In this document: in pieces, positions 1 through 64,000 of the stretch | How positions within the stretch are numbered: the stretch's first letter is position 1 | Layout: each line of letters begins with the position of its first letter | IMG/VR virus record: IMGVR_UViG_3300045988_166613 | Span: 1 to 64,000 of that record | From: a virus | Reading direction: 5' to 3' (one strand) | Length of the DNA stretch: 64,000 nt | Made by a program: the position numbers and the translations under genes | The notes under the pieces: generated by a model | Told to the model about the DNA's origin: nothing | Seen by the model: the letters and a program-made list of their open reading frames with translations, nothing else | The model's database searches: none

Positions 1-314
1 ATTTAGCACCTAGAAGTTCAACTTTTAAAACTTGGGGAATTATACAAACTAATAGCGTTGGTATTGTGGATGATACGTTTATAGGAGATAATGACCAATG
101 GCATTTTCCAGTACAATGTACAATAGCAAAAACAACAGAAAAAGTTAATATTGAAGATAATAAAGTTACTGTCATGGGTACTTGGATAAGAAAAGGGGAT
201 AAAATAGGTCAATTTAGAATTCAAAAATCAATGCCTGAAATAAAGTTTAATATAGTTGAAAGACTTGATAATGAAAATAGGGGAGGATTTGGTACTACAG
301 GAAAGACTAAATAA
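1..314 (+). CDS. dut: dUTP diphosphatase (dUTPase), N-terminus cut by window edge
   Basis: Frame 3 is open from nt 3. The translation contains ...TNSVGIVDDTFIGDND... (motif 3-like) and the C-terminal ...NENRGGFGTTGKTK (motif 5). TAA at 312-314. Confidence 0.8.
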   Translation, partial: LAPRSSTFKTWGIIQTNSVGIVDDTFIGDNDQWHFPVQCTIAKTTEKVNIEDNKVTVMGTWIRKGDKIGQFRIQKSMPEIKFNIVERLDNENRGGFGTTGKTK

Positions 315-423
315 AAAGGCAAAAAAATAGGGTAGAACTAATTTAATAATTCTACCCTTGACTTTAACAATAAAAAATATTATAATAAATATGACAATTT
401 TTATATTGTCTTTTGTTGTATTG

Positions 424-455
424 AGAGTAGGAGAGTTTTCTTCTACTCTTTTTTA
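424..455 (+). terminator. rho-independent terminator between convergent genes
   Basis: AGAGTAG (424-430) pairs with CTACTCT (443-449) and is followed by TTTTT. A second hairpin AGGGTAGAA/TTCTACCCT lies at 329-358. Confidence 0.5.
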
Positions 456-457
456 AT

Positions 458-838
458 TTATTTTTCTTTAGCTTTATATTCTATGATTTGCTTTATTTCT
501 GTAATGTCATCTTTAGTGATCTTAACATCATCTTGAATGGAATCAACTTTTGAATTTATTTCTTTATTAAAGCTTTTAAACTCATTAACTGATTCTCTAA
601 ATAAATTCATGGCATCTTTAAACATATGTTTATCTTCTTTATTTTCTAATTTTAAAGCTGTAATCTCATCTAAAAAGCATTGTCTATCTTCTTGATTACG
701 ATTTTCCATTTTATCTATTCTTTCATCTTGTTTTTTAATTCTATCTGTTACTATTTTATAAGCTATATATCCTATTAAGAGGCACATTACAATAGGAAAA
801 CCATGTTTATCTATTGCCTCCATTATAATTTTTTCCAT
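458..838 (-). CDS. BhlA/UviB-like holin-like membrane protein (TM helix + coiled coil)
   Basis: ORF 458-847. The best start is ATG 838, 5 nt after GGAGGTGA. The hydrophobic helix FPIVMCLLIGYIAYKIV followed by a charged coiled coil resembles the BhlA/UviB family. Confidence 0.5.
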   Translation of the reverse strand: MEKIIMEAIDKHGFPIVMCLLIGYIAYKIVTDRIKKQDERIDKMENRNQEDRQCFLDEITALKLENKEDKHMFKDAMNLFRESVNEFKSFNKEINSKVDSIQDDVKITKDDITEIKQIIEYKAKEK

Positions 839-887
839 TGTTGTCACCTCCTCTCAAGTCAAATATAAATTACTTGATTAGAAGGTT

Positions 888-1901
888 TTAACTAAATAAT
901 TGGTTTGCTTCCTCATCATTATTTCTAAGATCGTAGAATGATGACGTAGTCGAGATGTTATTGTGTTGCGCTACAAATTTTGATACAACTTTTATATCTT
1001 TACCCTTTGATAAAAGATTTGTTATACATGAACCTTTAAATAAATGTGCATTTATCCTTCTACCTAATATATCAGATAAAGTATTGGCACAAAATTCATT
1101 TGCCCATTCTCTGCTAATCATATGAATTTCTCCATTATATTTGCATGTAAATATGTACTTATGATTATATCTTCTTTTTTCTAGCCATAACTTAATATAT
1201 CTTAAAGCTTCTTCATTAACCATATAATGAACTCTCTTACCATCAGAACCACGACCTTTTTCTCTTACATAATTAGAATAAACAAAAGTTTTCCCCTCTG
1301 GTATTTCTTGTTCGGCTATTGATGATTCAAATTGTCTAATACCTCCTCTTCTTGCACCACAATTAAATGCACAAGCAACCCATGCAGCACCCATATAATT
1401 TTCATCATCAATTAATGCATCTATCAATATTTTATATTCCTCTTCTGATATAGGAATTTTTTCATAAACATAGTTTCTAGGTATATCTTTGTATGCTTTT
1501 GTAAAATTTCTAAAAGATTTATATTCTTTCATTTCATCATCTTCTGATACTACATCTTCTATATATCCACATAAAGATGATACAGATGATTTTTTAAATT
1601 TTAAAGCACTACTTGACATCCCTCTATTAACCAAATAACTCATATATCTTACAAAATCTCTTTTCTTTACTTTATGAAAAGGCTTATCATTACAGCTAGT
1701 ATGTAACCAATATACAAATTGTCTTAATCCAGATTTATATTGAGTTCTAGTATCTTTGCTTAATTGAGACTTAACTTCAAAAAATTCTTGCACCATTTCT
1801 CTGTTTTCATAGTTACACTCATTGTACATTTCATCAGTGACCACAGGTAACTTTAAAGCTCTTTCACGTACCATATTTTTTTCTATATTAGTTTTTGTCA
1901 T
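888..1901 (-). CDS. tyrosine recombinase/integrase-family protein with divergent box II
   Basis: SAM-like N-domain (TRTQYKSGLRQFVYWL), GARRGG, AHLFKGS at the usual HxxR position, and the C-terminal box HNNISTTSSFY. AAGGAGG RBS. Confidence 0.7.
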   Translation of the reverse strand: MTKTNIEKNMVRERALKLPVVTDEMYNECNYENREMVQEFFEVKSQLSKDTRTQYKSGLRQFVYWLHTSCNDKPFHKVKKRDFVRYMSYLVNRGMSSSALKFKKSSVSSLCGYIEDVVSEDDEMKEYKSFRNFTKAYKDIPRNYVYEKIPISEEEYKILIDALIDDENYMGAAWVACAFNCGARRGGIRQFESSIAEQEIPEGKTFVYSNYVREKGRGSDGKRVHYMVNEEALRYIKLWLEKRRYNHKYIFTCKYNGEIHMISREWANEFCANTLSDILGRRINAHLFKGSCITNLLSKGKDIKVVSKFVAQHNNISTTSSFYDLRNNDEEANQLFS

Positions 1902-3044
1902 TTAGAATTCCTCCTTTGTATTTATTTTATTTAATAGCATATCTTCTATATTGCTTTCAAAATAAGGTATTTCCAACAAATTTATATTATGAGTTTTACA
2001 ATAAGTTCTTTTAAAGCTATCGTTTTCTTTTTGTTTATTAAATTGCTCAATTCCACCAAAAATTTCAACTGGCTTATAATGTTGAACTCCTTGATACTCA
2101 ATGCATAAATTATAATCTTCTAAATAAAAATCAAATGGTAAAGGTTTACTTTTTCTACAATCATTAAATCTAAATTCTCTTTTATATTTTATTTTATGTC
2201 TATCTAGAATATTTTTTATAGTTTCTTCACCAATAGATTTTGTACATAATCCACAACCGTGTCCTTCTAATAAGTGACTTGCACGAATAGAAAAAATACT
2301 ATTACATTTGTTACAATATACTTTGATATGATCCCTACCTTTAATGTAATTAGATATAACTTTATATTTATCACCATGTATTTTATTTACTTTCTCTATA
2401 AATTCATCATGTGAATATCTAATTTTAGATAATTGTTTTTCTTTAGAACAATAAATGCAAGGATGTGATTTTGATATCATTCCACCCCAACTTTTATATT
2501 GAATACCCTCATCTCTATGTTTATTACATATAAAAGGTAATTTCTCTTCATTGTTGATGTATTTATTAGCTAAAATTTGAATATTATAATCTTTTAAAGC
2601 TTTTTCAATTATATCTTTAATCTTATTACATCTACTTTCCCTAAATGAAATTTTCTCACATTCTGGACAAAGAATTGAGCCATTTTTTATAACATTCCAG
2701 CTTCTTTGAAAAAATATATTATGTATCAAACACTCCCATTGCATTTTATATGTAGCATTTTGAGGATTTTTAGTTATTAACTTTAAAGGAATATTGTTCA
2801 ATTTTAAATAATTATTAATATTATTGTAAGTATAAATATTATGTTGAAAAAATATTGCAGGTTTAGTTTTTCTTCTATATAAAGTTGATAAATTTTGAAT
2901 ATTAAGAAAATACAAATATCCATTTTTATCTTGAAATGAAATCTTGTCAGATGTACTATATGTTTTAATCTTTGAAATATTATCTATACATTTTAATTCC
3001 AAATAATCTAAAAATTTATTTAACCTATCCATATTTAAAGCCAT
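1902..3044 (-). CDS. Zn-ribbon-repeat nuclease with PD-(D/E)XK/Vsr-like C-terminal domain (free-standing homing-endonuclease-like)
   Basis: Repeated Cys pairs (CPECEK, CIYCSKE, CNKCNS...CGLC) followed by PFDFYLEDYNLCIEYQGVQHY. Paralogous to 26884-28890 and 62980->64000. Confidence 0.6.
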   Translation of the reverse strand: MALNMDRLNKFLDYLELKCIDNISKIKTYSTSDKISFQDKNGYLYFLNIQNLSTLYRRKTKPAIFFQHNIYTYNNINNYLKLNNIPLKLITKNPQNATYKMQWECLIHNIFFQRSWNVIKNGSILCPECEKISFRESRCNKIKDIIEKALKDYNIQILANKYINNEEKLPFICNKHRDEGIQYKSWGGMISKSHPCIYCSKEKQLSKIRYSHDEFIEKVNKIHGDKYKVISNYIKGRDHIKVYCNKCNSIFSIRASHLLEGHGCGLCTKSIGEETIKNILDRHKIKYKREFRFNDCRKSKPLPFDFYLEDYNLCIEYQGVQHYKPVEIFGGIEQFNKQKENDSFKRTYCKTHNINLLEIPYFESNIEDMLLNKINTKEEF

Positions 3045-3080
3045 TAATCATCGCTTCCTTTCTAATAGTTTTTATATAAA

Positions 3081-3111
3081 TAAAAAAGAACCAAGAAATT
3101 AATCTTGATTC
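3081..3111 (-). terminator. rho-independent terminator after recombinase gene
   Basis: Minus sense: GAATCAAGA-TTAATT-TCTTGGTTC followed by TTTTTT. Confidence 0.6.
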
Positions 3112-3133
3112 TTCAATAATTTTCAAATTTATT

Positions 3134-4423
3134 TTATTTTGATAATGGACTATCATTCACTATCTTTCTTAATTCTACATCATCTACATGAGTATATATT
3201 TGAGTTGTAGATATATTTTCATGTCCTAATATCTCTTGGATAAATCTTATATCTACCCCTTCTTTTAAATACATTGTAGCTGCACTATGTCTAAGTTTGT
3301 GAGGAGTATATTTTTTATCTTTAAATCCTGCGTTCTCTATGTGTTTTTTTACTAAATCTTCAACCGCTCTTGCTGTTATCTGTGTTTTTCTTTTTGATAA
3401 AAATAAATATTCATTGTAATTATTTAATTCTTTTCTATCTTTTAAATAATTATTAATTGCTTTTATACATTCTTCATTTAGATAAACTGTTCTCTCTTTA
3501 TCTCCCTTACCTATAATAGTTATAGTATCTTCTTTTATATCCTTTAATTTTATATTACATAATTCAGATAATCTCATTCCACAATTTAAAAATAGTACAA
3601 ATATACAATAATCTCTACTATAATATTTCTTTCCTTTATTCATAGATTCTAAAACTTTTTTACTTTGATCTAAGGTTAAATAAACTGGAAGTCTTTTCTT
3701 TATTTTTGGAGTTTCCAATTCTATTGTAGGGTTTTCATCTATTACTTTCATTTTTACATTTAAAAACTTAAAGAAAGATTTTAAAGTAGCAACCTTTCTA
3801 GCTTTTGCATAAGCACTATTCTTTCTGTCTATTTCTACATAATTTAAAAAATCATATAAATCAGATAATGTTATATTTCTTATAAAATTATCATCAACAT
3901 ATCTTATGTCAACATTATCATAATTCTCCTCAACATCTTGATTTCTTCCAACTAGATACTTAAATAACAATGTTAAGTCATATGTATAATTTTTTATAGT
4001 ATTAGGACTTTGTTCTTTGATATTTTTTAAATAAGATACAAAATCATCAACTCTTTTAGGTAGTTTGTTTTCCTCTATTTTTTTAATTTCAACTTTTTTA
4101 TTCAACTCTAATTGTATGTTTGAATTATCGTTCAAATTCATTTTTTCATCAGAATTGAAGCTATCTAATTTTAATTCTTCAACCCACATTTGGATAATTC
4201 TTTTATTTTTTTTGTATATGTTCGCTATTTCATCTACAGACATGTTCATTTTATTGTAAAAAATATAAATATGTTCTATGTAATTTTCATAATCTCTAGC
4301 AACTCCTAAACTATCATAATTATTATATATATCATTTAAATTATCCATATCTTTACTATTAAATATATTATTTGAAATTATTTCATTAACATTTTGTTCA
4401 TATATCACCTTAAAACACCTCAT
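3134..4423 (-). CDS. tyrosine recombinase, XerC/XerD-like (integrase or resolvase) with N-terminal HTH extension
   Basis: Canonical boxes GMRLSEL, HKLRHSAATMYL and LGHENISTTQIYTHV. RBS AGAGGT upstream of the ATG. Confidence 0.85.
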   Translation of the reverse strand: MRCFKVIYEQNVNEIISNNIFNSKDMDNLNDIYNNYDSLGVARDYENYIEHIYIFYNKMNMSVDEIANIYKKNKRIIQMWVEELKLDSFNSDEKMNLNDNSNIQLELNKKVEIKKIEENKLPKRVDDFVSYLKNIKEQSPNTIKNYTYDLTLLFKYLVGRNQDVEENYDNVDIRYVDDNFIRNITLSDLYDFLNYVEIDRKNSAYAKARKVATLKSFFKFLNVKMKVIDENPTIELETPKIKKRLPVYLTLDQSKKVLESMNKGKKYYSRDYCIFVLFLNCGMRLSELCNIKLKDIKEDTITIIGKGDKERTVYLNEECIKAINNYLKDRKELNNYNEYLFLSKRKTQITARAVEDLVKKHIENAGFKDKKYTPHKLRHSAATMYLKEGVDIRFIQEILGHENISTTQIYTHVDDVELRKIVNDSPLSK

Positions 4424-4459
4424 TTTGACCTCTAATTTACTATATTATAACATATTTTC

Positions 4460-4483
4460 TTCGTAAAATCTATATTTTACGAA
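4460..4483. promoter_or_regulatory. perfect 9-6-9 palindrome (candidate recombinase core site or operator)
   Basis: TTCGTAAAA-TCTATA-TTTTACGAA, 37-60 nt upstream of the XerC/D-like gene start. Confidence 0.4.
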
Positions 4484-4618
4484 GTTAAATTGTAAAATAT
4501 TTACCTAATGAGATGTAAATGAATTCTGTTGAAAAATCAAATTTTAAAATCAATACAATCTAGTAAATTATAATATAAAAGCGATTTAAAATTTAAAAAT
4601 TCAACAGAATAGATATTA

Positions 4619-4936
4619 TTATATTGATAAAGCTATATTAAATATTGTTCCAATTTCACCTTCATATATAACATCATTGAAATTTTCTAAATCTTCAAAA
4701 GTATATATTATATTAGCATTTAAGTGTTTTGGATATTGTTTTTCTTTATTCCTATCTTTGTCTTGCCAAACTAAAGTAATATCACAATCTTTATTACTTT
4801 TGATTGTCATAGCTCCAATATTTTCTTTCTTCTTATCAAAATATTTATCTAATATTATAGATTCCCTTTGTAGAGTAGTAGTGGTATTAAAAATTCTTGC
4901 ATCTGTATAAACCATTTTCCCATTACTCCATCTCAA
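4619..4936 (-). CDS. hypothetical protein
   Basis: 105-aa ORF with a TTG start 7 nt after AAGGAGTGA. No recognisable motif. Confidence 0.5.
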   Translation of the reverse strand: MRWSNGKMVYTDARIFNTTTTLQRESIILDKYFDKKKENIGAMTIKSNKDCDITLVWQDKDRNKEKQYPKHLNANIIYTFEDLENFNDVIYEGEIGTIFNIALSI

Positions 4937-5006
4937 ATAAAATCACTCCTTTCAAATATAGAGTAGAATAGGGTAGTTGTATTTCTACCCTATATATTTT
5001 ATATTT

Positions 5007-5246
5007 TTATTTTATATCTTTAAAACCTTTTGTTGTTGGATTATTCCATATACCATACATTGCCATAAGTATAGCAACTATAGCAACTGGATTTTCTAAT
5101 ATATCTAATAGTGCTTTTCCTAGTAGTCCCCATGAAGTTAAAGTATTAAAATCCACTCCTGATGCACTAAAAACTACACCAAGCATACCAAACCAAAATG
5201 CGGGGTTCTTTAATCTTTCTTTTACTAATACTGTTTTATTTTCCAT
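5007..5246 (-). CDS. holin (phiLC3/Dp-1-like family)
   Basis: 79 aa with two hydrophobic helices (FWFGMLGVVFSA and VAIVAILMAMYGIW) and the C-terminal NPTTKGFKD typical of phiLC3-type holins. Good RBS. Lies next to the lysis genes. Confidence 0.7.
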   Translation of the reverse strand: MENKTVLVKERLKNPAFWFGMLGVVFSASGVDFNTLTSWGLLGKALLDILENPVAIVAILMAMYGIWNNPTTKGFKDIK

Positions 5247-5291
5247 AAAAATATCTCTCCTTTTATATATTTCAATACAAACTTTTCTTTT

Positions 5292-7349
5292 TTAATAATT
5301 CATCATGACTTTATAACAAATTTCGGCTAATAAGTTATGTCCTACTTGATTTGGGTGTAACCCATCTATTGTATATTCATTATAATTTAATGTATTTATA
5401 ACGCCATAACTATACAGATCTATACATTTGCAAGAAGTAAAATCGGCTACTTTTCTTGTTGCATTAACATAATCTAATAATGTTAAACCTTGTGTATTAG
5501 GATCTTCTCCATTGCTTCTATGAGTAGGAGTTAATATTATTATTGTTGCTTTAGGATTCCATTCAAAGATCTTTTTAAGCATATATTGATAGCTACCTAT
5601 ATATTCTTCGTTAAAAGAAATAGAATTGTATTTAGTAATATCTCCTAACGGTTGGTTAGTACCAAAGTCATTTGTGCCTATTAAAATACTTATTACTTCT
5701 GCATTTTTAACATAGTTTTGTAAGTAATCACTAGAAAAATATCCTCGTAGACCATGTGTAAGCTCCATTCCACCTACTGCAAAAGTAGTTAGTTCCATAC
5801 CTAATTTTTCTGCTAAAATTCTTTGATATCCTTTAAGCCTTTTACCGTTATCTTCGCTATTTCCATCTGCAAAAGTTATACTATCCCCTAATGCTAAATA
5901 TCTTTTTCCTGCCCACCTATTACTTGGAGATCCCAAACTAGAAATTTTATTATCTATTTCTTGTTTTAAATTATCTATAGTTGATTGATTAATAAGCCAA
6001 TTTGGATTAATTCTTTCCTTTGTAGTAAGACTTCCCTCCCATTGCTCAACTTTTTTAAGTTTAGGTAGTATATTTATACCGTCTATTTCTATTTTTATTC
6101 TCAAATCAAGAATACATGGTTTATTTACATTAAAAGATATAAAAGGTTTTAAGTAAGGATGTTCATTTAAATCACAAGGATTTGGTGATTTAGTAATAAT
6201 AGTTCTTATACCATGCTTAACTATATTTGATTTTATTTTACCTGCACCGTCATTTGCGGTATAGCCACCTGAATAGGCATTAGAGTACCAAATCATTACA
6301 TCAGAATAGTTTAAATCTTGTGTATCTTTAAATTCTAAAGTGGTAATTACTTCACCTTTTGCTTTTCCTAGTATACTTTTTAACTCAGAACTATCAAAAG
6401 TGAGTATAAAAGTATTTTTTCCAGTTTCTTTAAAGTCTACTTGTAGAGATTTATTTTCATCGGAATAATGATTTTCTATGGAATTTATTATTTGTTTATT
6501 AACCCCCTCTATCTCCTCTGTAAAGTTTTTAGATGTTATTAAATAACTAGGTAAGAAGTCAGTATTTGATACGCTCGAACCTACTGTTCTTTGAGTTAAT
6601 TCATTTATTTGTATTCCGTCAATGTAAATATCTTTTCTAAAATACATTTTAGAATTATTAAATGTACAATTAAAGTAAAGTAAATAAGTAGAAAAACCAC
6701 TTTGTATAAAAGAAGATAAGTTTTCTTCTATTAAATTATATCCTTTATTTAATTGTATAGTTTTTCTATATTGTTCATTCTCAAATCCTGCGTTATCTCC
6801 AGAATTATTAGCAAAGATAATTATGTCCGCCTGTGTGCTTATCTCTGTATAGCATAAAAACCTTATTTTATTATCTCCGTTACATTCCTTATAAGTACCT
6901 TTAAATATAAATTCTTTTTTCCCAGCTTCTCCAAAAATAGAATAGCAATCTGAACCAAAGATTCCTTCAGAAAGAATATTCATATCTACAGCTCCGTTAC
7001 TTAATTTTGCATTGTTTATACTTTTATCTATTACAGTCATATTTGCAAGTGTACCATCTTGTATCTGTCTATCTATTTCTTCTTTAGTTGCTTTTTCTAT
7101 AACCTCTACAGTAGTTCCTTTATTAGCTACCTCATTTATTTTAAAATCAACTTTATTAAGCTTAGAAGCATATTGTAACTCTATATTCTCCGTACTTTCT
7201 TTAAGTTTTTCGTTATATTTATTGCTTATTTCGACAGCTTGTTTTAAACTTTTATTGTTTTTATCTACTAAATCATTTACATCTTTTAAACTTTTTTGTA
7301 ATTTAACATTCATTTCCTCAGAGCAGTCATTTATAAAATATATTCCCAT
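5292..7349 (-). CDS. SGNH/GDSL-family hydrolase (esterase) with N-terminal coiled coil; virion- or lysis-associated
   Basis: The C-terminal region carries LALGDSITF, GTNDF and DGLHPN blocks (SGNH blocks I, III and V). Start chosen at ATG 7349, after GGAGGC. Confidence 0.75.
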   Translation of the reverse strand: MGIYFINDCSEEMNVKLQKSLKDVNDLVDKNNKSLKQAVEISNKYNEKLKESTENIELQYASKLNKVDFKINEVANKGTTVEVIEKATKEEIDRQIQDGTLANMTVIDKSINNAKLSNGAVDMNILSEGIFGSDCYSIFGEAGKKEFIFKGTYKECNGDNKIRFLCYTEISTQADIIIFANNSGDNAGFENEQYRKTIQLNKGYNLIEENLSSFIQSGFSTYLLYFNCTFNNSKMYFRKDIYIDGIQINELTQRTVGSSVSNTDFLPSYLITSKNFTEEIEGVNKQIINSIENHYSDENKSLQVDFKETGKNTFILTFDSSELKSILGKAKGEVITTLEFKDTQDLNYSDVMIWYSNAYSGGYTANDGAGKIKSNIVKHGIRTIITKSPNPCDLNEHPYLKPFISFNVNKPCILDLRIKIEIDGINILPKLKKVEQWEGSLTTKERINPNWLINQSTIDNLKQEIDNKISSLGSPSNRWAGKRYLALGDSITFADGNSEDNGKRLKGYQRILAEKLGMELTTFAVGGMELTHGLRGYFSSDYLQNYVKNAEVISILIGTNDFGTNQPLGDITKYNSISFNEEYIGSYQYMLKKIFEWNPKATIIILTPTHRSNGEDPNTQGLTLLDYVNATRKVADFTSCKCIDLYSYGVINTLNYNEYTIDGLHPNQVGHNLLAEICYKVMMNY

Positions 7350-7371
7350 ATATTGCCTCCTTATAATTGTC

Positions 7372-7560
7372 TTATTTTTTACATAAATTAATAACATAAT
7401 CATTGTTATTTTTTTTAAATTCTATAGCTTTATGATGAATAAGTGAAAAAGGAACATTTATCTCACTATCTATATATTTTAAAAGTTTTTTTATATACTC
7501 ATATTCTCCAATAAAAACTCCACCATCATCAACTTCTTGTATAATTTCTTCTAAAGTCAT
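7372..7560 (-). CDS. hypothetical small protein
   Basis: 62-aa ORF with RBS ATGGAGGTT upstream. Confidence 0.5.
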   Translation of the reverse strand: MTLEEIIQEVDDGGVFIGEYEYIKKLLKYIDSEINVPFSLIHHKAIEFKKNNNDYVINLCKK

Positions 7561-7580
7561 AAATTAATAACCTCCATATA

Positions 7581-7604
7581 TAAAAGGAGGATATTAAATC
7601 CTCC
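7581..7604 (-). terminator. rho-independent terminator after endolysin gene
   Basis: Minus sense: GGAGGAT-TTAAT-ATCCTCC followed by TTTT. Confidence 0.55.
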
Positions 7605-7609
7605 AATAT

Positions 7610-8404
7610 TTATTCCACTTCTACGTATTTAGCATCAACATATCCTCTTTTTTTGCCATGAGAAGTGTTGTATTCTATATAATACCACCCTGTTTCAGTC
7701 CATACTATAGTAATTTTTTCATTATTAAATACTTTTCCTATAATATTTCCATCAATATCATCTCTAACATTAAGATAACTATTAACTTTAACTATGCCCT
7801 GTTTAACTTTAGCCTCTTCATAGAATCTTTCTGATTGTTGTCCTTCATATCTAACATATCCATCTGTTGGAGTTCCGTCTTCTCTATAAAATGTTATACG
7901 CAACCATCCATTTTCTCTATACATAGGAGAAGCTTTTTTATTAGGTTTTAACACTTCATCATGTTCTGTTTTATTTACATTTTCTGAACTCCACCATACA
8001 TATGTATCTCCATCATCATTTTGATACTCCATATGATAATCAAAAGATATTCTATTATAATTCTCTATAGAAATATAAGCATGATATTTTTTATCTCCAC
8101 TAGGATAAATTACTTCTATAAATTTACTTGAAGGATATATTCCTAATACAAATATTTTATCTAAGCTAGAAATATATCTACCTTCTATTGGATTACATTT
8201 ATCATCTAATACTTGAATATTTCCTTCACCAACTATAGTTGCATTGGTTTTAGTTATATCACTTTCGTAAAAGCAATAAGGATTATCTTTTTTGATAGTT
8301 GTTATACTTGAAACTTTATTACCTTCTAATCTTGCTTTAAAGTCATACCATCTAGCCCAATTGTTAGGTGAAAAAGTTTGAGGACAGTTCTTTCTACTTG
8401 CATC
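7610..8404 (-). CDS. endolysin exon 2 (end of amidase_2 domain + SH3-like cell-wall-binding domain)
   Basis: Begins DASRKNCPQ, which continues the amidase motif interrupted at 9806. The C-terminus (GIVKVNSYLNVRDDIDGNIIGKV...GWYYIEY) looks SH3_3-like. Confidence 0.75.
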   Translation of the reverse strand, partial: DASRKNCPQTFSPNNWARWYDFKARLEGNKVSSITTIKKDNPYCFYESDITKTNATIVGEGNIQVLDDKCNPIEGRYISSLDKIFVLGIYPSSKFIEVIYPSGDKKYHAYISIENYNRISFDYHMEYQNDDGDTYVWWSSENVNKTEHDEVLKPNKKASPMYRENGWLRITFYREDGTPTDGYVRYEGQQSERFYEEAKVKQGIVKVNSYLNVRDDIDGNIIGKVFNNEKITIVWTETGWYYIEYNTSHGKKRGYVDAKYVEVE

Positions 8405-9805
8405 CGTTTTCTTCACAAGAAGTCGTTAATTTCTTGCAGTTCTCTTATGAACTTCTATAGCTTTCACTATAAGACGAGACTATATCATCATCTCATTTTG
8501 AGATGCCTTACGTTTCCATTTAAAAGGTCTTATTATCACCTAATTACGGCTTTGCCTTACCACTTGGCTGTACTCTACTCCCTTCCGTATTTCTACGTGG
8601 TTTCGATAGTCGTTGAGATTAATTATTGCTTATTTTTAATTTATTTTCTTTAAATTCATAATATTGTTTTGGTGTATTATTTCCAATTCCATATATACTA
8701 TGAAATTCTTTATGCAAATTTTCCGTTAAACACACACCTAATCCATATTTATTATGTAATTTATTACAAGTTTCTACTAATAAAAATAATTCTTCCTTAG
8801 TATATTCACCAATTTCTTTATAATCTAATTTCACTTCTTTTAATGTTTCCTTAACTATATCTGAAAAGTTATATAAATGATGGATAACTTGAAATCTTTC
8901 GCCTGTTATATCACATTTGTAATTACAAGCCTTCATACTAGCTCTTTTCCATTCATTTAAATGTCTACGTAAATATTCATGTAAAGGCGTAACTCCACCC
9001 TTCCAACAATAGTGATTTTCTAATTTAATAGTTTTGTTGCATTTTTTACAGTGAGGAGTTAATTGAAATGCAGATAAACTTTTATGATCTATTTCTCCGC
9101 ATTTACATCTAAATTTTAGTAAGCCTGCTCCATTTTTATAATCTACATAATTACTTAATAACTCACATCCATGTTTTTCAAAAACATTAACTATTTGTTC
9201 TTTTGTTATTCGCCTTTGTTTAACATTTTTCTCTATACCGCATTTTATACACCTGATATCTTTATTTATAAAATCACTTAATTTAACTTCAGATTTATTA
9301 CCACATTCACAAATATATTCTACCTTTGAAAAAACACCATTTTTTAATTCATTACTTAATAATTTGCAACCTCTCTCTTTAAAAATATTTTCAACATCTT
9401 CTATTTTATACTTTTTCCTTTTAGCAAAATTGATTTTGGTGCTATTTAACTCTAAATCACAAAATTTATATATATCAACAATTGACTTTATACCAAATTT
9501 TTTGAAGATATATTGAATAGACGGTAAATTATTAGAATTTTTAAAATCTCTAATATTTATCTTATTATTTTTGTTATAAAAATCTCTTACTTTTAAAATT
9601 AATTCTTCTTTTGATATTTCTTTTTGTTTTCCCATCTTATTTTCACCTCCATATATTATATATTATCACAAACAATAATTAATCTGCTGATTGTCCATTG
9701 TTACATCTTTAAAATTGTTACACTTTGGTACTTAAAGCTTTAGGAGTTTCCAGCATATATAAGGTTTTTCGATACGTATCGCTACGTAAAGCTACCATGT
9801 TATTA
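8405..9805 (-). mobile_element. group I-type intron in the endolysin gene, carrying a homing endonuclease ORF
   Basis: Stops in the exon frame. The 5' exon ends in U and the intron ends in G. GGTAG near the 5' end can pair with exon CTAT. GATGATATAGTCT resembles the conserved group I core element. Both non-ORF flanks are GC-richer and structured. Confidence 0.7.
8619..9635 (-). CDS. intron-encoded Zn-ribbon-repeat HNH homing endonuclease
   Basis: Repeated CxC/CxxC modules (CECGN, CIKCG, CKCGE, CKKCN) followed by the HNH-type motif QVIHHLY...NLHKEFH. GGAGGTGA RBS. Confidence 0.7.
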   Translation of the reverse strand: MGKQKEISKEELILKVRDFYNKNNKINIRDFKNSNNLPSIQYIFKKFGIKSIVDIYKFCDLELNSTKINFAKRKKYKIEDVENIFKERGCKLLSNELKNGVFSKVEYICECGNKSEVKLSDFINKDIRCIKCGIEKNVKQRRITKEQIVNVFEKHGCELLSNYVDYKNGAGLLKFRCKCGEIDHKSLSAFQLTPHCKKCNKTIKLENHYCWKGGVTPLHEYLRRHLNEWKRASMKACNYKCDITGERFQVIHHLYNFSDIVKETLKEVKLDYKEIGEYTKEELFLLVETCNKLHNKYGLGVCLTENLHKEFHSIYGIGNNTPKQYYEFKENKLKISNN

Positions 9806-10195
9806 ATAGTGCCTAACGACCTTACTATTAGGTATTCCATATTTCTCTTGAATATCTTTAACTAACCATAAAGTATTTTCGATAGTTTGTTCTGCTATAT
9901 CACCTTTAGTTTTGCACATCTCTATTCCTATACTATTTCTATTTCCTATACCATATCTATCATATCCATCACCGCAATGAAAAGCACTATCATGTTCTCT
10001 AACAACTTGAGTTATAGAATCTTCATCAACAAAATAATGAGCTGAAGCCCTTCTATGTCCTGTACAAAAATAATTTGCGTTACCTTCATCTGTATCATCA
10101 TAATTTCCTGTATCATGAATTACAATATATTCAGGATTGTTTGTACCTACCCAATGATCGTCATTATCAAATCTATATTTCATTTCTACTGACAT
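9806..10195 (-). CDS. endolysin exon 1 (N-acetylmuramoyl-L-alanine amidase, amidase_2/PGRP fold)
   Basis: IVIHDTGN...AHYFVD...GIEMC...VVRHY then an in-frame stop. Start ATG 10195, 9 nt after AAGGAG. Confidence 0.75.
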
Positions 10196-10225
10196 ATAAA
10201 ACATCTCCTTTTATTTTATTACATT

Positions 10226-10257
10226 AAAAAAGACTAAAGAAATTAATCCTTAGTCTT
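10226..10257 (-). terminator. rho-independent terminator after fibre gene
   Basis: Minus sense: AAGACTAAGG-ATTAATTT-CTTTAGTCTT followed by TTTTT. Confidence 0.6.
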
Positions 10258-10304
10258 ACAATTTTTATATTTTAAGTTCAGTTAAAAGACATGTTTTAAC
10301 TAAA

Positions 10305-12500
10305 CTACTGTTTTATAGTTACTACAACATTACACTTATAAGATTGAGTTACTCCACTTGTATTACAAACTAAAGATAACACATCTCCAGCATTAACATG
10401 GAATCTTGTAAAATTGGATATATTCCATTGATAATTTCCCAATCGCATACTTGCTTTATCTTGTCCATTTACTTTTAATGTAAATACAGCGTCTCCAACT
10501 TCTAATCTTTTGTCTAGTAATACAGCAAACCTTTCTATATACCCTTGGCTAGTTAAAATATGTTTATCTACGGGTAATCCAGTATATCCTTCAAAAAATG
10601 TTACAGAAGGCTCTATATTTACACCAAAATTAAGATTATTTAATGTTCCTAAACCTTTAAATTCTCCATTAATACTTAAATTGGTAGGTAAAGATATGTC
10701 ATACCAACTATTATAAGTTCCTATATTAAAGAATACAGTATTGTTACCTCTAACATTATCAACATCTTTAATTGGGTTATCAGAATCATAAAGTCCATTG
10801 TTGAATATAATGTTATTACTAAATACACATTCACTAGACTTTGTTACTCTACTGAAGTCATACATCTTAGGTTTTATGTAAAATCTTTCGTTACAACTAT
10901 GTGTGTTATTTGATATAATATTAGCTTGAAATAAACCTTCAGCTACAATATCATATATACCATCTTGTACATTATTAGAATTTTGAGTTTTATTATTGCT
11001 ACCATTTTGATTAAAGTTGCAATTAGTTATTGTATCTCCAAAACAATCTTTTAAATACATAGCACTATCTTTTTGATGCCAAAAACTACAATTTGAAATA
11101 TTAGAATTTCTCATCTTATGTGCATTTAATCCTATTCCACTTTGAATCCCTTCATAACTCCCATCAAAATAACAGTTATTTATTTTTAATATTTCTACAT
11201 CATAATCATTTTGATTCTTAATATATATAGCACCATATGTTTGTCCGCCAACAAATTGACAATCTGATATTTGTTGCGAGGATGAATTTATCCATAGTGC
11301 AAAATCTCTATTTTTCCCCCATATATTAGTTTTACTTATGTAACAATCAGTGATCCCTAGATATATAGAAGAACTTCTTAAATCACACTTATCTATACAA
11401 AGACTATATGCCCCGCCTTCTCCTATATAATCTCCATTATAATATACAGTAATACCTCCTACATTATGTGTTGAATTGGTAGTATCAGTTTCTATTCTAA
11501 CTCTTTCAACTTTTGTCATATTAACATTACAGAGATCCATATGGTAAAATTGTAAATCTTCATTGTGATTAGTTAACCACAAATCATGAATATAACAAGT
11601 GTTAATCCAATCATTTTTTATTTTTGAAGTTGTAATTATTGGAATGTTTTTATCTGTTGTAATTATTGTATCTTTATCTCCAAATAACTCGACATTGCTT
11701 TTTAAAACTATTGAAGTATTTAAATTATATTGTCCACTTGGAATTTTAATTGTTTTATATCCCGCTGCAATAGCATTATTAACACATTCTCCAATATCCT
11801 CTTCATTGTCACATATATATGATTGTTTATTCATATTTTTTTTGATATTTGAAATATTGTCATTTATCTTTTTTATATTGATATCTGCATCTTCTTTATT
11901 TTTTTTAATATCTCCATTAATTTGCGTTACCGTTCTATTAAACTCTGGTCTTTGAATATATTCTACAGCATTTAACTTAGCTAATAACTCATATCCCCTA
12001 TCTATTGTATCATCCAATGTACTAATAACTTTTATAGCTTCATGGGTTGATGTTTTTAAATCATTTATTGCTACTATAACATCACTCATTGTTTTTAAAG
12101 CCTCAATAACAGTTTTACCTTTTTCTAATATATCCTCAAGAGTTTCAATTACATTCCCCTCTTCATCTAATAGAGTATATATTCTACCAGCTCCAACGAC
12201 AGGAAGTCCTATACTATAATAATCTAGCATAACATTTTGACAGGCTCTTGATTCATGGAAGAAAACATTTCCATCATCTCTAACCCAATAACTATCTTCT
12301 GTTATTTCATCAGCATTATAAACTCTATATAATCCTATTGGTTCAATTACCTCAACTCCTCTATATTCATCTGGAATACCATCAAGTTGTATTTGATAAT
12401 TTTTAGGTGAAATCTGATGCTTTCTACGTATATGATAAGACATTGGATTGCCGTCTTTATCTTTATAATACTGACAAACTATTTGTTCTAAATTATTCAA
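10305..12500 (-). CDS. tail fibre/tailspike with right-handed beta-helix (pectate-lyase-like) domain
   Basis: 731 aa. IKIPSGQYNLNTSIVLKSNVELFGD and many N/G/C-rich repeats typical of beta-helix depolymerases. TTG start after AAAGGAGG. Confidence 0.65.
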   Translation of the reverse strand: MNNLEQIVCQYYKDKDGNPMSYHIRRKHQISPKNYQIQLDGIPDEYRGVEVIEPIGLYRVYNADEITEDSYWVRDDGNVFFHESRACQNVMLDYYSIGLPVVGAGRIYTLLDEEGNVIETLEDILEKGKTVIEALKTMSDVIVAINDLKTSTHEAIKVISTLDDTIDRGYELLAKLNAVEYIQRPEFNRTVTQINGDIKKNKEDADINIKKINDNISNIKKNMNKQSYICDNEEDIGECVNNAIAAGYKTIKIPSGQYNLNTSIVLKSNVELFGDKDTIITTDKNIPIITTSKIKNDWINTCYIHDLWLTNHNEDLQFYHMDLCNVNMTKVERVRIETDTTNSTHNVGGITVYYNGDYIGEGGAYSLCIDKCDLRSSSIYLGITDCYISKTNIWGKNRDFALWINSSSQQISDCQFVGGQTYGAIYIKNQNDYDVEILKINNCYFDGSYEGIQSGIGLNAHKMRNSNISNCSFWHQKDSAMYLKDCFGDTITNCNFNQNGSNNKTQNSNNVQDGIYDIVAEGLFQANIISNNTHSCNERFYIKPKMYDFSRVTKSSECVFSNNIIFNNGLYDSDNPIKDVDNVRGNNTVFFNIGTYNSWYDISLPTNLSINGEFKGLGTLNNLNFGVNIEPSVTFFEGYTGLPVDKHILTSQGYIERFAVLLDKRLEVGDAVFTLKVNGQDKASMRLGNYQWNISNFTRFHVNAGDVLSLVCNTSGVTQSYKCNVVVTIKQ

Positions 12501-12538
12501 ATTCTTTCCTCCTTTCCCATAGCATATTATTTAAATCA

Positions 12539-13303
12539 CTATGCCATCTCATGATTTTCAGGAAGAACTTGTACTTCTTTATGTTCTTCTATTTCTTTTT
12601 TCTTTTCTTCTATTGTAATAGCTCTTATATTGCTCACTAAATTACCATCTTTATCTGTAACTTCATATGTAACATTGTAAACATTAGGTATTTGATTATT
12701 TACTATACCTGTTATTTTTATTTCATCTGTTAAATTTCCATCTTCGGTATCTTCTGCTGTTACACCTAATCTTGGATTAAAGTTTTCTCCAACTTGAATT
12801 GTCATTGGTTCTATACCTTTAATTATTGGAGGATTGTTAGTTCTTACAGTAACGGTTCTAATTACAGTCATGCTATTACCGACACTATCTTTTATTTCAT
12901 AAGTAATGTTGTAATTATCAACTCTATTACTATCTACTTCCCCTGTTATTTTAATATCTTTAGTAATGTCTCCATCTATAGCACTAATAGCTAGTACGCC
13001 TTCTTTTTTATCAAACTTATCTCCAATTTTAATTACCGTATTACTAACACCAGTAATTGATATAGGTTCTAAAACTAAGAATTCCCATTCAGTTCCTTTT
13101 AAAGCTGGTTTAAAATAGTTGTAATAAAAATCATTTATTGTATTTCTTAATTTGTTTTTATCTGACAACGCTTTGTTTTTATCAAAAATATTTATTTGAA
13201 AGTTTAAAGCTTCCATATTAACATCTACATCACCTCTAACCTCTCCAATAAGGTTGTGATTTTTATTTTCTAACTTTTGAGTTATAACTTTTAATTCTGC
13301 CAT
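12539..13303 (-). CDS. tail-associated protein with two Ig-like repeats
   Basis: Internal duplication (...DITKDIKITGEVDSNRVDNYNITYEIKDSVGN... and ...NLTDEIKITGIVNNQIPNVYNVTYEVTDKDGN...). AAGGAGG RBS. Confidence 0.6.
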   Translation of the reverse strand: MAELKVITQKLENKNHNLIGEVRGDVDVNMEALNFQINIFDKNKALSDKNKLRNTINDFYYNYFKPALKGTEWEFLVLEPISITGVSNTVIKIGDKFDKKEGVLAISAIDGDITKDIKITGEVDSNRVDNYNITYEIKDSVGNSMTVIRTVTVRTNNPPIIKGIEPMTIQVGENFNPRLGVTAEDTEDGNLTDEIKITGIVNNQIPNVYNVTYEVTDKDGNLVSNIRAITIEEKKKEIEEHKEVQVLPENHEMA

Positions 13304-13317
13304 TAATAAATTCCTCC

Positions 13318-16300
13318 TTAAAAATTAATAAACTCAGATAATGACAGCAAACAATTTATTCTACCATTAGTCTGAGTTGTTATCTTTATAATATTTAATT
13401 TATTTGTTTCTAAAAATTTAGATATTTCTATATTACAATCTTCATTTATATTTGAAGTAACTAATTTATCATTAACATAAACGCCTATAGAAGTTGGCAT
13501 TGTGGTTTCAATTATTTTATATTTTGGTTCATGTTTATGATTGTCTAGCTGAATTACGTGATTATGATTTGGCAATCCATGCTTATGATTATCTTCTAAA
13601 TGATAGTGTTTATTAACTATTTGAATAGAAGGTTTTTTATTATTTAGCAAATCTTCTATATCATTTTTATTTATCGTTATATTTTCTCCTCCTATCTGTG
13701 TTTTAGAAGCACTAGATAAGTAAGTAAAAACTCCACTATTCATATTTGTGGTTTTAATTATAGCACCACCAGCTTCAACACCTTCAAACCCAACTCTATA
13801 TTTAGATAAATGTAAAAATAATTTTGCTTCTCTTAATTCTATGTTTTTATATAGATATATTGGAAATTCTATAGGATGAGCTTGATCTATATTATCACAG
13901 AAATTCAAACTATCGTTTTGTAGCATACCTTCTCCAGATAATACAATCTTCCCATTTTTATCATATAGAATTAAGCTACTTTTATTTTCTCCTCTTATAC
14001 TATATATACCTACTCTTGCCCTAAGTGTTTTACCAGAATCATACACACTAATACCATAATCATCTATCTTTATAGATTTGTTAGGATTAACTAATTTCAT
14101 TCTTTCTCCTAATATTGCTGTTCCCATAATACTTTTTGCAACTAATCCTTTCTCATCTGCAACAGTTTTACAAGTTTTCCAATTATCATTAGTTACTGCA
14201 AAAAAACCAGCACCCATATAAAATTGTTTTTTTCTAGTTTTATCTGATTTGTCCGTACACCAAACACCAGTACCAGTAATATCTAGCTCATTTATATTTT
14301 GATTACATTTTATAGGAATGGAATTAGCTTGAATCCCATACTTTTGAATATTTTTAAAGTTATTAGTTGCTACAGAGCTATCTACCCATGTATTTCTATA
14401 TAAATTTATAGCGTTAGCACTTCTATTTATTTTGTTTAAACTTATGTTTCTTATTGTTTTTAAATCATGTAATACAAACTTAGAATTATTAAATTCAACA
14501 TTAGATATTTTGGCTTGAGAATTTTCTCTTGAAGGAGTATATTTAAATCCTGTTATTCTAACTTCTCCACCTTCTATTTCCTCTTCCCCATCCATAATAT
14601 GTGCTACATCACCTAGCTTAACAATATTTTTCCATCCTCTAGGATGTCTTGTTAACCCAACCACATCTGTTGTAAAATCAATGGGTAACATATTTCTTTC
14701 ATTTAATACTCTTTTTGCATTATCAAATAATTCTTTATCATCTGTGTAATAATCATCGGATAATCTAAGAGAATAAATACATTCATCTAATTCATTTAAA
14801 TCTTCTTCGCCAAAAATTACTCCTATTTCATCTTTAGCTGTTTTTTTATCTAATGCATTATTACAATTCCCCATATTAATATCTAATTGCTTGATTTCTT
14901 CCTTTAATATATTTAAAGTTTTTATAAGGCTATTTAAATCATTATTTAATACTTCTATTTCTGCTTCAAGTTTTTTAAATTCCATTTGTTGTTCAAAACT
15001 TCTATCTTCTCCTGCTTTTATATAAGCTATTTTTATAGATTTTTTGACTTCTAATTGATCCCTAACTAATTGTAGCTTTGATTCTATATAAATACTCTGT
15101 TTATTCTTCTCATCTTTTTTCTTTTTATATGAATCCCACTCATTAAAAACCTTATTTATATAATTATTATATCTTTGCAAAGATAATTGTAATTCATCAC
15201 TTATATTTCCTTGTTTTAAAAGATATGTAAAATCTTCTATATAATTAGTCCCTAATGGATTAACACCATTTATACTTAATCCATCTTTACCCTCTACAAC
15301 CAACCTAGTTACTATGTCATCAGATTTTAAATCCTTATCTATTTTCATTAGATATTGGTCATAATATAGATAAAATCCATTATCTCTTCCCATAGTTTGT
15401 CTATCATATACATTTACAAGCTTATTTATAGTGTCAAATTGGAATATACAATCATATGCTTTCTCTACCATATCTCTTAAAAAAGGCAACCATTGATGAA
15501 TTCCTTTTTCAAAACTTCTATATTTAGTCTTAGTTTTTTCTACTTTATTTCCAGTCTCATATGTTAAAACAATATCTTTAAAATTAACATCTAATCCTTG
15601 TAAATATGTAAATTTCTCAACTTCTTTTTTAATAAATCCATTAATTAATGTAAATTCATATCTTATTACAGTATTATAACTATTATCAATGCTATATGAG
15701 GCTTTAATATGTCTAATTCCCTCTGCAAAGTTTTCAAACTTATGTTCATAGTTTTCCGTTTTAGTTACATTGCTTTTAGAATCTGTGCTTACAATGTTAT
15801 TATATTTGATACTAAAATTAAGAACTTCATCAGGAATATTAATATAGATATCTTTATCAAATAAAACTTTATCTACTTGAACATCTTTAACATTTAAATT
15901 ATTATATAAATCTATATCTATGGTTTCATTAAATAAACCAATAGTTGATTTTGCATTAGGATCAATATATCCAACTTTCCAACTTGTTTCATTTTCAAGC
16001 CAATTTAAAACACCTTCTTCAACATCAATTTTATCTCCTTTAGATTTATATAATTGAAAAGTTCCTTCTTGTACGGCAACATCTTTTTTGTTTAGATTTA
16101 TTTCAAAAGATTTAGCTGTAAACTTCTTTTTCTTAATGTGTTTATTAGATTCTATTTTAAAATCTCCACATATCTCATATCTATCACCATTATATATGAT
16201 TTGTCTCTTAGGCTTAAATTTATCAAATAAAGGATTATCGATTGTTTCTCCTCTTCTTTGAACTTTAGAAGGAACACTTAAAGTCATAGTGAAACAATCT

Positions 16301-16425
16301 CTTAATTTATATTCTACAGATTCTATATATTCATTTGGAATTTCACATAACTCTTCTCTTCTGTTCTTATATAGTACAGCTTTAGATTCATCATCTTTTG
16401 GATTTATACTTACACCTCTAAACAT
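13318..16425 (-). CDS. tail-associated protein (Tal-like baseplate/minor structural protein)
   Basis: 1035 aa, directly after the Dit-like gene. Central coiled coil and a C-terminal HxH-repeat segment. AAGGAGGTGA RBS. Confidence 0.65.
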   Translation of the reverse strand: MFRGVSINPKDDESKAVLYKNRREELCEIPNEYIESVEYKLRDCFTMTLSVPSKVQRRGETIDNPLFDKFKPKRQIIYNGDRYEICGDFKIESNKHIKKKKFTAKSFEINLNKKDVAVQEGTFQLYKSKGDKIDVEEGVLNWLENETSWKVGYIDPNAKSTIGLFNETIDIDLYNNLNVKDVQVDKVLFDKDIYINIPDEVLNFSIKYNNIVSTDSKSNVTKTENYEHKFENFAEGIRHIKASYSIDNSYNTVIRYEFTLINGFIKKEVEKFTYLQGLDVNFKDIVLTYETGNKVEKTKTKYRSFEKGIHQWLPFLRDMVEKAYDCIFQFDTINKLVNVYDRQTMGRDNGFYLYYDQYLMKIDKDLKSDDIVTRLVVEGKDGLSINGVNPLGTNYIEDFTYLLKQGNISDELQLSLQRYNNYINKVFNEWDSYKKKKDEKNKQSIYIESKLQLVRDQLEVKKSIKIAYIKAGEDRSFEQQMEFKKLEAEIEVLNNDLNSLIKTLNILKEEIKQLDINMGNCNNALDKKTAKDEIGVIFGEEDLNELDECIYSLRLSDDYYTDDKELFDNAKRVLNERNMLPIDFTTDVVGLTRHPRGWKNIVKLGDVAHIMDGEEEIEGGEVRITGFKYTPSRENSQAKISNVEFNNSKFVLHDLKTIRNISLNKINRSANAINLYRNTWVDSSVATNNFKNIQKYGIQANSIPIKCNQNINELDITGTGVWCTDKSDKTRKKQFYMGAGFFAVTNDNWKTCKTVADEKGLVAKSIMGTAILGERMKLVNPNKSIKIDDYGISVYDSGKTLRARVGIYSIRGENKSSLILYDKNGKIVLSGEGMLQNDSLNFCDNIDQAHPIEFPIYLYKNIELREAKLFLHLSKYRVGFEGVEAGGAIIKTTNMNSGVFTYLSSASKTQIGGENITINKNDIEDLLNNKKPSIQIVNKHYHLEDNHKHGLPNHNHVIQLDNHKHEPKYKIIETTMPTSIGVYVNDKLVTSNINEDCNIEISKFLETNKLNIIKITTQTNGRINCLLSLSEFINF

Positions 16426-16439
16426 TAAATATCACCTCC

Positions 16440-17225
16440 TTATTTAAATCCTATTGGATATTGATATAAAAATCTTATCCTACAATTTCCTTTGACTTGT
16501 ATTCTATTTAATCCATACTGTAATTTAATAAATTTCTTATTACTATGTTGAAATATATTTCTGCTTTTATCTTTTAAACTAACCATATCTTTTAATCCTT
16601 CATTGTATATCATTATATGGTCATTGCTAACAAGATTGTTAAATTCTATAGTCTCACCTAATGAAAGGTTCTTTATAGTTAAACTATTTGTATCATCTCT
16701 TAATTCAAACTCAATGTCAGGATATATAAAATTATCTATATCGCTTCCATTATAAATATCTATTACTTTTTCACCTTTAATTCTATAATCATTATTAAAT
16801 AGATTACTGTATCCATAAGGGGCGTTTAATCTCATTTCAAGATTAATGTAACCTTCCTTGGCACAATTAAAGAAATCTGTTCCCTTAGTAAATATTACAT
16901 AATATGTTAAATCTGTTTGGTCATAAACTTTTAAAGGTTTATACTCTTTTTTAAATAACCACCTACATATTTCTTCTAATTCCTTATCTGTATATGGCAA
17001 CGGTCTACTATATTTGTTCATTTTCATAATAGAAATTTTAAGAGATTGAGGTTTTCTTTTAACACCTAGAAAAAGTGGTGTATCAGTGCCGTTATCTTCT
17101 TCAATTATCTCTTGTTCCACACCAAACTTATCTTCTTCACTTTTATTATCAATTACAACCATTTTCAAATTTCTATCTTTGCTTTTCTTCCCATCGAATT
17201 CAAAATAGAATTTTCTAAATTGCAT
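16440..17225 (-). CDS. distal tail protein (Dit-like)
   Basis: Position between TMP and Tal. Start ATG 17225 after AAAGGTGGTGG. The N-terminus MQFRKFYFEFDGKKS is typical of siphophage Dit. Confidence 0.6.
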   Translation of the reverse strand: MQFRKFYFEFDGKKSKDRNLKMVVIDNKSEEDKFGVEQEIIEEDNGTDTPLFLGVKRKPQSLKISIMKMNKYSRPLPYTDKELEEICRWLFKKEYKPLKVYDQTDLTYYVIFTKGTDFFNCAKEGYINLEMRLNAPYGYSNLFNNDYRIKGEKVIDIYNGSDIDNFIYPDIEFELRDDTNSLTIKNLSLGETIEFNNLVSNDHIMIYNEGLKDMVSLKDKSRNIFQHSNKKFIKLQYGLNRIQVKGNCRIRFLYQYPIGFK

Positions 17226-17351
17226 TATTCCACCACCTTTCATATATTTTTGAGTATTTTTATAAAAACTCATGTTGTAAAACACTAGGTTTTTCGGCAT
17301 TTTATAACATCAATTTTTGGTTAAAAACACAATTTTAATTAATTTTTTACA

Positions 17352-17382
17352 ATAAAAAAGAACCTAGATTCAATCTAAGCTC
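17352..17382 (-). terminator. rho-independent terminator ending the HEPN moron
   Basis: Minus sense: GAGCTTAGATT/AATCTAGGTTC hairpin followed by TTTTTT. Confidence 0.55.
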
Positions 17383-17407
17383 TCTATGTTTAATTTCTAT
17401 AATAATG

Positions 17408-17788
17408 TCAATCTTCATGGGACTCCATTAATATAGCTTCTTCAATCATTAAATTTTGAAATATACAATCATATATATAAGAAATTCCACCTCTTACTTT
17501 CATACTACTATATATATTAATTAATAATGGATCTCTTGTATCAATAACATTAATTCTTGAGATTATTCTTCGTGCATCTATACTTATTCTTTCAAAAAAG
17601 TATCTTGCCAATAATGATATTGCATCATATTCATTTAAAAGATTTAAAAATGGACTTGAAATCATAAAGGTGTAGGTATCACATTCTTTATCTTTAAGAA
17701 ATATAGCCAAATTAACATTTCCATATTGTTCTATGTATTCATTCAAGCATTCTCTAATTTCTGTTACCAAGTTTTCTCTTTTATCCAA
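17408..17788 (-). CDS. hypothetical protein, partner of the HEPN-like gene
   Basis: 126 aa. TTG start 7 nt after AAAGGTGGTG. Overlaps the upstream gene by 25 nt. Confidence 0.55.
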   Translation of the reverse strand: MDKRENLVTEIRECLNEYIEQYGNVNLAIFLKDKECDTYTFMISSPFLNLLNEYDAISLLARYFFERISIDARRIISRINVIDTRDPLLINIYSSMKVRGGISYIYDCIFQNLMIEEAILMESHED

Positions 17789-18189
17789 GTATATACACCA
17801 CCTTTCTCATCTTCTAACGCTTTTATATGATTACTTGCACTCTCTTTACTAAAATAACCGACTGGTTTATATCTTAAATTAACATCCCATTTTGTTAATA
17901 ATGACCAATGTATGAAGAAATCCATATTGTTATTTAGTTCTTCATTTAAAAGGTTGTCAAGCTTGGCTAATTTAATAAGTTTCTGCATATCATGAGTTCT
18001 ATAATTTCTATTGTCATCTGGATATTCCTTTTTCTTCAGTGTATTACATACTGAAGCTTTTAATCCATATTCAACCACATAACCTGAATTTGCAACTACT
18101 TCATCAAATTCTGATATTTCATAAAATTTCTTAATTGATTCAAGCTTTCGTTTTGATTTTTCTTTTAATACTTTTTGTTTTATTGGCAT
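17764..18189 (-). CDS. HEPN-domain-like protein
   Basis: The pattern ...RTHDMQKLIKLAKL...WDVNLRYKP...SKESASNHIKALE resembles the classical HEPN family (THDL..L and ..RYP motifs). ATG 18189 after GGGAGGGA. Confidence 0.45.
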   Translation of the reverse strand: MPIKQKVLKEKSKRKLESIKKFYEISEFDEVVANSGYVVEYGLKASVCNTLKKKEYPDDNRNYRTHDMQKLIKLAKLDNLLNEELNNNMDFFIHWSLLTKWDVNLRYKPVGYFSKESASNHIKALEDEKGGVYTWIKEKTW

Positions 18190-18214
18190 AACAACCATCC
18201 CTCCCAATGGTTAT

Positions 18215-18223
18215 ATTATACCA
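18215..18223 (-). promoter_or_regulatory. extended -10 promoter element (TGGTATAAT) for the HEPN moron
   Basis: Minus sense: TGGTATAAT, 25 nt upstream of the start codon and downstream of a hairpin (AGTGGTGT/ACACCACT, 18266-18287) that follows the TMP stop. Confidence 0.45.
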
Positions 18224-18294
18224 TATATGTATAAAAATATTTAAATTAGAAAATATTATATTAAAGTGGTGTTATCGTACACCACTAAAACGTA

Positions 18295-21200
18295 TTAATA
18301 ACTATTAAGCTGTTCATTAATCTCATTAATAATTCTTCTATCTCTTTCATCTAGCATAGATTTGATATCCTCTGTTGTACCATTATTTACTGAACCAACA
18401 TTTAAATGTGTGTTGATGTTGATATTAGCTTTTTTACTACCTTGAGGTATTGCCATAAAAGAAGCAACCTTTGGAATAGCTTGTACAACATTATTACCAC
18501 TGTTATATCTAATATTAGAACTTGAAACGCCTAGATTATTATTAATAGATGTTAATTCACCATATAGTTTCTTAGTTAACTCAAGGTTATCTATGTATTC
18601 TTGCATTTTAAGACTACTATCTGCAAATACTTCTCCATTCTTCTTATAATAATCATTTAAAGCATCTCTAAGTTTTATAACGTGACCTTCTATTTCAATA
18701 AATCCTTTTTGAATCATACCTTTTGCTAATTCTGCTATTTTTTCATCAGTATAAGTTTTTTCCATTTCTTTAATTTTCTCATCCTTATGTTTATCTAATT
18801 TGTCCATTTGTTCATCAAAAGCTTTATTACCTTGATCTTTTTGTCTATCTCTAATGAAGTTATTTAATTCTTTTTCAAGGTCATCTTTTTGCTTTAACAA
18901 ATCTTTAAGTTTAGATTGTCCTTCAGATGAAATATCTCTTCTAACAGAATCTATTTGAGCATTAAGTTTATTTAACTTATCTTGCTTTTCTTTAAGGTTT
19001 TTCTCAAAGTTTTCATCGTCATATTTCTTGTTGTACTCATCTCTTTGTTTCTTTAATTCTTCTTTTATTTTAGAAGTTTCATCTTCTAAAGCTTTTTTAC
19101 GTTCTTCTACTTGATTTTTAACAACATTAGTCATTTCTCTTTCGGTATCACCCATTAACTTAACTTGTTTTTCAGAAACTTCTTTAATAGTTTTGGTTAG
19201 TGCATACCATTCATTATTAAGTTTAGGTAATTCTTTAGAAGTTATTTCAAAGTATTTATCAGCTTTTTCTTTTAAATCTTTGAAATTCTTAATTGCTTGT
19301 TCTTTAGCTTTATTGGAATTATCCATAGCGTTAACTTCATCTTCTATTTGTTTCAATCTATCATAGTAGTTAAATATATTACCATTAGAAGCATTAAAGC
19401 CATTGCTTTTTAAGACACCTTCTAAATATCTACCTTCATTTTGTTTAGCAGCTATTAAATTATTTATGGCATCTTTCTTTTGTTTATAAAGATTTATTTC
19501 TTTATTCATATATTGAAGCTTATTAACACCTTGAGCATTTTCTTCAAGAGTTTTGGTAATTTCTAATTCATTGTTAACATCATCTATAGCATCTGTAAGA
19601 GATTTGTAAGCATCGATTTTGTCTTCGATATCTTTGATATCTACATGTTCGCCATTTTTAGAACCTTTACCTCCATGTCCTTTACTACCACTGCCTTTGT
19701 GTCCATTAGCTTCTGGTGAATAGTCAACCTGTACTGGATTATTTGAAGGCAATATTGGATCAATACTATGTTCACTCCAAGCAGTCCATTGTACTCCATT
19801 CCATTTCCATTCTGCTCCTGGTGCTAATGGAACGTGTGGTTTTTGAGGTTTAAGACTATTAGGTAAACCATTTTCATCATAGCCTAATCCAACTGAAGCC
19901 ATAACTTCCTGAAGTTTTTTAGCAAGTTCATAGGCTGATAAAGCCTTAGTTTTACATGCGTTATCAAAATTCTTAACATCGGTTTTGTATGCTCCAGCCA
20001 TATTACCGACCATTTGACTATTAGCTCCTTGTATGGCGTTGGCACCATCTACTGCTGCTTTACTTTTGCTTGTAACTAAATTGGTGTGATTAGTATTATC
20101 AGTTTTGTAGTGTTCGGCTTTGTTGTTTGTTTCTTGTGAAGAAGCTTCGGTTCTAGCGGTTGCTCCATTTTGACCATTAGCTACCTTTGTGTTTTCACTA
20201 TCTGCATGAGCGTTAGTATCATTGGCATAGTTATTCATTTTAGCTTGTGTTTCTTGATTTGATAAACCAACACTATGATTCATAGCTTGTGTTTCAATTG
20301 CTTCTTTACTTGATAAATCACTTATCCCTTGTTGTAATAGATTTTGTGAATTTTGTATTGCTTGTCTATATGTAGCATCACTTTCAGTTCTTAATGTTTT
20401 TTCTAAAGCAATACTATTCTCCATGAATTTATTTTTATCAGCCAAAAGTGATATAACTCTAGTATCCCCAGAATTTAACATAGAACCTACTGTTTTTGCT
20501 GATAACGTTCCCGTTTTTTGGAATTCTGACATGGCTGATTGTACTAAGCCAATATTTCCAGTAAGTTTATTGAATTTTGAACCTAATTTATCTAATTCAT
20601 CTGCTGCTGATGTCGCACTTTCTTTAATTGCATCAAGTGGGTTAGTTAATCCTTCTAATGATGGTTTAGTGTTATCAGCGGTAGTTTGAGTTTGTTGAAG
20701 TGAATTATCAAATTCTCTAATTTTTTCAAAAACATCAACTCCACCAAACTGTGCTTTAATTTCAATATCTGACATTTTAGAAGCTTTCATATCAGCTACA
20801 GCTTGTTTAATACTTGTTATCGTTGCTAATTGTTCTTGAAGTTCTTTATTAACTTCTTGTGTATCAGCTTTTTTAATAGCGCTATTATGCCCAGTGCCCA
20901 TTAAAAGTAGTTTTTGAAACTTACTTAAACCAGTAGAATTAGACGAAGACATTTTTTGATAATTATTCTTATTTTCAAAATATTTATCAAAAACATCCAT
21001 GTGTTTACTGTTTTCTTGTGCTATTTTTTTAGCTGACTCTTCTCTTTCCTCTTTCTTTAATCTTATACTTTCTTCAATAAGAGCATTATTATTAGCAATC
21101 GCATTATTTTGAGAATCTAATCCATTTTTAGTTTGAGGCAATAGAGTTACCATCTCTGATTGAAGTTTATTTAATTCGGATTGCAATTCTATTTTTTCTT

Positions 21201-22272
21201 GTTCATTTTTTGTATTTGCTAACTGATTTTGTAATTCTTTTATTTTTGAGTATTTTTCTTCTGCTTTACTAATTGTTTCATTAGCTTGTTTTGAAGAATT
21301 AAAAAAGTCTGCATTTAATTGTTTTAACTCTTCTCTTGTTGTGTGAAGTTTATCGATAAAAGTCACTAATTTTTCAATTGCAAATGAAACAACCAGTCCA
21401 ACTCCAAACGAAATAGCTGCTTGAGCTGCTGTAGCTGCAACCCTTAATAATCCAAGTTCTACTTTTGTTGCAATTATACTCCCCTTTACTTTCCCCAAAT
21501 TAACTCCATAGGAAAGAGTAGCCTTATTTAGTCCTAACTGCGCATTTTTTGTTAATTTTATTTCTTTGATTAATTCTCTTTGTTCTTTTATCTTATTGTT
21601 TAATCCATATTGTTTACTAATAAATAATTCTTCAATTTTCCCAATGCCAAATAAATTTTTATCTATAGCCATTTTTCTAAATTGCGTATTTAAGGTTGTC
21701 ATACTGGCACTAGCCAATGATACAACGCTTGGAATCGCGCCAAATTCTTTAATTAATCCTCTTAAAGCACTAACTCCGCTATCTATCCCACTTATTATGC
21801 CTTTTAAAAAATCAGTATCAGATAAATCTAAAAATAACCCTTTTATATCTTCTTTTAAACTATTAATTTTAGCTGATAAAGAATTCATATAAGCTTCTTG
21901 TTCTTGTGCAGCACTTCCGAAGCTATTATCTGCTGTTTTTTTTATATTTTCTAAATCCTTTTTTGCATTTAACATCAAAGAGAAGAAAACGTTTGCATTT
22001 TGCTTCCCAGCAAATTTTTCGGCAATCATGGATTTTTGCATATTATTAAGATCATCCCAAACCATAGATAAATCTTTAATAACATCATATGTACTTCTAA
22101 ATTCTTCTTTACCCTCTTTAGTGACTTGGGTTAATTTAACACTTCCATGAGTTGTTTCATCTAACATTTTCTTTAATTTAGGAAATGTTTCTCCGCCTTT
22201 TTCTTTCATACCTCTCATGTTCATTGAGATTGTTTTTAATGCATTACCAACTTTAGCAGGCAGTATATTATC
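18295..22272 (-). CDS. tail tape measure protein, exon 2
   Basis: The frame stays open upstream of the annotated Met back to the intron 3' G (DNILPAKVGNALKTISMNMRG...). Long coiled-coil protein. Confidence 0.7.
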   Translation of the reverse strand, partial: DNILPAKVGNALKTISMNMRGMKEKGGETFPKLKKMLDETTHGSVKLTQVTKEGKEEFRSTYDVIKDLSMVWDDLNNMQKSMIAEKFAGKQNANVFFSLMLNAKKDLENIKKTADNSFGSAAQEQEAYMNSLSAKINSLKEDIKGLFLDLSDTDFLKGIISGIDSGVSALRGLIKEFGAIPSVVSLASASMTTLNTQFRKMAIDKNLFGIGKIEELFISKQYGLNNKIKEQRELIKEIKLTKNAQLGLNKATLSYGVNLGKVKGSIIATKVELGLLRVAATAAQAAISFGVGLVVSFAIEKLVTFIDKLHTTREELKQLNADFFNSSKQANETISKAEEKYSKIKELQNQLANTKNEQEKIELQSELNKLQSEMVTLLPQTKNGLDSQNNAIANNNALIEESIRLKKEEREESAKKIAQENSKHMDVFDKYFENKNNYQKMSSSNSTGLSKFQKLLLMGTGHNSAIKKADTQEVNKELQEQLATITSIKQAVADMKASKMSDIEIKAQFGGVDVFEKIREFDNSLQQTQTTADNTKPSLEGLTNPLDAIKESATSAADELDKLGSKFNKLTGNIGLVQSAMSEFQKTGTLSAKTVGSMLNSGDTRVISLLADKNKFMENSIALEKTLRTESDATYRQAIQNSQNLLQQGISDLSSKEAIETQAMNHSVGLSNQETQAKMNNYANDTNAHADSENTKVANGQNGATARTEASSQETNNKAEHYKTDNTNHTNLVTSKSKAAVDGANAIQGANSQMVGNMAGAYKTDVKNFDNACKTKALSAYELAKKLQEVMASVGLGYDENGLPNSLKPQKPHVPLAPGAEWKWNGVQWTAWSEHSIDPILPSNNPVQVDYSPEANGHKGSGSKGHGGKGSKNGEHVDIKDIEDKIDAYKSLTDAIDDVNNELEITKTLEENAQGVNKLQYMNKEINLYKQKKDAINNLIAAKQNEGRYLEGVLKSNGFNASNGNIFNYYDRLKQIEDEVNAMDNSNKAKEQAIKNFKDLKEKADKYFEITSKELPKLNNEWYALTKTIKEVSEKQVKLMGDTEREMTNVVKNQVEERKKALEDETSKIKEELKKQRDEYNKKYDDENFEKNLKEKQDKLNKLNAQIDSVRRDISSEGQSKLKDLLKQKDDLEKELNNFIRDRQKDQGNKAFDEQMDKLDKHKDEKIKEMEKTYTDEKIAELAKGMIQKGFIEIEGHVIKLRDALNDYYKKNGEVFADSSLKMQEYIDNLELTKKLYGELTSINNNLGVSSSNIRYNSGNNVVQAIPKVASFMAIPQGSKKANININTHLNVGSVNNGTTEDIKSMLDERDRRIINEINEQLNSY

Positions 22273-22628
22273 CTAAAGGCTTTTTATCCTCTAGTTCTAG
22301 GAGTTTCCTCCATTACATCATGTTGATTCATGATTAGCTTAGCATATATTTTCACCCTCGTTTAACGTTAGGCTAATTTAAACAATTAGGATATATCTTT
22401 AATATATCGTGGAGAACACTCTTGGAAAGATTATATTCTGTTATATTACATAACAGTTTCACCTTCTATGCGTTACAGTACAGTAGAATTTTACTTCTAT
22501 TGATTATGTCTCCATAATCTAGTTTTAAAACCTGTTACCTCGGTATTATCATATCTTTGTAGACTTAGATTTCACCGATTTTGCTCTCTTATAATATTAA
22601 GTATTTTCTACTTAACACGACCTTATTT
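22273..22628 (-). mobile_element. ORF-less group I-type intron in the tape measure gene (junctions within about 4 nt)
   Basis: Stops in all frames and GC-richer than the flanks. Ends in G. Shares a 52-nt block (one mismatch) and three further blocks with the TerL intron. Confidence 0.6.
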
Positions 22629-24272
22629 ATATTGATCTTGTATAGCTGAGTTGGCTGTTGTGATTAAAGCAATACTTTGACTTAAATCATTATTGGCTGT
22701 TGAGAGGGCGGATCCCCCTCGCATGATGGCAGAATTTAATCCGCCTACAGAAACGCTAAAATGATTACTGACGTTATTTAATTTATCAATAATATCCATA
22801 CTATCTTTAGCTTGGATATTGTATGCTTTCATTGTTGCAATTAAACCTTTGTTCGCACTCTCAGAATCAATATCACCGACATTAGAAAAAATTATAGAGT
22901 TTTGAGCTAGTTCTTTTGATTCTTGATAGCTATATGACATCTGTGCGAATGCAGCAGTTGCTTCAATTACATTTTTAGTTTGATTTCCCAATGCTTTTGC
23001 CATATCATTTGCTTGATTTTCAAAAGCCTCATATTCTTGAGAGACTTCATTTGTAACTTTTTTCAAGTCTCTCATTGAGTTATCAACTTCTACGATTGTA
23101 CTAAAACCTTCTTTTAAAACTCCAATGGAAGCTCCGATAATTGATCCTCCAATGAAATAATCCTTCATACGTGCAAATATATTACTAAATTGACTTGTTG
23201 TTACAAGTTCACGACTTTGTACTTTTAAATCATTAACATTTTTTTGTATTCTATTTCTCTCTACAGAGCCTAATATTTCATTCTGAGCTATTAACTGTTT
23301 ATATAGATTAATTTGTCTTTCGAGTTCATTGCTAATTCTTACTTGTTCACTACTTTTACCACCACGATTATCAACTCTCACCTTTAAATTCTCCAGTGTT
23401 CTTAATTGTGATGTTAAGAATCTAGCACTTCTATTAATTTCTGCACTTCTACTAGATTCTTTCTTTATACAAGCGTCTAACTTAACTAATTCTTGAGACA
23501 GTAAATTCTTTTCCTCTTGAGTTAACCTATTACTCTTAGCTTTAGCTTCATTAATTTTATTTTGAATGTTTTGTACAGATTCTAAATGTCCTGTATTATT
23601 ATAATTACTATTTTTAAGATGTTGAGTTTCACTTAATGCTTTTATTTTATTAAGTCTATTCTCTAATTGAATTAAAAATTGTTCTTGGCTTAAATTAGCC
23701 GACTCTAACTTTGATTTATTATTAACTATCTTTTTATCTACTAAATCAAATACACGAACTAACTCGCCTTCAACCTCTTTTACAGTCCATCCATATTTTT
23801 CTACAGCTTGTCTACCTTCATCATATTGATAAGTTAAAGTAGTGTTCTTAACATTACCTTTCTTATCCATTACAGTAGATAACTTTGCCATCTTACCATT
23901 TAATAATTGTATCTCATTTTCAAGACTTTTACTTTTCTTTAGTATATCTTCAAAGTCTCCAGAAACGCTTTTTAAATCACTCTTAACTTCAAGATTTATC
24001 TTTTCACCTTTGAGTGCTGAGTTAATTTGTTTTTGAATATCTTGTAAAGCTCCATTATTACCTAAACTAATTTTACTTATGTTTAAATCAATATTTTTGC
24101 TAAGTTGATTTATTTGTTTTTGTATTTGATTTGTAGCTTTATCAATATCTTTTAAAGATACTTTTTCTAATTCAACCCCTAAATTTTTACTTAAACTTTT
24201 AATATCTTTTTCAAGTTGTTGTAATACTTTATCTTTATTTAATTTCCCACCGAATGATAGATTTAAAGACAT
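22629..24272 (-). CDS. tail tape measure protein, exon 1
   Basis: About 548 codons of coiled coil ending ...NSAIQDQY(K). GGAAAGGAGG RBS. Confidence 0.7.
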
Positions 24273-24301
24273 ATAATTCCTCCTTTCCCCGTTTTATTAC
24301 A

Positions 24302-24336
24302 TAAAAAAAGAACCTAGATATTAAAATCTAAGTTCT
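24302..24336 (-). terminator. strong rho-independent terminator immediately upstream of the TMP start
   Basis: Minus sense: GAACTTAGAT-TTTAAT-ATCTAGGTTC followed by TTTTTTT, ending about 30 nt before the TMP ATG. Confidence 0.65.
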
Positions 24337-24492
24337 TTATCATTATTTTCATATTTAATTATTATAATTTTGTTACTGCAACTTCTATCTCTTTCTCATT
24401 ATTACATAAAAAGCATTTGTCTTATCTTCCATTTAGCTACACTAAACTAGATATTAGTATGTTATGTTAATAAAATAATATTTTTTATATAA

Positions 24493-24526
24493 TAAAAAAG
24501 AACCTAGCTATACATTTACTAAGTTC
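24493..24526 (-). terminator. rho-independent terminator
   Basis: Minus sense: GAACTTAG...CTAGGTTC followed by TTTTTT. Confidence 0.6.
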
Positions 24527-24563
24527 GCAAATTCAATATATTATTTGATTATAAACGTTAAAC

Positions 24564-24585
24564 AGCCTAGCAATTAAGCTAGGCT
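24564..24585 (-). terminator. hairpin downstream of the MazF-like gene (weak T-tract)
   Basis: AGCCTAGC-AATTAA-GCTAGGCT. Confidence 0.35.
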
Positions 24586-24670
24586 ACTAAACTTGTCTTT
24601 GTTGATCCTAATTAAAGGACGATTGCTTTTACGCAACATTGTTTTTAACTTATGAGTTAATTATAATCTA

Positions 24671-25381
24671 TTAATTATTATTTGTCAACATTTTTATATA
24701 TAATTTTAAAAATAAATCTTCGACTTTTTTCATATTATCATCATCTAATACAAATTTTGATAATGGTTCTTTTGAATTTTTAGGCTCGTATATTCTCATC
24801 TTGCTTATGGTTCTAATTTGCGAAACTATAGCAACCGAACCTTTGTTTAAATTTTTTAATTCATTAAGTAAAAAAGCCTTATTTTTTTCTAAATTGGAAA
24901 ACTCTAAAGAAGTTGTATCAGTACATTCTAAATCACGATCAATTTTTTGAAGTTCTTTTTTGGTATAATCTATTTTATCTGTTAATAAAGCTTCACCTAA
25001 ATAAACTTCAAATCTTTTATTAATAGTTTCTTCATTTTCATAATCTTTTAATGAACGTATAGGAATTATTGTCACAACATTAGAATTTTTATTATTCTTG
25101 TTATCCATTACTAACCCATAATGTAATCCACCTTGTTCAGAACTAATATTATACCCTAAATGCACTTTTACTATATTTCCTTTTTTATACCTTATTAGTT
25201 CTTTAGGATTAAATTCTTGTTCTTTTGACAAAAAACGCTCATTCCAATCATTGAGCCAATAAGTTAATATTTTTTGTTGTTTGACACTTAAATTTTCAAC
25301 AATATTATATTCTAATTCATCTAATACTTGTCTCAAAGTTTGCCTTATTTCTTCATCAGTGTTTAAATGTTTTATTCTCAA
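24671..25381 (-). CDS. long MazF/PemK-like (SH3-fold toxin-like) protein
   Basis: KKGNIVKVHLGYNISSEQGGLHYGLVMDN...VVTIIPIRS and ...AIVSQIRTISKMRI match PemK/MazF signature segments. It has about 65 aa of N-terminal extension and a central insertion. TTG start after GGAGGA. Confidence 0.5.
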   Translation of the reverse strand: MRIKHLNTDEEIRQTLRQVLDELEYNIVENLSVKQQKILTYWLNDWNERFLSKEQEFNPKELIRYKKGNIVKVHLGYNISSEQGGLHYGLVMDNKNNKNSNVVTIIPIRSLKDYENEETINKRFEVYLGEALLTDKIDYTKKELQKIDRDLECTDTTSLEFSNLEKNKAFLLNELKNLNKGSVAIVSQIRTISKMRIYEPKNSKEPLSKFVLDDDNMKKVEDLFLKLYIKMLTNNN

Positions 25382-25413
25382 TAGTATATTCCTCCCATTT
25401 ATATTTTAAGAAA

Positions 25414-25442
25414 ATTATACCACTTTTGAATAAAGTTAACAA
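25414..25442 (-). promoter_or_regulatory. sigma-A-type promoter TTGTTA-N17-TATAAT with TGG extension
   Basis: Minus sense: TTGTTAACTTTATTCAAAAGTGGTATAAT. Nearly identical to the promoter at 30230-30258. Confidence 0.55.
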
Positions 25443-25592
25443 ACAATAAATATTTTTAATATTAATTTTATATTTTTAGTTATTAATGGTAAAATATAAC
25501 TGCTTATTTAATCAGTTTCTCTAATTTATATTGACTCCTTTTAATTATAGCCCTTGTCCCTTCCTTCTATTTTTTTTCATGATAACAACTCC

Positions 25593-26147
25593 TTAATCTA
25601 ACCATATTATTTCTTCGTTTTTATCATCATATATTTCTTCTAGCCCTTGCTTATCTTCACTCCAACTGTCATATCTAACAACGTTATATCCCTTGTATTT
25701 TCTTACTAACTTATATTTATTGGGAAATATTTCTTTACATGTCTCACATTCATTATCCATTAATTCACTCCAATAACCTGTATTATATTCTATAACGCCT
25801 TTATTAACCATTTCTAATACTAAATCATCATCAAAATAATCACTATCATACCATTCCATATTTTGAGTATATTCATAAATAGCTTTGGTTAAATTATGTT
25901 TCTTACAAGCATTTTTTAAGGCTTCATAAAACAACATTGTGCTTTCAATTTGACCATAAAAAGTCATATAATCCTCTTTACTATAATCTCTTTCTTCTTC
26001 GTTATACTTTTTTCTTCCTTCTCTATCTAATCTTATAATCTCGTCTCTGAAATCTGTTAGAAATTCCTTTGTTAATAATTTCTTCTTTCTATTAGGTAGT
26101 CCAAAATAATTTGAAATACCCCATCCTATATTACCACTTCTACCCAT
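25593..26147 (-). CDS. hypothetical protein
   Basis: ORF 25593-26165. ATG 26147 after GAGAGGAA is preferred. Tightly coupled to the upstream ORF. Confidence 0.55.
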   Translation of the reverse strand: MGRSGNIGWGISNYFGLPNRKKKLLTKEFLTDFRDEIIRLDREGRKKYNEEERDYSKEDYMTFYGQIESTMLFYEALKNACKKHNLTKAIYEYTQNMEWYDSDYFDDDLVLEMVNKGVIEYNTGYWSELMDNECETCKEIFPNKYKLVRKYKGYNVVRYDSWSEDKQGLEEIYDDKNEEIIWLD

Positions 26148-26161
26148 GATTATTATTCCTC

Positions 26162-26686
26162 TCAAATCTCTTTTAAAATCTTATCAACTCTTTGTTTAAT
26201 TTCATCTTTAGATGTTCCATCTTCAATAATTTTTCTAAACATCAATTCTATTACACTCCAATCTCGTTTGTCTGGAATGATTTCTTTTCCTTCTTTTTTA
26301 TCAGTTGCATTAAATAATTTGTTTAACGCAACTTTGCTTTCTAGCCTTTTAATTAGCATATCATAATCATCATATTTACTTTCATTTGATTGTTTACTTT
26401 GTCTTTCCACTATTTCAAAAAATCTTTTGGTAGCTTCTTCATCTAATTCAATAGGTCTAGTAAACACACTATCGTATTCATCATAATCTCTATTCCACTC
26501 GTTATCTTCTCGCCATTCATCATCTTTTGATATAACGGCATAGCCTTGCTCATTATATTTAGTGTTTTCTTTAGCTATTCTTATAGCTTTTTCAATTTTA
26601 GTATTCAATAATTCCTTGCATTTTTCTAAAGTTTCAACTGTTTCAATTTTATCTTTCTTCTTAGAAAACCCTTTACTATCAGTCAT
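26162..26686 (-). CDS. hypothetical acidic protein
   Basis: 174-aa ORF with AAGGAG RBS. Confidence 0.55.
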   Translation of the reverse strand: MTDSKGFSKKKDKIETVETLEKCKELLNTKIEKAIRIAKENTKYNEQGYAVISKDDEWREDNEWNRDYDEYDSVFTRPIELDEEATKRFFEIVERQSKQSNESKYDDYDMLIKRLESKVALNKLFNATDKKEGKEIIPDKRDWSVIELMFRKIIEDGTSKDEIKQRVDKILKEI

Positions 26687-26700
26687 GATTTATCAACTCC

Positions 26701-26859
26701 TTAACAAACAACTTCTACAGCTTGTCTTAATATATAATCTTTACTCTTATTAATCATTAGTATTCCATTGTAGAGATTTTCACACTCTAAAACTTCACCC
26801 TCACTATAAATTCTTGAATTGCTTCTATTGCGATATGTTTTTATTAATTTGACTCTCAT
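26701..26859 (-). CDS. small hypothetical protein (52 aa, below the ORF-track cutoff)
   Basis: ATG 26859 after GGGAGAG. My translation is MRVKLIKTYRNRSNSRIYSEGEVLECENLYNGILMINKSKDYILRQAVEVVC. The stop lies just before the RBS of the next gene. Confidence 0.4.
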   Translation of the reverse strand: MRVKLIKTYRNRSNSRIYSEGEVLECENLYNGILMINKSKDYILRQAVEVVC

Positions 26860-26883
26860 TTTTTTAATTCTCTCCCATTTTAT

Positions 26884-28890
26884 TTATTTATTTTCTAATT
26901 TTTTAAGTTTCTCATCAATATTATATTTAATACGTTCTTCCGGTGTTAAATCTTCTACATATTTAAAAGTAAAACCTTTATGGTGTTTTTGTTTACCATT
27001 GCAAACATTAGATATACAAGCTGGTTGCAAAAATACATTAAATATTCTCTTACTATCTCGGCTTAAAGCATTACATCCTTCAAAAATTTGTCCGTTCTCT
27101 ATTGATAGTATTTTTTTCATTTTTGCTTTGCTACTTTTATCCTTTCCTATTTTTTTACTAATAGAAATATCGTAGTTACACCAACCAAGCCTTGTTCCTT
27201 GTTTTAAATACTTCACAATTGTATTTCTATTAATTTTTGTAATATTTTTTATTTCAAGAACATCTTTGGTTCGTGTATTATACATATAACAAATTTCTCT
27301 CGCTATATTTTTTATAGAACCTTTGTGACATGTTGTCCAATTTACATTACTTAAATCAAATAATTCAGCTAATTCTGAGTTTAATATACTGTTCTGAATC
27401 CATTCTAAATTTGATTCTCTGCAATCAAGCTCTATATAATGCTTTATATCATTTTTTAATGCTACTTCTTTTTTATACTTATCGTTAGCTTGTTCTTGTT
27501 TTAAATCTCTTCCTCCCGTAGACGAAAAATTAGATATATCTGAATAATGTTGTTTACCATTAACTTCTATTATCATATTAAACTTAGGGATATAAAAATC
27601 GTATCTTTTTGGTTTTATCCAACTTGGGGAATATTCTTTTTTGTATTTAATATTTAATTGTAATAATAGATTTATTATAAATTTCTCTGGATATGATAAA
27701 CCATCAGAGCAATATTTACAAACAAATCCTCTTCTTGTTAGATCACATATTTTTCTTTTTCTAATTTTATTGCAATCTGGGCATATTGTTTCTACCCTCT
27801 TGTTACTTCCCTGAGAATGCTTATAAGCATCTTCTTTATTAACAAAATACTTAACTAAATATGGATGTGTTGTTGCTATATCGTTTATACCAACTCTAAC
27901 TCTTTTACCAAAACAAATTGGACAATTACCATTTCTTAATATAACAGATGGCGTAGTTTCAAATTCGCAAAAATTACAATTTGAACTATTATGTCTTAAT
28001 AGAATTTTTTTATCAGCTCCTTCATATTTACTAAGTACATTAAATTCATTCGGATATAAAGTTTGTAATTCTGTTTCAAAAGTTTCTTGTTTTTTTATAA
28101 ATTTATTTTTAAGGAATAATTTGTTACAATGAGGACAAGAAGCTTTCTTTAATATTGTTGAAACTCCTATATAAAAAGATTTGCCACACTTATTATGTCT
28201 AATTAGCACCTTAGTTTTAGCATTAATATATTCCCCTAAAATTTCATATTCATTACCATATTTCTCTTTAATTTCATTAACAAATTCTTCGTGTGTTTTT
28301 TGTTGGTTGCCTGCACATAATGGACACCCAGCACCATGTAAAAGTGAAGCAGGTTTAACACTCCATTCATAGCCACATTTATTATGCCTTAGTTTAATTT
28401 TAATATCACCTTTTATATATGGTTCTAATGGTGTATATTCTTCACTATATTTTTCTTTTAATTCTCTTAAAAATTGCTCATTATTTTTAGTTATAGAATT
28501 AATGGCTTTTATTTTGTTACAAGATGGACATCCCCTTTTTATAAGTTGATTATAATATATATAAAATTCATTATTACATTTTTTATGTTTTATTTTTATT
28601 TTGCTTTTGCAACTTTCATATTCACTCAAAACAATATATTCATTTCCATATTTATCATAAAGTTCTTTTTTAATGTCTTTAGTCGTCTTTTTAATGTTCC
28701 CTGCACACTTCGGACACCCATTGTTTAACAAGCTATATGGAATCACACTCCATTCATATCCACAATCATTATGTTTAACTAGTATTTTAGTTTTATTGTT
28801 AATATATTTTTCTAACGGTATATAAACTCCATCCCCATGTACTTCGTTTAATTGTTTAATAAATTCCTCATGTGTCTTCTTTTTACCCAT
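26884..28890 (-). CDS. Zn-ribbon-repeat nuclease with PD-(D/E)XK/Vsr-like core and C-terminal DNA-binding module (homing-endonuclease-like)
   Basis: At least five repeats of the type C.YEW...P..LL.G.GCP.C, then RYDFYIPKFNMIIEVNGKQHY, then IENGQIFEG..ALSRD... Start ATG 28890 (MGKKKTHEEF) matches the paralogue at 62980. Confidence 0.65.
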   Translation of the reverse strand: MGKKKTHEEFIKQLNEVHGDGVYIPLEKYINNKTKILVKHNDCGYEWSVIPYSLLNNGCPKCAGNIKKTTKDIKKELYDKYGNEYIVLSEYESCKSKIKIKHKKCNNEFYIYYNQLIKRGCPSCNKIKAINSITKNNEQFLRELKEKYSEEYTPLEPYIKGDIKIKLRHNKCGYEWSVKPASLLHGAGCPLCAGNQQKTHEEFVNEIKEKYGNEYEILGEYINAKTKVLIRHNKCGKSFYIGVSTILKKASCPHCNKLFLKNKFIKKQETFETELQTLYPNEFNVLSKYEGADKKILLRHNSSNCNFCEFETTPSVILRNGNCPICFGKRVRVGINDIATTHPYLVKYFVNKEDAYKHSQGSNKRVETICPDCNKIRKRKICDLTRRGFVCKYCSDGLSYPEKFIINLLLQLNIKYKKEYSPSWIKPKRYDFYIPKFNMIIEVNGKQHYSDISNFSSTGGRDLKQEQANDKYKKEVALKNDIKHYIELDCRESNLEWIQNSILNSELAELFDLSNVNWTTCHKGSIKNIAREICYMYNTRTKDVLEIKNITKINRNTIVKYLKQGTRLGWCNYDISISKKIGKDKSSKAKMKKILSIENGQIFEGCNALSRDSKRIFNVFLQPACISNVCNGKQKHHKGFTFKYVEDLTPEERIKYNIDEKLKKLENK

Positions 28891-29186
28891 TACATTCTCA
28901 CCATCCACTCATTTATAAGCTCATCCTCAAACTCATCTCTAACCTTATGTCTTATCATAATTCCATCATTAACTTTTGCTATTGTTATGTATTCTTTCTC
29001 CGCTTCAGCATCTTCCATAATCCCTGACAGTAAACATCTAAAATCATATCCATTCATATGTTGTTTCAGATAAACTGATTCATTATCATAAACAAATCTC
29101 TCTAGGTTAAGTTCTTTATTTTTAGTCTTACTGAAAAATTCCTCTGGATCTATAAATATTTCATCGTAAATTTTAAAATTAATCAT
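28890..29186 (-). CDS. hypothetical protein
   Basis: 98 aa with GAGGTGA RBS. Its stop overlaps the next start (TAATG). Confidence 0.55.
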   Translation of the reverse strand: MINFKIYDEIFIDPEEFFSKTKNKELNLERFVYDNESVYLKQHMNGYDFRCLLSGIMEDAEAEKEYITIAKVNDGIMIRHKVRDEFEDELINEWMVRM

Positions 29187-29348
29187 ATGTACTCACCTCA
29201 TATTATGTATTTTTTTTATTTTAATTTGTTTCTATGGTTTAATTATAAATCCGATTTTCGTATAAGTCAATACGTTTTTCGGATTAAAATTCAAAAAAAC
29301 GTATATTTTTTTATTAAAATAAGCTATAATACAATTGAGGTGATATTA

Positions 29349-29591
29349 ATGAGAATGAAATTGCATATGTTATTAGCTGAACATAGAATGACTCAAAAGG
29401 AATTATCTAAAGCAACAGGAATTCGTCAAGCTACAATAAGTGCTTATGCTAGTAACAACTATAAACATATAGTTAGAGAACATATTGATATTTTATGCGA
29501 CTATTTTAATTGCGATTTAACTGATTTAATAGAGTTAGATAGGTCAGAAAGAAAACCAGTATTTCATAATAAGAAAGAAATTAATAAATAA
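29349..29591 (+). CDS. XRE/Cro-CI-family HTH transcriptional regulator
   Basis: MTQKELSKATGIRQATISAY HTH segment. ATG 29349 after GAGGTGA. Paralogue of 62594-62806. Confidence 0.75.
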   Translation: MRMKLHMLLAEHRMTQKELSKATGIRQATISAYASNNYKHIVREHIDILCDYFNCDLTDLIELDRSERKPVFHNKKEINK

Positions 29592-29598
29592 TTACATT

Positions 29599-29625
29599 AA
29601 AAAAGAAGCTAGTAAATAGCTTCTT
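29599..29625. terminator. bidirectional terminator hairpin between convergent genes
   Basis: GAAGCTA-GTAAA-TAGCTTC, with an A-run on one side and TT on the other. Confidence 0.5.
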
Positions 29626-29638
29626 AATACATATATTA

Positions 29639-30205
29639 TTATTCAGTTACAACATTTTTTACTATATTTATGTTTTTATACTCTTTCATTAATCTATGAA
29701 GTTCTTGAACAATTTTTTCGTTTTCACCAATACCTCTTTCAAACACAATATTGACCACTTCTCCTTCATAAATGGCTCTTATATAGACATATTCTTTATT
29801 TAATTCTTTTTCTTTTCCTTTCATACCAAGACCGAAAACTCCAAAACAAGCTACTTTCATTAAAGAAGCTTTCTCTATTAATTGAGACTCTGTCTGAATT
29901 CTATAATCTTTTATATCTTTAAATAATATCTCTTTTTCTACTTTATAATCTATTTTAAATATAATCCTATCTTTAAATAACATTAATTTAACATCTTCTT
30001 TTATTCCATATTCTCTAAATCCAGAATATAGTTTAATCCAATAACTATTCACTAAGTTTAAACCTTGTTTTTTATAATTTTCTTTTTCCTCTTTTTTTCT
30101 TTTAGCAATATCTTTATCTGTACTTTTACTTATCAAAAAACACATAATCAATATGATACCAATAACTATAGCAAAATCTATTAAAGTTTCCATAATCAAT
30201 TCCAT
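29639..30205 (-). CDS. membrane-anchored protein (N-terminal TM helix), possible exclusion protein
   Basis: The N-terminus LIDFAIVIGIILIMCFLI is hydrophobic and is followed by a soluble domain. Confidence 0.5.
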   Translation of the reverse strand: MELIMETLIDFAIVIGIILIMCFLISKSTDKDIAKRKKEEKENYKKQGLNLVNSYWIKLYSGFREYGIKEDVKLMLFKDRIIFKIDYKVEKEILFKDIKDYRIQTESQLIEKASLMKVACFGVFGLGMKGKEKELNKEYVYIRAIYEGEVVNIVFERGIGENEKIVQELHRLMKEYKNINIVKNVVTE

Positions 30206-30229
30206 CTCCTTATCTTATTTATTAAGATA

Positions 30230-30258
30230 ATTATACCACTTTTACACAATGTTAACAA
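30230..30258 (-). promoter_or_regulatory. sigma-A-type promoter TTGTTA-N17-TATAAT with TGG extension
   Basis: Minus sense: TTGTTAACATTGTGTAAAAGTGGTATAAT. Confidence 0.55.
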
Positions 30259-30269
30259 TTAATTCTAAA

Positions 30270-30304
30270 TAAAAAAGAACCTAGTTTATTAATTACTAAG
30301 TTCT
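30270..30304 (-). terminator. rho-independent terminator overlapping the GNAT gene stop
   Basis: Minus sense: GAACTTAG...CTAGGTTC followed by TTTTTT. Confidence 0.6.
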
Positions 30305-30846
30305 TTTTTATATAAGTCTTCACATTCATTTAAAGTGACATATAATGCTTTACATCCTTCTTGAGAATTCTCCTCTTTCAAGAAACTATATCCTTTTGGA
30401 TATTCATGAAATTTTAATCCAGCCTTATTTTTCTTCATATAAAAGTCTACGGAGTCTGGAACTGAAAACAAATGGATATATTTCACACCAACATGTTCTT
30501 CCTTTAAATGAATTGCAACTTTAACAGCCATCGCTAACATTTTTGATCCCAAACCAAGTTTTTCATAATTAATATCTACACCTAATCTTGCTATTTCTAA
30601 TGCTGGCAAAACTTTATGTAAATTATCATCTTTAACTTGGATTCCATTACATTTCAAAGTGTAATATGCAACTATTTTATTGTCTTTTTCATCTATTAAT
30701 ATATAAGTATTTCCTTCACCAGAACAATCATAATTATGAGCATCATTCTTCAAAAAATTTTCTATACTCTCATCTGAGCACTCAAAATCTCCTACTAATC
30801 TTAAATGCTCTAATGATTGATTTAGCTTAGTTAAAACTAATTCCAT
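30289..30846 (-). CDS. GNAT-family N-acetyltransferase (TacT/AtaT-like toxin candidate)
   Basis: VAYYTLKCNGI...LPALEIARLGVDINYEKLGLGSKMLAMAV matches the GNAT acetyl-CoA motif and the layout of GNAT toxins. Confidence 0.65.
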   Translation of the reverse strand: MELVLTKLNQSLEHLRLVGDFECSDESIENFLKNDAHNYDCSGEGNTYILIDEKDNKIVAYYTLKCNGIQVKDDNLHKVLPALEIARLGVDINYEKLGLGSKMLAMAVKVAIHLKEEHVGVKYIHLFSVPDSVDFYMKKNKAGLKFHEYPKGYSFLKEENSQEGCKALYVTLNECEDLYKKELSN

Positions 30847-30847
30847 A

Positions 30848-31087
30848 TTACTTTATTTTTATATCCTTTACTAAATCCAAGCATTTTTTAATAGTATCTT
30901 TACTTATTTTTGCTTTTTCTGATTCTTTTAAAAATTCTTTTGCCACTCTTCCTTCCAATGTTTGTAATATTCCCATTGATACTCCCATACTTACTTCCTC
31001 CTTGTCACCACTACACTTACTTCCTTTTTTTTCATTACATTTAATCTTTGCTTTACCATTCCATTTCTTTATAATCATAACCATCAC
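30848..31087 (-). CDS. small protein upstream of the GNAT gene (antitoxin candidate); start uncertain
   Basis: Its stop is 1 nt before the GNAT ATG. An internal ATG at 30988 has a strong AAGGAGG RBS and would give a 46-aa product. Confidence 0.45.
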   Translation of the reverse strand: MMVMIIKKWNGKAKIKCNEKKGSKCSGDKEEVSMGVSMGILQTLEGRVAKEFLKESEKAKISKDTIKKCLDLVKDIKIK

Positions 31088-31156
31088 CCTATTACCATAT
31101 ATTTACTTTTATGATAACATGTAAAGCTTGTCCATTTAAAGAAATTTCATAGGTCA

Positions 31157-31196
31157 AATTTTGTTAATATCTTCTTCATTTAACAAAATTATAACA
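31157..31196 (-). promoter_or_regulatory. extended -10 (TGTTATAAT) overlapping an 11-bp perfect inverted repeat (operator candidate)
   Basis: AATTTTGTTAA (31157-31167) and TTAACAAAATT (31180-31190). The -10 element lies at 31188-31196 in minus sense. Confidence 0.45.
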
Positions 31197-31282
31197 TATA
31201 ATTATGAATAATTTATTAACAATTGTATTTTTTCAAAAAAATATGTCGCAAAAAAATGTTTAAGTGCATATAATATTATGGC

Positions 31283-31732
31283 TTAATCTATATCGTAACC
31301 CATATTTTTTAATTTTCTTTTATACATATCTTCTAATATTCCACTTTCCAATTCTTCTTTAGTAAATTCAAACACTGGTCTTGCATTAGGTTGTCTATTC
31401 CATGTATAATCTTCACCATATTCAATTATTTCATCTAGTCTTTCACCTTTAGCATCTGCATATGGCTCATTTTCATTACCTTTTGCTATATTTTCAACAG
31501 TAATTACTCCGCTTCCAACAGGGGTAACAACTATATTTCTTCTATCTCCAAAACCACCATTTTCTCCTCTTCTGTCATAATAATGAGGTTGAAATTCTCC
31601 TTCGTAAACCATTTCTTTGATATTCTTATGTAACAAATCTCCTACATCTTCACCAACAGACAAAGAAATTTCTTCTAAATCACCATTAAACTTATCAATA
31701 AATTCTTCTATATTTTCTATATCAATATCCAT
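31283..31732 (-). CDS. hypothetical structural-module protein
   Basis: 149-aa acidic ORF, the last gene of the conserved block before the accessory island. Confidence 0.5.
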   Translation of the reverse strand: MDIDIENIEEFIDKFNGDLEEISLSVGEDVGDLLHKNIKEMVYEGEFQPHYYDRRGENGGFGDRRNIVVTPVGSGVITVENIAKGNENEPYADAKGERLDEIIEYGEDYTWNRQPNARPVFEFTKEELESGILEDMYKRKLKNMGYDID

Positions 31733-31736
31733 AATA

Positions 31737-32336
31737 TTATTGATCCTTTTCTTGTTGTAATTTTTCTTTTCTTCTTATTTCTCTATTTAATTTCCATTTA
31801 GTTTTAAATATAGCCCATCTACTAACCCTATTTAGTTCATCTAGTTCAGGATGTGGCTTTATATTTCTTATTCTCTTTAATTCTGATTTAACCCATTTTT
31901 CTTGTTTTGTTTGTTCTTGTACTAAAGATAAATAATCACTAAGTTTTTGTTGAACTAATAATAATGCCATATTCATCTCTAATTCTTCTAATTTAGACTT
32001 TTGATTCAATAATCCAGTTTTCATTATGCTTGTATATAAAGTAGTCATACATCTATTTATGTCTTCAGCTACTTCTGTTAAGAAATCAGAATTAATAAAT
32101 ATTAAGAAATTTTCAAAAGACATTTCTTTAAAATTCATTTCTCCTTCACATACTATTAATTCTCTATACATATCGTAAAGTAATTCTTCATTATTTAATT
32201 CACCATCATTAGCTTCTTTCATTTCTTCCATTTTCTTATACCATTCTAACTTTTCATTCTCGGTTAGATTCTTTATTTTGATTTTAAATTCTTCATTCTT
32301 ATATAAATATTCACTTGCAATTAAATTTTCTAACAC
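31737..32336 (-). CDS. tail assembly chaperone-like protein (assigned by position only)
   Basis: 199 aa. GTG start after GGAGAGGA. Immediately downstream of the tail tube gene. Confidence 0.4.
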   Translation of the reverse strand: MLENLIASEYLYKNEEFKIKIKNLTENEKLEWYKKMEEMKEANDGELNNEELLYDMYRELIVCEGEMNFKEMSFENFLIFINSDFLTEVAEDINRCMTTLYTSIMKTGLLNQKSKLEELEMNMALLLVQQKLSDYLSLVQEQTKQEKWVKSELKRIRNIKPHPELDELNRVSRWAIFKTKWKLNREIRRKEKLQQEKDQ

Positions 32337-32444
32337 TTACAATCCTCTCCTCTATTTTTAATTTAAATAAAATCCTTCTTTTAACTTATTTTTCTTATTA
32401 CAATAATCATCATTTAAGAGTATTTCTTATAAGAATAATTACTC

Positions 32445-32472
32445 TAATAAGAAAGGAGGATATTTCACCTCC
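32445..32472 (-). terminator. hairpin/attenuator after the major tail gene
   Basis: Minus sense: GGAGG-TGAAATAT-CCTCC followed by TTTCTT. Confidence 0.45.
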
Positions 32473-32483
32473 AATTATATTTT

Positions 32484-33299
32484 TTATTTTGCAAATCCCA
32501 TAGCTTGTAATTGAGATTTACCAAAAGTTTCTAAAGGTAATAGCATGATTCTACCCATTGTATCTGAGTTTTCAGGTTTTAATATTTCTATCTTAGAAGA
32601 AACCTTGCCACCATCAGATTTAGATTTTAAATCATCTTTCATAGAACCTTCTAGTCTTCCACTTGGGAATCTATATTGTCTTATATATGTAGTTTTGAAT
32701 GTTCCATTTGCTTGTCTTAAAACAACTGGATTTGATATGATAACTTCAAATGTCTTAGCGAATTTACTAGCATCAATATCAAAGTATAATGCATCTGTAA
32801 CAGTTATATCGTAACCATTTACATAAACATCACCATCTGTTACAGTTGTTGTAATAGTTACACCCTTACCTTCTATTGCTATATTCTCAGCAGGTATTAA
32901 CTCACCTGTTTTCATATCAAACATTTGTGGTTTAACACCTTTAGCTGGTTCTTGTAATAAATCAAATTTACCACCTTTTGCAGTATATTTAAGTGCTTCT
33001 TGAAAGGCTTTAACTTCTCCCTTTTGTAGCATTTGTCCGAATTTAGCTGCTGTAAAATCTAATTTAGCAGTAGCATCTTCTAATGAAATTTCAATTTGTC
33101 TATTTTCACCCCATGAGTATATTGTCGGATTACCTATACCACCTTGTAGTTTTTTATTATCTTCTTTTATATCTATACCTATGTCTTGTAAAGTTTTGGA
33201 ATATAATTGAATTCCTGTTTCATGGTCTATAAGAGTGATATTTCCAGTAGTTGTAGAAATTAACCCTTGTAATAAATCTTTTTGAGTTGCATTTGCCAT
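32484..33299 (-). CDS. major tail (tube) protein
   Basis: 271 aa with a strong AAAAGGAGG RBS, followed by a terminator-like hairpin. Position between the connector genes and the chaperone-like gene. Confidence 0.6.
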   Translation of the reverse strand: MANATQKDLLQGLISTTTGNITLIDHETGIQLYSKTLQDIGIDIKEDNKKLQGGIGNPTIYSWGENRQIEISLEDATAKLDFTAAKFGQMLQKGEVKAFQEALKYTAKGGKFDLLQEPAKGVKPQMFDMKTGELIPAENIAIEGKGVTITTTVTDGDVYVNGYDITVTDALYFDIDASKFAKTFEVIISNPVVLRQANGTFKTTYIRQYRFPSGRLEGSMKDDLKSKSDGGKVSSKIEILKPENSDTMGRIMLLPLETFGKSQLQAMGFAK

Positions 33300-33342
33300 T
33301 AATAAATTCCTCCTTTTGTTCTTTTGTTTAATTTATTTTTAA

Positions 33343-34167
33343 TTATAGTTTATCCCCTTTGTCATAAACTTCGGAGTTAAACTCAATCATCGTACTTTCT
33401 GGATGTTTATAAAGATTTATAATTTCATCCCTTTTTGGTATTTTAAAACCTTCATTAGCAAAACCACTTGATTGTATTTGTTTACCTAAGTCGTGATTAT
33501 CTATAACGCTTAATCTTGTATAGTCAGCAATAATCATGTAATAAGTAAAATTTTTCAATTCATATTGTGGTATTTTCTTTTCATTAGATACAACTTGACA
33601 TATTGTTTCTAAATCAAATTGAGAACCATCTTCTTGTGATTTATTTTCTCTTAAACTCATTAAGATACTTTGCAGAATTGGATCTTCATAATATAGAGAC
33701 GTAAATAATAAATTCTGTCTCATTACAACATTTTTAAAATCATCGAAATTACTTTCATTTATTTCTCTATCTAATAAAACATTTTCATCTTGTATTTTGA
33801 ATTTCACATTTTCTTCATCATAAATAACATTTTTATGTAAAACCATTTTTAATACTTTGATAAAATCATCAATATTAAGTTTATATTCGGCTTCTTTCAA
33901 TCTTTGATATTGTTCCAAATCATCAGGATTCATTAATGCTAAATAATCATCATTATTAGCTATTTCATATGCTTTAATTTGACTTAAAATTAACATTAAC
34001 GTACTCATATCAAGTTTTTCTTTTAATTCTATTTCTAATGCTCTTTTATCTATAGCTATATACCTTTGAGCTAATTCTTGAAACTCTTGATATTCTGTTA
34101 TTTTAATAGGATATATTTCTCCAATACCTTCTATATAATCAGCTTGTCCAAAATAATCTTTAAGCAT
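33343..34167 (-). CDS. hypothetical head-tail/tail-completion module protein
   Basis: 274-aa ORF that overlaps the upstream gene by 8 nt. Confidence 0.5.
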   Translation of the reverse strand: MLKDYFGQADYIEGIGEIYPIKITEYQEFQELAQRYIAIDKRALEIELKEKLDMSTLMLILSQIKAYEIANNDDYLALMNPDDLEQYQRLKEAEYKLNIDDFIKVLKMVLHKNVIYDEENVKFKIQDENVLLDREINESNFDDFKNVVMRQNLLFTSLYYEDPILQSILMSLRENKSQEDGSQFDLETICQVVSNEKKIPQYELKNFTYYMIIADYTRLSVIDNHDLGKQIQSSGFANEGFKIPKRDEIINLYKHPESTMIEFNSEVYDKGDKL

Positions 34168-34828
34168 TGTTAACCAACTCCCTATTAGTTATTGGTTTAG
34201 CTACAATTTTAACCACTCTAGCCATAGTTCCATTAGTTCCTACTTTTCTTTCCTCAATAGCTCTGACATTTAATTGAACATCTCCTATATCTTCAGCAGT
34301 TTCACTATTTTCTGGATACATATCATCAAACATTTTACATATTCTGTCTACTATCATCAAACTTCTTTCATCTCCATATGGATCTAAAACATTATACGTA
34401 GGGCTATAGGTTATAACTATATCGAAGGTATATTCCCCTGTATTGTAAACATTACTAAAAGCAGCATAACTATTTGATACAAATATAAATAACTGTTCTT
34501 TCACCATTAAATTACTATCAAAAGCATATGGAATAAGAATTTTCCCTCTAGTCTCGACACCTGTATATTCTGTATAATTACCCTCTTTATCCCTATGTTC
34601 ACTTAAAGGTTCTAATAAACCACAATCCAAATCAGGTTGTTCAACAACTTTGTCTTTATAATCAATTCCCATTTCTAACAAAGGTGTTTTAGTCAAATAT
34701 CTGCAATATCTTACTATATCTTGATTTTTATTAATTCTATCTACTAAATATCTTTTTATATTCATACTCATAATAGCTTTATTAGAAAAAGGAATATCTT
34801 TATTATATTGTTCTGCATAATAACTCAC
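34160..34828 (-). CDS. hypothetical head-tail joining module protein
   Basis: 222-aa ORF with a GTG start after GGGAGGAAG. Confidence 0.5.
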   Translation of the reverse strand: MSYYAEQYNKDIPFSNKAIMSMNIKRYLVDRINKNQDIVRYCRYLTKTPLLEMGIDYKDKVVEQPDLDCGLLEPLSEHRDKEGNYTEYTGVETRGKILIPYAFDSNLMVKEQLFIFVSNSYAAFSNVYNTGEYTFDIVITYSPTYNVLDPYGDERSLMIVDRICKMFDDMYPENSETAEDIGDVQLNVRAIEERKVGTNGTMARVVKIVAKPITNRELVNNA

Positions 34829-34847
34829 TAAAACATCTTCCTCCCTT

Positions 34848-35840
34848 CTAATAAATTAGAATTCCTTTTTTGATTACTTCTTTATCATTCAATATTAATA
34901 AAACCTTAATTACCTCTGGTTTTTTAACAACATTAGCCGTTATTTTATATAAACCCTCTTTCATTTTTTCTAATTTAACACTTGTACCAATTACTTTTAA
35001 TTCTGCATTACTGGGTTCTACTTTTATCTCTAAACTTTCTCCACCATGTAATTTAGTTACTTTTAAATCCATATGAGGTTCTATTGTTTGAGAATTTTCA
35101 ACGACTTCTTCTTTATTTGTTTCTTCTTTTTCTAAATTATTTAACACACTATTTTCTTCATTCCAAGCAACACCATTTATAAAATCATCTTTTCCTGGCA
35201 TTAATGCGGTTTTTGTTAGTTCTAAAACATATTGATTATCCAATACTATAAAATCTTTTGATGTTATGTTATAGCATACCCATTCGTTCTTAACATCCAT
35301 ATCAGTAATAAATTCACTATTACTTCCAAATAAAAATCTTTGTCCTTCAAAATATTTTAACGTTACATTATTTGCTTGAACTTTTATTTTTAATTTTTTA
35401 TCAGATTCTTTATAATAATAAATATCTTTTAACCCCTTAACCCCATAAGTAGTATTATCTGCATAGCAAGGCATATCTGGTAAACCTTTAACCTTTAAAA
35501 CAACATTACATATATAAGCCTCTGCTTTTTTATATATATCACTCATATTTGTTTCGCTTATTAAAAATGTTCCTTTTTTGGTAGTAATATACATTCCATT
35601 AATAACTCTATCGGAATCGCTAGGTTTAAATAAGAAATATTTCTTAAACAAATCTGCATCATCTTCGGAATATCTGCAATCTATAGTGTTATTTTTATCA
35701 AAATTTATATATGCTTTTCTATATGTAGCATCATTTTGAAAATCTCTTTCTATGCTATCCTTCATATTAATAACCCTATTTTCAGATGTAGAAGTTCCTA
35801 CAAATTCACATCTTGCTTTGTATAAATCAAAATAATCCAT
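34848..35840 (-). CDS. hypothetical structural protein
   Basis: 330-aa ORF. Its start abuts the upstream stop. Confidence 0.5.
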   Translation of the reverse strand: MDYFDLYKARCEFVGTSTSENRVINMKDSIERDFQNDATYRKAYINFDKNNTIDCRYSEDDADLFKKYFLFKPSDSDRVINGMYITTKKGTFLISETNMSDIYKKAEAYICNVVLKVKGLPDMPCYADNTTYGVKGLKDIYYYKESDKKLKIKVQANNVTLKYFEGQRFLFGSNSEFITDMDVKNEWVCYNITSKDFIVLDNQYVLELTKTALMPGKDDFINGVAWNEENSVLNNLEKEETNKEEVVENSQTIEPHMDLKVTKLHGGESLEIKVEPSNAELKVIGTSVKLEKMKEGLYKITANVVKKPEVIKVLLILNDKEVIKKGILIY

Positions 35841-36281
35841 CTATTTATTCACCTCGTTTTGAAGTTTCATATGTGAATATCTAGTCATCCAATATTCAAA
35901 TTGTTCTTCTGATTCTCTATATAGATTCATTATTTCTCTTAATTGATTTGCTTCTGATATAGTGTTATACTCTGAACTTTTTAGATTTTGTTTTAACCAT
36001 TGAGCATTATTCATGTATGGAGTAATCCATTCAGTTATTAATCCGTATATAAATATGTTTATTTCTGTATTAGATAACCTCCTATTAAACTCTCTTGTTT
36101 CAAAATTAATTTCTAGTTTATTATCTATAACATATTTTCCTAATACGAATTGTATATATCCATCTAAAGTTATTTGTAACATTTCTTTTGTGAATTTTGG
36201 TTGTAAATATTCATAACAAGTTATTTTTGGAAGAAAACCACTATAAACTTGCTCTAATTTTGTATTTTGAGGAGTTTCCAT
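35841..36281 (-). CDS. head-tail connector-like protein (assigned by position)
   Basis: 146-aa ORF with AAAGGAG RBS. Confidence 0.45.
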   Translation of the reverse strand: METPQNTKLEQVYSGFLPKITCYEYLQPKFTKEMLQITLDGYIQFVLGKYVIDNKLEINFETREFNRRLSNTEINIFIYGLITEWITPYMNNAQWLKQNLKSSEYNTISEANQLREIMNLYRESEEQFEYWMTRYSHMKLQNEVNK

Positions 36282-36300
36282 TTAAAACAACTCCTTTCTT

Positions 36301-36852
36301 CTAAATGTTTAATTTTCTTTTTAAAAATTCAACTAATACTCTACTATCAATTGAACCATCATTTATTTTTCTAATTATTTCAATAGATAAATCTGCTCTC
36401 ATATCTTTTGATAAACTATCTAAAACAGTAGCAATCTCTTCTCTATCTAGTTTTAAAAATTTATCAACATCTTTTATTTTTTCTATTAGATCATACTTTT
36501 CTTTTAATCCTAAATACTTAATTACTTCTTTATCTTCTATTATTAATAATGGTTGCTCTAAATATATTTCGCTAACGCTATTCATATTAACTAATTCCTC
36601 AACCTTTAACATAATAGAGTCTCCAGCTTTTTCCCATTTAACAAATCTACCATTTAATAAATAAACCCCTATAGAACCACTTGAAATTGAAGTAACCTTA
36701 ACTTTCTTATTTAATATCTTTTCTTCTTCATCAGCTTGATTAGTAGGCATAGAATTCATAAGTTCACTTTTTATTTGATTTGTTAATAAAGCAATTAATT
36801 CTGGTGATATTGAATTTAAGTCTATTGTCTGTTTTTCATCTTTTTTTGGCAT
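36301..36852 (-). CDS. hypothetical structural-module protein
   Basis: 183-aa ORF with GGAGAG RBS. Confidence 0.5.
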   Translation of the reverse strand: MPKKDEKQTIDLNSISPELIALLTNQIKSELMNSMPTNQADEEEKILNKKVKVTSISSGSIGVYLLNGRFVKWEKAGDSIMLKVEELVNMNSVSEIYLEQPLLIIEDKEVIKYLGLKEKYDLIEKIKDVDKFLKLDREEIATVLDSLSKDMRADLSIEIIRKINDGSIDSRVLVEFLKRKLNI

Positions 36853-36922
36853 TAATTTTATCTCTCCATTTCTTTAATTTATTTAATAAAGAGGAGTATT
36901 TAACCCCTCTTTATATCTTTTA

Positions 36923-37951
36923 TTATTTTGATTGGTCAGTAATTTTTAATAAACCAACTCCTGTAGTAAATAATACAGCAGCTCCCATTTCCCAGATAGT
37001 TGCAAATTCCATTGTCATATCCATGTTAGATACTCCATTTGTACATTCTTGTACCATTACACTACCTCTGTTTATTAATTTTATTGGTTTGTTATTTTCT
37101 GATGCTAAAATATAAATAGTATCTGCATCAAAAGCAAAATCAGTAGTTCCTTCTTTGAATACATTTGGTAAAGCTACACAGTTGTATCCATACCATTTAC
37201 CTATGTAACCATTATCATTCATTTCATCTTTTTGCTTATCTGAAGCAGCTTGCATATCTTGTAATCTAGCTAATGCTGTTTTAGTACCAACTAAAGAAAT
37301 CTTTTCTCCTTTGTTAGCAGCTTCAACTTTTGCTACAGTATTTAATATTGTATTTTTGTTGTATGCCCCTGAGTATTTGAACATACCAGGTACACCATCT
37401 ATTGCTTCTGCAAATTTTGTTGATATAAAGTCTTGTTTGAACTTCTTGATAGAATCTGCAACTTTAGCAAGTAATTCAGCCCAAGTTATTTGTCCAGTTA
37501 AGAATCTCTTTAAGTAATCATACATTTTTATGTAATAAGCATCTGTATCAACTGATACTTTTCCACCTTTATCAATTCTTTGTCTATCTAAGTCCCAATG
37601 ATCTCCTGAAACCTTACCTACTGTAAAATAACAATCATTTTTTATATCGTATTCTACTTTTTCATCTTCTCCAACTGTTCTTTCTTCAACAAACATTCTT
37701 TGGAAATCAGATAATTCATTGTTCTTTTGTCTTAATAAATCATCTTCTAATACTTCTGTGAATACTTCTGCTAATTCTCTACTATGGAAATATATTTGTT
37801 TTTTAGAAGGTTTGTCTGTACCTAATAATTCAAACATTTTCTTTCTTATTGCATTATTTCTATCTTCACTAGAAAAGTTTTCTATTTTTACCCCTCTAGC
37901 TTCATCTATACCTAATTTAATTAATGTTGATTGTATTTCTGTAAAATTCAT
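36923..37951 (-). CDS. major capsid protein
   Basis: About 342 aa, downstream of the scaffold and decoration-like genes and followed by a hairpin. ATG 37951 after GGAGGAA is preferred over 37969. Confidence 0.6.
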   Translation of the reverse strand: MNFTEIQSTLIKLGIDEARGVKIENFSSEDRNNAIRKKMFELLGTDKPSKKQIYFHSRELAEVFTEVLEDDLLRQKNNELSDFQRMFVEERTVGEDEKVEYDIKNDCYFTVGKVSGDHWDLDRQRIDKGGKVSVDTDAYYIKMYDYLKRFLTGQITWAELLAKVADSIKKFKQDFISTKFAEAIDGVPGMFKYSGAYNKNTILNTVAKVEAANKGEKISLVGTKTALARLQDMQAASDKQKDEMNDNGYIGKWYGYNCVALPNVFKEGTTDFAFDADTIYILASENNKPIKLINRGSVMVQECTNGVSNMDMTMEFATIWEMGAAVLFTTGVGLLKITDQSK

Positions 37952-37984
37952 ATTGTTTATTTCCTCCATTCGTTGTTATTTTTC

Positions 37985-38551
37985 TTATAATGATTTAACG
38001 TAAACTTTAACCATTTGATATTGTACTTTTGATAATTTATTTAAATAGAATAAGTCTTTAAAAGCTTGTCTAACTTTAATAACTTCTAATACAATACCGT
38101 TATTTTCTGGTGGAAGTGTAGCTACAGCTTTATATTTCATATTTGCTTGTGGTATTAAGAATTTAGCTTTACTTAAATCTGAAACTCCACTATCTAAAGT
38201 TATTAAGTTATCTGAGATTTCAAAGTTATCTCCTACTGCTAAATCATATTCATCAGCTACTTTTCCTTGTGGTATATAAAAATCTTGTAATCCATTAATT
38301 TCTGCTCTACCAGGAACGTGTTGGAAAATTTCAGGTGAAGCAATTATACCTATTCTTCCTCCTTTTGTTGGATCTCCAACTTTTCTTATATCAGTTTCTC
38401 CTTTTGCTAAATCTCCAACGGCAACTATCATTCCGTTTTCTAATCCTGTTTCTGCTTCAGCTAATACTGATGCAGCATGTCCCACTCTTGTTGATCTTAC
38501 GTTTGAAGTATTACAAACTCCATATTTTACTTTGCTTATTGTTTGTACCAT
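37985..38551 (-). CDS. capsid-associated protein (decoration- or scaffold-like, by position)
   Basis: 188-aa ORF between the scaffold-like and capsid genes. Confidence 0.45.
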   Translation of the reverse strand: MVQTISKVKYGVCNTSNVRSTRVGHAASVLAEAETGLENGMIVAVGDLAKGETDIRKVGDPTKGGRIGIIASPEIFQHVPGRAEINGLQDFYIPQGKVADEYDLAVGDNFEISDNLITLDSGVSDLSKAKFLIPQANMKYKAVATLPPENNGIVLEVIKVRQAFKDLFYLNKLSKVQYQMVKVYVKSL

Positions 38552-38575
38552 TAAAATTTCCTCGCTTTCATATTA

Positions 38576-40015
38576 TTATTTAATACCTATACCATATCTT
38601 TTTTCGGCTTCTGATAATTCATTTTTACCTTCATCGCCTTCTAATCTTAGAGATACAGTATCGTCTTTTTCTTTAACATTTTTTTTCATAGAAAAATTCT
38701 TCTTGCCTATTAAAACATAGAATTCTTTTTCTAAATCTTCTAAACTAAATTCACTTGCTTTATTTTTTATTTCAGCAAATCCTTCTATTGTTTCTAAGTC
38801 TTTGAATTTCTCAAATAATTCTGTTTCTTTTCTATTTCTTTCTTTTTTTTCAAATTCAACTTTAAATTCTTCTAAAGCCTTCTTATCATTTTCAACTTTT
38901 TCAAATTCAGCTTTTAAAGTTTTATATTCTTCTGTTTCGGTCGCTACAAAAGACTTTTTCACTTCTTCTATTTCTTTTTGATAATGTTCAGTTTCTTTAT
39001 TTATGATAGATGAGAAATATTCCTTAGATTCAGAAGTTGATTCTTCTTTTCCTTTAAATTTTCTCCAATCTCCTCTAACATATCTTGTAGCCTCATCAAA
39101 TTTTAAAGTGGCTTCATCACCTTCTAAAGAATAAGGTATTCCATAGAATTTACCCCAATCTTGACTACTTTCAGCTATTATTAGATTTTCTTCTGGTATA
39201 ACATCTTGAAAATAATACATTGGATAGTTTTCTACTTCACCCCATGAATATGTGTATTCATAAGTGTTTTCTTTTAATTTTTCTCTAAGTCTATCTTTTA
39301 AATCTTCTACACTCATAGAAAAATCTTTTTTAACAGTTTTTGCTCCCATTTCATTCCCTCCTTTTTTATTAATTGCTTCTAGTATTTCACTAAATTTCAT
39401 AGTAAAATCTTTTGTTTGTTCTGCTTTAGTAAATAATGATATTTCAGCGTTACTTCCCATTGCTGGAGGATATTCAGCCCCTAAAACAGTGATACCTAAG
39501 TATTTAAAGTCTTTTACATGATAAAACCCATCAACTTCATCTTCATAACCATCTAAGACTTCAATTTCCATAGATATCTTTTTTCTTCCATCATTATTTT
39601 TTAATATTTCTACTGCTTCACTGCAATAAACATTATATAGATAACCATTAACACAAACCCAATTATATCCATCTATCTCTTCAATAGAATAATCACAACT
39701 TTCAGGTACAGCCCCTATTGGTTGTTCTATGTAAATAGGTTTAAATTCTATAGAACCATCTGCATTAACAATCTTATATTCAACTTCATGTCCTTTAAAA
39801 TCTTCTTTTTCATTATCTTCATTTATTTCATAAGCTGCTACGATAGGTTTATTTTTTATACTATTTTCAGCTTTTGTAAATGAATCTAATTCAAAATATA
39901 AACCATTGGGATTTTCTCTATCATGACAAACTTGAATTCTTGATGGGGCTAAATCATCTTGACTTGTATCAATAGTAAATTTACTAATTGGTATTGAAAA
40001 TATCTTATTTTCCAA
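38576..40015 (-). CDS. scaffolding or prohead-maturation protein
   Basis: 479 aa. The C-terminal half is a highly charged E/K-rich coiled coil. TTG start after GGAGGTGA. Lies after the portal gene. Confidence 0.5.
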   Translation of the reverse strand: MENKIFSIPISKFTIDTSQDDLAPSRIQVCHDRENPNGLYFELDSFTKAENSIKNKPIVAAYEINEDNEKEDFKGHEVEYKIVNADGSIEFKPIYIEQPIGAVPESCDYSIEEIDGYNWVCVNGYLYNVYCSEAVEILKNNDGRKKISMEIEVLDGYEDEVDGFYHVKDFKYLGITVLGAEYPPAMGSNAEISLFTKAEQTKDFTMKFSEILEAINKKGGNEMGAKTVKKDFSMSVEDLKDRLREKLKENTYEYTYSWGEVENYPMYYFQDVIPEENLIIAESSQDWGKFYGIPYSLEGDEATLKFDEATRYVRGDWRKFKGKEESTSESKEYFSSIINKETEHYQKEIEEVKKSFVATETEEYKTLKAEFEKVENDKKALEEFKVEFEKKERNRKETELFEKFKDLETIEGFAEIKNKASEFSLEDLEKEFYVLIGKKNFSMKKNVKEKDDTVSLRLEGDEGKNELSEAEKRYGIGIK

Positions 40016-40064
40016 TTTCTCACCTCCTTTTAAAAGGATAATTTTATTTAATTATTTAATTTAT

Positions 40065-40238
40065 TTAAAAATGCAATCTATTTGATTGGAATACATTTTT
40101 ATTTGACATCTTTAAATTTTTAGGATTTGTAAATAAATACACCTTTTCACCTTTTATAGTTTCAGTTCCTACAAACTTAAATCCTTGTTTAATTAACATT
40201 TCTTTAGTTTTTTCATCTGTACATTTTATAAAATTCAT
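40065..40238 (-). CDS. small hypothetical protein
   Basis: ATG 40238 after AGTAGGTG. Confidence 0.4.
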   Translation of the reverse strand: MNFIKCTDEKTKEMLIKQGFKFVGTETIKGEKVYLFTNPKNLKMSNKNVFQSNRLHF

Positions 40239-40247
40239 CTTAAACAC

Positions 40248-41768
40248 CTACTTTTTATTATTATCATCTCTAACTCTAGTTGTTTCTCCAGCATCTGTTA
40301 AATCTCCAGTATCTTTCCTTGGTCTCCCCTTATCTTCATTACCATTTTGAGTATGTGAAGAATTAAGAGGTTTCCATGTTTCATGAGTTTTAAGTATCTC
40401 ATTTTCTAAGAAATTTAATCCCATTATAGTTGCTGGTTGTAAACCTAAAGAAGCTGTATATAAAGTTTTACATGGTGCTGACATTTGAGAACCTTGTAAA
40501 TATCTATCTTGAACTTCTTTTTCATTAAAAGTAGTTATATCTAATAATTGTATGTATATCTTACCGCCATATAATTTATTAAATTTTCTATTTAACCATG
40601 TTTCAAATTGTCTATATAAAGAAAAACATTTACCTAAGTTATATTTTGTAGAGTATTCTAATGCACTTCCTGTAGCATCTACCCCAAATAATGCGGGTGC
40701 AAAAGCACTTGAACTAAATAATAATTTCTCAGCTTTTAAAATTTCATCTTCTTTAGCGACTCCCTGTGTTTGGAATTTTACTTCTTCCGCATCCATCGGA
40801 GTTGTTACTGCTGCAACACTATCTGGTAATTGTTCATTTAATAATTCCATATATGTTTGAATCATATTTAAAGATAAAAGAAAATCATCTGGTTTCTCAC
40901 CTTTCTTATTTAAAGGTATCTTAAATACGAGCATTTTTAATAAATCTGCTTTAACCTTATCTTTATTTAATCCTTTATAATCTTTTAAGTTATATAAATC
41001 ATCAAACAAACTTACATATGGAGGTAAACAATAATCCAATTCATCATTAAACCATTTTACACATATACTTTTATAAGGATCTAATTCTTGCCATTGATAA
41101 TCTGCATTATATCCGCTATTTTTATATATTACATATTTATTAGTAAATTCTTTTGGATAAGATGTTTTTAATAAATCTTCTCTACCCATAAAATAACTAA
41201 AATCAAATGCAAAATTTAAACAACTATCAAACGAAGTTATCTTGCAATATTTAGGATTTAAAGCTTTGATAAAATAATTCTTTGTACTTTCTACTTCATA
41301 TCCGTAAAAAATATCATATTTACTCATTTGTAAAGTTGCTTTTAAAAATTCTTCTTCTATATTCATTTTTAATAGTTTATTACTTGCTTTTATGTATGCT
41401 TTTTTAACATCATCAACCTTAAATTCTTTACCATCTTTATTAGGTATTGGTATTATTACTGACCTAAATAAACACATTCTAGGTATAGCTTCTACTAAAT
41501 TTTGATATTGAGGGCTTGTACCCATTAAATTTTGAGATATATCTCTTAATTCTTGTTGATAACTTTTTGGATTGTTAATCATTTGATTTATTTGTTGAGG
41601 TGTATATTCTCCAGCAAGATTTAAATTATACATCACTTCATTTTGTATCGTTTGTCCAAAAGGATATAATTTTCTAGTAAAATTTAATATTTCCCTAGCT
41701 TTATCTTCCGTAGATTTATTATCAAAAGCATCTTTTTTATAATCTTTTTTCTTACCTATTTTTCTCAC
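40248..41768 (-). CDS. portal protein
   Basis: 506 aa, directly downstream of TerL (GTGA overlap). Size and position are typical. The start codon is uncertain. Confidence 0.65.
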   Translation of the reverse strand: MRKIGKKKDYKKDAFDNKSTEDKAREILNFTRKLYPFGQTIQNEVMYNLNLAGEYTPQQINQMINNPKSYQQELRDISQNLMGTSPQYQNLVEAIPRMCLFRSVIIPIPNKDGKEFKVDDVKKAYIKASNKLLKMNIEEEFLKATLQMSKYDIFYGYEVESTKNYFIKALNPKYCKITSFDSCLNFAFDFSYFMGREDLLKTSYPKEFTNKYVIYKNSGYNADYQWQELDPYKSICVKWFNDELDYCLPPYVSLFDDLYNLKDYKGLNKDKVKADLLKMLVFKIPLNKKGEKPDDFLLSLNMIQTYMELLNEQLPDSVAAVTTPMDAEEVKFQTQGVAKEDEILKAEKLLFSSSAFAPALFGVDATGSALEYSTKYNLGKCFSLYRQFETWLNRKFNKLYGGKIYIQLLDITTFNEKEVQDRYLQGSQMSAPCKTLYTASLGLQPATIMGLNFLENEILKTHETWKPLNSSHTQNGNEDKGRPRKDTGDLTDAGETTRVRDDNNKK

Positions 41769-42952
41769 CTCCCAAACTTTTGTGTTTTAAAGAAGAATAA
41801 ATCTTCCGCTTTTATCTCTGACTCTTCTTGTTTTGGTTTATCTTCGTATGTTTTTATATAATATAATAAATATGCTACCGCTGAATATCTATCTTTATCC
41901 ATTGTCTTAGTGTTTCTTTCTACGGTTAATTTTCCCCCATTCAATGTTTTTAATGAAAGATTCGCAACTTCTTCTATGAAAAAGTCTGTTTGTATAGAAG
42001 GTAAAAAGCTATTCATCATGTAATCTTGATTACTTAAATCAACTTTTGCTTGGTCTACCTTATCTAATAATTGCAACTTACCACTTTCAACCATATTCAT
42101 AAAATTAACTATAACATCAGTATTAATACCCTGAGCATTTACCCCAAATACACATTTTCTTGCATCTGCCTCATCGCTTTCGTGATCTGTATTTATAGTA
42201 TCGTAAGCTTCTAATTCTTCACCTGTAATTGGATCTATATGAACTTTCATTAATTCATCTAATAAGCCTATACCTAAACCATTAATATCTATAGCAATCA
42301 TAATCGCATTAAACGCTTTTCTTAATCTCTTAACAGCAATAGCTTGTCCGGTAAAGTTCATTCCATTTGGAAGGTTAATCATATTAACTAACTTAACATT
42401 TCTAACCCTTTCATTTTTATCTCTTTTTACTTTTCCTATAACTATAGAAGTTTGGTTATTGCTTGTTTTAGCTGAACGAGCTACATCGACAGCCATATAA
42501 TACTCTGATTTTCCATCACCTTTTAATTCTGCTTTTGGTAAAACTCTTAGTTCCAATAGTTTATTTACATCTACTATACAGTTTTCATTTGAACCTACCC
42601 ATCTACTTTCATAGTTGGTTGCAAAGAAAATAGGTGATAATCTTTCTTTTTTTGCTAATATTTGAGTTTTTGTCTCGCCTCTACCATATTCACAAGCTAA
42701 TTGCCAATCTGAACCTATAACAATTTTCCCTTTTAAGTCTGCCATATCATCTAGCATTCTTAAACTTCTTTCATATTCAGTATTTTTAAAATATGCTGTT
42801 GTCAAGAAATGCATTTGACCATTCATTTCTTCAGGATTAATTAAAGAACTACCTATAGTTCTTCTTGGTATATTAGGGATTGGTTCAAGTGCATCTTGGA
42901 ATAGTTCATCATTAAGTAGAGCTGCTTCTTCAATATTTACAATTTTGTTACC
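41765..42952 (-). CDS. terL: terminase large subunit, exon 2 (Walker B + nuclease domain)
   Basis: Begins GNKIVNIEEAALLNDE (Walker B-like hhhhEE), in frame right after the intron-terminal G. Confidence 0.7.
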   Translation of the reverse strand, partial: GNKIVNIEEAALLNDELFQDALEPIPNIPRRTIGSSLINPEEMNGQMHFLTTAYFKNTEYERSLRMLDDMADLKGKIVIGSDWQLACEYGRGETKTQILAKKERLSPIFFATNYESRWVGSNENCIVDVNKLLELRVLPKAELKGDGKSEYYMAVDVARSAKTSNNQTSIVIGKVKRDKNERVRNVKLVNMINLPNGMNFTGQAIAVKRLRKAFNAIMIAIDINGLGIGLLDELMKVHIDPITGEELEAYDTINTDHESDEADARKCVFGVNAQGINTDVIVNFMNMVESGKLQLLDKVDQAKVDLSNQDYMMNSFLPSIQTDFFIEEVANLSLKTLNGGKLTVERNTKTMDKDRYSAVAYLLYYIKTYEDKPKQEESEIKAEDLFFFKTQKFGR

Positions 42953-43202
42953 CATAAGGCTTTTTATCCTTATGTTCTTATAGTTTCCTATAAGTTCAGC
43001 GTACATTTTCATCTTCAACATTACTTGTTAAGATGGTGAACACTCTTGGAAGGATTATATTTATTCACCTTCTACGCGTTACGGTGGATTATAGCCTTTC
43101 GCAATCTATAATCTTACCTCGGTATTATCATATCTTTGCAGACTTAGATTTCACCGATTTTGCTCACTTATTATTCAATATATTTCTACATTGAACGGCT
43201 AA
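42953..43202 (-). mobile_element. ORF-less group I-type intron in the terminase large subunit gene (junctions within about 4 nt)
   Basis: Splits the TerL ATPase between Walker A and Walker B. GC-richer than the flanks. Ends in G. Paralogous to the TMP intron. Confidence 0.6.
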
Positions 43203-43775
43203 AATTAACCTATGTCTTCTTAATCCTTTACTTGATTGAGCATTTGCTAAATTGGTTATTACAGCTCCACTGGCAAAAGTAATCTCTACGGTATCTTTGG
43301 AGATATTAGCCTGCACTATTTCATTTTTTAATAAAGGGTAAAACTTTAATATTTCTCTATGTTTTTCATTAAATAATTTTGCACTAGCTTCACGAGTTTG
43401 TGCGGACATTGATAAGGTTATATCTGGGAATAACACTGCCGTTATGTACATTGCTAATAATTCAACGAAAGTTTTCCCATATCCTCTAGGAAATGTTCCA
43501 TATATAGATACAAATCTTATCATACATCTTAAAAACACTCTTTGATCTAAATCTAATCTAATTCCTCCTTCTTCTGGAGTTATTAAATCTAAAAAAAGGT
43601 CTGGAAACCATTTAGCCCAAACCATAAAATCACACCATTTATCAAGATTTTTTTCAAAAGTTCCTTGCTGCTTATTACTTTTTGCCGATACATTACTTTG
43701 AAAATTAGGGTTATATATATCCGTTCTGCTTTTAGAGTGCATATCATTTTGTCTAAAATTTTCTATTCCACTCAT
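43203..43775 (-). CDS. terL: terminase large subunit, exon 1 (Walker A)
   Basis: FPRGYGKTF Walker A, and ...AQSSKGLRRHRLI at the junction. The stop at 43164-43166 lies inside the conserved intron block. Confidence 0.7.
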
Positions 43776-43778
43776 ATT

Positions 43779-44717
43779 TTATTCCTCGAACTCAAACTCT
43801 TTATTTTCTTCTTTTTGATATTCTTTCTTTCTATCATCTAAAAATCTATAAATATCTTTATATTCTGCATCTGGCAAATTCTTTAATCTTCTTACATAGT
43901 TGACATAACACCATAAAGTGAAATCAACTTTATCTTGAGGTCTTTCTTTAAATCTTGGTAAAATATCTAATATGTCTCTAGCCTTTTCAACAGCTCTTGC
44001 TAATTCACCAAATCCATTTAATCCTCCACTTAAATCTGCTTTAGATAATTGAGATGGATTTATTTTAGCTGATTGTGCAGCTTTATCGGCTAAACTTCCC
44101 CATTTTTGAGCTTCTCCAACATTACCATTAGCCGTAGCCATTTCTTCTTTAACTCTATATCTTACATAAGTGCATAGTGCTTCTGTATGCATAGCTGTTC
44201 TTAAAGGGTAATTGTCCTTTAATAAATTAAATTTTTTCTCAAACATTATTAATTCTTGGTCTGAATATCCAAATCCCCATTTTTCAGTTAAATTCATTCT
44301 TTCATAATTATTTATTCCGAGTTTAGGAGTTATACTAACTCCTTTTGCTTCAACTAAATCATCTTCTTTATCAAATACACTATCTGAATATTGTAATATT
44401 CTATAATCTTTTAATCCTAAATCTTTAAAATAAAATCCTATGATTCTCTTATTATTTCCTTTATATTTTTCTACATTTTTTACAAATACATCATGTAAAT
44501 AAGGTCTATTAATCTGCATAAGCATTTGTTTAAACTTTTCAATATCTATCTCTTTATTACCATTTAAAGATTTTCCATAACAACAATCTTTGCAAAATGG
44601 TAGTAAACCAGATGTTGTAGCTCCGAAACTTTTATAAAAATCTTTTGGTGATTTCTCTTTATCACAACCAGTACAATAAACCTTTTCTTTATCTGTATAT
44701 TCTGTTTTTTTAGCCAA
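43779..44717 (-). CDS. terminase small subunit candidate (N-terminal Cys-rich motif)
   Basis: 312 aa, immediately upstream of TerL. CTGCDK...CKDCC motif. TTG start after GGAGGAG. Confidence 0.4.
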   Translation of the reverse strand: MAKKTEYTDKEKVYCTGCDKEKSPKDFYKSFGATTSGLLPFCKDCCYGKSLNGNKEIDIEKFKQMLMQINRPYLHDVFVKNVEKYKGNNKRIIGFYFKDLGLKDYRILQYSDSVFDKEDDLVEAKGVSITPKLGINNYERMNLTEKWGFGYSDQELIMFEKKFNLLKDNYPLRTAMHTEALCTYVRYRVKEEMATANGNVGEAQKWGSLADKAAQSAKINPSQLSKADLSGGLNGFGELARAVEKARDILDILPRFKERPQDKVDFTLWCYVNYVRRLKNLPDAEYKDIYRFLDDRKKEYQKEENKEFEFEE

Positions 44718-44781
44718 ATATAACTCCTCCTTTCTAAAATAATCTCAATAAAAGACACCTATTAATTAGGTGTCCTATAGT

Positions 44782-45123
44782 TCAAATTATTTCTTTTAAT
44801 ATTGATAATGGTGCAATTATTCCATTGGTATAACTATTTATAGATGGTTGAATAATTGACCAATATATATCTTTATTGTCCTTTAATTGTTGGTTAAAGG
44901 ATTTAGTTAATAAACCTATATTACCTTTTATACCTCTAGCATTTTCTTTTAAGGTTATACATTTAATCCTTATTTCTCTCTTTTTATCTTTGGTATAATT
45001 AGAAAACTCAGCCTTATCTTTATGAATAACACTTTCCTTGAATACATTTAATTCTTTAATGTATTTGAAAGTTTCTTTAATATCTTCTTGATCTTTACAA
45101 TAAACTATTATTTCATCTCTCAT
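44782..45123 (-). CDS. hypothetical protein
   Basis: 113-aa ORF with AAGGTGAG RBS. Confidence 0.5.
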   Translation of the reverse strand: MRDEIIVYCKDQEDIKETFKYIKELNVFKESVIHKDKAEFSNYTKDKKREIRIKCITLKENARGIKGNIGLLTKSFNQQLKDNKDIYWSIIQPSINSYTNGIIAPLSILKEII

Positions 45124-45157
45124 TTTCTCACCTTACACTTTATATAAAATCATTGAT

Positions 45158-45286
45158 TTATCTTAATGTTTCTTTATTACATTTCTTACATTTAAAATAT
45201 CCTCTAAACCTATTTTTCATATCTCCATAAGCAGGTACTATTAATTCCCATTCATGTTTACAAAATAATCTTTTAAACAACTTCAT
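45158..45286 (-). CDS. small Cys-rich protein (42 aa, below the ORF-track cutoff)
   Basis: AAGGAGAT RBS followed by ATG 45286. My translation is MKLFKRLFCKHEWELIVPAYGDMKNRFRGYFKCKKCNKETLR. Confidence 0.4.
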   Translation of the reverse strand: MKLFKRLFCKHEWELIVPAYGDMKNRFRGYFKCKKCNKETLR

Positions 45287-45296
45287 ATTTATCTCC

Positions 45297-45854
45297 TTAT
45301 TTTACTAAGCTTAATAATCTGATTATGTCTTTGGGTTGATGTCCATCCCATTTAGGTGCAAAATCTAAATTCTTAACCTTAAACATATCCCAACAATCCT
45401 TATGATAATGATATGTATAATTTCCTTCATCCGTAGTTATTCCTACTATAAAATAATCATCGAACATAGTTCCATCTGAATGCTTCCAAGATTTCCACGC
45501 TTTATCTTTATAAGTATTACAAATTACTGAGAATAAAATCATTCTATGATAATAAAGTTCATCAAAAGTATGATAACCATCACTTATTTTACCTATAAAT
45601 TTTTCCGGTAAATACTTTTCTATAAACTCTTCTTCTTTTAATATTTCAAAATCTTTATTAAATTTGACAATATATTCTCCCATTTTAACATCTAATATTT
45701 CATTTATAGTCAACTTCACAATTCCATTAGCGCTTATTATAGGTTTTACTTTAAGTGGTTTACAAAATTGTTCAATTTCATTTAATTTACTATATTGCCC
45801 ATCAAATCTAATGGCTTCAATTTTATTTGGTTTATGTATATATTTATTATCCAT
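45297..45854 (-). CDS. hypothetical protein
   Basis: 185-aa ORF with AAGGAGTG RBS. Confidence 0.55.
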   Translation of the reverse strand: MDNKYIHKPNKIEAIRFDGQYSKLNEIEQFCKPLKVKPIISANGIVKLTINEILDVKMGEYIVKFNKDFEILKEEEFIEKYLPEKFIGKISDGYHTFDELYYHRMILFSVICNTYKDKAWKSWKHSDGTMFDDYFIVGITTDEGNYTYHYHKDCWDMFKVKNLDFAPKWDGHQPKDIIRLLSLVK

Positions 45855-45868
45855 AAGTTTTACACTCC

Positions 45869-52841: not shown

Positions 52842-55616
52842 CTATTTTTCACACTTTTTAACTATTTTATATGTATTTCCAAATATATATTCTGTTCCAT
52901 TTTTATCTTCTATTAATATCTTATCCTCTAAAATATTATTGCTTTTAAAACACTTCAAGACATATTGTGCATTATTGTTATATAATAATGTTAATACTAA
53001 AGATGTCATATCTGAAAACTTTTTATCTGTTTCTTCTTTAATAATACCAAAAGCTTTTCTTAATACTAACATTACTGTATGATTGTTTAATTTTATAGTT
53101 CTTAATTCTTCTAAAGCTTTCTTCTTAGCGTTTCTGCTAATTGTATATCTAGCCTTCTCCCCATATTTTTCTTTACAAGACAATGTTTTACACCAACCAA
53201 TAGTTCTATTGCACTTAACTATAATATCTAATATTTTTTGTTGTTGTCCTTTTTTATCTGGTTCACCTTTTCCTAGTTCAGAATATTTTACCAATAGATC
53301 TTTTACATTAATTAATTTAGTAGATAAAGTTTTTCCCAATTCATTATCCATAACATCTTGTAGATAATCCATTCCACAATCTAAATGTTTTAACGTTCTA
53401 AACTTATTATCCGCTATCTCTCCAAAGAATTTAGGTACTATCATTTTCTTAATTATTTTTTCTTTTCCATCTTCATCTTTTAATGTTTCTTTATCAAAAT
53501 CTAATATATTTTTATTATTAACTCTCCATTTATTTATTTTTTGCATTTCCATTAATAATGACATTCTCTTACCATTGTTATCCATAAAGCTTTTTTTAGC
53601 CATATCAATAGCTATTTGAGAAAATGATGATAACATTGAACTTGCATCATATAGTTTTTGTATAAGTTCCTTATCGCCATTGTTGGCTATATAGTGCCAC
53701 ATATAAGCATTACATATAGCACTTTTATTTACTATTTGTCCTATTGTTCTTGTAGATTGTCCTAAGTAATTATCTAATTCTGCTAATTCTTCAAGTGTAT
53801 CTCTTTTTAAATCTGTTTTCCCTTTTATAGCATTAATAGGTGTATAATATTTATCCATACATTCCTTAGCCTTAGAGACTATTGTGGGCTGTTCTATTAA
53901 TAAAGCACTATCTATATCAAAATCACATCCTTGAAGTCTATTCATTACATCCACATCATATGTATTAAGTACAACTACAAAATCACTTAAATTAAACCAT
54001 TTGTACTCATTATGATATGTATTGGTAACATGAGCTATATTTCCACTATTTATTTGTGGATTTCTTATCATGCATAACTCTTTATTATTATCAAATCTAG
54101 GGCAATATACTTCCCACCCATGACTTATACTCTCTGTAACCATTTCTTCTTGTGTAGTTTGTTTTAGCATAGTATATGGACATGAAAATAATATAGAGTA
54201 TAATGAATTAGTAATTCTAACTTTACCAGTTCTAACATCTTTTATGTAGTTATTAATTTGTTTTGATTTATAATCTTTAAATGCTTTTGTAAATCTATAA
54301 TCACTATTTACAGATAATAAATCACTAATCATTTCACCAGATGATAATTCAAGACTATTATTACCTATATAATGCATAAAATATGTCATATCATTTTTTT
54401 TCTTTGTTATTTCTTCTCTTTGTTTCTTACTTAATTTGTTACCTATTGCACCATTTTCAATTAAACAGTTATTTTTTAACATTTTAATATAATTAATCTC
54501 TTCTTGAGCTATTTCTTTAACTTCATCATAATTTAATTCTAATGAATTTATCATTTGATAAGATAATCTATTAGCATAACCATAGTTGCCTATATGATCT
54601 GTTTTTACCACGCCAAACATTGAATCTATATGTGACCACCAATGTAAATAACATTCTTTCTTAGAACTAAATTTATTGGCAAACTTTAAGAATTTACAAC
54701 TAGAAGGGGTTATAACTAATTTAATATCCTTACTATCTACCCAACCTCTATACATATCATAAACTTTAGTTATATTGTTTTCTCTATAATATTGTTGTAA
54801 TTTAGTATTAAAAGCTGCACACTTAGTAAAATCATTTCTTAATAATGCTACTGAATGTCCTTTAATTATTTCATTTTTTTCAAAAACAGATTCATCCAAT
54901 AAGCCTTGTCCATCTGTCATATTATTTTGTACTGGATAATCTTCATATTGATTAACTACTATTTCATTATCTTCATTTCTTTCTGTAACAGAAGCTTTAA
55001 CTTTCATTTCTTTACCCATTACATCATCAATAATAAGAATTTCTTCTCTTTTTATATCAATTGTCCCTATTATTCCAGACATTATTAAAGATATATAAGC
55101 ATTTTTAGAAGTTAAATCACAATAATCTCCTATAGGAAATTCTAATCCCAATAAGCATCTATCATATAAATCTTTATACATTTTCTCTTTTATAAATATA
55201 GCACTTGCAGTTCTTGCCTTACTTCCCCCTCTCTTAAACATTTTATATTTTATTCCATTTATTTTAAATCCTTCTGTATAAAGATGTTTTCTTATCTTTT
55301 TAACATCTAATTCTTTCTTACCATCAACCTTATAATGCTTTGTAAAGTTAACATTAACAAATAAATCTGTGTAATATTTATCATCCTCCTCTCTCCATTC
55401 ATTAGGATATTTTTCATTAGCCCTTATAGTTTCTAGACTATAAGGTATTGTTGCTGAATATAGAACATCTTTGGTAAATAAAAACTCTTTTGTATCCTTT
55501 CCATCTTTATCTTTTTTCTTTTTCTTTGTATTGTATCCTATCTTATCATCCTCTAATTGTGCTTTATATATGTATGCTGATTCTAAATTTAATATATATG
55601 TATTTTCTGCTCTCAT
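52842..55616 (-). CDS. YonO-like single-subunit RNA polymerase (double-psi beta-barrel, RdRP-related)
   Basis: CMIRNPQINSGNI followed by GCDFDIDS (DxDxD triad, codons at 53910-53924), the pattern of cellular RdRP/YonO-type polymerases. An HU-like gene lies downstream, like yonO-yonN in SPbeta. Confidence 0.6.
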   Translation of the reverse strand: MRAENTYILNLESAYIYKAQLEDDKIGYNTKKKKKDKDGKDTKEFLFTKDVLYSATIPYSLETIRANEKYPNEWREEDDKYYTDLFVNVNFTKHYKVDGKKELDVKKIRKHLYTEGFKINGIKYKMFKRGGSKARTASAIFIKEKMYKDLYDRCLLGLEFPIGDYCDLTSKNAYISLIMSGIIGTIDIKREEILIIDDVMGKEMKVKASVTERNEDNEIVVNQYEDYPVQNNMTDGQGLLDESVFEKNEIIKGHSVALLRNDFTKCAAFNTKLQQYYRENNITKVYDMYRGWVDSKDIKLVITPSSCKFLKFANKFSSKKECYLHWWSHIDSMFGVVKTDHIGNYGYANRLSYQMINSLELNYDEVKEIAQEEINYIKMLKNNCLIENGAIGNKLSKKQREEITKKKNDMTYFMHYIGNNSLELSSGEMISDLLSVNSDYRFTKAFKDYKSKQINNYIKDVRTGKVRITNSLYSILFSCPYTMLKQTTQEEMVTESISHGWEVYCPRFDNNKELCMIRNPQINSGNIAHVTNTYHNEYKWFNLSDFVVVLNTYDVDVMNRLQGCDFDIDSALLIEQPTIVSKAKECMDKYYTPINAIKGKTDLKRDTLEELAELDNYLGQSTRTIGQIVNKSAICNAYMWHYIANNGDKELIQKLYDASSMLSSFSQIAIDMAKKSFMDNNGKRMSLLMEMQKINKWRVNNKNILDFDKETLKDEDGKEKIIKKMIVPKFFGEIADNKFRTLKHLDCGMDYLQDVMDNELGKTLSTKLINVKDLLVKYSELGKGEPDKKGQQQKILDIIVKCNRTIGWCKTLSCKEKYGEKARYTISRNAKKKALEELRTIKLNNHTVMLVLRKAFGIIKEETDKKFSDMTSLVLTLLYNNNAQYVLKCFKSNNILEDKILIEDKNGTEYIFGNTYKIVKKCEK

Positions 55617-55685
55617 TTGTTATTCTCCTTTATGTATGCATTTATTATATTTATTAATTCTTTAATTTATTTTAATAATATGTGT

Positions 55686-56417
55686 TTACGAAATTTCCTT
55701 GTTCAATTCTTTATATATATTCTCTACCCTTTCTGTGGCTATATTAAAATATTTATCCTCTTTCTCCATTCCTATAAATTTTCTATTAGTATTTAAACAA
55801 GCTACGCCAGTTGATCCCGAACCCATACAATTATCTAATACTGTTTCTCCTTCGTTTGTATAGGTTTTTATTAGATATTGCAGCAAATCTATTGGCTTTT
55901 GAGTTGGATGAAACTTCTCTTTATCTAAATCAAAATAAAGAATATTACTTGGATAACCTTCATTTTCCTGTACCCATTCATTAGAATAATTTTGCATAGT
56001 TGTTTTTGCACTACTTCCTCTTTTAGATATTTTATTAACCTTTTTTATGCCTTGAGGATAGTAGTTATGTTTATCAAATACATTTATTTCTTCTAATTGT
56101 CTCAAAGGTTGTCTTTTGGCATTTAGGTAATTTCCTTTTATATTTTTTATCCAGTACCAAGTATATTTAAAGTTTTTAATATTGCTATTTATTAGCTTGG
56201 TAGTAAAAGGTTGAGATGAAAACAACACTATAGCTCCTTTGCAAATTCTATTATATTCTTCCCATAATTTTTTAAAATCAATAATACTATCCCATTTACT
56301 CCATGTTGTCCCATATGGTAAATCACACAATATCATATCTATGCTCTTATCAGGTATATCCTTCATTAATTCTAAACAATCGCCTTTGTATAATTTGTAT
56401 TTATCTGTTTTTATCAT
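55686..56417 (-). CDS. DNA methyltransferase (N6-adenine or N4-cytosine, beta-class order)
   Basis: CDLPYG (DPPY-type motif IV) is N-terminal and DNCMGSGSTG (motif I) is C-terminal. Confidence 0.8.
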   Translation of the reverse strand: MIKTDKYKLYKGDCLELMKDIPDKSIDMILCDLPYGTTWSKWDSIIDFKKLWEEYNRICKGAIVLFSSQPFTTKLINSNIKNFKYTWYWIKNIKGNYLNAKRQPLRQLEEINVFDKHNYYPQGIKKVNKISKRGSSAKTTMQNYSNEWVQENEGYPSNILYFDLDKEKFHPTQKPIDLLQYLIKTYTNEGETVLDNCMGSGSTGVACLNTNRKFIGMEKEDKYFNIATERVENIYKELNKEIS

Positions 56418-56497
56418 TGTTTATCTTCTCCTTCTCCCATTTCATTCTCTTTAAAATCACGAATTTAACTTAATTCTTTAATTTATTTCAACATTTG

Positions 56498-57778
56498 CTA
56501 AAATAAACTACATCCTTGACTTTTAAACTCTTTGATTTTTTCTTTTAAAACCTTTGGTTTGACATTTAAATCATTAGCAAGACATTTAATACATTTAAAT
56601 TCTTCTATGTATCTTCCATAATATTTCATACTTAAAGCTATATCATTTTTCTTTAATTTCTTATTACAACATATACATCTTTTGTCAAAATATTTCTTAG
56701 CTAATTCAATGTCTAAATTATATGTATCTGAAAATTCCTTGATTACTTCCTCTGTTGCTTCATCTCTTACACCTGTTCCATTCCAATTCATATGATATTC
56801 TTTTAATGTACAGTTTAATATTGGTGCTTTCTTATTTTCTATAAAGTCTTTCTCTAGTATATCATGCCATCTATTAAAAGCTTTTGGATACCAATATTTA
56901 TCTAATACCCATGTAGACTTAGTATAATAGGGACAACTCACGGAGCATCCAACTCTACTATATCCTTTCTTATACTTAGGATTTATAGAAACTTTTTTCC
57001 ATATGATATATAACCATACATCTAATTCACTCCATTTTCTAATTGGTAATATAGCATTCCATTCTCTTTCACCCCATTTATTGTTTTTCCATTCATCTCC
57101 ATAACTAGACCTTGTATTACTTTCTTGATTTCTCATTCCCATAAAGAATAAATATTTACTGTCTTCATCAAGATAATCAATCATAGCCCCTTCTTTGAAT
57201 ATATCACAACACGCTCTAGCTAATCTATTACCAACGAAATTATTTCTTTCTCTCCATTGATAAAACCCTTCTTTGGGATTAATTATTGTTAAATTTTCTT
57301 CTTTCTTTATATGCAAATATGTATCAGCACAGTCTAATGTTGTATTATTAAATATCTGTTCTGCATTCTTATATACTTTTCTATTTAAATAAGAAGTAAC
57401 ACTACTGTCTTTTCCTCCAGATGTTAAATTAGCAATATTTCTATTTGGATATTTTGCTATAGAATCTTTTATTAAAGTTAAACTTTCGTTTTCTAATTCT
57501 AAAAGTCTATTTAAATTTCTATTAACTGTATCTTCCCATGATTCAATTTCAAATGATTTATTGCTATATTCTTTAAACTCTATATTTAAATCATTATCTA
57601 CGTTAAGTCTTAATATTTTATGTATATTTCCTTCTTTGTCAAAAGCTTTTATTATTGATCTATCTAACCAATAATATCCTTCCTTTAATTTAACCTGTAA
57701 TCCTTTATCTTCTAAAAATTTTATAAATTCTTTAAATACTAAATTCAATTCTTTCACCTTCACAATGTTTCTACACAT
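56498..57778 (-). CDS. PP-loop ATPase / PAPS-reductase-family protein (IbrA/YbdN/DndC-like)
   Basis: LTSGGKDSS PP-loop, RNQESNTR, PIRKWSELDVWLYI, GYSRVGCSVSCP, and a C-terminal Cys-rich tail. The start is uncertain: ATG 57778 lacks an SD, and TTG 57748 follows GAAGGTGA. Confidence 0.7.
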   Translation of the reverse strand: MCRNIVKVKELNLVFKEFIKFLEDKGLQVKLKEGYYWLDRSIIKAFDKEGNIHKILRLNVDNDLNIEFKEYSNKSFEIESWEDTVNRNLNRLLELENESLTLIKDSIAKYPNRNIANLTSGGKDSSVTSYLNRKVYKNAEQIFNNTTLDCADTYLHIKKEENLTIINPKEGFYQWRERNNFVGNRLARACCDIFKEGAMIDYLDEDSKYLFFMGMRNQESNTRSSYGDEWKNNKWGEREWNAILPIRKWSELDVWLYIIWKKVSINPKYKKGYSRVGCSVSCPYYTKSTWVLDKYWYPKAFNRWHDILEKDFIENKKAPILNCTLKEYHMNWNGTGVRDEATEEVIKEFSDTYNLDIELAKKYFDKRCICCNKKLKKNDIALSMKYYGRYIEEFKCIKCLANDLNVKPKVLKEKIKEFKSQGCSLF

Positions 57779-57999
57779 CGTAAAGGTAATTCTAAAGGCT
57801 ACCCATATTTTAGTTTTAACATACTAAAACGCTACTATTTTAGAATTTTACCTACTTCTATACACCTAAACGGAACATTCTTCATGGATTGTTAATCTAT
57901 TGGACTGTGTATCCTCATTCCTTGAACCCTATCTATAGGGATTTGAAGAATTGAATTTTATATATATCAACCAAATTACCACTCCCTTCTACATCTACT

Positions 58000-58028
58000 A
58001 TTATAATACTAAATCCAAAATAAATCAA
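58000..58028 (-). promoter_or_regulatory. sigma-A-type promoter TTGATT-N17-TATAAT preceded by an AT-rich 12-mer
   Basis: Minus sense: AAATAAATTAAATAAATGATTGATTTATTTTGGATTTAGTATTATAAT. Confidence 0.5.
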
Positions 58029-58054
58029 TCATTTATTTAATTTATTTTAACATT

Positions 58055-59839
58055 TTAATTGAAATATTGTTCTACAAATAAACTTTTATTATCTAAAACA
58101 CTAAAAACTAAATCTTCCTTAGCTCTAGTAACTCCAACATAAAATATTCTCGCCTCTTCATCTAAATTATCAGATTCTAAAGCTTTTTTACTTGGAAAAT
58201 CATTATCATTAACAAGTACATATGTTTTTTTAAACTCTAATCCCTTACTTTTATGTATAGTCATTAATTGTACTTCATTACTCTTAGTTTTCTTTTTAGT
58301 AGTTTCTGAAGTATATACAAATCTAAGAAAACTTTCAAGTGTATTACTTCTTACAAATGATTTAGTGGCTTCTAAACTCTCTAATCTTTCATCTATTTCA
58401 TCACCTTCATAATTTTGTTCTATGTACTGTTGTAATCTAAATAATTTAATTATGTTATTAATTATAGTTAATAAATCTTTACCTTTTTGTTTTTGTAATA
58501 ATAAACTATGGTATATATCTATGAATTTATCTAAATTCTCTCTTTCATATCTGTTGTGTGTCCTTACATTTCTTGAAGCATCAAACAATGAAATATCTTC
58601 TTTTCCAGATAAATCAATAATATCACTTATTAAAGCGTTACTCATATAGTTAAATGGATGACATCTTAATCTGTATAAATATTCATATGCCCCATCATCT
58701 TCTGGATCTTGTAATAGTCTTAACATACATACTATAGCTTTAACTTCTTTTCTCTCAAAGAAATTATTATTAGCTTCTATGTGATAATCTATTCCATTAC
58801 TCTTTAATTCGTTTTCTATGTAAAAAGATTGTTTATTTAATCTATATAATATTGCTATATCACTTGGTTTCATACCATTTTCTATATCTTTAGCTACTAA
58901 ATTAGCTATTCTTTCTCCCTCTTCTTCTTTTGTAACCGAGAAAAACTTTGATATATTTCCATCTTTTTTATTATTAGCTATGGAATCTGAATAATATTTA
59001 AAATCCCCTAAATACTTTTTAATAAAGTTATTAGCTCCTTGAACAATATTATTACAAGATCTATAGTTAATATCCATGTTTAGTATTGTTGCATCCTTAT
59101 ATCTTTTATCAAAGTTCATAAATAATTCTGGTGAAGCTCCTTTAAATTTATAAATGCTTTGCCTTATGTCTCCAACTACAGCAATGTTTCCACTTGGGCA
59201 TAATAAATCTATTAATTCGTTTTGTATTACATCATTATCTTGTTGTTCGTCTACTAGTATATAATCAAAAGTATAATATTTTCCTCTCTCAGATTTTAGT
59301 ATTTTTATTGCTTGTAACATCCAATCTGTAAAATCATAAGCTTTTTTAGAGTTTTTATAATCCTCATAAGCCTTATAATACGTTCTTAGGTCTTCTACAG
59401 TATAACTTTCGCTATCAGTCTCAATATCCATAACACCATTTCCAGATACCTTCTGTAAAGCTATATAACTCATTATTTCTTTACATTTAGCTTTTTTATC
59501 TATTCTTTTAAATATATTTTCTATTTCATAAGTTGGTAATTGTTTTGATACATCTATACCCTCAGACATTAATATTCTTTTCGAAATAGCATGGAATGTA
59601 CCTACTTGAACATTTTCTAAACATTCTTTTTTTAATTTCTTTCTTAAATCATTACCTGAGTTGTTGGTGAATGTTACTGTCAATATTTTATCTTGACTTA
59701 CGCCGTCTTCTACAAGTTTTTTTATTCTATTTATTATACAAGCTGTCTTTCCACTTCCAGCAGCAGCCAAAACACATACTGCTCCTTTCTTAAAGTTAAT
59801 AACTTTTTCTTGTTGATTATTAAATTTCATTCTACCCAT
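58055..59839 (-). CDS. UvrD/PcrA/Rep-family superfamily 1 helicase
   Basis: AAAGSGKT (Walker A), VDEQQD, VGDIRQSIY and VGVTRAKEDL motifs. ATG 59839 after GAGAGGA is preferred over 59860. Confidence 0.85.
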   Translation of the reverse strand: MGRMKFNNQQEKVINFKKGAVCVLAAAGSGKTACIINRIKKLVEDGVSQDKILTVTFTNNSGNDLRKKLKKECLENVQVGTFHAISKRILMSEGIDVSKQLPTYEIENIFKRIDKKAKCKEIMSYIALQKVSGNGVMDIETDSESYTVEDLRTYYKAYEDYKNSKKAYDFTDWMLQAIKILKSERGKYYTFDYILVDEQQDNDVIQNELIDLLCPSGNIAVVGDIRQSIYKFKGASPELFMNFDKRYKDATILNMDINYRSCNNIVQGANNFIKKYLGDFKYYSDSIANNKKDGNISKFFSVTKEEEGERIANLVAKDIENGMKPSDIAILYRLNKQSFYIENELKSNGIDYHIEANNNFFERKEVKAIVCMLRLLQDPEDDGAYEYLYRLRCHPFNYMSNALISDIIDLSGKEDISLFDASRNVRTHNRYERENLDKFIDIYHSLLLQKQKGKDLLTIINNIIKLFRLQQYIEQNYEGDEIDERLESLEATKSFVRSNTLESFLRFVYTSETTKKKTKSNEVQLMTIHKSKGLEFKKTYVLVNDNDFPSKKALESDNLDEEARIFYVGVTRAKEDLVFSVLDNKSLFVEQYFN

Positions 59840-59887
59840 ATGTATTTTATCCTCTCTCATTTATATTTTTTATTTTATAAATATGTA

Positions 59888-60673
59888 TTATGCAGCTTCT
59901 TGAACTTTTTCAATTAAAGGTAATATGTCATTTTCTTTTAATAAGTTATATAAGAACAATCTACCCTTTTGAGTCCATTTAGTGTTTATCTTTGTTCTAA
60001 CTTCACCGTTATTATTCTCATATTTATATGTATCTGATTTTGTATATCCACAACTTTGATATTTGCTATATAATAACCATTGACCACTTTGTTTATATTG
60101 AATTCCTAAATCATGCAATGTTTTATTCATTGTTTGTCCACTTAAACCATAATCTTTGGCTATTTGTGTAATAGTTAAAGCATCTACCGATTTTAATATT
60201 ACATCTGTATAATCAGCCTTTGGTTTTAACTCTCCTATTACTTGATCTTTTTGTTTATTTTCTAGTTCTAATTTTTCATTTCTTTCTACTTGTTCAACTA
60301 GCTGTAGTAATGCTTCTTTATATGTTTGAGGTAATCTTTTAGTAAAACTTTCTTTTAATTTCTTTTCACAAGCTATAAAATATTTTCTTGCTTCTTTTCC
60401 TTTTTCTGTTCCAGTTAACATAGAAATTTCTTTTGCCATATCTGTAGTAATAGCATAATCTTGTAATTCTCGATTAGCTCCATTATTTACAACCGTACCT
60501 GTAAGTACACTTGTAAAATCAACTCCTTCTTCGAATCCATATTTATTATCAGGTTTTATGTATTGCTTCATCCATACACTAAATCTTTTACTAAGTTCTA
60601 AGAAACCGTATAATTCCCTAGCACTAACCAAATGTTGTCCATTTCCTTCTTTAATTTTAATTAGTTCATTCAT
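59888..60673 (-). CDS. antirepressor-like protein (AntA-type N-domain + KilAC-like C-domain)
   Basis: VSARELYGFLE...FSVWMKQYI...DYAITTDMAKEISML...ARKYFI, then ...TITQIAKDYGLSGQTMNKTLHDLGIQ. Confidence 0.6.
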   Translation of the reverse strand: MNELIKIKEGNGQHLVSARELYGFLELSKRFSVWMKQYIKPDNKYGFEEGVDFTSVLTGTVVNNGANRELQDYAITTDMAKEISMLTGTEKGKEARKYFIACEKKLKESFTKRLPQTYKEALLQLVEQVERNEKLELENKQKDQVIGELKPKADYTDVILKSVDALTITQIAKDYGLSGQTMNKTLHDLGIQYKQSGQWLLYSKYQSCGYTKSDTYKYENNNGEVRTKINTKWTQKGRLFLYNLLKENDILPLIEKVQEAA

Positions 60674-60856
60674 TTTATCCTTCTCCTTTATATGTATTAA
60701 TTCTTTAATTTATTTTAACAATAGTTTTATTTTATTCTATAAGCCTTTGTAATCAATTTTATTTTTAAGAATATAATTTATCCTCTTATTCTACAAAACC
60801 TCTCACACAAGCTTATATTAGTCTTTAAATTGATGTCATTCCCTATGACACTTATT

Positions 60857-60885
60857 ATATTACACCTTTAATTTCAAAATGTCAA
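60857..60885 (-). promoter_or_regulatory. sigma-A-type promoter TTGACA-N17-TAATAT preceded by an AT-rich 12-mer
   Basis: Minus sense: AAATAAATTAAATAAATGATTGACATTTTGAAATTAAAGGTGTAATAT. Confidence 0.5.
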
Positions 60886-60917
60886 TCATTTATTTAATTT
60901 ATTTCAACATTTTTTTA

Positions 60918-61661
60918 TTATTTCTTTTTAACTACTACCCAACCTTCCTCTTTTAGCTTTTGTTTGTATAATCTCATTGCTCCATTTAATTCATTCTCCC
61001 AACCATCTTTATATATTACATATGTATTACGAGATTCTTTTATCTCTCCTGTTATAGTATTATGTATTTGCCCTATATTATCATATTTTATTAATTTTAG
61101 ATTTACTAATTCATCAATATATTTCTTTATATTACCCTCACTAATAGAACAATTATTTTTTATATCTTTGTAGGAAGGAAAACCTACCTCATACAATCCA
61201 TCATTTATATCCTCATGTTTTTGTCTTTTATAAATTCTAGCTTTTATTAAACAAAACAATTTCAACAAATTTATCTTCTTAGATTTTGTTTTAGATTTCA
61301 TTATCCAATCATATTGATATTGTTCTAGCTTAAAAAAGCTGTTATTTATTTCTTCTAATTCACAAACTATTAAGTCATTTAACTTAAATCTATTTGTATT
61401 TGTAATAATTTGCTTATCTTTTATTAGTATTTTTAATACATCTTTAAATTGATCATTCGTTTTACCTTTAGTATCATTTAACTTATATCCCGATTCTTCT
61501 ATACAATTTGCAAGGGATATATAAGCTTTATTAAAACCAGTTCTATGCATATTTATGTATAACATGATTAAAAAGGCTTTTTCACCATATTGGTTTAATA
61601 TACTTTTATCACCAATAATTAGGTCATTAGGTATAGCACTACTCCCCTTATTAATCTTCAT
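60918..61661 (-). CDS. replication-initiator/organizer-like wHTH protein (tentative)
   Basis: ATG 61661 after GGGGGAGAT. Two predicted wHTH-like segments. Palindromic sites lie just upstream. Confidence 0.4.
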   Translation of the reverse strand: MKINKGSSAIPNDLIIGDKSILNQYGEKAFLIMLYINMHRTGFNKAYISLANCIEESGYKLNDTKGKTNDQFKDVLKILIKDKQIITNTNRFKLNDLIVCELEEINNSFFKLEQYQYDWIMKSKTKSKKINLLKLFCLIKARIYKRQKHEDINDGLYEVGFPSYKDIKNNCSISEGNIKKYIDELVNLKLIKYDNIGQIHNTITGEIKESRNTYVIYKDGWENELNGAMRLYKQKLKEEGWVVVKKK

Positions 61662-61706
61662 TTTATCTCCCCCTTTCTTTATATTTTTATAATGTGTCAT
61701 TTTAAC

Positions 61707-61773
61707 GAGTATGGGAAAAACCCATACTCAGATTGTGATTTTTGGGATTTGAGTATGGTAAAAACCCATACCC
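61707..61773. promoter_or_regulatory. pair of related palindromes (operator or iteron candidates)
   Basis: GAGTATGGG-AAAAA-CCCATACTC (61707-61729) and GAGTATGG-TAAAAA-CCCATACC (61751-61772). CGCTA is repeated four times at 61834-61875. Confidence 0.45.
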
Positions 61774-62123
61774 GCAGAGGTGTAATAAAATACTAATATA
61801 TAATAAAATACTAAATATTCTCTCTCAGCCAAAACGCTAAACGCTAATTTGTCTAGAGAGGAGTTCGCTACGCTATTTCTTTTTTTGGTTTTTGTTCTGT
61901 TCTTTTTTATTCTACTCTTTATTTTTTATAATTTCAACTAATTATTTAATTTATTTCAACTTTTTAGTTTTTCAAGTCTTATCCATACCCTCTCAGGTCG
62001 CATTGTTTCGTGGCAAAAATGAGATTCTGTTCATTTATTTGCTTGAGTTGATAAATTATAAGTCTGAGCTTCTAAATTTAAAATATAGCTCATTTTTTGA
62101 CCATAGTACCGTTGAGAGTTATA

Positions 62124-62541
62124 TCGGTAAATCATCTGTTGTAAGTTTTAATTATATAGACTGTTTTATATAGTGGATTAATTGCCGATAGGTATTATTT
62201 TTATCATATAGTTTTATTTGTTATTTAAAGGCTTTCTGAGAAGAGTAAAATCTTTAGGATAAATTATACTTAAATAATTATAAAACTTCTTAGATAAGCG
62301 TATAAGCGTGTTGTGGTTGACATTGAGAATATTATGTTAAGATATTTTTATGATTAGATATGTATGCTCGGTATTTTATCTGTTAGTTGATATTAATTTA
62401 TAAAAATAGATAGTTTACCGATAAGTATATTATTTAACTCTACAAACATTCCAGCTATGGATTATAAAAGATAAAGGCTAATTCTCAACATAGAAAGAAT
62501 CAACCTTTTAAACTATTATAATCTCGGTATTTTATCTATAA
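62124..62541. repeat. dispersed TCGGTA-core repeats in a ~900-nt non-coding region
   Basis: TCGGTAAATCATCTGTTG (62124), CCGATAGGTATT (62185, inverted), CTCGGTATTTTATCT (62367 and 62523, 15/15 identical), TACCGATAAGTAT (62416, inverted). Confidence 0.45.
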
Positions 62542-62593
62542 AGTTTTAGATATTACAAATAAAATCTAACCATTAAAACTAGATTAAGTATTT

Positions 62594-62806
62594 CTATTCA
62601 GCTTCATCTGGAATATATTCAAATAAATCATTAGGTGTGCAATTAAACACTTGGCAAAATTTTTCTACGTGTTTTCTATCTATTAATTTGAAAGTGTCAT
62701 TATAATATCCACTTATTGTATTAGGTCTTATGCCTGTAAGTTTAGATAATTCTTTTTGTGTCATTCTATGTGATCCTAATAGAGTACTAATTTTACAAGT
62801 TAACAT
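62594..62806 (-). CDS. XRE/Cro-CI-family HTH transcriptional regulator
   Basis: MTQKELSKLTGIRPNTISGY. ATG 62806 after GGGAGGTGA. Paralogue of 29349-29591. Confidence 0.75.
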   Translation of the reverse strand: MLTCKISTLLGSHRMTQKELSKLTGIRPNTISGYYNDTFKLIDRKHVEKFCQVFNCTPNDLFEYIPDEAE

Positions 62807-62887
62807 ATTATCACCTCCCATAGTTATATATTATCATAATAAGTTAATAAAATCAAAATAAAAGTTAAAAAATATCTTTGAAAGTTA

Positions 62888-62916
62888 TTGATAATAACTC
62901 TGAACGATATTATAAT
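62888..62916 (+). promoter_or_regulatory. sigma-A-type promoter TTGATA-N17-TATAAT with inverted repeat over the -35
   Basis: GTTATT-GAT-AATAAC (62884-62898) overlaps the -35. Divergent from the XRE gene. Confidence 0.5.
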
Positions 62917-62979
62917 AGTATATGTAGACATTAATTAATAATAATTGGTATCTATATATATATAATATGAGGTGATAAT

Positions 62980-64000
62980 ATGGGTAAAAAGAAAACACAT
63001 GAAGAATTTGTCGAACAATTAAATAAAATACATAGGGAAGGAACTTATATGCCATTAGAGAAATATGATGGGATTAACACAAAATTATTAGTTAGACACA
63101 ACCAATGTGGGTATGAATGGAATATAATTCCTAAAAATTTATTAAAAGGGCAAGGTTGCCCTAAATGCTTCGGGAATATTAAAAAGACCACAGAAGATTT
63201 TAAGAAAGAAATTTACGAGCTTTATGGCAATGAATATAAAATATTAGGAGAATATAAAGGTGCTAAAACAAAAATTCTAGTAAAACATAACTGTAAAGAA
63301 TGCAACTATCATGAATGGGCTATAGAACCTACAAGTTTATTAAATGGTAATGGTTGTCCTGTGTGTTCTGGTAGAGAAGTTAAACTAGGAGTAAATACAA
63401 TCTGGGATACAGATAGATGGATGTGTAACTTAGGAGTAAGTGAGGAAGACGCTAAAAAATATAGTAAAGGAAGCAATAAAAAAATCACTGTTAAATGCCC
63501 TAATTGTGATAGAGAAAAGGAAATGCAGATAAATAGTATATATAAAAGAAAATCAATATCTTGTTCATGCGGAGATGGTAAATCTTATCCAGAGAAGTTT
63601 GTATTTAATTTATTAGAGCAGTTAGATGTAGATTTTGAAACAGAATACAAACCTAGTTGGATTGATAATAAAAGGTACGATTTTCATATTAAGGGTATAA
63701 ATTGTATTATAGAAACTCACGGTGAACAACATTATAAAGAAAAAATATTTTCTAGATGTGGTAGAGGTTTAACTAAAGAACAAATAAATGATAAATATAA
63801 GAAAGAAATGGCTTTATCTAATGAGATCAAATATTATATAGAGTTGGACTGTAGAAAATCTGAAATGGATTATATTAAGAACTCTATTCTAAACTCAGAA
63901 TTAAATGATTTATTTGACTTATCCAATATTGATTGGAATAAATGTGCTGAGTTCGCTAATAAGAATATTATAAAGGAAGTATGTGAGTGTTGGAATAATA
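62980..64000 (+). CDS. Zn-ribbon-repeat nuclease with PD-(D/E)XK/Vsr-like core, 3'-truncated by window edge
   Basis: GAGGTGA RBS and ATG 62980. My translation MGKKKTHEEFVEQLNKIH...CGYEWNIIPKNLLKGQGCPKC...RYDFHIKGINCIIETHGEQHY stays open to the window end. Not in the ORF track because it has no stop. Confidence 0.7.
   Translation, partial: MGKKKTHEEFVEQLNKIHREGTYMPLEKYDGINTKLLVRHNQCGYEWNIIPKNLLKGQGCPKCFGNIKKTTEDFKKEIYELYGNEYKILGEYKGAKTKILVKHNCKECNYHEWAIEPTSLLNGNGCPVCSGREVKLGVNTIWDTDRWMCNLGVSEEDAKKYSKGSNKKITVKCPNCDREKEMQINSIYKRKSISCSCGDGKSYPEKFVFNLLEQLDVDFETEYKPSWIDNKRYDFHIKGINCIIETHGEQHYKEKIFSRCGRGLTKEQINDKYKKEMALSNEIKYYIELDCRKSEMDYIKNSILNSELNDLFDLSNIDWNKCAEFANKNIIKEVCECWNN

Follow-up and report, generated by a model that had tools for sequence, protein, structure and literature searches.

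An exact A/T-only 12-mer repeated in gene sense in a Clostridium SPβ-like prophage, a predicted counterpart of the SPBRE operator

Results

Genes and features of the window

The window, i.e. the whole stretch of 64,000 nt analysed here, is part of an element of ~150 kb, which has an early arm in convergent orientation. The source element is a large Clostridium SPβ-like prophage, and the gene order of SPβ is kept for the homologues of YomM (53% identity), YomG/H/I, YonD/F/G/J and YonO. The YonO-like RNA polymerase (RNAP) of the window shows 22% identity to SPβ YonO (E 1e-8). The other genes neighbouring the repeat include those of an HTH_36 protein (60918-61700), an anti-repressor (Ant, 59888-60673, downstream of the 60704 copy), a DNA methyltransferase, an HU-like protein (52224-52487, followed by a terminator at 52186-52214) and, after the 33327 copy, a virion structural protein (32484-33299, also followed by a terminator). 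The HU and RNAP labels proposed in a first-pass annotation of this DNA are supported, while its tail tube and scaffold labels found no confirmation past "virion structural protein / unknown".

All copies of the repeat and the associated features are summarized in Table 1.

Table 1. Motif copies and associated features in the 64,000-nt window. Context 1, upstream of a -35 box; context 2, directly before a Shine-Dalgarno sequence.
Feature	Position	Strand	Remark
Motif copy, context 1	61945..61956	-	7 nt upstream of -35 box
Sigma-A-type promoter TTGAAA-17-TAGAAT	61909..61937	-	
Motif copy, context 1	60893..60904	-	extended block TGTTGAAATAAATTAAATAAATGA, then TTGACA
Near-consensus sigma-A promoter TTGACA-17 nt-TAATAT (TATAAT at 18-nt spacing)	60857..60885	-	
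~135-nt leader between promoter and next motif copy	60716..60852	-	conserved
Motif copy, context 2	60704..60715	-	30 nt before Ant ATG
Motif copy, context 1	58036..58047	-	also cassette's left boundary
Sigma-A-type promoter TTGATT-17-TATAAT	58000..58028	-	
Motif copy, context 2	56477..56488	-	also cassette's right boundary
Motif copy, context 2	55661..55672	-	RNAP ATG 44 nt on
YonO-like two-barrel RNA polymerase gene, 924 aa	52842..55616	-	Pfam RdRP PF05183, 4.9e-11
Motif copy, context 2	52519..52530	-	HU-like ATG 31 nt on
Motif copy, mid-ORF of TROVE/DUF2828-like gene	50346..50357	-	
Motif copy, late operon	40055..40066	-	overlaps stop of 60-aa ORF
Motif copy, late operon	36873..36884	-	directly past terminator 36891-36909; ATG 20 nt on
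Motif copy, late operon	33327..33338	-	4 nt past stop codon; ATG 27 nt on
Motif copy in 3' end of 1035-aa minor tail gene	13394..13405	-	next ATG ~90 nt on
Motif copy in 3' end of HNH ORF	8635..8646	-	
Motif copy on stop codon of arm's last gene	452..463	-	

An exact, strand-specific word

The 12-mer AAATAAATTAAA (gene sense) is present in 14 copies in the window, where ~1 is expected. All 14 lie on the gene-sense strand and no antisense copy was found in the window, as the first-pass annotation had stated. That annotation had listed at least 11 copies; each of its coordinates corresponds to the exact word TTTAATTTATTT on the plus strand, and the extended versions that it quoted are correct. 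The three copies that it overlooked (8635, 13394 and 50346) are all within ORFs. The 452 copy does not lie upstream of any gene; it partly coincides with the stop codon that ends the last gene of this arm.

Dinucleotide shuffles of the whole window yielded a mean of 0.97 copies and a maximum of 5, in agreement with the earlier estimate of about one chance copy. With Markov models (order 1-5) built from intergenic DNA alone, the intergenic expectation was 0.12-0.69, compared with the 10-11 copies observed. The exact word is thus enriched 14-fold to ~100-fold, whereas its one-mismatch variants are not (17 extra versus ~19 expected in all). Together, these results show that the A/T-only repeat is real and far above chance, and that what is maintained is the exact word and not a loose A/T pattern. 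Enrichment of the exact word without that of its near-variants is the pattern that a specific reader leaves.

A few copies deserve comment. The 50346 copy may be one of the ~1 expected by chance, but it is also kept in L021, a related contig. The complement of the 452 copy forms the T-tract of the convergent arm's terminator, and this copy is probably incidental. The HNH ORF that carries the 8635 copy sits within an insertion splitting the endolysin gene.

Two settings of the motif

Three copies are linked to the strong early promoters of the window, of which the motif block is the only common element. In each case 7 nt separate the motif from the -35 box, in keeping with the TTGAnn boxes reported earlier at 58036, 60893 and 61945, and a 17-nt spacer leads to the -10 hexamer. 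The motif thereby spans about -54 to -43, with its centre near -48. It is absent from the other sigma-A-like promoters of the window. The HTH_36 gene is driven by the promoter at 61909..61937, with a ~190-nt leader in between. A 23-mer containing the 60893 copy recurs elsewhere in the genome of the lineage, beyond the window, and the ~135-nt leader downstream of the 60857..60885 promoter is conserved in 5 lineages, with compensatory changes at 8 pairs.

Other copies directly precede genes. At 56477, a stop codon lies 10 nt before the motif and the methyltransferase ATG 59 nt after it. Seven copies had been described as close to start codons; seven they are, at a distance of 20-59 nt and not 20-55. 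The YonD-like gene begins with a TTG codon 39 nt past the 40055 copy. The late-operon copies share the 12-mer only, their flanks being different. Motif density is ~5x higher in the early arms, the replication operon included, than in the late operon. Only 1 of ~15 late terminators in the window is followed by the motif (36873), and no copy is present where the yonK/yonJ late block of the window begins. Terminators directly before the motif were also observed in L004, L006, L007 and L022. The motif-gene-terminator units around the probably abundant proteins (HU-like, capsid block, structural protein) look promoter-like.

Related lineages carry their own words

Nine related lineages, whose RNAPs are 64-91% identical, each possess their own sense-only A/T 10-12-mer. 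When the motifs of the 10 lineages are pooled, 104 copies are in sense and 2 in antisense. The same two settings recur in every lineage: a -35 box follows the motif in one, and the Shine-Dalgarno sequence comes directly after it in the other. In the promoter setting, 6-8 nt separate the motif from the -35 box of a near-consensus sigma-A promoter downstream; this spacing is kept across lineages while the sequence of the spacer is not, and the motif is centred near -48 in each lineage having such copies. In many intercistronic spacers the motif is located 2-40 nt upstream of the Shine-Dalgarno sequence, and in L011 the upstream stop codon forms part of it. Copies at the portal gene, between terminase and portal, also occur in other lineages. 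One and the same 11-mer is present in L012 and L007, whose RNAPs are 64% identical, whereas the words of L012 and the window differ at 82% RNAP identity. No comparable repeat was found in L008 (RNAP ~50% identical).

Orthologous copies are kept in L001, L016, L017 and L021. Copies 58036 and 56477 bound a 1.56-kb PAPS-reductase cassette that is missing from L001. Since the junctions of cassette gain or loss fall inside the motif, both here and for another cassette in L021, motif copies do recombine. The motif appears to have another primary function, with cassette shuffling as a by-product.

Comparison with the SPβ operator SPBRE

SPBRE is the repeated operator of the SPβ master repressor MrpR/YopR (Lazarevic et al. 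1999; Kohm et al. 2023, PMC10516654). MrpR binds it in ChAP-seq and EMSA, and promoters are repressed ~5-fold (PMC10516654). We located 11 SPBRE copies in NC_001884, all co-oriented with the downstream gene. At aimR and yonX, 7 nt separate SPBRE from the -35 box downstream of it, and at yopM, yopV and a second yonX site (yonX#2) a Shine-Dalgarno sequence follows it directly.

Discussion

We favour the reading in which the 12-mer is an SPBRE-equivalent site read by a predicted lineage-specific phage regulator, and give it a probability of about 0.5. The motif is most likely a docking site for a phage-encoded regulator of early promoters rather than a generic UP element. This best-supported reading, an SPBRE-like repeated operator-type site, is absent from the candidates of the first-pass annotation, whose interpretation of the role of the motif is partly supported. 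The 12-mer would be the conserved core of a ~24-bp cis-regulatory DNA site, TGTT[G/A]AAATAAATTAAA[T/G]AAtTaA, the putative functional and positional counterpart of SPBRE, and its reader is predicted to be a phage-encoded, lineage-specific DNA-binding protein. In the prophage state, this regulator would occupy the sites abutting the -35 boxes of the strong sigma-A early promoters and keep them off. It would also bind the stand-alone sites just upstream of ribosome-binding sites, where its occupancy could limit transcription entering the next gene, a few late genes included. Loss of the regulator would then release the whole co-oriented gene array. We infer all three components of this reading, namely protein binding, the repressive effect and the identity of the reader. 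Several observations count against it: the late-operon copies (40055, 36873 and 33327, together with the terminase-portal copies of other lineages), the promoter-like motif-gene-terminator units, the differences from SPBRE in sequence and in placement relative to the -35 box, the failure to find an MrpR homologue in the window or any fetched locus, and the asymmetry of the site, which is unusual for classical dimeric repressors.

The main rival, which we consider unlikely but well worth retaining, is that the motif is the promoter, or promoter core, of the phage's YonO-like single-chain RNAP, with transcription starting at or just past its 3' end. Wherever a copy precedes a sigma-A promoter, the two would make up a tandem promoter, used by the host RNAP early and by the phage RNAP later. 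The phage does encode such an enzyme, no promoter sequence has yet been defined for enzymes of this class (PMC5467207), and the motif combines a compact, asymmetric form and high information content with a strict gene sense. The copies that lie 20-59 nt before starts, in tight spacers with no room for -35 and -10 boxes, those directly past terminators and the motif-gene-terminator units at the HU and structural genes all point in the same direction, as do the lineage-specific variants, which recall T7, T3 and SP6 promoters. However, SPβ YonO has a single promoter, upstream of yonK, and the SPβ genes bearing SPBRE show no dependence on YonO (PMC5467207); we found the region upstream of yonK to be neither A/T-rich nor provided with a comparable repeat. 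The distribution of the motif also argues against RNAP recognition, which the first-pass annotation had proposed and which is weakened here while staying a live rival: copies are densest in the early arms, lacking at the yonK/yonJ head and nearly always lacking after late terminators, and they occupy the positions that the MrpR operator has in SPβ. Conservation of the distance to the host -35 box across lineages and the lack of a repeat in L008 also speak against it, while the comparisons of L012 with L007 and with the window are neutral to weakly negative.

A second rival, which we hold to be rather improbable, makes the motif a docking site for the host RNAP via a phage activator or minimal sigma-like factor. 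Next to a sigma-A promoter it would serve as a class-I-type activator site, and at the other copies as a T4-late-like promoter. Its fixed centre near -48, in the window as in all lineages with promoter-linked copies, is consistent with this proposal, as are the -10-like hexamers (T[A/G]AAAT, TG upstream) that overlap the 5' edge of early copies. Such words are trivial to find at 26% GC, however, and a promoter scan gave fewer matches in the real than in the shuffled sequence. Moreover, the linked promoters, being near consensus already, need no activator, and none of the scanned proteins showed a sigma-like or known activator domain.

An action of the motif in mRNA, as the site of a RegA-like regulator, a Shine-Dalgarno-adjacent enhancer or an endonuclease processing site, fits poorly and is less probable again. 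The strict gene sense, the proximity to Shine-Dalgarno sequences in many spacers and the stop codon within the L011 motif would suit it. Since the promoter-linked motif DNA is upstream of the transcription start, such roles cannot account for the fixed 6-8 nt to the -35 box, which tells against the RNA processing site and the translational enhancer suggested earlier. In addition, the SPβ equivalent is bound as DNA by MrpR, and an exact word that differs from one phage lineage to the next is not something that host ribosomes or RNases would require.

The UP-element-only explanation, which also fits poorly and which we rate as very improbable, takes the motif as a host alpha-CTD site or generic A/T spacer whose exactness is kept by recombination (concerted evolution), with no reader. 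The geometry proposed earlier does suit 3 of the 14 copies, and the cassette junctions inside the motif agree with recombination. Most copies, however, have no promoter downstream, those 2-40 nt before a Shine-Dalgarno sequence have no room for one, the motif is missing from the other sigma-A-like promoters of the window, no enrichment is seen for one-mismatch variants and each related lineage keeps a different exact word. The late-operon copies share the 12-mer alone, too short a stretch of homology to be maintained by conversion. Finally, that count and strand bias are artefacts of base composition, conceivable in a 26% GC genome whose coding strand is richer in A than in T, is rejected with next to no probability left, as shuffles and Markov simulations never approached the observed count, orthologous copies are kept, and the motif switches strand with gene orientation in the oppositely oriented convergent arm and elsewhere in the genome, which shows that the bias is not a composition artefact.

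Several known systems resemble the motif. UP elements, the alpha-CTD sites at about -59 to -38, are A/T-rich and positioned as the motif is at the three strong promoters of the window, but the motif is kept as an exact word, which changes with the lineage, and most of its copies are promoterless. The PeSL promoter-stem-loop repeats of T4-type phages are mobile regulatory cassettes that mediate modular shuffling; likewise, the Clostridium repeats serve as recombination junctions, although they are far shorter (12-24 nt) and have no stem-loop. The promoters of phage RNAPs such as those of T7, T3 and SP6 are compact, highly conserved and specific in orientation and lineage, like the motif, and those of the non-canonical two-barrel RNAPs (phiKZ, AR9 nvRNAP) are short and A/T-rich. 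They share with it a location just upstream of ribosome-binding sites and sometimes past terminators, and the Clostridium phage has its own RNAP. In contrast to them, the motif is enriched early and not late, keeps a fixed spacing to host promoters and is missing at the late block head, while the sole mapped YonO promoter, that of SPβ, is single and motif-free.

SPBRE differs from the motif in several respects. Its sequence (ACAAAtACAAAwAATATGTATA) is unrelated to AAATAAATTAAA, and most of its copies lie between a -35-like (TAGACA) and a -10-like (TATAAT) box, whereas the motif is upstream of the -35 box. SPBRE is not found in the SPβ late operon, whereas the late operon of the Clostridium phage has at least 3 motif copies, and each Clostridium lineage carries its own variant. 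No MrpR homologue was found in the window or any fetched locus, which for this lineage covered ~100 of the ~150 kb of its genome, and a database search with MrpR returned Bacillus-type proteins only. Both are A/T-rich, asymmetric, multi-copy sites (11 for SPBRE) of syntenic phages, each copy being co-oriented with the downstream gene; in both, some copies have a -35 box 7 nt downstream and others stand immediately in front of a Shine-Dalgarno sequence. SPBRE occurs at yorE, the head of the replication operon, and after yorL, as the motif does at the replication operon head and 53 nt past the PolIII-alpha gene in L022, and it precedes yonP-yonO just as the 55661 copy precedes the RNAP gene.

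The motif is an exact, over-represented and gene-oriented word

The A/T-only 12-mer occurs 14 times on the plus strand of the window as TTTAATTTATTT (in gene sense, AAATAAATTAAA) and never in the opposite orientation. The absence of reverse copies had been reported by the first-pass annotation, and the 11 coordinates that it listed are all exact. Its statement that the copies are almost always intergenic holds for 10-11 of them, but three additional copies (8635, 13394 and 50346) lie inside ORFs. Dinucleotide shuffles of the whole window gave a mean of 0.97 copies and a maximum of 5, in agreement with the earlier estimate of about one chance occurrence. Because intergenic DNA is still richer in A/T than the window as a whole (GC content 26%), the ~6.4 kb of intergenic DNA was also modelled alone with Markov chains of order 1-5, and 0.12-0.69 copies were expected where 10-11 were observed. 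The count, which it had been suggested might dissolve against a composition-matched background, is thus significant. A one-mismatch search added just 17 sites, where a total of ~20 is expected by chance. Since one-mismatch variants are not enriched, it is the exact word that is kept, rather than a loose A/T pattern. When aligned on the motif, early-region copies extend to ~24 nt, TGTT(G/A)AAATAAATTAAA(T/G)AAtTaA, while late-region copies have the 12-mer alone in common and do not share their flanks.

Nearly all genes of the window are on the minus strand and all 14 copies are co-oriented with the downstream gene. In the opposite arm, carried by L016 and L017, and in L019 and L022 (all contigs of the same lineage or close relatives), the motif strand flips with the genes and both settings described below are again present. 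Motif orientation therefore follows the genes and not base composition. We consider the motif real and biologically meaningful.

Motif copies are found in two settings

In the first setting (context 1), the motif lies just upstream of the -35 box of a sigma-A promoter. The three copies for which the first-pass annotation had proposed a TTGAnn -35 box all conform, each with a 7-nt gap to the box and a 17-nt spacer to the -10. In the second (context 2), it lies just before a Shine-Dalgarno sequence. Seven copies had been placed 20-55 nt from a start codon; the number was confirmed and the measured range is slightly wider (table). Context-2 copies are often just 4-14 nt past the preceding stop codon and, because this stop is so close upstream, they have no room for -35 and -10 elements. 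The copy at 452 is probably incidental because of its overlap with the last stop codon of the arm and with the T-tract of the convergent terminator.

Motif density is ~five times higher in early arms than in late genes, with 7 copies in an early stretch of ~10 kb of the window and 3-4 for every ~10 kb of L016, L019 and L022, against 3 intergenic copies in ~50 kb of late genes. The motif block is the sole element common to the three strong early promoters of the window. A sigma-A promoter hidden inside the motif (-35, TTGAAA or TTAAAA; -10, TAAATT or T[A/G]AAAT) was rejected as a general explanation, as spacings vary between copies. A consensus promoter scan found fewer promoter-like sites in the window than in shuffled DNA.

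Positions of motif copies and associated features (window coordinates unless a related contig is named)
Feature	Position (strand)	Description
Context-1 copies	61945, 60893, 58036	Exactly 7 nt, then TTGAAA, TTGACA or TTGATT, 17 nt, good -10 hexamer
Context-2 copies	60704, 56477, 55661, 52519, 40055, 36873, 33327	20-59 nt before start codon, just 5' of Shine-Dalgarno; 55661 is 44 nt before RNAP gene; 40055, 36873 and 33327 in late operon
Copy overlapping a stop codon	452	Overlaps stop codon of the arm's last gene; complement is T-tract of convergent-arm terminator
Copy in HNH ORF	8635	Within insertion splitting endolysin gene
YonO-like two-barrel RNA polymerase	52842-55616	924-aa ORF; Pfam RdRP PF05183, phrog_8308; distantly similar to YonO
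HU-like gene		After RNAP gene
dUTPase C-terminus	66-314 (+)	ORF in low end (1-314), part of convergent arm (L016, L017 11588 onward)
YomM-like ORF	888-1901 (-)	Tyrosine-recombinase-like
HNH/DUF723-type ORF	1902-3044 (-)	380 aa; between Xer-like and YomM-like genes
Xer-type recombinase ORF	3134-4423	
Endolysin gene	7610-10204 (-)	Amidase_2 part 9803-10204; SH3 part 7610-8416; uninterrupted in L016 (2911-4095); L017 locus 1707-4292
HNH ORF in endolysin insertion	8619-9635	
tRNA-like match	49729-49795 (-)	Rfam tRNA score 53.6 bits
503-aa ORF	49991-51502 (-)	DUF2828/DUF7788/vWA (TROVE/Ro60-like) domains
Ant leader	60716-60852 (-)	~135 nt, between strong promoter and Ant gene; counterparts L001 6321-6468, L005 4086-4221, L004 4754-4887, L002 4486-4621
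HTH_36 gene	60918-61700	
Iteron-like region	61960-62560	~600 nt non-coding, between HTH_36 and Cro/C1-type HTH genes
Cro/C1-type HTH gene	62594-62821	
Zinc-ribbon-rich nuclease-type ORF	62985-64000 (+)	Runs off window end
RNAP-proximal cassette	L021 4791-6840	Just before RNAP gene
HU-like to yonK-like gap	L006 7617-10079	GOLLD RNA (205 bits), four tRNAs, drum RNA
DUF3800-VIII RNA match	L010 (SPβ) 9409-9474	At place of non-coding RNA transcribed from YonO promoter

The endolysin gene seems to be split by an insertion of ~1.4 kb, which carries the HNH ORF and ~200 nt of G+C-richer non-coding sequence. The insertion is intron-like in appearance, though no Rfam intron family reached threshold there. 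Several nuclease-type genes of the element may be mobile.

Each related lineage has its own word

Relatives were gathered via the RNAP, and lineages with 64-91% RNAP identity were compared. Each has its own over-represented A/T word, almost exclusively in gene sense: AAATAAATTAAA in the window and L001, AAATAAATTA in L005, AAAATAAATAAA in L002 (Clostridium sardiniense), AAAATATTAAA in L011, TAAATATTAAA in L012, ATAAAATTAAA in L004, TAAATTTTAAA in L013 and L006, and AAATATTAAAA in L007. Enrichment like that of the window was found in 9 relatives. Word counts equalled or exceeded the maximum of 300 order-3 Markov simulations in every lineage and were above it in all but L012, where the 5 copies observed equal the simulated maximum of 5. 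Pooled over lineages, 104 copies are sense and 2 antisense. Both contexts were observed in all lineages except L011 and L012, which have context 2 only, no context-1 copy being present in the sampled ±10 kb. Over all lineages, 6-8 nt separate the motif from the -35 box; within any one lineage this gap does not vary in length, but its sequence is not conserved. Late-operon copies are also present in other lineages. No such repeat was detected in L008, a more distant locus (RNAP ~50% identical, different structural genes), and the plasmid-maintenance genes of L007, which are on the other strand, have no motif copy. Motif variants change along the RNAP identity series, yet L012 and L007, whose RNAPs are 64% identical, have an 11-mer in common, possibly an ancestral state. 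The incongruence between motif class and RNAP tree was treated as neutral, since it is compatible with such a retained state. We found no publication describing the motif in Clostridium elements.

A stretch of 1.56 kb (promoter, leader and PAPS-reductase-like gene) is present in the window but not in L001, and its two junctions are inside the motif copies 58036 and 56477. The cassette of L021, a close relative, comprises a motif-bearing strong promoter, a 517-aa ORF and one further motif copy; it is bounded by motif-bearing modules, and upstream of it remains a duplicated piece of the RNAP 5' end. The motif repeats therefore also act as recombination junctions.

The Ant leader is kept across five lineages, with a common AGAGGTTTT block and 8 predicted pairs with compensatory changes; it may act as an RNA regulator of the anti-repressor. 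DNA looping between paired sites ~189 bp apart was rejected, this constant distance being better explained by the conserved leader RNA.

The motif is carried by a large SPβ-like element

The gene that the first-pass annotation called RNAP is supported by its Pfam and phrog matches (table). SPβ homologues are found in SPβ order: YomM (53% identity), YomD/C/G/H/I, YonD, YonF, YonG, YonJ and YonO. An identical YomM-like protein is encoded by contigs of 152-155 kb, which reveal a convergent arm with dUTPase, NrdD/G, YpsA and YopX genes, to which the first 314 nt of the window belong. Other pieces of the lineage encode a TubZ partition system, a MerR-type gene and a replication operon collinear with SPβ yorH/yorJ/yorL. 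The window is therefore ~40% of an SPβ-like element of ~150 kb. Maintenance as a plasmid is suggested as a possibility by the TubZ system of L019 and by plasmid-type Rep genes of the relatives L004, L012 and L013. No close annotated relative was found in phage or plasmid collections, locus searches started from the YonD-like or the YomM-like protein alone gave no match, and searching for exact matches to the XRE and HTH_36 proteins yielded no useful one.

Several non-coding regions were also noted. The iteron-like region, with repeated words ATACCGAG, TATCGGTAA and TTACCGAT, may serve as a replication origin; at the corresponding position, L007 carries other iterons (TCGTAAGT). The 503-aa ORF is ~200 nt upstream of the tRNA-like match, at which ARAGORN calls no tRNA; together they may represent a Ro60-type protein with a tRNA-like or Y-RNA-like partner. 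Between the HU-like and yonK-like genes, where L006 has its RNA cluster, other relatives have ~1-kb non-coding gaps.

Candidate readers of the motif

The HU-like YonN homologue was rejected as reader: L002, with a canonical HU (55% identical to YonN), still keeps the motif system, and the motif is common to the window and L001 even though their HU arms differ. Neither recombinase-like ORF was retained as an MrpR analogue. ORF 3134-4423 is a Xer-type recombinase, unlike MrpR, and ORF 888-1901 is the YomM orthologue (53% identity), also unlike MrpR. The latter is far more conserved than its neighbours and, by alignment reading only, its HxxR box is HLFK in both YomM-like proteins, a Lys replacing the catalytic Arg. 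It may act in the late operon as a DNA-binding protein without catalytic activity. None of the neighbouring proteins encoded up to 10 kb on either side of the RNAP gene has a similarity pattern that tracks the motif class. Candidate readers are a fast-evolving MerR-type protein beside the partition genes and the small ORFs of the L019 operon driven by two tandem context-1 promoters.

The motif as a putative operator

The explanation that we favour, with a probability of about 0.5, is that the motif is an operator-type control site equivalent to SPBRE, the repeated element of SPβ, and read by a lineage-specific phage regulator. This putative role is argued by the SPβ precedent together with positional orthology, and by the conserved distance to host -35 boxes, which indicates a DNA-level constraint. 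The motif block is also all that the three strong early promoters have in common, and these need silencing in a temperate element. The higher density in early arms points the same way, and word turnover between lineages resembles immunity divergence. Against an operator stand the position upstream of the -35 box, the three copies in the late operon, and the motif-gene-terminator units (HU-like gene, YonD-like/capsid block, structural gene), which look promoter-like. It also counts against it that no MrpR-family protein (tyrosine-recombinase fold, PF22822/PF22823) was detected in the window or loci, which cover ~100 of ~150 kb, and that a database search with MrpR returned Bacillus-type members only.

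The main alternative is a promoter of the YonO-like RNAP, which we consider unlikely. It accounts well for context 2 and for the post-terminator copies, and the phage does encode its own RNA polymerase (924-aa ORF). However, YonO of SPβ works from one promoter only, which is in a region without such a motif, and in the window no copy precedes the yonK/yonJ block. The motif follows just 1 of ~15 sense terminators of the late region, and copies are biased toward early genes whereas the phage-RNAP-dependent genes of SPβ are late. In its broad form, the proposal is likewise doubtful: single-chain two-barrel RNA polymerases of the YonO type would have the motif family as their promoter class, with many such promoters in each genome of the Clostridium SPβ-like elements, a specificity switching between lineages as in T7, T3 and SP6, and a possible second role as a regulator's operator. 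If true, it would make the motif considerably more interesting. The motif sites could also show whether YonO-like polymerases recognise a defined promoter. Operator and RNAP promoter are not mutually exclusive, because five of 11 SPBRE copies are themselves within promoter-like -35/-10 hexamers.

A role as UP element only, one of those first suggested, is very improbable: the -40 to -60 position fits 3 of the 14 window copies and the others have no downstream promoter. Moreover, a generic pattern would be expected for the host alpha subunit, yet the exact word that is kept differs from lineage to lineage, and variants with one mismatch show no enrichment. The RNA processing or translational role also suggested at that stage, and any operator acting on RNA, can hardly apply to context-1 copies, which precede promoters and keep a conserved distance to the -35 box.

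Comparison with the SPBRE of SPβ

SPBRE was predicted in 1999. That it is the site bound by MrpR, a master repressor with a catalytically dead tyrosine-recombinase fold, was shown in 2023 with reporter fusions, EMSA and ChAP-seq (PMC10516654). We located 11 SPBRE copies in NC_001884, all co-oriented with the downstream gene. The core AATATGTAT is 7 nt upstream of the -35 box at aimR and yonX#1, three copies are 2-6 nt before the Shine-Dalgarno (yopM, yopV and yonX#2), and five are between a -35-like TAGACA and a -10-like TATAAT. SPBRE sites precede yorE (replication operon head), directly follow yorL (PolIII) and precede yonP-yonO; in the window's lineage, motif sites are found at the replication operon head, 53 nt past the PolIII-alpha gene (L022) and before the RNAP gene. 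This shared geometry and placement in syntenic genomes is, of the arguments on function, the strongest single one.

Like SPBRE, the motif has many intergenic copies, far above chance (14 vs 0.97), is co-oriented on both genome arms, and is at early promoters and early-gene starts in matching genomic positions. It differs in sequence, AAATAAATTAAA having no similarity to ACAAAwAATATGTATA. It also extends into the late operon, whereas SPBRE is restricted to early/lysogeny clusters, and it is upstream of the -35 box and not within the core promoter, unlike the five SPBRE copies inside a promoter-like hexamer pair.

SPBRE and MrpR were previously known from Bacillus SPβ only. The present comparison indicates that the wider SPβ-like group, including ~150-kb Clostridium elements with plasmid-type partition and replication genes, has as a conserved design feature a control word that is repeated and locked in orientation. 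The turnover of the word between lineages is as immunity specificity would predict, and the motif is a handle for finding the regulator (with the 24-mer as bait) and for defining the early promoters of these elements, which are unstudied. We would class it as a repeated control site of the SPBRE type that differs from SPBRE itself in sequence and placement and in reaching into the late genes.

What the first reader, a model, noticed from the sequence alone, without database searches (positions are those of the whole stretch)
7610..10195. Endolysin gene split by a ~1.4-kb group I-type intron carrying a Zn-ribbon/HNH endonuclease
ORF 9803-10204 is an amidase_2 N-terminal half that stops right after ...NSKVVRHY. 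ORF 7610-8416 continues with DASRKNCPQ.
- Joining at 9806|8404 recreates VVRHY-DASRKNCP. By analogy with T7-lysozyme-type amidases, this segment holds the second His and the Cys zinc ligands, so the insertion separates catalytic ligands.
- The upstream exon ends in U and the insert ends in G.
- GGTAG, 10 nt into the insert, can pair with exon CTAT with a G.U at the junction (a P1-like pairing).
- GATGATATAGTCT resembles the conserved group I core element.
- The insert carries its own RBS-preceded HNH ORF (8619-9635).

Introns in lysin genes are known from other Firmicute phages. Here it is one of three introns in the same late region.
Basis: partly seen in the sequence, partly recalled or inferred. 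Interest (0 to 1): 0.7.

Follow-up and report, generated by a model that had tools for sequence, protein, structure and literature searches.

The report
Self-splicing intron inside a phage endolysin gene
The cell-wall-cutting enzyme gene of a roughly 150-kb Clostridium perfringens phage-like element is interrupted by a 1.4-kb mobile group I intron carrying its own DNA-cutting enzyme gene; this is a well-known kind of element that annotation pipelines miss here.

Summary
An Amidase_2/SH3 endolysin gene on the minus strand is split into exon 1 (10195-9806) and exon 2 (8404-7610) by a 1401-nt insert (9805-8405).

- **One gene:** Joining the exons gives a 394-aa protein. Uninterrupted C. perfringens homologues match it end to end (90% identity) and read straight through the junction VVRHY|DASRKNCP.
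- **Group I intron:** Rfam does not score the insert. Both of its non-coding ends are nonetheless homologous to phage group I introns that Rfam does score (Staphylococcus Twort-like phages, Bacillus PBS1, Acinetobacter). All helices P1-P9.2 can be written, including the P3 and P7 pseudoknot helices. On an 8-intron alignment, 83% of cells pair versus about 42% in slid controls, with 44 covarying pairs.
- **Why Rfam misses it:** The 338-aa ORF sits in the P6 loop.
- **The ORF:** It is an intact, constrained homing-endonuclease-like protein (dN/dS 0.28). It has zinc-finger repeats and a C-terminal nuclease domain whose only solved structural match is phage T5 SciA.
- **Population evidence:** Five other contigs carry the same intron at the same site, and sister elements lack it.

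Verdict: a new member of a known kind. Splicing has not been shown experimentally.

The parts
9806..10195 (-). Endolysin exon 1, 130 codons. It encodes the Amidase_2 catalytic domain up to ...VVRHY and includes the putative Zn ligands H27 and H129. The start ATG at 10195 lies 9 nt after AGGAG (10209-10205).
   Evidence: Pfam Amidase_2 E 4.7e-25, profile positions 3-119 of 131. PHROG 1794 match ends at profile 170. H27 and H129 are invariant. Alignment to PlyL, PDB 1YB0.
8405..9805 (-). Group I intron, 1401 nt. It begins with UAA, an in-frame stop for unspliced RNA, and ends with G8405 (the terminal G).
   Evidence: Homology of both non-coding ends to Rfam-validated phage group I introns. Structure counts. 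Absent from sister alleles L002, L016 and L017.
9792..9809 (-). P1. Exon CUAU (9809-9806) plus intron UA (9805-9804) pair with the internal guide UGGUAG (9797-9792). U9806.G9795 is the wobble pair at the 5' splice site. CAU (9799-9797) can pair with exon-2 AUG (8403-8401) as a weak 3-bp P10.
   Evidence: U.G at this pair in 5 of 8 aligned introns. All 4 compared intron-bearing alleles keep CACTAT, and all 3 intron-less alleles lack U at -1. P10 was read by eye.
9773..9788 (-). P2 hairpin UACGUA-GCGA-UACGUA. The GNRA loop is GUGA in sister alleles.
   Evidence: all 6 pairs show changes on both sides across introns..
9759..9764 (-). P3 5' strand CCUUAU. It pairs with 8511-8506 (GUAAGG) and is one half of the core pseudoknot.
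   Evidence: helix 3: 89% of cells paired, 3 pairs with changes on both sides.
9685..9755 (-). P4-P5-P5a domain. P4 is UGCUGG (9755-9750) with UCAGCA (9690-9685). P5 is UCC (9745-9743) with GGA (9696-9694). P5a is 9737-9731 with 9713-9707. The domain contains the classical P and Q elements.
   Evidence: helices 4-6. 82-87% identity to PBS1, AR9 and Lak-phage introns. G.U to G-C change in P5a among sister alleles.
9670..9684 (-). P6 5' strand. It pairs with 8631-8617, and the two arms bracket the endonuclease ORF.
   Evidence: Inverted repeat I12, 16 nt, 94% complementary..
8619..9635 (-). Homing-endonuclease-like ORF of 338 aa in the P6 loop. RBS GGAGGTG at 9650-9644. Its last codons and stop lie inside the P6 3' strand. 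It has two Cys4 zinc-ribbon repeats and a C-terminal nuclease domain with invariant H252, H253, H308 and H312.
   Evidence: PHROG 559 'HNH endonuclease' E 1.2e-7. Relatives carry CapR, DUF4379 and DUF723 domains. AlphaFold2 model pLDDT 89 for the whole protein and 94 for the C-terminal domain. PDB best match is T5 SciA endonuclease. BFVD matches to HNH and homing endonucleases. dN/dS 0.28.
8617..8631 (-). P6 3' strand. It overlaps the end of the ORF.
8606..8611 (-). P7 5' strand GACUAU, within the R element UCAACGACUAUCG. It pairs with 8483-8478.
   Evidence: Five of the six pairs are invariant in all 8 introns. Unique in the window.
8512..8605 (-). Peripheral insert between P7 and P3', in the position of P7.1/P7.2. 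It includes the hairpin CGUA-GAAA-UACG (8597-8586).
   Evidence: Alignable to Staphylococcus Twort-like introns. Compensatory G-C to A-U change in the hairpin among sister alleles. The full pairing scheme of this region was not resolved.
8478..8511 (-). P3 3' strand (8511-8506), P8 hairpin (8505-8489), J8/7 (the single-stranded junction between P8 and P7), and P7 3' strand AUAGUC (8483-8478, the S element).
   Evidence: P8 96% paired, with 6 of 7 pairs changed on both sides..
8405..8472 (-). P9 (8472-8455, GAAA loop), P9.1 (8453-8438), P9.2 (8436-8416, conserved loop UAACGA), and the 3' tail ending in G8405.
   Evidence: helices 11-13. The 3' terminal G aligns with the ends of homologous introns.
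7610..8404 (-). Endolysin exon 2, 264 codons plus stop. It starts DASRKNCP with the putative Zn ligand C137, followed by a linker and the SH3_3 wall-binding region. There is no Shine-Dalgarno sequence before the GTG at 8416.
   Evidence: Pfam SH3_3. PHROG 1794 match from profile 172. C137 invariant. Sequence.
10230..10257 (-). Terminator-like hairpin upstream of the endolysin gene, at the end of the preceding gene.
7586..7604 (-). Terminator-like hairpin just after exon 2. There is none on this strand between exon 1 and exon 2, which suggests a single transcription unit.

Best explanation
Bases 9805-8405 (minus strand) are a mobile group I intron of the phage IA type. It is inserted in the Amidase_2 catalytic domain of an endolysin gene, between codons Y130 and D131. 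That places it one codon after the second zinc-ligand His (H129) and six codons before the zinc-ligand Cys (C137).

**Inferred mechanism:**
1. The gene is transcribed as one unit, from the region of the ribosome-binding site near 10209 to the terminator at 7604-7586.
2. The intron RNA folds into the P1-P9.2 core, with the 1-kb endonuclease ORF looped out of P6.
3. A free guanosine attacks after U9806, which forms a U.G wobble pair in P1.
4. The freed exon-1 3'-OH then attacks after the terminal G8405.
5. The product is mRNA reading ...CACUAU|GAUGCA..., encoding the 394-aa endolysin (amidase + linker + SH3).
6. Unspliced RNA can only give a 130-aa fragment lacking the Cys ligand, because the intron begins with UAA.

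The intron ORF (own RBS) encodes a DNA endonuclease with zinc-finger DNA-binding repeats. It presumably cuts intron-less endolysin alleles during co-infection or recombination, so that repair copies the intron in (homing).

**Shown here:** gene continuity, ribozyme homology and covariation, selective constraint, and presence/absence polymorphism.
**Inferred:** splicing itself, guanosine dependence, and the nuclease's activity and target.
For: **One gene, not two**
- Pfam and PHROG profile coordinates run continuously across the join.
- 394-aa uninterrupted homologues exist in sister ~150-kb C. perfringens contigs: P0001, 90% identity over 100% of the length.
- The motif (V)RHYDAS(R)K.CP is contiguous in 9 of 11 aligned homologues. 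H129 and C137 are invariant.
- Residue numbering matches PlyL (1YB0) H29/H129/C137.
- The sister locus L002 is 90-95% identical on both sides and simply lacks the insert.

**Group I ribozyme**
- The 3' 216 nt are 70-77% identical over 80-91% of their length to many phage group I introns, some annotated Intron_gpI.
- The 5' P3-P6 region is 77-87% identical to introns of PBS1/AR9, Acinetobacter and Lak phages.
- Rfam RF00028 scores those ORF-less homologues at 68.6-106 bits.
- RNAalifold on the 8-intron alignment independently recovers P1 (with U.G), P2, P6, P7, P8, P9, P9.1 and P9.2.
- My named structure, including the P3 and P7 pseudoknot helices: 82.8% of cells paired versus 40-44% when slid, 44 pairs with double changes versus 12-22 when slid, and 0 of 500 shuffles as good.
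- The ORF-deleted RNA folds with z = -4.57.

**Population evidence**
- The same intron sits at the same site in 5 other contigs, L011-L015.
- Ribozyme divergence is K = 0.03, while synonymous divergence is 0.3-0.5 in both the exons and the intron ORF.
- Among sister alleles there is a compensatory G-C to A-U change in the P7.1 hairpin, plus U.G to C-G in P9, G.U to G-C in P5a, and GCGA/GUGA loops.
- Joined exons have dN/dS 0.08-0.16 and the intron ORF 0.18-0.38.
- All 4 compared intron-bearing alleles have CACUAU at the 5' splice site. All 3 intron-less alleles differ at -1 and -4; in L002 and L016 both changes are synonymous, and in L017 the change at -1 is part of a Tyr-to-Trp replacement.
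- There is no terminator between the exons on this strand.

**Endonuclease:**
Against: - Rfam's group I model gives no hit here, even at E<=10.
- There are no RNA data, so splicing is inferred.
- P5 is only 3 bp and P10 only 3 bp with a mismatch at +1.
- The region between P7 and P3' is not fully modelled.
- U9805.G9796 could extend P1, so the 5' splice site is fixed by reading frame and homology (HYD, not HYY) rather than by RNA structure alone.
- The nuclease domain matches no Pfam HNH model. Its only solved structural match has a Foldseek E-value of just 9e-3, although the probability is 1.00 and TM is 0.56-0.62.
Confidence: 0.9

Rival explanations
1. Two-gene or modular endolysin. Exon 1 (catalytic fragment) and exon 2 (wall-binding protein, starting at GTG 8416) are separate proteins that work apart or associate. 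A free-standing endonuclease gene has landed between them, and there is no splicing.
For: Gene callers and public records annotate exactly this: a 130-aa 'N-acetylmuramoyl-L-alanine amidase', a 337/338-aa 'hypothetical protein', and a 268-aa 'SH3 domain-containing protein'. Multimeric endolysins made of separate catalytic and binding chains are known in other phages (my own knowledge).
Against: - The exon-1 product would lack the invariant Cys ligand C137 and the last ~12 positions of the Amidase_2 profile.
- There is no Shine-Dalgarno sequence before GTG 8416, and callers choose different starts for exon 2 (268 versus 253 aa).
- The residues from GTG to the junction (MKKT) lie inside the conserved ribozyme 3' tail.
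- The non-coding flanks of the middle ORF are a conserved group I ribozyme evolving about 10 times slower than synonymous sites.
Confidence: 0.04
2. Dead gene. The endolysin was inactivated by insertion of a group I intron that no longer splices (a decayed ribozyme), and lysis is provided by another enzyme.
For: No Rfam hit. Sister elements carry alternative endolysins with an Amidase_3 catalytic domain on the same SH3 module (P0008-P0010 and others), so lysins are exchangeable in this lineage.
Against: - Both exons stay open and under purifying selection across four diverged intron-bearing alleles (dN/dS about 0.1, dS 0.3-0.5).
- The ribozyme is far more conserved than neutral sites and shows compensatory changes.
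- All core helices are intact.
- The exon bases that form P1 are invariant in intron-bearing alleles.
Confidence: 0.05
3. A different kind of intervening element (group II intron, intein, IStron-type chimera or plain insertion sequence) rather than a group I intron.
For: Clostridia host IStrons, which are group I intron/IS chimeras (my own knowledge). The insert is large, at 1.4 kb.
Against: - There is no transposase, reverse transcriptase or intein motif. The only ORF is an endonuclease-like protein.
- The insert is not in frame with the host gene, since it begins with a stop codon, so it is not an intein.
- The core matches group I, not group II, and there was no other Rfam hit.
Confidence: 0.01

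Closest known systems
Group I introns in endolysin genes of Staphylococcus Twort-like phages (K, G1, ISP, A5W)
   Same: A self-splicing group I intron interrupts a phage endolysin gene (reported in PMC5526547). From my own knowledge, the phage K lysin intron also carries an HNH-type endonuclease gene. The ribozyme 3' half of the present intron is about 70-74% identical to introns of this phage group.
   Different: Different host (Clostridium perfringens). Different endolysin architecture (Amidase_2 + SH3_3) and insertion point (between Zn ligands H129 and C137). The endonuclease has zinc-finger repeats and a nuclease domain that no Pfam HNH model recognises. I did not compare the phage K lysin intron directly.
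Lysin-gene group I intron of Streptococcus thermophilus phages (Foley, Bruttin and Brussow 2000, J Virol 74:611; cited in PMC5601072)
   Same: Group I intron in a phage lysin gene, polymorphic among related phages.
   Different: The paper was not available to read and no sequence comparison was done. Per its title, that intron occurs with deletion derivatives. All six copies seen here keep an intact ORF.
Bacillus phage PBS1/AR9 RNA-polymerase beta-subunit introns (L008:1759-2078, Rfam 81.5 bits) and the Internexus intron (L005)
   Same: Closest whole-ribozyme relatives. P3-P6 is 82% identical, and P7 to P9.2 is alignable to the very 3' end. The Internexus copy also has an ORF whose end overlaps the start of the 3' ribozyme half.
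   Different: Different host gene (RNA polymerase) and host genus. The PBS1 copy used here is ORF-less.
Staphylococcus phage 110 / Twort-type multi-intron virion gene introns (L003:2359-2658, L004:2369-2660)
   Same: Same layout after P7: a peripheral insert between P7 and P3', then P8, P9 with a GAAA loop, a P9.1 with an identical loop and stem, and a P9.2 with a UA(A/G)CGA loop. The literature places many of these phage introns in subgroup IA2 (PMC11878797).
   Different: These are ORF-less (about 300 nt). Their P4-P6 domain is not closely similar.
Phage T5 SciA endonuclease (PDB 9qgv, 9qgx)
   Same: The only solved structure resembling the C-terminal domain of the intron ORF: TM 0.56-0.62, probability 1.00, 20% identity.
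   Different: SciA is a small (~120 aa) stand-alone protein. The intron protein has about 200 extra N-terminal residues with two Cys4 zinc-ribbon repeats. I could not confirm from the tools which nuclease superfamily SciA is assigned to.

Membership tests
Group I self-splicing intron | Conserved core of paired regions P3-P9, with the P3/P7 pseudoknot arrangement and the P4-P6 and P3-P9 domains | tested here: met
   All helices can be written with standard pairs. On an 8-intron alignment, 82.8% of cells are paired versus 40-44% when slid, with 44 covarying pairs. P7 is invariant in 8 of 8 introns, and P3 is 89% paired with 3 covarying pairs.
Group I self-splicing intron | P1 helix formed by the 5' exon end and an internal guide sequence, with a U.G wobble at the splice site | tested here: met
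   CUAU|UA pairs with UGGUAG, giving U9806.G9795. The U.G is present at the aligned pair in 5 of 8 introns. The exon bases are invariant in intron-bearing alleles and changed in intron-less ones.
Group I self-splicing intron | Terminal guanosine (omega G) as the last intron nucleotide | tested here: met
   G8405. It aligns with ...AACG| or ...AAUG| at the 3' ends of homologous introns and is conserved in all sister alleles.
Group I self-splicing intron | Score at or above the gathering threshold of the Rfam RF00028 covariance model | tested here: not met
   No hit at the gathering score or at E<=10. The 1,038 nt between the two arms of P6 explain this. ORF-less homologues score 68-106 bits, and ORF-containing homologues in L001 and L005 are also missed. 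The same limitation is described in PMC11878797. This is a detection criterion, not a biological defining feature.
Group I self-splicing intron | Guanosine-dependent self-splicing that yields ligated exons | not testable with these tools
   Needs an in-vitro transcription and splicing assay, or RT-PCR.
Subgroup IA (IA2-like phage introns) | Extra paired elements (P7.1/P7.2) between P7 and the 3' strand of P3 | tested here: inconclusive
   A 94-nt insert at exactly this position (8605-8512) is alignable to Twort-type introns. It has one hairpin supported by a compensatory change. I could not resolve the full P7.1/P7.2 pairing, and no subgroup-specific models were available.
Homing endonuclease, HNH (beta-beta-alpha-metal) type | HNH / beta-beta-alpha-metal catalytic motif recognised by family models or by structure | tested here: inconclusive
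   - No Pfam HNH hit for this protein. HNH_2 is hit weakly by 2 of 44 relatives.
- PHROG 559 'HNH endonuclease' E 1.2e-7.
- H252, H253, H308 and H312 are invariant.
- BFVD match to an 'HNH nuclease domain-containing protein' at 6e-14.
- The PDB best match is T5 SciA endonuclease, with weak Cas5-HNH hits.
Homing endonuclease, HNH (beta-beta-alpha-metal) type | Encoded inside a mobile intron that is polymorphic among related genomes, with the ORF intact and under constraint | tested here: met
   The ORF sits in the P6 loop with its own RBS. Six intron-bearing and many intron-less alleles occur in sister elements. dN/dS 0.18-0.38.
Homing endonuclease, HNH (beta-beta-alpha-metal) type | Cleaves or nicks the intron-less allele near the insertion site | not testable with these tools
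   Needs a cleavage assay on the L016/L002-type target and on the joined-exon sequence.
Amidase_2 (T7-lysozyme/PGRP-type N-acetylmuramoyl-L-alanine amidase) endolysin | Amidase_2 fold with a His/His/Cys zinc site | tested here: met
   Pfam PF01510 E 4.7e-25. PDB sequence matches to XlyA (3HMB) and PlyL (1YB0) at E about 1e-15. H27, H129 and C137 align with PlyL H29, H129 and C137 and are invariant. That these are the Zn ligands rests on my own knowledge of PlyL and T7 lysozyme.

The most novel reading that the evidence does not exclude
The intron and its endonuclease may be in an ongoing arms race with the endolysin active site in a family of ~150-kb C. perfringens phage-like elements.

- In a set of >=86%-identical alleles, amino-acid diversity within the catalytic domain peaks in the 20 residues around the insertion site. 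The variants are HYDAS, HWDCS, HWHCS and HYDVS, lying between two zinc ligands.
- The closest intron-less allele differs from the intron-bearing one at the splice site only by synonymous changes at -1 and -4. These changes remove the U.G pair of P1 and could also block nuclease recognition.
- In addition, the endonuclease may represent an undescribed family: CapR/treble-clef zinc-finger repeats fused to a SciA-like nuclease domain that no Pfam model recognises.
Probability: 0.3. Interest if true: 0.45.

Novelty: new member of a known kind. Interest (0 to 1): 0.3.

Why it matters
**Practical value.** Public records annotate this endolysin as three unrelated genes: a 130-aa amidase, a hypothetical protein, and a 268-aa SH3 protein. 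C. perfringens endolysins are mined as antimicrobials. Anyone cloning either fragment would get an inactive enzyme, whereas the correct product is the 394-aa spliced form.

**Method lesson.** The standard covariance-model screen (Rfam RF00028) misses group I introns whose ribozyme is split by a nuclease gene. Homology of each half to ORF-less introns, plus pair counting, recovers them.

**Biology.** This adds a clostridial example to the short list of introns in lysis genes. It also offers a natural set of intron-bearing and intron-less alleles for studying homing and target-site escape. It does not change what is known about group I introns.

Tried and rejected
- **Rfam on the window:** The whole window at gathering thresholds gave only a tRNA. 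The insert at E<=10 gave only chance-level hits to unrelated families.
- **Near-identity DNA searches:** In the phage collection the locus gave only a 63-nt match to a Vibrio phage, which turned out to be the P7 region of another unannotated ORF-containing intron. Searching 20 kb of the window gave no related phage record. The plasmid collection gave no match. The element is therefore known only from draft assemblies and metagenomes.
- **IMG/VR scan:** An exact-pattern scan for the P3'-P8 sequence found nothing.
- **Endonuclease versus PDB by sequence:** No meaningful hit for the single protein or the profile, only zinc-ribbon noise.
- **Endonuclease versus Pfam:** Nothing significant, even at E<=10.
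- **Literature:** A search for T5 SciA was swamped by the journal abbreviation 'sciadv'. The Foley et al. 2000 paper was not held.
- **Covariance model across the ORF:** Considered but not attempted, because I judged that a 1-kb insertion in a hairpin loop would exceed the hit length a covariance-model search allows.
- **Alternative splice register:** The register 9805|8403 would give HYY. It was rejected because no homologue has it and HYD is the conserved motif.
- **Other element types:** Intein, group II intron and IStron readings were rejected (see rival explanations).


Full report
**1. What is in the sequence**

On the minus strand there are three consecutive ORFs: 10204..9803 (133 aa), 9635..8619 (338 aa) and 8416..7610 (268 aa).
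- The first ORF is an Amidase_2 domain that covers profile positions 3-119 of 131. It stops with TAA straight after ...VVRHY.
- The third ORF carries an SH3_3 domain.
- PHROG 1794 (amidase) matches the first ORF up to profile position 170 and the third from position 172. The two are therefore adjacent pieces of one family profile.
- Joining 9806 to 8404 keeps the frame. It gives 394 aa from the ATG at 10195, which has an AGGAG 9 nt upstream.
- Terminator-like hairpins lie before the first ORF (10257-10230) and just after the third (7604-7586). None lies between them on this strand.

**2. It is one gene**

A search with the joined protein found 2,130 relatives.
- The best is a 394-aa C. perfringens protein, 90% identical over 100% of the length. 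Many other uninterrupted 385-397-aa Amidase_2+SH3 proteins were also found.
- In an alignment of 12 sequences the junction region reads straight through. VVRHYDASRKNCP is identical in several proteins that are only about 55% identical overall, and H27, H129 and C137 are invariant.
- Against solved structures the catalytic domain matches XlyA (3HMB) and PlyL (1YB0). Query H27/H129/C137 fall on PlyL H29/H129/C137. From my own knowledge of PlyL and T7 lysozyme, these are the zinc ligands.
- The insert therefore lies one codon after the second His ligand and six codons before the Cys ligand.
- A sister locus from a 158-kb C. perfringens contig (L002) is 88-95% identical to the window on both sides and simply lacks the 1.4-kb insert.

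**3. The insert is a group I intron**

Rfam gave no Intron_gpI hit, either at gathering thresholds over the whole window or at E<=10 on the insert.

*(a) Homology.*
- The 3' non-coding 216 nt are 70-77% identical over 80-91% of their length to many phage introns. These include introns of Staphylococcus Twort-like phages (some annotated Intron_gpI) and of the Bacillus AR9/PBS1/Internexus RNA polymerase genes. The best E-value is 2e-27.
- The 5' part is 77-87% identical to introns of PBS1/AR9, Acinetobacter phages and Lak phages.
- Rfam RF00028 scores the ORF-less members of this set at 68.6-106 bits.
- It misses the ORF-containing members in L001 and L005.
- A 2025 survey reports the same behaviour when a homing-nuclease loop splits the ribozyme (PMC11878797).

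*(b) Anatomy.*
- The four classical core elements are present: P (UAUGCUGGAAAC), Q (AAUCAGCAG), R (UCAACGACUAUCG) and S (GAUGAUAUAGUCU).
- The R core and the S core are each unique in the 64-kb window.
- A 16-nt inverted repeat (9685-9670 with 8631-8616) brackets the ORF and forms P6. The ORF is therefore a loop-out of P6, and its last codons lie inside the 3' strand.

*(c) Structure.*
- I replaced the ORF with a tetraloop and aligned the RNA with seven Rfam-validated introns.
- RNAalifold independently returned P1 (with a U.G at the 5' splice site in 5 of 8 introns), P2, P6, P7, P8, P9, P9.1 and P9.2. Of its predicted pairs, 33 of 46 show compensatory changes.
- I then wrote the full structure, including the P3 and P7 pseudoknot helices plus P4, P5 and P5a, and counted pairs on the alignment:

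| Measure | Named structure | Controls |
|---|---|---|
| Cells that form standard pairs | 82.8% | 40-44% (3' partners slid 1-3 columns) |
| Pairs with changes on both sides | 44 | 12-22 (slid) |
| Shuffles reaching the observed values | 0 of 500 | n/a |

- The ORF-deleted RNA folds with z = -4.57.

*(d) Splice sites.*
- The exon ends in U9806, which pairs with G9795 of the internal guide.
- The intron ends in G8405, which aligns with the terminal G of the homologues.
- A one-base-shifted register is possible on RNA grounds. It would give HYY, which no homologue has.

**4. Population evidence**

The intron ORF has close relatives (98, 82, 79 and 75% identity). All those looked up lie in the same arrangement: a 130-aa Amidase_2 ORF, a 337-aa ORF, then a 268-aa SH3 ORF. 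They come from five further contigs from C. perfringens assemblies and metagenomes.
- **Ribozyme conservation.** Across these copies the ribozyme segments stay 96-99% identical in the parts outside the P6 loop, while the ORF drops to 83-85%. Ribozyme divergence is K = 0.03, against dS of 0.3-0.5 for the exons and 0.39-0.50 for the ORF between the two allele groups (win/L011 versus L013/L015).
- **Structure-preserving changes.** The few ribozyme differences preserve pairing:
  - CGUA/UACG becomes CAUA/UAUG in the hairpin after P7.
  - U.G becomes C-G in P9.
  - G.U becomes G-C in P5a.
  - The P2 loop changes from GCGA to GUGA.
- **Selection.** The joined endolysin has dN/dS 0.08-0.16, so the split gene is still under purifying selection. 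The intron ORF has dN/dS 0.18-0.38.
- **Public annotation.** The three ORFs are recorded separately as an amidase, a hypothetical protein and an SH3-domain protein. The window's own proteins come from a contig of about 151.8 kb.

**5. The intron protein**

- It matches no Pfam family, and a sequence search of the PDB gave nothing useful.
- PHROG 559 'HNH endonuclease' matches at E 1.2e-7.
- Relatives carry CapR, DUF4379 (treble-clef zinc finger) and DUF723 domains. These correspond to the two Cys4 repeats seen here.
- H252, H253, H308 and H312 are invariant in 44 relatives.
- AlphaFold2 models are confident: pLDDT 89 for the whole protein and 94 for the C-terminal 134 residues.
- The only convincing solved match of the C-terminal domain is the phage T5 SciA endonuclease (TM 0.56-0.62, probability 1.00), with weak Cas5-HNH hits.
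- Among predicted viral structures, the best named matches are an HNH nuclease domain protein of a Staphylococcus phage (6e-14) and homing endonucleases of Bacillus phages.
- I conclude it is a homing-endonuclease-like protein with zinc-finger DNA-binding repeats. 'HNH' is likely but not established.

**6. The insertion site in intron-less alleles**

- **DNA identity.** Identity between the window's joined exons and the intron-less L002 allele is 90-100% over most of the first 650 nt. It falls to 53-57% in the roughly 60 nt centred on the insertion site. A second dip to 60-63% occurs about 90 nt downstream, in the linker.
- **Amino-acid diversity.** Among 17 alleles that are >=86% identical overall, diversity within the catalytic domain peaks at residues 122-141.
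- **Closest intron-less allele.** L016 differs from the window at only 6 of 90 nt around the site. It reads CATTAC|GATG where all four compared intron-bearing alleles read CACTAT|GATG. These are synonymous changes at -4 and -1 that remove the U of the U.G pair.
- **Interpretation.** This fits the constraint on P1 in intron-bearing alleles plus co-conversion. It also fits selection for nuclease-resistant sites in intron-less alleles. I cannot tell these apart.

**7. Comparison with what is known**

- Group I introns with nuclease ORFs are common in phages of Firmicutes.
- Introns in lysin genes are reported for Staphylococcus phages K, G1, ISP and A5W (PMC5526547).
- They are also reported for Streptococcus thermophilus phages (Foley et al. 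2000, cited in PMC5601072).
- I found no paper that describes one in a C. perfringens endolysin gene.
- This is therefore a new member of a known kind. It does not change the picture of group I introns. Its value is in correcting annotation and as a clean intron-bearing/intron-less population.

**8. Verdict**

Confidence that this is a group I intron with a homing-endonuclease-like ORF splitting a single endolysin gene is about 0.9. Splicing and nuclease activity remain inferred.

Noticed in passing
window 22235-22622 (- strand), between ORFs 24272..22623 and 22224..18295: The tail tape-measure gene is split by an ORF-less insert of about 390 nt. The two ORFs (549 aa and 1309 aa) match consecutive parts of PHROG 4211 (profile 459-764, then 800-1732). 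The genome that L002 was taken from has an uninterrupted 1864-aa tape-measure protein. Rfam gives no hit even at E<=1. Parts of the insert are 82% identical to the site annotated 'tape measure protein | Intron_gpI' in Clostridium phage phiCD211. This is probably a second group I intron.
   Followed up: partly
window 26884-28908 (- strand): A 674-aa ORF strongly matches PHROG 559 'HNH endonuclease' (E 3e-88). It also has DUF4379 treble-clef and I-HmuI NUMOD-like hits. It shares only zinc-ribbon-repeat similarity with the endolysin-intron ORF. I did not determine whether it sits in a third intron or is free-standing.
   Followed up: partly
window 17345-18263: An insertion of about 918 nt relative to sister locus L002, in the gap between the tape-measure stop codon and the next tail gene. 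It holds two small ORFs: 17788..17408 (126 aa, no hit) and 18207..17764 (147 aa, PHROG 5737, unknown function).
   Followed up: no
joined endolysin codons 122-141 (window 9832-9806 and 8404-8372); loci L002, L016, L017: There is local hypervariability at the intron insertion site among otherwise near-identical alleles. DNA identity to L002 drops to 53-57% in about 60 nt around the site, and amino-acid diversity peaks there within the catalytic domain. All three intron-less alleles lack the U at -1 that the intron needs for its U.G pair. In the closest one (L016) the only nearby changes are synonymous, at -4 and -1. Possible causes are co-conversion or target-site escape.
   Followed up: partly
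proteins P0008-P0010, P0014, P0019, P0020 and others: Sister ~145-158-kb contigs encode 419-422-aa endolysins with an Amidase_3 (PF01520) catalytic domain. Their C-terminal part is 83-92% identical to the C-terminal 56-61% of this endolysin. The catalytic domain has therefore been swapped on a shared wall-binding module within this lineage.
   Followed up: no
locus L001 (Vibrio phage 1.084.O, MG592459.1) about 2332-3110; locus L005 (Bacillus phage Internexus) 1393-2711: Other phage genomes have the same layout: a nuclease ORF whose end runs into a P7-P9 ribozyme half that is homologous to this intron. These are annotated only as 'HNH nuclease' or 'hypothetical protein', and Rfam misses them. 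Such ORF-split introns seem to be under-annotated in general.
   Followed up: partly
window 49729-49795 (- strand): A tRNA gene, the only Rfam hit in the window at gathering score (53.6 bits).
   Followed up: no
whole window: The element is absent from the phage (INPHARED 2025) and plasmid (PLSDB 2024) collections at megablast level. It recurs as 147-160-kb contigs in C. perfringens assemblies and metagenomes. L002 shows two integrase-family genes near the lysis module. This may be a large phage or phage-plasmid lineage that is poorly represented in curated collections.
   Followed up: no

What the first reader, a model, noticed from the sequence alone, without database searches (positions are those of the whole stretch)
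22273..22628. ORF-less intron interrupting the tail tape measure gene
The tape measure coding sequence is broken into 24272->~22629 and 22272->18295 by about 356 nt. This insert has stops in every frame and is visibly GC-richer than its surroundings.
- The downstream frame is open exactly back to the G that ends the insert (...GCCTTTAG|GATAATATACTGCCTGCTAAAGTTGGTAATGCATTAAAAACAATC...).
- That adds DNILPAKVGNALKTIS, which looks like the conserved TMP core, ahead of the annotated Met.

Without splicing the phage would make a 548-aa fragment plus a start-less 1325-aa fragment. Tail length would then be undefined. To my knowledge, an intron in a tape measure gene is uncommon.
Basis: partly seen in the sequence, partly recalled or inferred. 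Interest (0 to 1): 0.8.

Follow-up and report, generated by a model that had tools for sequence, protein, structure and literature searches.

The report
Group I intron in tape-measure gene
The phage's tail tape measure gene is interrupted by a 374-base self-splicing (group I) RNA intron with no gene of its own; this is real, but such introns in tape measure genes have been described since 2008.

Summary
The break in the tape measure (TMP) gene is real and is best explained by an ORF-less group I intron. An intron-less relative (L127, 93% aa identity) reads ...CAAGAT|CCTGCT..., which fixes the intron at window 22634..22261 (minus strand, 374 nt). Splicing would give ...AIQD|PAKVGNALKT... and an 1867-aa TMP, and it restores a complete PF10145 domain.

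The insert starts after a U that can form a U.G wobble in P1, and it ends in G. It has P2-P9.1 with the P3/P7 pseudoknot. On a structure-blind alignment of 16 relatives, 97% of cells pair (31-44% in slid controls) and 21 of 39 pairs show compensatory changes.

Rfam does not call this copy. A 75%-identical shorter copy elsewhere in the window (42940-43216) matches RF00028 end to end (42.7 bits, E 1e-9).

The family occurs in at least 119 viral contigs and in several other TMP genes. Longer members carry HNH endonuclease ORFs. The same intron at the same site is present in a Clostridium perfringens assembly and in a TMP only 51% identical.

The insert is not GC-richer than its gene. TMP group I introns were described in Bacillus cereus-group prophages in 2008. 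Verdict: a new member of a known kind. Splicing itself was not tested.

The parts
22635..24272 (-). TMP exon 1 (546 codons, ends ...GCT ATA CAA GAT = AIQD)
   Evidence: ORF list. PF10145 is truncated at profile position 125. The exon end is fixed by alignment to intron-less L127.
22261..22634 (-). Group I intron, 374 nt, ORF-less (starts CAAUAUAAAU..., ends ...AUAAUAUACUG)
   Evidence: Empty-site homolog L127. Stops in all frames. Covariation-supported fold. MFE z-score -3.84.
18295..22260 (-). TMP exon 2 (1321 codons plus stop, begins CCT GCT AAA GTT GGT = PAKVG)
   Evidence: Exon 1 plus exon 2 gives an open 1867-aa frame.
22616..22640 (-). P1. Exon CAAGAU (22640-22635) plus intron C22634 pairs with the internal guide GGUCGUG (22622-22616). 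The U22635.G22621 wobble sits at the 5' splice site. Loop is AAUAUAAAUAA.
   Evidence: Read from the sequence. The same geometry is seen in L105, phiCD211 and c-st. The same exon and guide are present in L130.
22597..22615 (-). P2 hairpin UUAAGUA-GAAAA-UACUUAA
   Evidence: Compensatory change in phiCD211 (AAUUA/UAAUU).
22583..22588 (-). P3 5' strand GAGAGC (pairs with 22417-22412)
   Evidence: Helix 1: 5 of 6 pairs have changes on both sides, 96.9% paired.
22540..22578 (-). P4-P5-P5a. P4 is UCGGUG/UACCGA and P5 is AUC/GAU. The motif UCUAAG...UAUGA resembles the 11-nt GAAA-tetraloop receptor.
   Evidence: Helix 2. The only stretch of this copy that Rfam RF00028 aligns (22540-22578). The receptor resemblance is my reading of the sequence.
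22474..22539 (-). J4/6, an enlarged and branched P6 (closing CAG/CUG, inner hairpins GAUUAUG-GAGA-CAUAAUC and UAGAA-GUAAA-UUCUA), and J6/7
   Evidence: Local fold. This region is much shorter in L130 and in the second window copy.
22467..22473 (-). P7 5' strand A[C]GCAUA with bulged C22472 (pairs with 22346-22341). Presumed guanosine-binding helix.
   Evidence: Helix 3: 100% paired, 2 pairs covary (A-U <-> G-C), with invariant G-C and C-G pairs next to the bulge.
22425..22466 (-). P7.1 (GAAGG/CUUUC) with inner hairpin P7.1a, lying between P7 and P3' as in subgroup IA introns
   Evidence: Helix 4: 4 of 5 pairs have changes on both sides.
22412..22417 (-). P3 3' strand GUUCUC (closes the P3/P7 pseudoknot)
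22353..22411 (-). P8: CAC/GUG closing three hairpins (P8a GAUAUAU..AUAUAUC, P8b CUAAUU..AAUUAG, P8c CCUAACG..CGAGG)
   Evidence: (helix 5). P8a and P8b show compensatory changes in L130. P8c is shared with c-st, L051, L072 and L113.
22341..22352 (-). J8/7 (AAAAUA) and P7 3' strand UAUGCU
22297..22339 (-). P9.0 5' strand (AG), then P9 (CUA/UAG) with branches P9a and P9b. P9b is GGAG-GAAA-CUCC, with a GAAA tetraloop.
   Evidence: (helix 6). GGAA-GAAA-UUCC in L130 is compensatory.
22273..22294 (-). P9.1 hairpin CUAGAGG-AUAAAAAG-CCUUUAG, the family signature
   Evidence: Helix 7: 100% paired, 3 pairs covary. A pattern built on it found at least 119 viral contigs.
22261..22272 (-). 3' tail GAUAAUAUACUG. 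CU (22263-22262) is the P9.0 3' strand, and G22261 is the terminal (omega) G at the 3' splice site.
   Evidence: empty site. P9.0 association across 96 family members: 56 form both pairs, against 35.8 +/- 2.4 when shuffled.

Best explanation
Window 22634..22261 (minus strand) is a 374-nt ORF-less group I intron of subgroup-IA type. It sits inside the most conserved motif of the tape measure gene (...TANSAIQD | PAKVGNALKT...).

Inferred mechanism:
- The TMP gene is transcribed as one pre-mRNA and the intron folds.
- P1 presents the 5' splice site as a U.G wobble (U22635.G22621).
- An external guanosine bound in P7 attacks that site.
- The terminal G22261, positioned by P9.0, then replaces it.
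- The freed exon-1 3'-OH attacks the 3' splice site and ligates CAAGAU to CCUGCU.
- Translation of the ligated mRNA gives a single 1867-aa TMP.

The intron has no homing endonuclease gene, so this copy is probably inherited passively or moved by recombination or by an endonuclease supplied in trans.

Shown: the exact insert boundaries, the fold, the covariation and the family relationships. Inferred: catalysis and splicing in vivo.
For: - Empty site. L127 (93% aa identity) is continuous...GCTATACAAGAT|CCTGCTAAAGTTGGT, so the insert is 374 nt with only a 1-nt (C) ambiguity. The U(-1) and terminal-G rule resolves that ambiguity.
- Protein continuity. Joining the ORFs restores PF10145 3-201/201, 65.1 against 45.8 bits. 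The exact splice gives an open 1867-aa frame. It aligns without a gap to Sundance TIQDPKIVGTALKT.
- Fold. P3, P4, P5, P7, P7.1, P8, P9 and P9.1 were mapped on a MAFFT (structure-blind) alignment of 16 family members. 97.3% of cells pair, against 31-44% with slid partners. 21 of 39 pairs change on both sides, and 0 of 500 shuffles reach any measure. All 39 pairs are standard in the window copy.
- Thermodynamics. The MFE fold recovers P2-P5, P7.1, P8a-c, P9a/b and P9.1 on its own, z = -3.84.
- P9.0. The 2 nt before the first tail G pair with J7/9 in 56 of 96 members (shuffled 35.8 +/- 2.4, max 43). In the window this pairing is AG/CU.
- Sister copy. A second copy in the window is 75% identical (nhmmer E 3e-51). 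It matches Rfam RF00028 over model positions 1-253, 42.7 bits, E 1e-9.
- Same site elsewhere. The intron is nearly identical in a C. perfringens assembly (L132, and in L131). In L130, whose TMP is only 51% identical, it is diverged with compensatory changes in P7.1, P8a, P8b, P9a, P9b and P9.1.
- Mobility. Longer relatives carry HNH-endonuclease ORFs: phrog_374, E 5e-62 and 6e-82.
Against: - No RNA or protein data exist, so splicing is not shown.
- Rfam gives only an 11.7-bit partial hit for this copy and nothing at the gathering threshold.
- P10 is at most 1 bp (3'-exon C with G22622).
- P1 has one A/G mismatch.
- No endonuclease gene is present, so current mobility is unexplained.
- The covariation set was chosen by sequence similarity and its members are related. 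The shuffle control is therefore not a probability, although the slid-partner control also separates cleanly.
Confidence: 0.9

Rival explanations
1. The insert is a decayed, no longer catalytic intron remnant. The TMP gene is then a pseudogene in a defective prophage, and no full-length TMP is made.
For: There is no homing endonuclease ORF. The peripheral insertions in P6, P7.1, P8 and P9 are large enough that Rfam misses the element. P10 is weak.
Against: All 39 tested core pairs are intact in this copy. Both exons remain open over 546 and 1321 codons. The same-site intron in a TMP that is 51% identical keeps its helices through compensatory changes, which implies selection on the RNA. Neighbouring structural genes are intact.
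Confidence: 0.06
2. The TMP is genuinely made as two separate polypeptides (N-terminal 549 aa and C-terminal about 1309 aa from the internal ATG at 22224). The spacer is an intergenic element that does not splice.
For: Deposited annotations treat such halves as separate genes: c-st CST131/CST130 and the C. perfringens 'phage tail tape measure protein' fragments. An ATG-started ORF 22224->18295 exists.
Against: The break falls inside a single conserved domain that is continuous in 176 phage records and in the 93%-identical L127. The spacer has the full group I fold. The frame downstream is open well upstream of the ATG. I looked for no ribosome-binding site upstream of the internal ATG at 22224.
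Confidence: 0.03
3. One reading: an intron spanning 22628..22273, giving IQDQY-DNILPAK or IQDQYKYNILPAK.
For: The frames stay open to those points.
Against: L127 lacks QY(K) and DNIL. G22273 is the closing base of the covarying P9.1 stem and is a C in c-st. The spliced product would carry 6-7 extra residues compared with Sundance and SPbeta.
Confidence: 0.01

Closest known systems
Group I introns TMP-IVS1, -IVS2, -IVS3a/b in tape measure genes of Bacillus cereus-group prophages (Tourasse & Kolsto 2008, PMC2504315)
   Same: They are group I introns of subclass IA1/IA2 inserted in conserved parts of prophage TMP genes. There are several insertion sites per gene. At least TMP-IVS3b lacks a complete homing endonuclease gene. 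Related introns are adapted to different sites through P1.
   Different: The host lineage differs (Bacillus, not Clostridium). I could not compare sequences or exact sites because those sequences were not fetched. No claim of orthology is made.
Clostridioides phage phiCD211 / phiCDIF1296T TMP (NC_029048.2)
   Same: Its TMP is split in the same motif (VQNA | EKVGTALKT), within a codon of the window's site. A homologous insert (L003 about 2991-3278) shares P2, P3, P4-P5, P7, P7.1 and P9.1 with compensatory changes.
   Different: phiCD211 has a second, unrelated-looking intron about 30 nt downstream, which is the one annotated Intron_gpI. The homologous first intron is unannotated. It is also shorter (288 nt), lacking P8b/c and the P9 branches.
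Clostridium botulinum phage c-st CST131/CST130 (NC_007581.1)
   Same: A split SPbeta-YomI-like TMP. The 390-nt spacer (L002 2748-3137) shares P7, P7.1, P8c, P9a/b and P9.1 with the window intron. P1 has a U.G wobble.
   Different: Its P3-P6 sequences are diverged and are not aligned by MAFFT. The record annotates it as two TMP genes, not as an intron.
Classical phage subgroup-IA group I introns (T4 td/nrdB, Twort orf142, SPO1 DNA polymerase) and the Azoarcus tRNA-Ile intron (from my own knowledge, not tested here)
   Same: Shared features are U.G at the 5' splice site, a terminal G, the P3/P7 pseudoknot, an extra hairpin between P7 and P3' (IA type), and an L9 GAAA tetraloop with a CCUAAG/UAUGG-like receptor in P5.
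   Different: Only one P7.1-type hairpin is evident, rather than P7.1 plus P7.2. A conserved P9.1 hairpin (loop AUAAAAAG) and a GAUAAC tail mark this family. RF00028 does not reach its gathering score on either window copy.

Membership tests
Group I intron (Rfam RF00028 / Michel-Westhof architecture) | The 5' splice site follows a U that forms a U.G wobble with the internal guide sequence in P1 | tested here: met
   Exon CAAGAU|C pairs with GGUCGUG, with U22635.G22621. The boundary is fixed independently by L127. The same geometry is seen in L105, phiCD211, c-st and L130.
Group I intron (Rfam RF00028 / Michel-Westhof architecture) | The intron ends in G (omega G) | tested here: met
   The last intron base is G22261 by the empty-site alignment. 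Family tails end ...UG before diverse exons. P9.0 pairing sits just upstream.
Group I intron (Rfam RF00028 / Michel-Westhof architecture) | Conserved core: P3-P8 and P4-P6 domains with the P3/P7 pseudoknot | tested here: met
   39 pairs in 7 helices, 97.3% paired, 21 pairs with compensatory change, slid controls 31-44%.
Group I intron (Rfam RF00028 / Michel-Westhof architecture) | Guanosine-binding P7 with a bulged nucleotide and conserved G-C pair, plus conserved J8/7 | tested here: inconclusive
   The sequence features are present: bulge at C22472, invariant G-C and C-G pairs, and a conserved J8/7 (AAAAUA in the window; AAAAKR across the 16 aligned members). Binding and catalysis cannot be tested in silico.
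Group I intron (Rfam RF00028 / Michel-Westhof architecture) | Scores at or above the RF00028 gathering threshold (50 bits) | tested here: not met
   The TMP copy gives 11.7 bits over P4-P5 only and no hit at the gathering threshold. The 75%-identical compact copy at 42977-43217 gives a full-length alignment of 42.7 bits, E 1e-9, still below 50. The shortfall is attributed to peripheral insertions.
Group I intron (Rfam RF00028 / Michel-Westhof architecture) | GTP-dependent self-splicing | not testable with these tools
   Needs an in-vitro splicing assay or RT-PCR.
Subgroup IA (IA1/IA2) | Extra helices P7.1/P7.2 between P7 and P3' | tested here: inconclusive
   One covarying hairpin (P7.1, with P7.1a in some members) lies at that place. 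A separate P7.2 was not identified. No comparison with subgroup reference alignments was possible.
Mobile (homing) group I intron | An intron-encoded homing endonuclease | tested here: not met
   There are 10-17 stops per frame. Longer relatives do carry HNH endonuclease ORFs.
Mobile (homing) group I intron | Both intron-plus and intron-minus alleles of the same site exist in related genomes | tested here: met
   L127 is intron-minus. The window, L131/L132 and L130 are intron-plus at the identical site.

The most novel reading that the evidence does not exclude
The window's two introns may belong to a large, so far uncurated clade of IA-type group I introns of Firmicutes phages. Its signature is the P9.1 hairpin GG-AUAAAAAG-CC plus a GAUAAC tail. 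RF00028 leaves both window copies below its gathering threshold. The clade has repeatedly colonised the conserved core of tape measure genes: at least 3 interruption points in C. perfringens TMPs and 4 other TMP sites in viral contigs. ORF-less copies such as this one might be mobilised in trans, for example by the free-standing HNH/I-HmuI-like endonuclease 2.6 kb upstream (26884-28908). If so, many TMP genes are systematically mis-annotated as two or three genes.
Probability: 0.3. Interest if true: 0.45.

Novelty: new member of a known kind. Interest (0 to 1): 0.3.

Why it matters
- Annotation. The two 'tape measure' ORFs here, and their counterparts in C. perfringens assemblies, phage c-st and phiCD211, are one gene. 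Tail-length inference from TMP size needs the spliced 1867-aa product.
- Detection. The standard Rfam model leaves both copies of this intron family in the window below its gathering threshold, and peripheral insertions nearly hide the TMP copy.
- Biology. It adds a Clostridium example to the known habit of group I introns of sitting in the most conserved motif of phage structural genes. It does not change current understanding.

Tried and rejected
- Rfam at gathering threshold over the whole window found only a tRNA. A permissive scan of the insert gave an 11.7-bit partial group I hit.
- Megablast of the 8-kb TMP region against phages found no match.
I used a structure-blind MAFFT alignment with the count of structure pairs, and an nhmmer profile, instead.
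- The genome-contig scan for TMP relatives found none.
- Pfam found nothing in the ORFs of the longer relatives. PHROGs identified them as HNH endonucleases.
- Literature searches for phiCD211 plus intron, and for C. perfringens plus group I intron plus phage, found no description of this intron.
- Rejected junctions: IQDQY|DNIL, IQDQYKY|NIL and IQDQY|NIL, all contradicted by L127.
- Rejected alternatives: an intein (stops in all frames), a group II intron or IStron (no such structure or IS genes), and frameshift or bypass (the 374-nt structured insert has an empty-site allele).
- c-st P3-P6 could not be aligned automatically. Its P3 (GAGUGG/CCACUC) was read by eye only.

Full report
**1. What is in the sequence**

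On the minus strand there are two co-linear ORFs: 24272->22623 (549 aa) and a frame open from 22272 to 18295. The stretch between them has stops in every frame.

ORF1 carries the tape-measure domain PF10145, cut off at profile position 125 of 201. A conceptual joint restores positions 3-201 and raises the score from 45.8 to 65.1 bits. A junction-spanning query is matched in one uninterrupted piece by 176 phage records, including Brevibacillus phage Sundance and SPbeta YomI. So one gene is interrupted inside its most conserved motif.

The claim that the insert is GC-richer fails. It is 0.303 GC, against 0.291 and 0.301 in the exons.

**2. Exact boundaries**

A viral contig (L127, IMGVR_UViG_3300046021_000196) encodes the same TMP region at 93% amino-acid identity, without any interruption. 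Its DNA reads ...GCTATACAAGAT|CCTGCTAAAGTTGGT.... The window's exons align to it up to window 22634/22635 and again from 22260.

- The insert is therefore 374 nt, window 22634..22261.
- A one-base (C) ambiguity remains. The group I rule (U before the 5' splice site, G as the last intron base) resolves it.
- The spliced frame is open for 1867 codons and reads ...TANSAIQD|PAKVGNALKT.... It aligns without a gap to Sundance ...TIQDPKIVGTALKT....
'QYK' and 'DNIL' are read-through of intron sequence.

**3. What the insert is**

BLASTN of the insert found homologous spacers in other Clostridial phages, all in unannotated gaps:

- phiCD211/phiCDIF1296T, whose TMP is split and whose record annotates an Intron_gpI just downstream;
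- c-st, whose TMP is annotated as CST131 and CST130;
- CB452P1 and phiCDKH02.

Each hit is followed by a short tail ending in G and then by unrelated exon sequence.

From these relatives I derived a fold and tested it on a MAFFT alignment made without structural information (16 sequences, A3). The fold comprises:

- P3 (GAGAGC/GUUCUC);
- P4 (UCGGUG/UACCGA);
- P5;
- P7 (A[C]GCAUA/UAUGCU, with a bulged C);
- P7.1, lying between P7 and P3';
- P8, P9 and P9.1, with P3 and P7 forming the pseudoknot typical of group I.

Results of the test:

- 97.3% of 623 cells form standard pairs, against 31-44% when partners are slid by 1-3 columns.
- 21 of 39 pairs change on both sides.
- No shuffle out of 500 reaches any observed measure.
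- The window copy has 39 of 39 standard pairs.
- An unconstrained MFE fold of the window intron recovers most of these helices, z = -3.84.

Other structural features:

- P1 pairs exon CAAGAU plus intron C1 with GGUCGUG and places U22635.G22621 at the splice site. L105, phiCD211 and c-st show the same design.
- The two bases before the terminal G (CU) can pair with AG after P7 (P9.0). Across 96 distinct family members this pairing forms in 56, against 35.8 +/- 2.4 after shuffling.
- L9b is a GAAA tetraloop, and P5 carries UCUAAG...UAUGA. By my own knowledge this resembles the 11-nt receptor.

**4. Why Rfam missed it, and the sister copy**

Rfam gives nothing at gathering threshold, and only 11.7 bits over P4-P5 for this copy. 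An nhmmer profile of the family found a second copy in the window at about 43216..42940, E 3e-51.

- It is 277 nt long and 75% identical to the TMP intron over aligned columns.
- It matches RF00028 over the whole model (1-253) with 42.7 bits, E 1e-9, still under the 50-bit cut-off.
- Compared with it, the TMP copy has insertions in P6, P7.1, P8 and P9. This accounts for the miss.

**5. Same site elsewhere**

Protein homologs of ORF1 include ones named as Clostridium perfringens 'phage tail tape measure protein' fragments, which points to that host.

- Some end ...AIQDQYK, exactly as here, or ...AIQDQYKQGRVK, reading further into the intron.
- A C. perfringens assembly (GCA_016071095.1, L132) and L131 carry an almost identical intron.
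- L130, whose TMP is only 51% identical, carries a diverged intron at the identical exon junction (CAAGAT|...CTG|CCAGC). It has compensatory changes in P7.1, P8a, P8b, P9a, P9b and P9.1.
- Other homologs read through this site and stop at two other points.

Four further family members (L102, L113, L059, L122) splice conceptually to open frames with PF10145. Longer relatives hold ORFs that match HNH endonucleases, while the window copy is ORF-less.

**6. Mechanism (inferred)**

- The pre-mRNA folds.
- Exogenous guanosine bound in P7 attacks after U22635.
- G22261 then occupies the site.
- The exons are ligated, and an 1867-aa TMP is translated.

Without splicing, a 549-aa fragment would end at the TAA at 22625-22623. 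Nothing here tests catalysis.

**7. Comparison and novelty**

Group I introns in TMP genes were described at three sites in B. cereus-group prophages (IA1/IA2, at least one lacking a complete endonuclease gene) by Tourasse and Kolsto in 2008 (PMC2504315). The phiCD211 record annotates one as well. This is therefore a new member of a known kind.

Modest new points:

- the exact splice sites;
- the Rfam blind spot;
- the second copy in the window;
- the evidence that TMP cores in Clostridial phages are repeatedly colonised.

Interest 0.3.

Noticed in passing
window 42940-43216 (minus strand): A second, compact (about 277 nt) ORF-less intron of the same family. It was found with nhmmer (E 3e-51) and matches RF00028 full-length at 42.7 bits (E 1e-9, below the 50-bit cut-off). 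It splits a phrog_15503 gene (ORFs 43775-43164 and 43021-41765) immediately upstream of the portal gene (40248-41768), so the host gene is probably the large terminase.
   Followed up: partly
window 26884-28908 (minus strand): A free-standing 674-aa ORF with HNH endonuclease (phrog_559, E 3e-88) and I-HmuI NUMOD-like matches, 2.6 kb upstream of the TMP gene. It could act in trans on intron-less alleles. This was not tested.
   Followed up: no
window 24671-25381 (minus strand): The ORF just upstream of the TMP has a PemK/MazF-like toxin domain (PF02452, E 2.6e-9).
   Followed up: no
window 49729-49795 (minus strand): A tRNA gene (Rfam RF00005, 53.6 bits).
   Followed up: no
L003 (phiCD211, NC_029048.2) 2991-3278 and 3302-3567: The phiCD211 TMP appears to hold two tandem introns separated by a mini-exon of about 30 nt (EKVGTALKTIG). 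Only the second is annotated (Intron_gpI). The first is the homolog of the window intron.
   Followed up: partly
L002 (phage c-st, NC_007581.1) 2748-3137: CST131 and CST130, annotated as N-terminal and middle TMP pieces, are separated by a 390-nt member of this intron family. The predicted splice is ...KTRESG|ETIGTSLKT....
   Followed up: partly
L004 (phiCDKH02) about 1933-3031; L001 (CB452P1) about 2180-3094: Family members with HNH endonuclease ORFs inside. In phiCDKH02 the intron interrupts an HK97 gp10-like gene, whose 3' exon is unannotated. In CB452P1 it splits the TMP (weak TMP_3 hit in the upstream ORF, E 5.7e-5).
   Followed up: partly
They read through the window's site but stop after ...VGNGL or after ...NQKVTII(K/E)I. 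This suggests at least two further interruption sites in these TMP genes.
   Followed up: no

What the first reader, a model, noticed from the sequence alone, without database searches (positions are those of the whole stretch)
22273..43202. The TMP and TerL introns are paralogues, pointing to one intron family spreading within a genome
The two inserts share four blocks, written here in minus sense.
- Block 1: GAGCAAAATCGGTGAAATCTAAGTCT[G/A]CAAAGATATGATAATACCGAGGTAA. This is 52 nt with one mismatch, at plus-strand coordinates 22535-22586 and 43114-43165.
- Block 2: GTAACGC[G/A]TAGAAGGTGAA.
- Block 3: AATATAATC[C/T]TTCCAAGAGTGTTC.
- Block 4: the 3' end AGGATAAAAAGCCTT-NN-G.

The variable segments between the blocks differ in length; the TMP copy is about 100 nt longer. 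That is the pattern expected for a conserved ribozyme core with variable peripheral loops. Neither copy encodes an endonuclease, so mobility would have to be supplied in trans. The four free-standing or intronic nucleases in the window are candidates. Reverse splicing is an alternative.
Basis: seen in the sequence. Interest (0 to 1): 0.75.

Follow-up and report, generated by a model that had tools for sequence, protein, structure and literature searches.

The report
Two mosaic group I phage introns
Two small self-splicing (group I) introns of one widespread phage intron family interrupt the terminase-like and tape-measure genes of an SPbeta-like phage; this arrangement is already known, and the only unusual detail is that just one 52-base stretch of their cores is nearly identical.

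Summary
All four shared blocks exist. Block 1 is 51/52 identical, at 22535-22586 and 43114-43165 on the minus strand.

Both inserts are endonuclease-free group I introns:
- The TerL(YonF-like) intron is 43207..42940, 268 nt.
- The TMP intron is 22634..22261, 374 nt.

Intron-less alleles in related phages fix both boundaries to the base.

A hand-drawn P1-P9.1 fold, including the P3/P7 pseudoknot and P7.1, was tested on 20 family members. It pairs in 89.6% of cells against 36-42% for slid controls, and 58 of 74 pairs show changes on both sides.

The family is very common. It occurs in more than 100 IMG/VR contigs and 86 phage records, often several copies per genome and in TMP and TerL genes. 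Related introns in the TMP and terminase genes of one Bacillus cereus prophage were described in 2008 (PMC2504315).

"One intron spreading within this genome" is only partly supported. The two copies are mutual best matches only in P3-P4-P5 (96%; next best 77%). Elsewhere, introns from other phages are closer. The likeliest history is two separately acquired family members plus a local sequence exchange.

Verdict: an ordinary new member of a known kind.

The parts
43208..43775 (-). TerL (SPbeta YonF-like packaging ATPase) exon 1, ending ...AGA CAU AGG U. The reading frame runs 14 codons into the intron, to TGA at 43164-43166.
   Evidence: phrog_15503 spans both ORFs. tblastn finds Perkons 'terminase', Sundance 'YonF/DNA-packaging protein' and SPbeta-group phages. 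A Walker A-like GYGKT is seen in the spliced protein. The portal gene lies directly downstream (phrog_2739).
42940..43207 (-). TerL group I intron, 268 nt, no ORF. Elements: IGS 43197-43201; P2 43174-43195; P3 43162-43167 / 43036-43041; P4-P5-P4' 43119-43157; P6 43083-43118; P7 43073-43077 / 42999-43003; P7.1 43049-43072; P8 43010-43035; P9 42977-42994; P9.1 42953-42974; tail and terminal G 42940-42952.
   Evidence: Rfam RF00028 scores 42.7 bits, E=1.5e-9, below the gathering score of 50. All 74 pairs of the hand-drawn structure are canonical, which holds by construction because the structure was drawn on this sequence. Boundaries come from the intron-less allele L128 and intron-less proteins.
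41765..42939 (-). TerL exon 2, starting UAAAUAUUGAAGAA (..L N I E E A A L L..)
   Evidence: In one search, 80 of the 80 best relatives are contiguous across the junction.
22635..24272 (-). Tape measure protein (TMP) exon 1, ending ...AUA CAA GAU. The frame stops 3 codons into the intron, at TAA 22623-22625.
   Evidence: PF10145. phrog_4211 matches profile positions 459-764 here and 800-1732 in exon 2.
22261..22634 (-). TMP group I intron, 374 nt, no ORF. Elements: IGS 22619-22622; P2 22597-22615; P3 22583-22588 / 22412-22417; P4-P5-P4' 22540-22578; branched P6 22477-22539; P7 22467-22471 / 22342-22346; P7.1+P7.2 22425-22466; branched P8 22353-22411; P9 with an extra hairpin 22297-22337; P9.1 22273-22294; tail and terminal G 22261-22272.
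   Evidence: nhmmer E=1.5e-67. 63 of 74 family pairs are in register; the exceptions lie in P1 and in the enlarged P6a, P8 and P9. The related phage contig L208 (about 88% nt identity) lacks exactly this stretch. The Sundance TMP is colinear across the junction.
18295..22260 (-). TMP exon 2, starting CCU GCU AAA GUU GGU (P A K V G N A L K T..)
43114..43165 (-). Block 1 in the TerL intron: last 4 nt of P3 5', J3/4, P4, P5/P5a, P4' and the start of P6. It is 51/52 identical to the TMP copy.
22535..22586 (-). Block 1 in the TMP intron. The single difference is in the P5a loop (ACAA vs GCAA).
26884..28908 (-). Free-standing 674-aa endonuclease-like gene. It has repeated treble-clef zinc fingers, a central nuclease-like region and a NUMOD-like C-terminus. 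It is the only candidate found for a trans-acting homing nuclease, and any link to the introns is inferred, not shown.
   Evidence: phrog_559 'HNH endonuclease' 3.4e-88 and phrog_9084 'homing endonuclease'. PF14311 and a PF22083 I-HmuI NUMOD-like hit that scores below Pfam's cut-off (23.7 vs 27 bits). Its N-terminal repeats are 39% identical to an HNH ORF sitting in the P5 loop of family intron L092. It lies in a roughly 5.9-kb stretch absent from L208.

Best explanation
Both inserts are ORF-less group I self-splicing introns of subgroup IA type, with P7.1 (plus P7.2 in the TMP copy) between P7 and P3'. They belong to one large family that is common in phages of low-G+C Gram-positive bacteria and in gut phages.

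How they work (inferred from the conserved fold):
- Each is transcribed within its host gene.
- Its own internal guide sequence pairs with the last exon bases. In TerL this is GGU|UA with UAGCC; in TMP it is GAU|C with GGUC. In both the splice-site U pairs with a G.
- The RNA folds into the P3-P9 core and is removed after the terminal G. This restores ...RRHR|LNIEE... in the YonF-like terminase and ...AIQD|PAKVG... in the tape measure protein.

History (inferred):
- The two copies are not a recent duplicate of each other. They are two distinct members of the family, probably acquired separately by recombination with other phages.
- They later exchanged, or inherited through recombination, one short module. 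That module is P3(3' part)-P4-P5-P4', about 52 nt, and it is now 98% identical.
- Lacking an endonuclease gene, they cannot home on their own. They would spread passively through recombination in the flanking exons, possibly helped by breaks made by a nuclease supplied in trans.
For: Boundaries:
- Intron-less relatives align without a gap across both junctions.
- Contig L208 (about 88% nt identity) breaks exactly at 22634/22260, and its site GCTATACAAGAT|CCTGCTAAAG equals the ligated exons.
- Contig L128 breaks at 43205-43207/42939.
- 80 of the 80 best TerL relatives are uninterrupted at the site.

Fold:
- Rfam Intron_gpI aligns end to end to the TerL copy (42.7 bits, E=1.5e-9).
- On 20 family members, the P1-P9.1 structure with the P3/P7 pseudoknot gives 89.6% paired cells, against 68.4% for shuffles and 36-42% for slid controls.
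- 58 of 74 pairs change on both sides. P3, P7 and P7.1 are 100% paired.
- The TerL copy keeps 61/61 and the TMP copy 59/61 of the positions that are at least 90% conserved in the family.

Family size:
- More than 100 homologous introns in IMG/VR loci.
- 86 phage records for the TerL intron and 32 for the TMP intron.

Mosaic pattern:
- The two are mutual best hits only in block 1 (0.96; next best 0.77).
- Elsewhere identity is P6 0.42, P8 0.17, P9 0.47, and the partner ranks 4-70 of 75.
- In family-variable columns, 39/41 are identical inside the block and 71/137 outside (binomial P about 1e-9).
- The block's 39-mer has no other exact match in viral or genome contigs.
- Other co-resident pairs (L040, L002) also share only some segments.

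No ORF longer than 53 aa lies in either intron.
Against: - Splicing was not observed. There are no RNA data.
- Neither copy reaches Rfam's gathering score (42.7 and 11.7 bits against 50).
- The TMP P1 is only 4 bp, and no convincing P10 was found for it.
- The family sample was seeded with an exact 15-mer from P9.1, so it is biased. Closer relatives of either intron may be missing.
- The direction and place of the block-1 exchange (within this genome or in an ancestor) cannot be told.
- The homologous flanks for such an exchange are short, 12-13 nt of conserved core on each side.
- The rest of the genome was not available.
Confidence: 0.6

Rival explanations
1. Intragenomic spread. One intron copied itself from the TMP gene to the terminase gene, or the reverse, within this phage lineage, by reverse splicing or nuclease-assisted transposition. 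The copies then diverged, mostly in the peripheral loops.
For: - Both belong to the same family, lie in the same genome and have the same orientation.
- Block 1 is 51/52 identical and unique to these two copies.
- Each P1 fits its own site, as expected after adaptation.
- PMC2504315 interprets a comparable case (term-IVS1 vs TMP-IVS3) as adaptation of related introns to different sites.
Against: - The peripheral elements are not merely diverged. They match other phages' introns. TerL P8 is 100% and its P9.1/tail 97% identical to Clostridioides phage intron L001.
- TMP's branched P8 and its P9 insert hairpin are a variant shared with L073, L054, L037 and L010.
- Identity in variable columns is 52% outside the block and 95% inside it. 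That is not the gradient a single duplication would leave.
- The guide sequences (UAGCC and GGUC) do not fit each other's sites, so there is no trace of reverse splicing.
Confidence: 0.2
2. There was no exchange inside this genome. Both introns were acquired from a pool of introns in which modules (P4-P5, P8, P9) are shuffled by recombination during co-infections. Both happen to carry the same P4-P5 module from a common donor lineage that is not sampled.
For: - Segmental sharing is seen in other contigs (L040, L002).
- The family is huge and poorly sampled.
- Related P5 shapes (CUAAGUC...GAUAUGRUAAU) occur in L062, L073 and L054.
Against: No other sequence with this module was found in viral contigs or genome contigs. 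The single metagenome hit is this same phage's TerL locus, 100% identical over 848 nt. Two independent arrivals of a module seen nowhere else is less economical than one local exchange.
Confidence: 0.18
3. The shared blocks are a plain dispersed repeat with no RNA function.
For: None beyond the repetition itself.
Against: - There are only two copies, both inside genes.
- Each is delimited to the base by intron-less alleles, and removing it restores the reading frame.
- Covariation is strong in 13 helices.
Confidence: 0.01

Closest known systems
Group I introns of Bacillus cereus-group prophages: TMP-IVS1/2/3 and term-IVS1 (Tourasse & Kolsto 2008, PMC2504315)
   Same: - ORF-less IA-type group I introns sit in the tape measure and large terminase genes of one prophage (B. 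cereus E33L carries TMP-IVS1, TMP-IVS3a and term-IVS1).
- The terminase intron is homologous to TMP introns (65-77% identity) but has a different P1.
- TMP-IVS1 and TMP-IVS2 are more alike in their core (P3-P7, 90-92%) than in P1, P2, P8 and P9.
   Different: - The host here is an SPbeta-like phage with a YonF-type terminase.
- The insertion sites differ.
- The highly similar part here is much shorter (P3-P5 only), and the rest of each intron is closer to introns of other phages.
- I did not compare the sequences directly with those B. cereus introns.
Introns in the TMP gene of large Clostridioides phages (ES-S-0173-01, pCD1602_4, phiCD211/phiCDIF1296T, LIBA6276)
   Same: - Same family. 72-86% identity to the TerL intron over the parts aligned (83-86% by megablast over the 3' part, 72-78% over longer blastn stretches), with P8, P9.1 and tail nearly the same.
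- pCD1602_4 carries two copies 250 nt apart.
   Different: They sit about 85 codons downstream of the window's TMP site (window TMP residue ~630 against junction residue 546; GIAEAA|GK..) and have a short P5 without the P5a hairpin.
Multiple related group I introns in one phage genome: T4 td/nrdB/sunY, Staphylococcus phage Twort orf142, SPbeta bnrdE/bnrdF (from my own knowledge; SPbeta nrdE introns are also listed in PMC2504315)
   Same: Several IA-type introns per phage genome, placed in conserved motifs of essential genes, with or without endonuclease ORFs.
   Different: Different host genes. Those are experimentally shown to splice; these are not.
Collaborative homing: an ORF-less intron mobilised by a free-standing homing endonuclease (reviewed in PMC3984707)
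   Same: Here there are ORF-less introns plus one free-standing endonuclease-like gene in the same genome. That gene's DNA-binding repeats resemble those of an endonuclease encoded inside a family intron.
   Different: The endonuclease gene is 4.2 kb from the TMP site and 14 kb from the TerL site, not adjacent to either. No target-site evidence exists. This is a possibility only.

Membership tests
Group I intron | The 5' splice site follows a U that forms a U-G wobble with the internal guide sequence in P1 | tested here: met
   TerL: exon GGU|UA pairs with UAGCC (U43208-G). TMP: exon GAU|C pairs with GGUC (U22635-G). Both were read, with splice sites fixed. The TMP P1 is short (4 bp).
Group I intron | The intron ends with a G (omega G), and excision restores the host reading frame exactly | tested here: met
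   The terminal G is at 42940 and at 22261. The ligated exons match the intron-less alleles L128 and L208 and the intron-less proteins, without a gap.
Group I intron | Conserved core: P3-P8 and P4-P6 domains with a P3/P7 pseudoknot, supported by covariation | tested here: met
   P3 is 100% paired with 5 of 6 pairs changed on both sides. P7 is 100% paired, with AU in 11 and GC in 9 sequences at one pair. P4/P5 are 95.6% paired and P6 98.3%. Overall pairing is 89.6% against 36-42% for slid controls. The alignment is a plain MAFFT alignment, not fitted to the structure; the structure was drawn on the TerL copy.
Group I intron | Score at or above the Rfam RF00028 gathering threshold (50 bits) | tested here: not met
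   TerL scores 42.7 bits (E=1.5e-9, full-length alignment). TMP scores 11.7 bits (partial). Neither is reported in the whole-window scans. This is a curated cut-off, not a biological criterion. The TMP copy's large insertions in P6, P8 and P9 probably explain its low score.
Group I intron | Guanosine-dependent self-splicing | not testable with these tools
   This needs in vitro transcription and splicing, or RNA data.
Subgroup IA (IA1/IA2) phage-type introns | Extra helices P7.1/P7.2 between P7 and P3' (criterion as summarised in PMC3984707) | tested here: met
   P7.1 (GAAGG/CCUUC) is 100% paired, with all 5 pairs covarying. The TMP copy adds a P7.2 hairpin, CUGUUAU-GUAA-UAUAACAG. Assignment to IA1 or IA2 was not resolved.
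Mobile (homing) group I intron | An intron-encoded homing endonuclease ORF | tested here: not met
   The longest ORFs inside the introns are 31 aa (TMP) and 53 aa (TerL, opposite strand). Some relatives do carry one, for example an HNH ORF in the P5 loop of L092.
Large terminase (host gene of the 43-kb intron) | Recognisable terminase ATPase and nuclease domains | tested here: inconclusive
   There is no Pfam, NCBIfam or PDB sequence hit. phrog_5909 'terminase large subunit' scores only E=3.7e-4. Homologues are annotated 'terminase', 'DNA-packaging protein' and 'YonF'. A Walker A-like GYGKT is present and the gene lies next to the portal gene. No structure prediction was run.

The most novel reading that the evidence does not exclude
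The 52-nt identity is the footprint of gene conversion between two otherwise different ribozymes living in the same phage genome. On this reading, co-resident group I introns homogenise or swap single structural modules (here P4-P5, the place where relatives carry their endonuclease gene). The family then evolves as a set of exchangeable modules rather than as whole elements. A stronger version is that the shared P5/P5a hairpin is kept identical because both introns depend on one shared trans factor.
Probability: 0.4. Interest if true: 0.4.

Novelty: new member of a known kind. Interest (0 to 1): 0.25.

Why it matters
- It corrects the annotation of two essential structural genes, terminase and tape measure protein. 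Gene callers would otherwise report each as two truncated ORFs. It also gives exact splice junctions.
- It documents a very common phage intron family that Rfam's group I model misses at its gathering threshold, so this family is probably under-annotated in phage genomes.
- The mosaic pattern adds a small but clear example that phage group I introns evolve by exchange of modules. This has been noted before for Bacillus cereus prophage introns.
- It does not open a new mechanism.

Tried and rejected
- **Rfam.** At gathering threshold, and with E-values over the whole window, Rfam finds only a tRNA-like hit. The intron appears only when a short stretch is searched.
- **Megablast.** The TMP region found nothing in phages.
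- **Splice sites.** My first choice of 3' splice sites, after GCCUUAUGG and GCCUUUAG(G), was rejected. Intron-less homologues lack the extra 4 residues (CNKI/V in TerL, DNIL or QYNIL in TMP) that those sites would add.
- **Exon co-conversion.** The apparent similarity of the '3' exon' between TerL and the Clostridioides TMP (G[G/A]TAACAAAATTG) is simply intron sequence. The idea of exon co-conversion was dropped.
- **TerL identity.** Sequence searches against PDB and NCBIfam gave nothing.
- **39-mer scans.** Exact scans for the block-1 39-mer gave 0 hits in genome and viral contigs. One metagenome contig (L238) is 100% identical to this phage's TerL locus over 848 nt, then joins unrelated higher-G+C DNA. 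It is probably a chimeric assembly and is uninformative.
- **Genome contigs.** A search for TMP relatives found none.
- **More nucleases.** Pfam and PHROGs searches over about 60 ORFs found only 26884-28908.
- **My own errors.** The peptide queries (first residue; first 9 residues, 'TGESFWVKP'; first 30 residues) carried letters that are not encoded in the window. Only the genuine parts (from KDTVEITF... and from SALSTANNDL...) are used here. The weaker hits (L209-L215) are disregarded.

Full report
**1. Observation**

The four blocks are present.
- The first 26 nt of block 1 occur exactly twice in the window, at 22561-22586 and 43140-43165 on the minus strand, with none expected by chance.
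- Reading both regions gives 51/52 identity over 22535-22586 and 43114-43165.
- The 15-mer of block 4 occurs twice.
- nhmmer finds no third copy in the window, with a 4-sequence profile or a 20-sequence profile with filters off.

**2. Host genes and exact boundaries**

*TMP.* The ORFs 22623-24272 and 18295-22224 are two halves of one tape measure protein. Exon 1 hits PF10145. phrog_4211 positions 459-764 match the first ORF and 800-1732 the second.

*TerL.* The ORFs 43164-43775 and 41765-43021 are two halves of one protein, since phrog_15503 continues from one into the other.
- Its homologues are annotated 'terminase' (Psychrobacillus phage Perkons) and 'YonF / DNA-packaging protein' (Brevibacillus phage Sundance). 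The homologues in SPbeta-group Bacillus phages (BUCT082, SPR, SPbetaL2/L3) are annotated 'hypothetical protein'.
- It lies directly upstream of the portal gene (phrog_2739).
- Direct sequence evidence that it is a terminase is weak. phrog_5909 scores E=3.7e-4, and there is no Pfam, NCBIfam or PDB hit.
- I therefore call it a YonF-like probable large terminase.
- The window as a whole looks like an SPbeta-like phage. It also encodes a YonO-like RNA polymerase (PF05183).

*Junctions.* Intron-less homologues decide the splice junctions.
- Terminase: ...KGLRRHR|LNIEEAALL...
- TMP: ...ANSAIQD|PAKVGNALKT...
- The introns are therefore 43207..42940 (268 nt) and 22634..22261 (374 nt).

*DNA of related phages confirms this to the base.*
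- IMG/VR contig L208 is about 88% identical to the TMP gene. Its alignment breaks at window 22634/22260, and its site GCTATACAAGAT|CCTGCTAAAG equals the ligated exons.
- L128 (TerL 82-84% identical at protein level) breaks at 43205-43207/42939. The 1-3 nt ambiguity arises because intron and downstream exon begin with the same bases.
- All 80 best TerL relatives in IMG/VR are uninterrupted at this site.

What follows is a tail, G(A/G)UAAC/U..., that is conserved in the whole family.

*Disclosure.* Some of my peptide queries began with residues that are not in the window. Only the genuine parts are used, and the junction results do not depend on the spurious letters.

**3. What the inserts are**

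Rfam's group I model aligns end to end with the TerL insert (42.7 bits, E=1.5e-9). This is below the gathering score of 50. It matches only a fragment of the TMP insert.

I drew a structure on the TerL copy:

| Helix | Pairing |
|---|---|
| P1 | GGU\|UA with UAGCC |
| P2 | (hairpin, 43174-43195) |
| P3 | GUGAGC / GUUCAC |
| P4 | UCGGUG / UACCGA |
| P5 / P5a | (within 43119-43157) |
| P6 / P6a | (within 43083-43118) |
| P7 | GCGUA / UACGC |
| P7.1 | GAAGG / CCUUC |
| P8 | (hairpin, 43010-43035) |
| P9 | 7 bp with a GAAA loop |
| P9.1 | CAUAAGG / CCUUAUG |

I tested it on a plain MAFFT alignment of 20 family members (A3). Results:
- 89.6% of cells pair, against 68.4% for column shuffles and 36-42% for partners slid by 1-3 columns.
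- 58 of 74 pairs show changes on both sides.
- P3, P7 and P7.1 are 100% paired.

Between the two window copies alone there are compensatory differences:
- P3: U-A vs A-U.
- P7: G-C vs A-U.
- P9.1: three pairs.

P7.1, and P7.2 in the TMP copy, lie between P7 and P3'. That is the mark of subgroup IA. I did not resolve IA1 versus IA2.

Other features:
- The TMP copy is longer because of a branched P6, a P7.2 hairpin, a branched P8 and an extra hairpin in P9. These segments fold into stable hairpins on their own.
- The TerL copy keeps 61/61 and the TMP copy 59/61 of the family positions that are at least 90% conserved.
- Both host reading frames stop soon after entering the intron, after 14 and 3 codons.
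- Neither intron contains an ORF above 53 aa.
- Splicing itself is inferred, not shown.

**4. The family**

- A scan of IMG/VR for the P9.1 15-mer returned 120 loci (the limit), and most of these contain a homologous intron by nhmmer.
- blastn finds the TerL intron's relatives in 86 phage records: Staphylococcus, Bacillus, Clostridium, Clostridioides and crAss-like phages. Several have HNH or LAGLIDADG genes under the match.
- The TMP intron finds 32 records.
- Several contigs carry two or three copies. Clostridioides phage pCD1602_4 has two copies 250 nt apart in its TMP gene.
- Family introns occur in other TerL homologues at or near the same position (L077, L036) and at two other positions (L035/L052; L200-L206).
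- In TMP genes they occur at sites other than the window's.

**5. Are the two copies direct paralogues?**

Only in part. Segment by segment on 76 family members:

| Segment | TerL-TMP identity | Rank of partner (of 75), TerL / TMP view |
|---|---|---|
| P3-P4-P5 block | 0.96 (next best 0.77) | 1 / 1 |
| P2 | 0.63 | 4 / 5 |
| P6 | 0.42 | 39 / 27 |
| P7-P7.1-P3' | 0.65 | 28 / 18 |
| P8 | 0.17 | 70 / 34 |
| P9 | 0.47 | 67 / 9 |
| P9.1 + tail | 0.69 | 49 / 60 |

- TerL's P8 is 100% identical, and its P9.1/tail 97% identical, to the TMP intron of Clostridioides phage ES-S-0173-01.
- TMP's enlarged P8 and P9 belong to a variant shared with L073, L054, L037 and L010.
- In family-variable columns, 39/41 positions are identical inside the block and 71/137 outside it (binomial P about 1e-9).
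- The block's 39-mer has no other exact match in viral or genome contigs. The one metagenome hit is this same phage.
- Divergence after a duplication would not make the peripheral helices identical to those of other phages' introns.
- I therefore favour two separately acquired family members that share one exchanged module.
- Other co-resident pairs show similar partial sharing. The L040 pair is identical in P3-P7 but differs in P1, P2 and P8.

**6. Mobility**

- Neither copy has an endonuclease gene.
- I could not reproduce 'four nucleases'. Screening about 60 ORFs found one DNA endonuclease-like gene, 26884-28908.
- That gene matches phrog_559 at 3.4e-88. It has zinc-finger repeats, and a weak I-HmuI NUMOD-like match at its C-terminus that falls below Pfam's cut-off (23.7 vs 27 bits).
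- It lies in a roughly 5.9-kb stretch absent from L208.
- Its N-terminal repeats are 39% identical to those of an HNH protein encoded in the P5 loop of family intron L092. L087 is the ORF-less form of that intron.
- This makes it a reasonable candidate for a trans-acting nuclease. Nothing links it to either insertion site.
- The two guide sequences fit only their own sites, so there is no trace of reverse splicing from one site to the other.

**7. Comparison with what is known**

Tourasse and Kolsto (2008, PMC2504315) described the following:
- IA1/IA2 group I introns at three sites in the TMP gene and in the large terminase gene of Bacillus cereus-group prophages.
- One prophage (E33L) carrying TMP-IVS1, TMP-IVS3a and term-IVS1.
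- Cores more conserved than the peripheral domains in TMP-IVS1/IVS2.

The present case is the same phenomenon in a different phage group and at different sites. Collaborative homing of ORF-less introns by free-standing nucleases is also established (PMC3984707).

**8. Verdict**

There is no good evidence for copying within this genome. This is a new member of a known kind, of modest interest.

Noticed in passing
window 52842-55616 (-): A 924-aa protein hits PF05183 (eukaryotic-type RdRP fold). This is the signature of a YonO-like single-subunit RNA polymerase of SPbeta-like phages.
   Followed up: no
window 24300-30200: A stretch of about 5.9 kb between the gene at ~30.2 kb and the TMP start is absent from the related contig L208. 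It holds the endonuclease-like gene 26884-28908, a MazE/PemK-like ORF (24671-25381), a plus-strand HTH regulator (29187-29591) and small unknown ORFs.
   Followed up: partly
window 888-4423 (-): Three consecutive ORFs: a tyrosine recombinase (888-1901), a 380-aa ORF with no Pfam hit (1902-3044) and a second tyrosine recombinase (3134-4423). The layout recalls a recombinase trio.
   Followed up: no
window 17408-18207 (-): An overlapping ORF pair lies directly downstream of the TMP gene. The second ORF has a HEPN domain. It may be a HEPN/nucleotidyltransferase toxin-antitoxin pair.
   Followed up: no
window 49729-49795 (-): Rfam calls a tRNA here (53.6 bits), but ARAGORN finds no tRNA in the window. 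The anticodon arm aligns oddly in the Rfam alignment.
   Followed up: partly
L002 2337-2617 and 2866-3132 (Clostridioides phage pCD1602_4): Two family introns lie 250 nt apart in one TMP gene, and the record has no annotation. L033 holds three copies, and L011, L037, L040, L072 and L080 two each.
   Followed up: partly
L092 2316-3569 vs L087 137-426: The same intron at the same TMP-like site exists with and without a 309-aa HNH ORF inserted in the P5 loop. This is a clean ORF-plus / ORF-less pair.
   Followed up: partly
Family-wide; window 42940-42952 and 22261-22272: A conserved 3' tail, G(A/G)UAACA, lies between P9.1 and the terminal G in nearly all of the 76 family members. I did not assign it a pairing partner.
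   Followed up: no
L238 (OLCT01010709.1) 849-1177: This metagenome contig is 100% identical to window 42654-43501, then continues into unrelated, higher-G+C DNA. It is probably a chimeric assembly.
   Followed up: yes
window 55686-57778 (-): An N6/N4 DNA methylase (PF01555) lies next to a PAPS-reductase-domain protein (PF01507).
   Followed up: no
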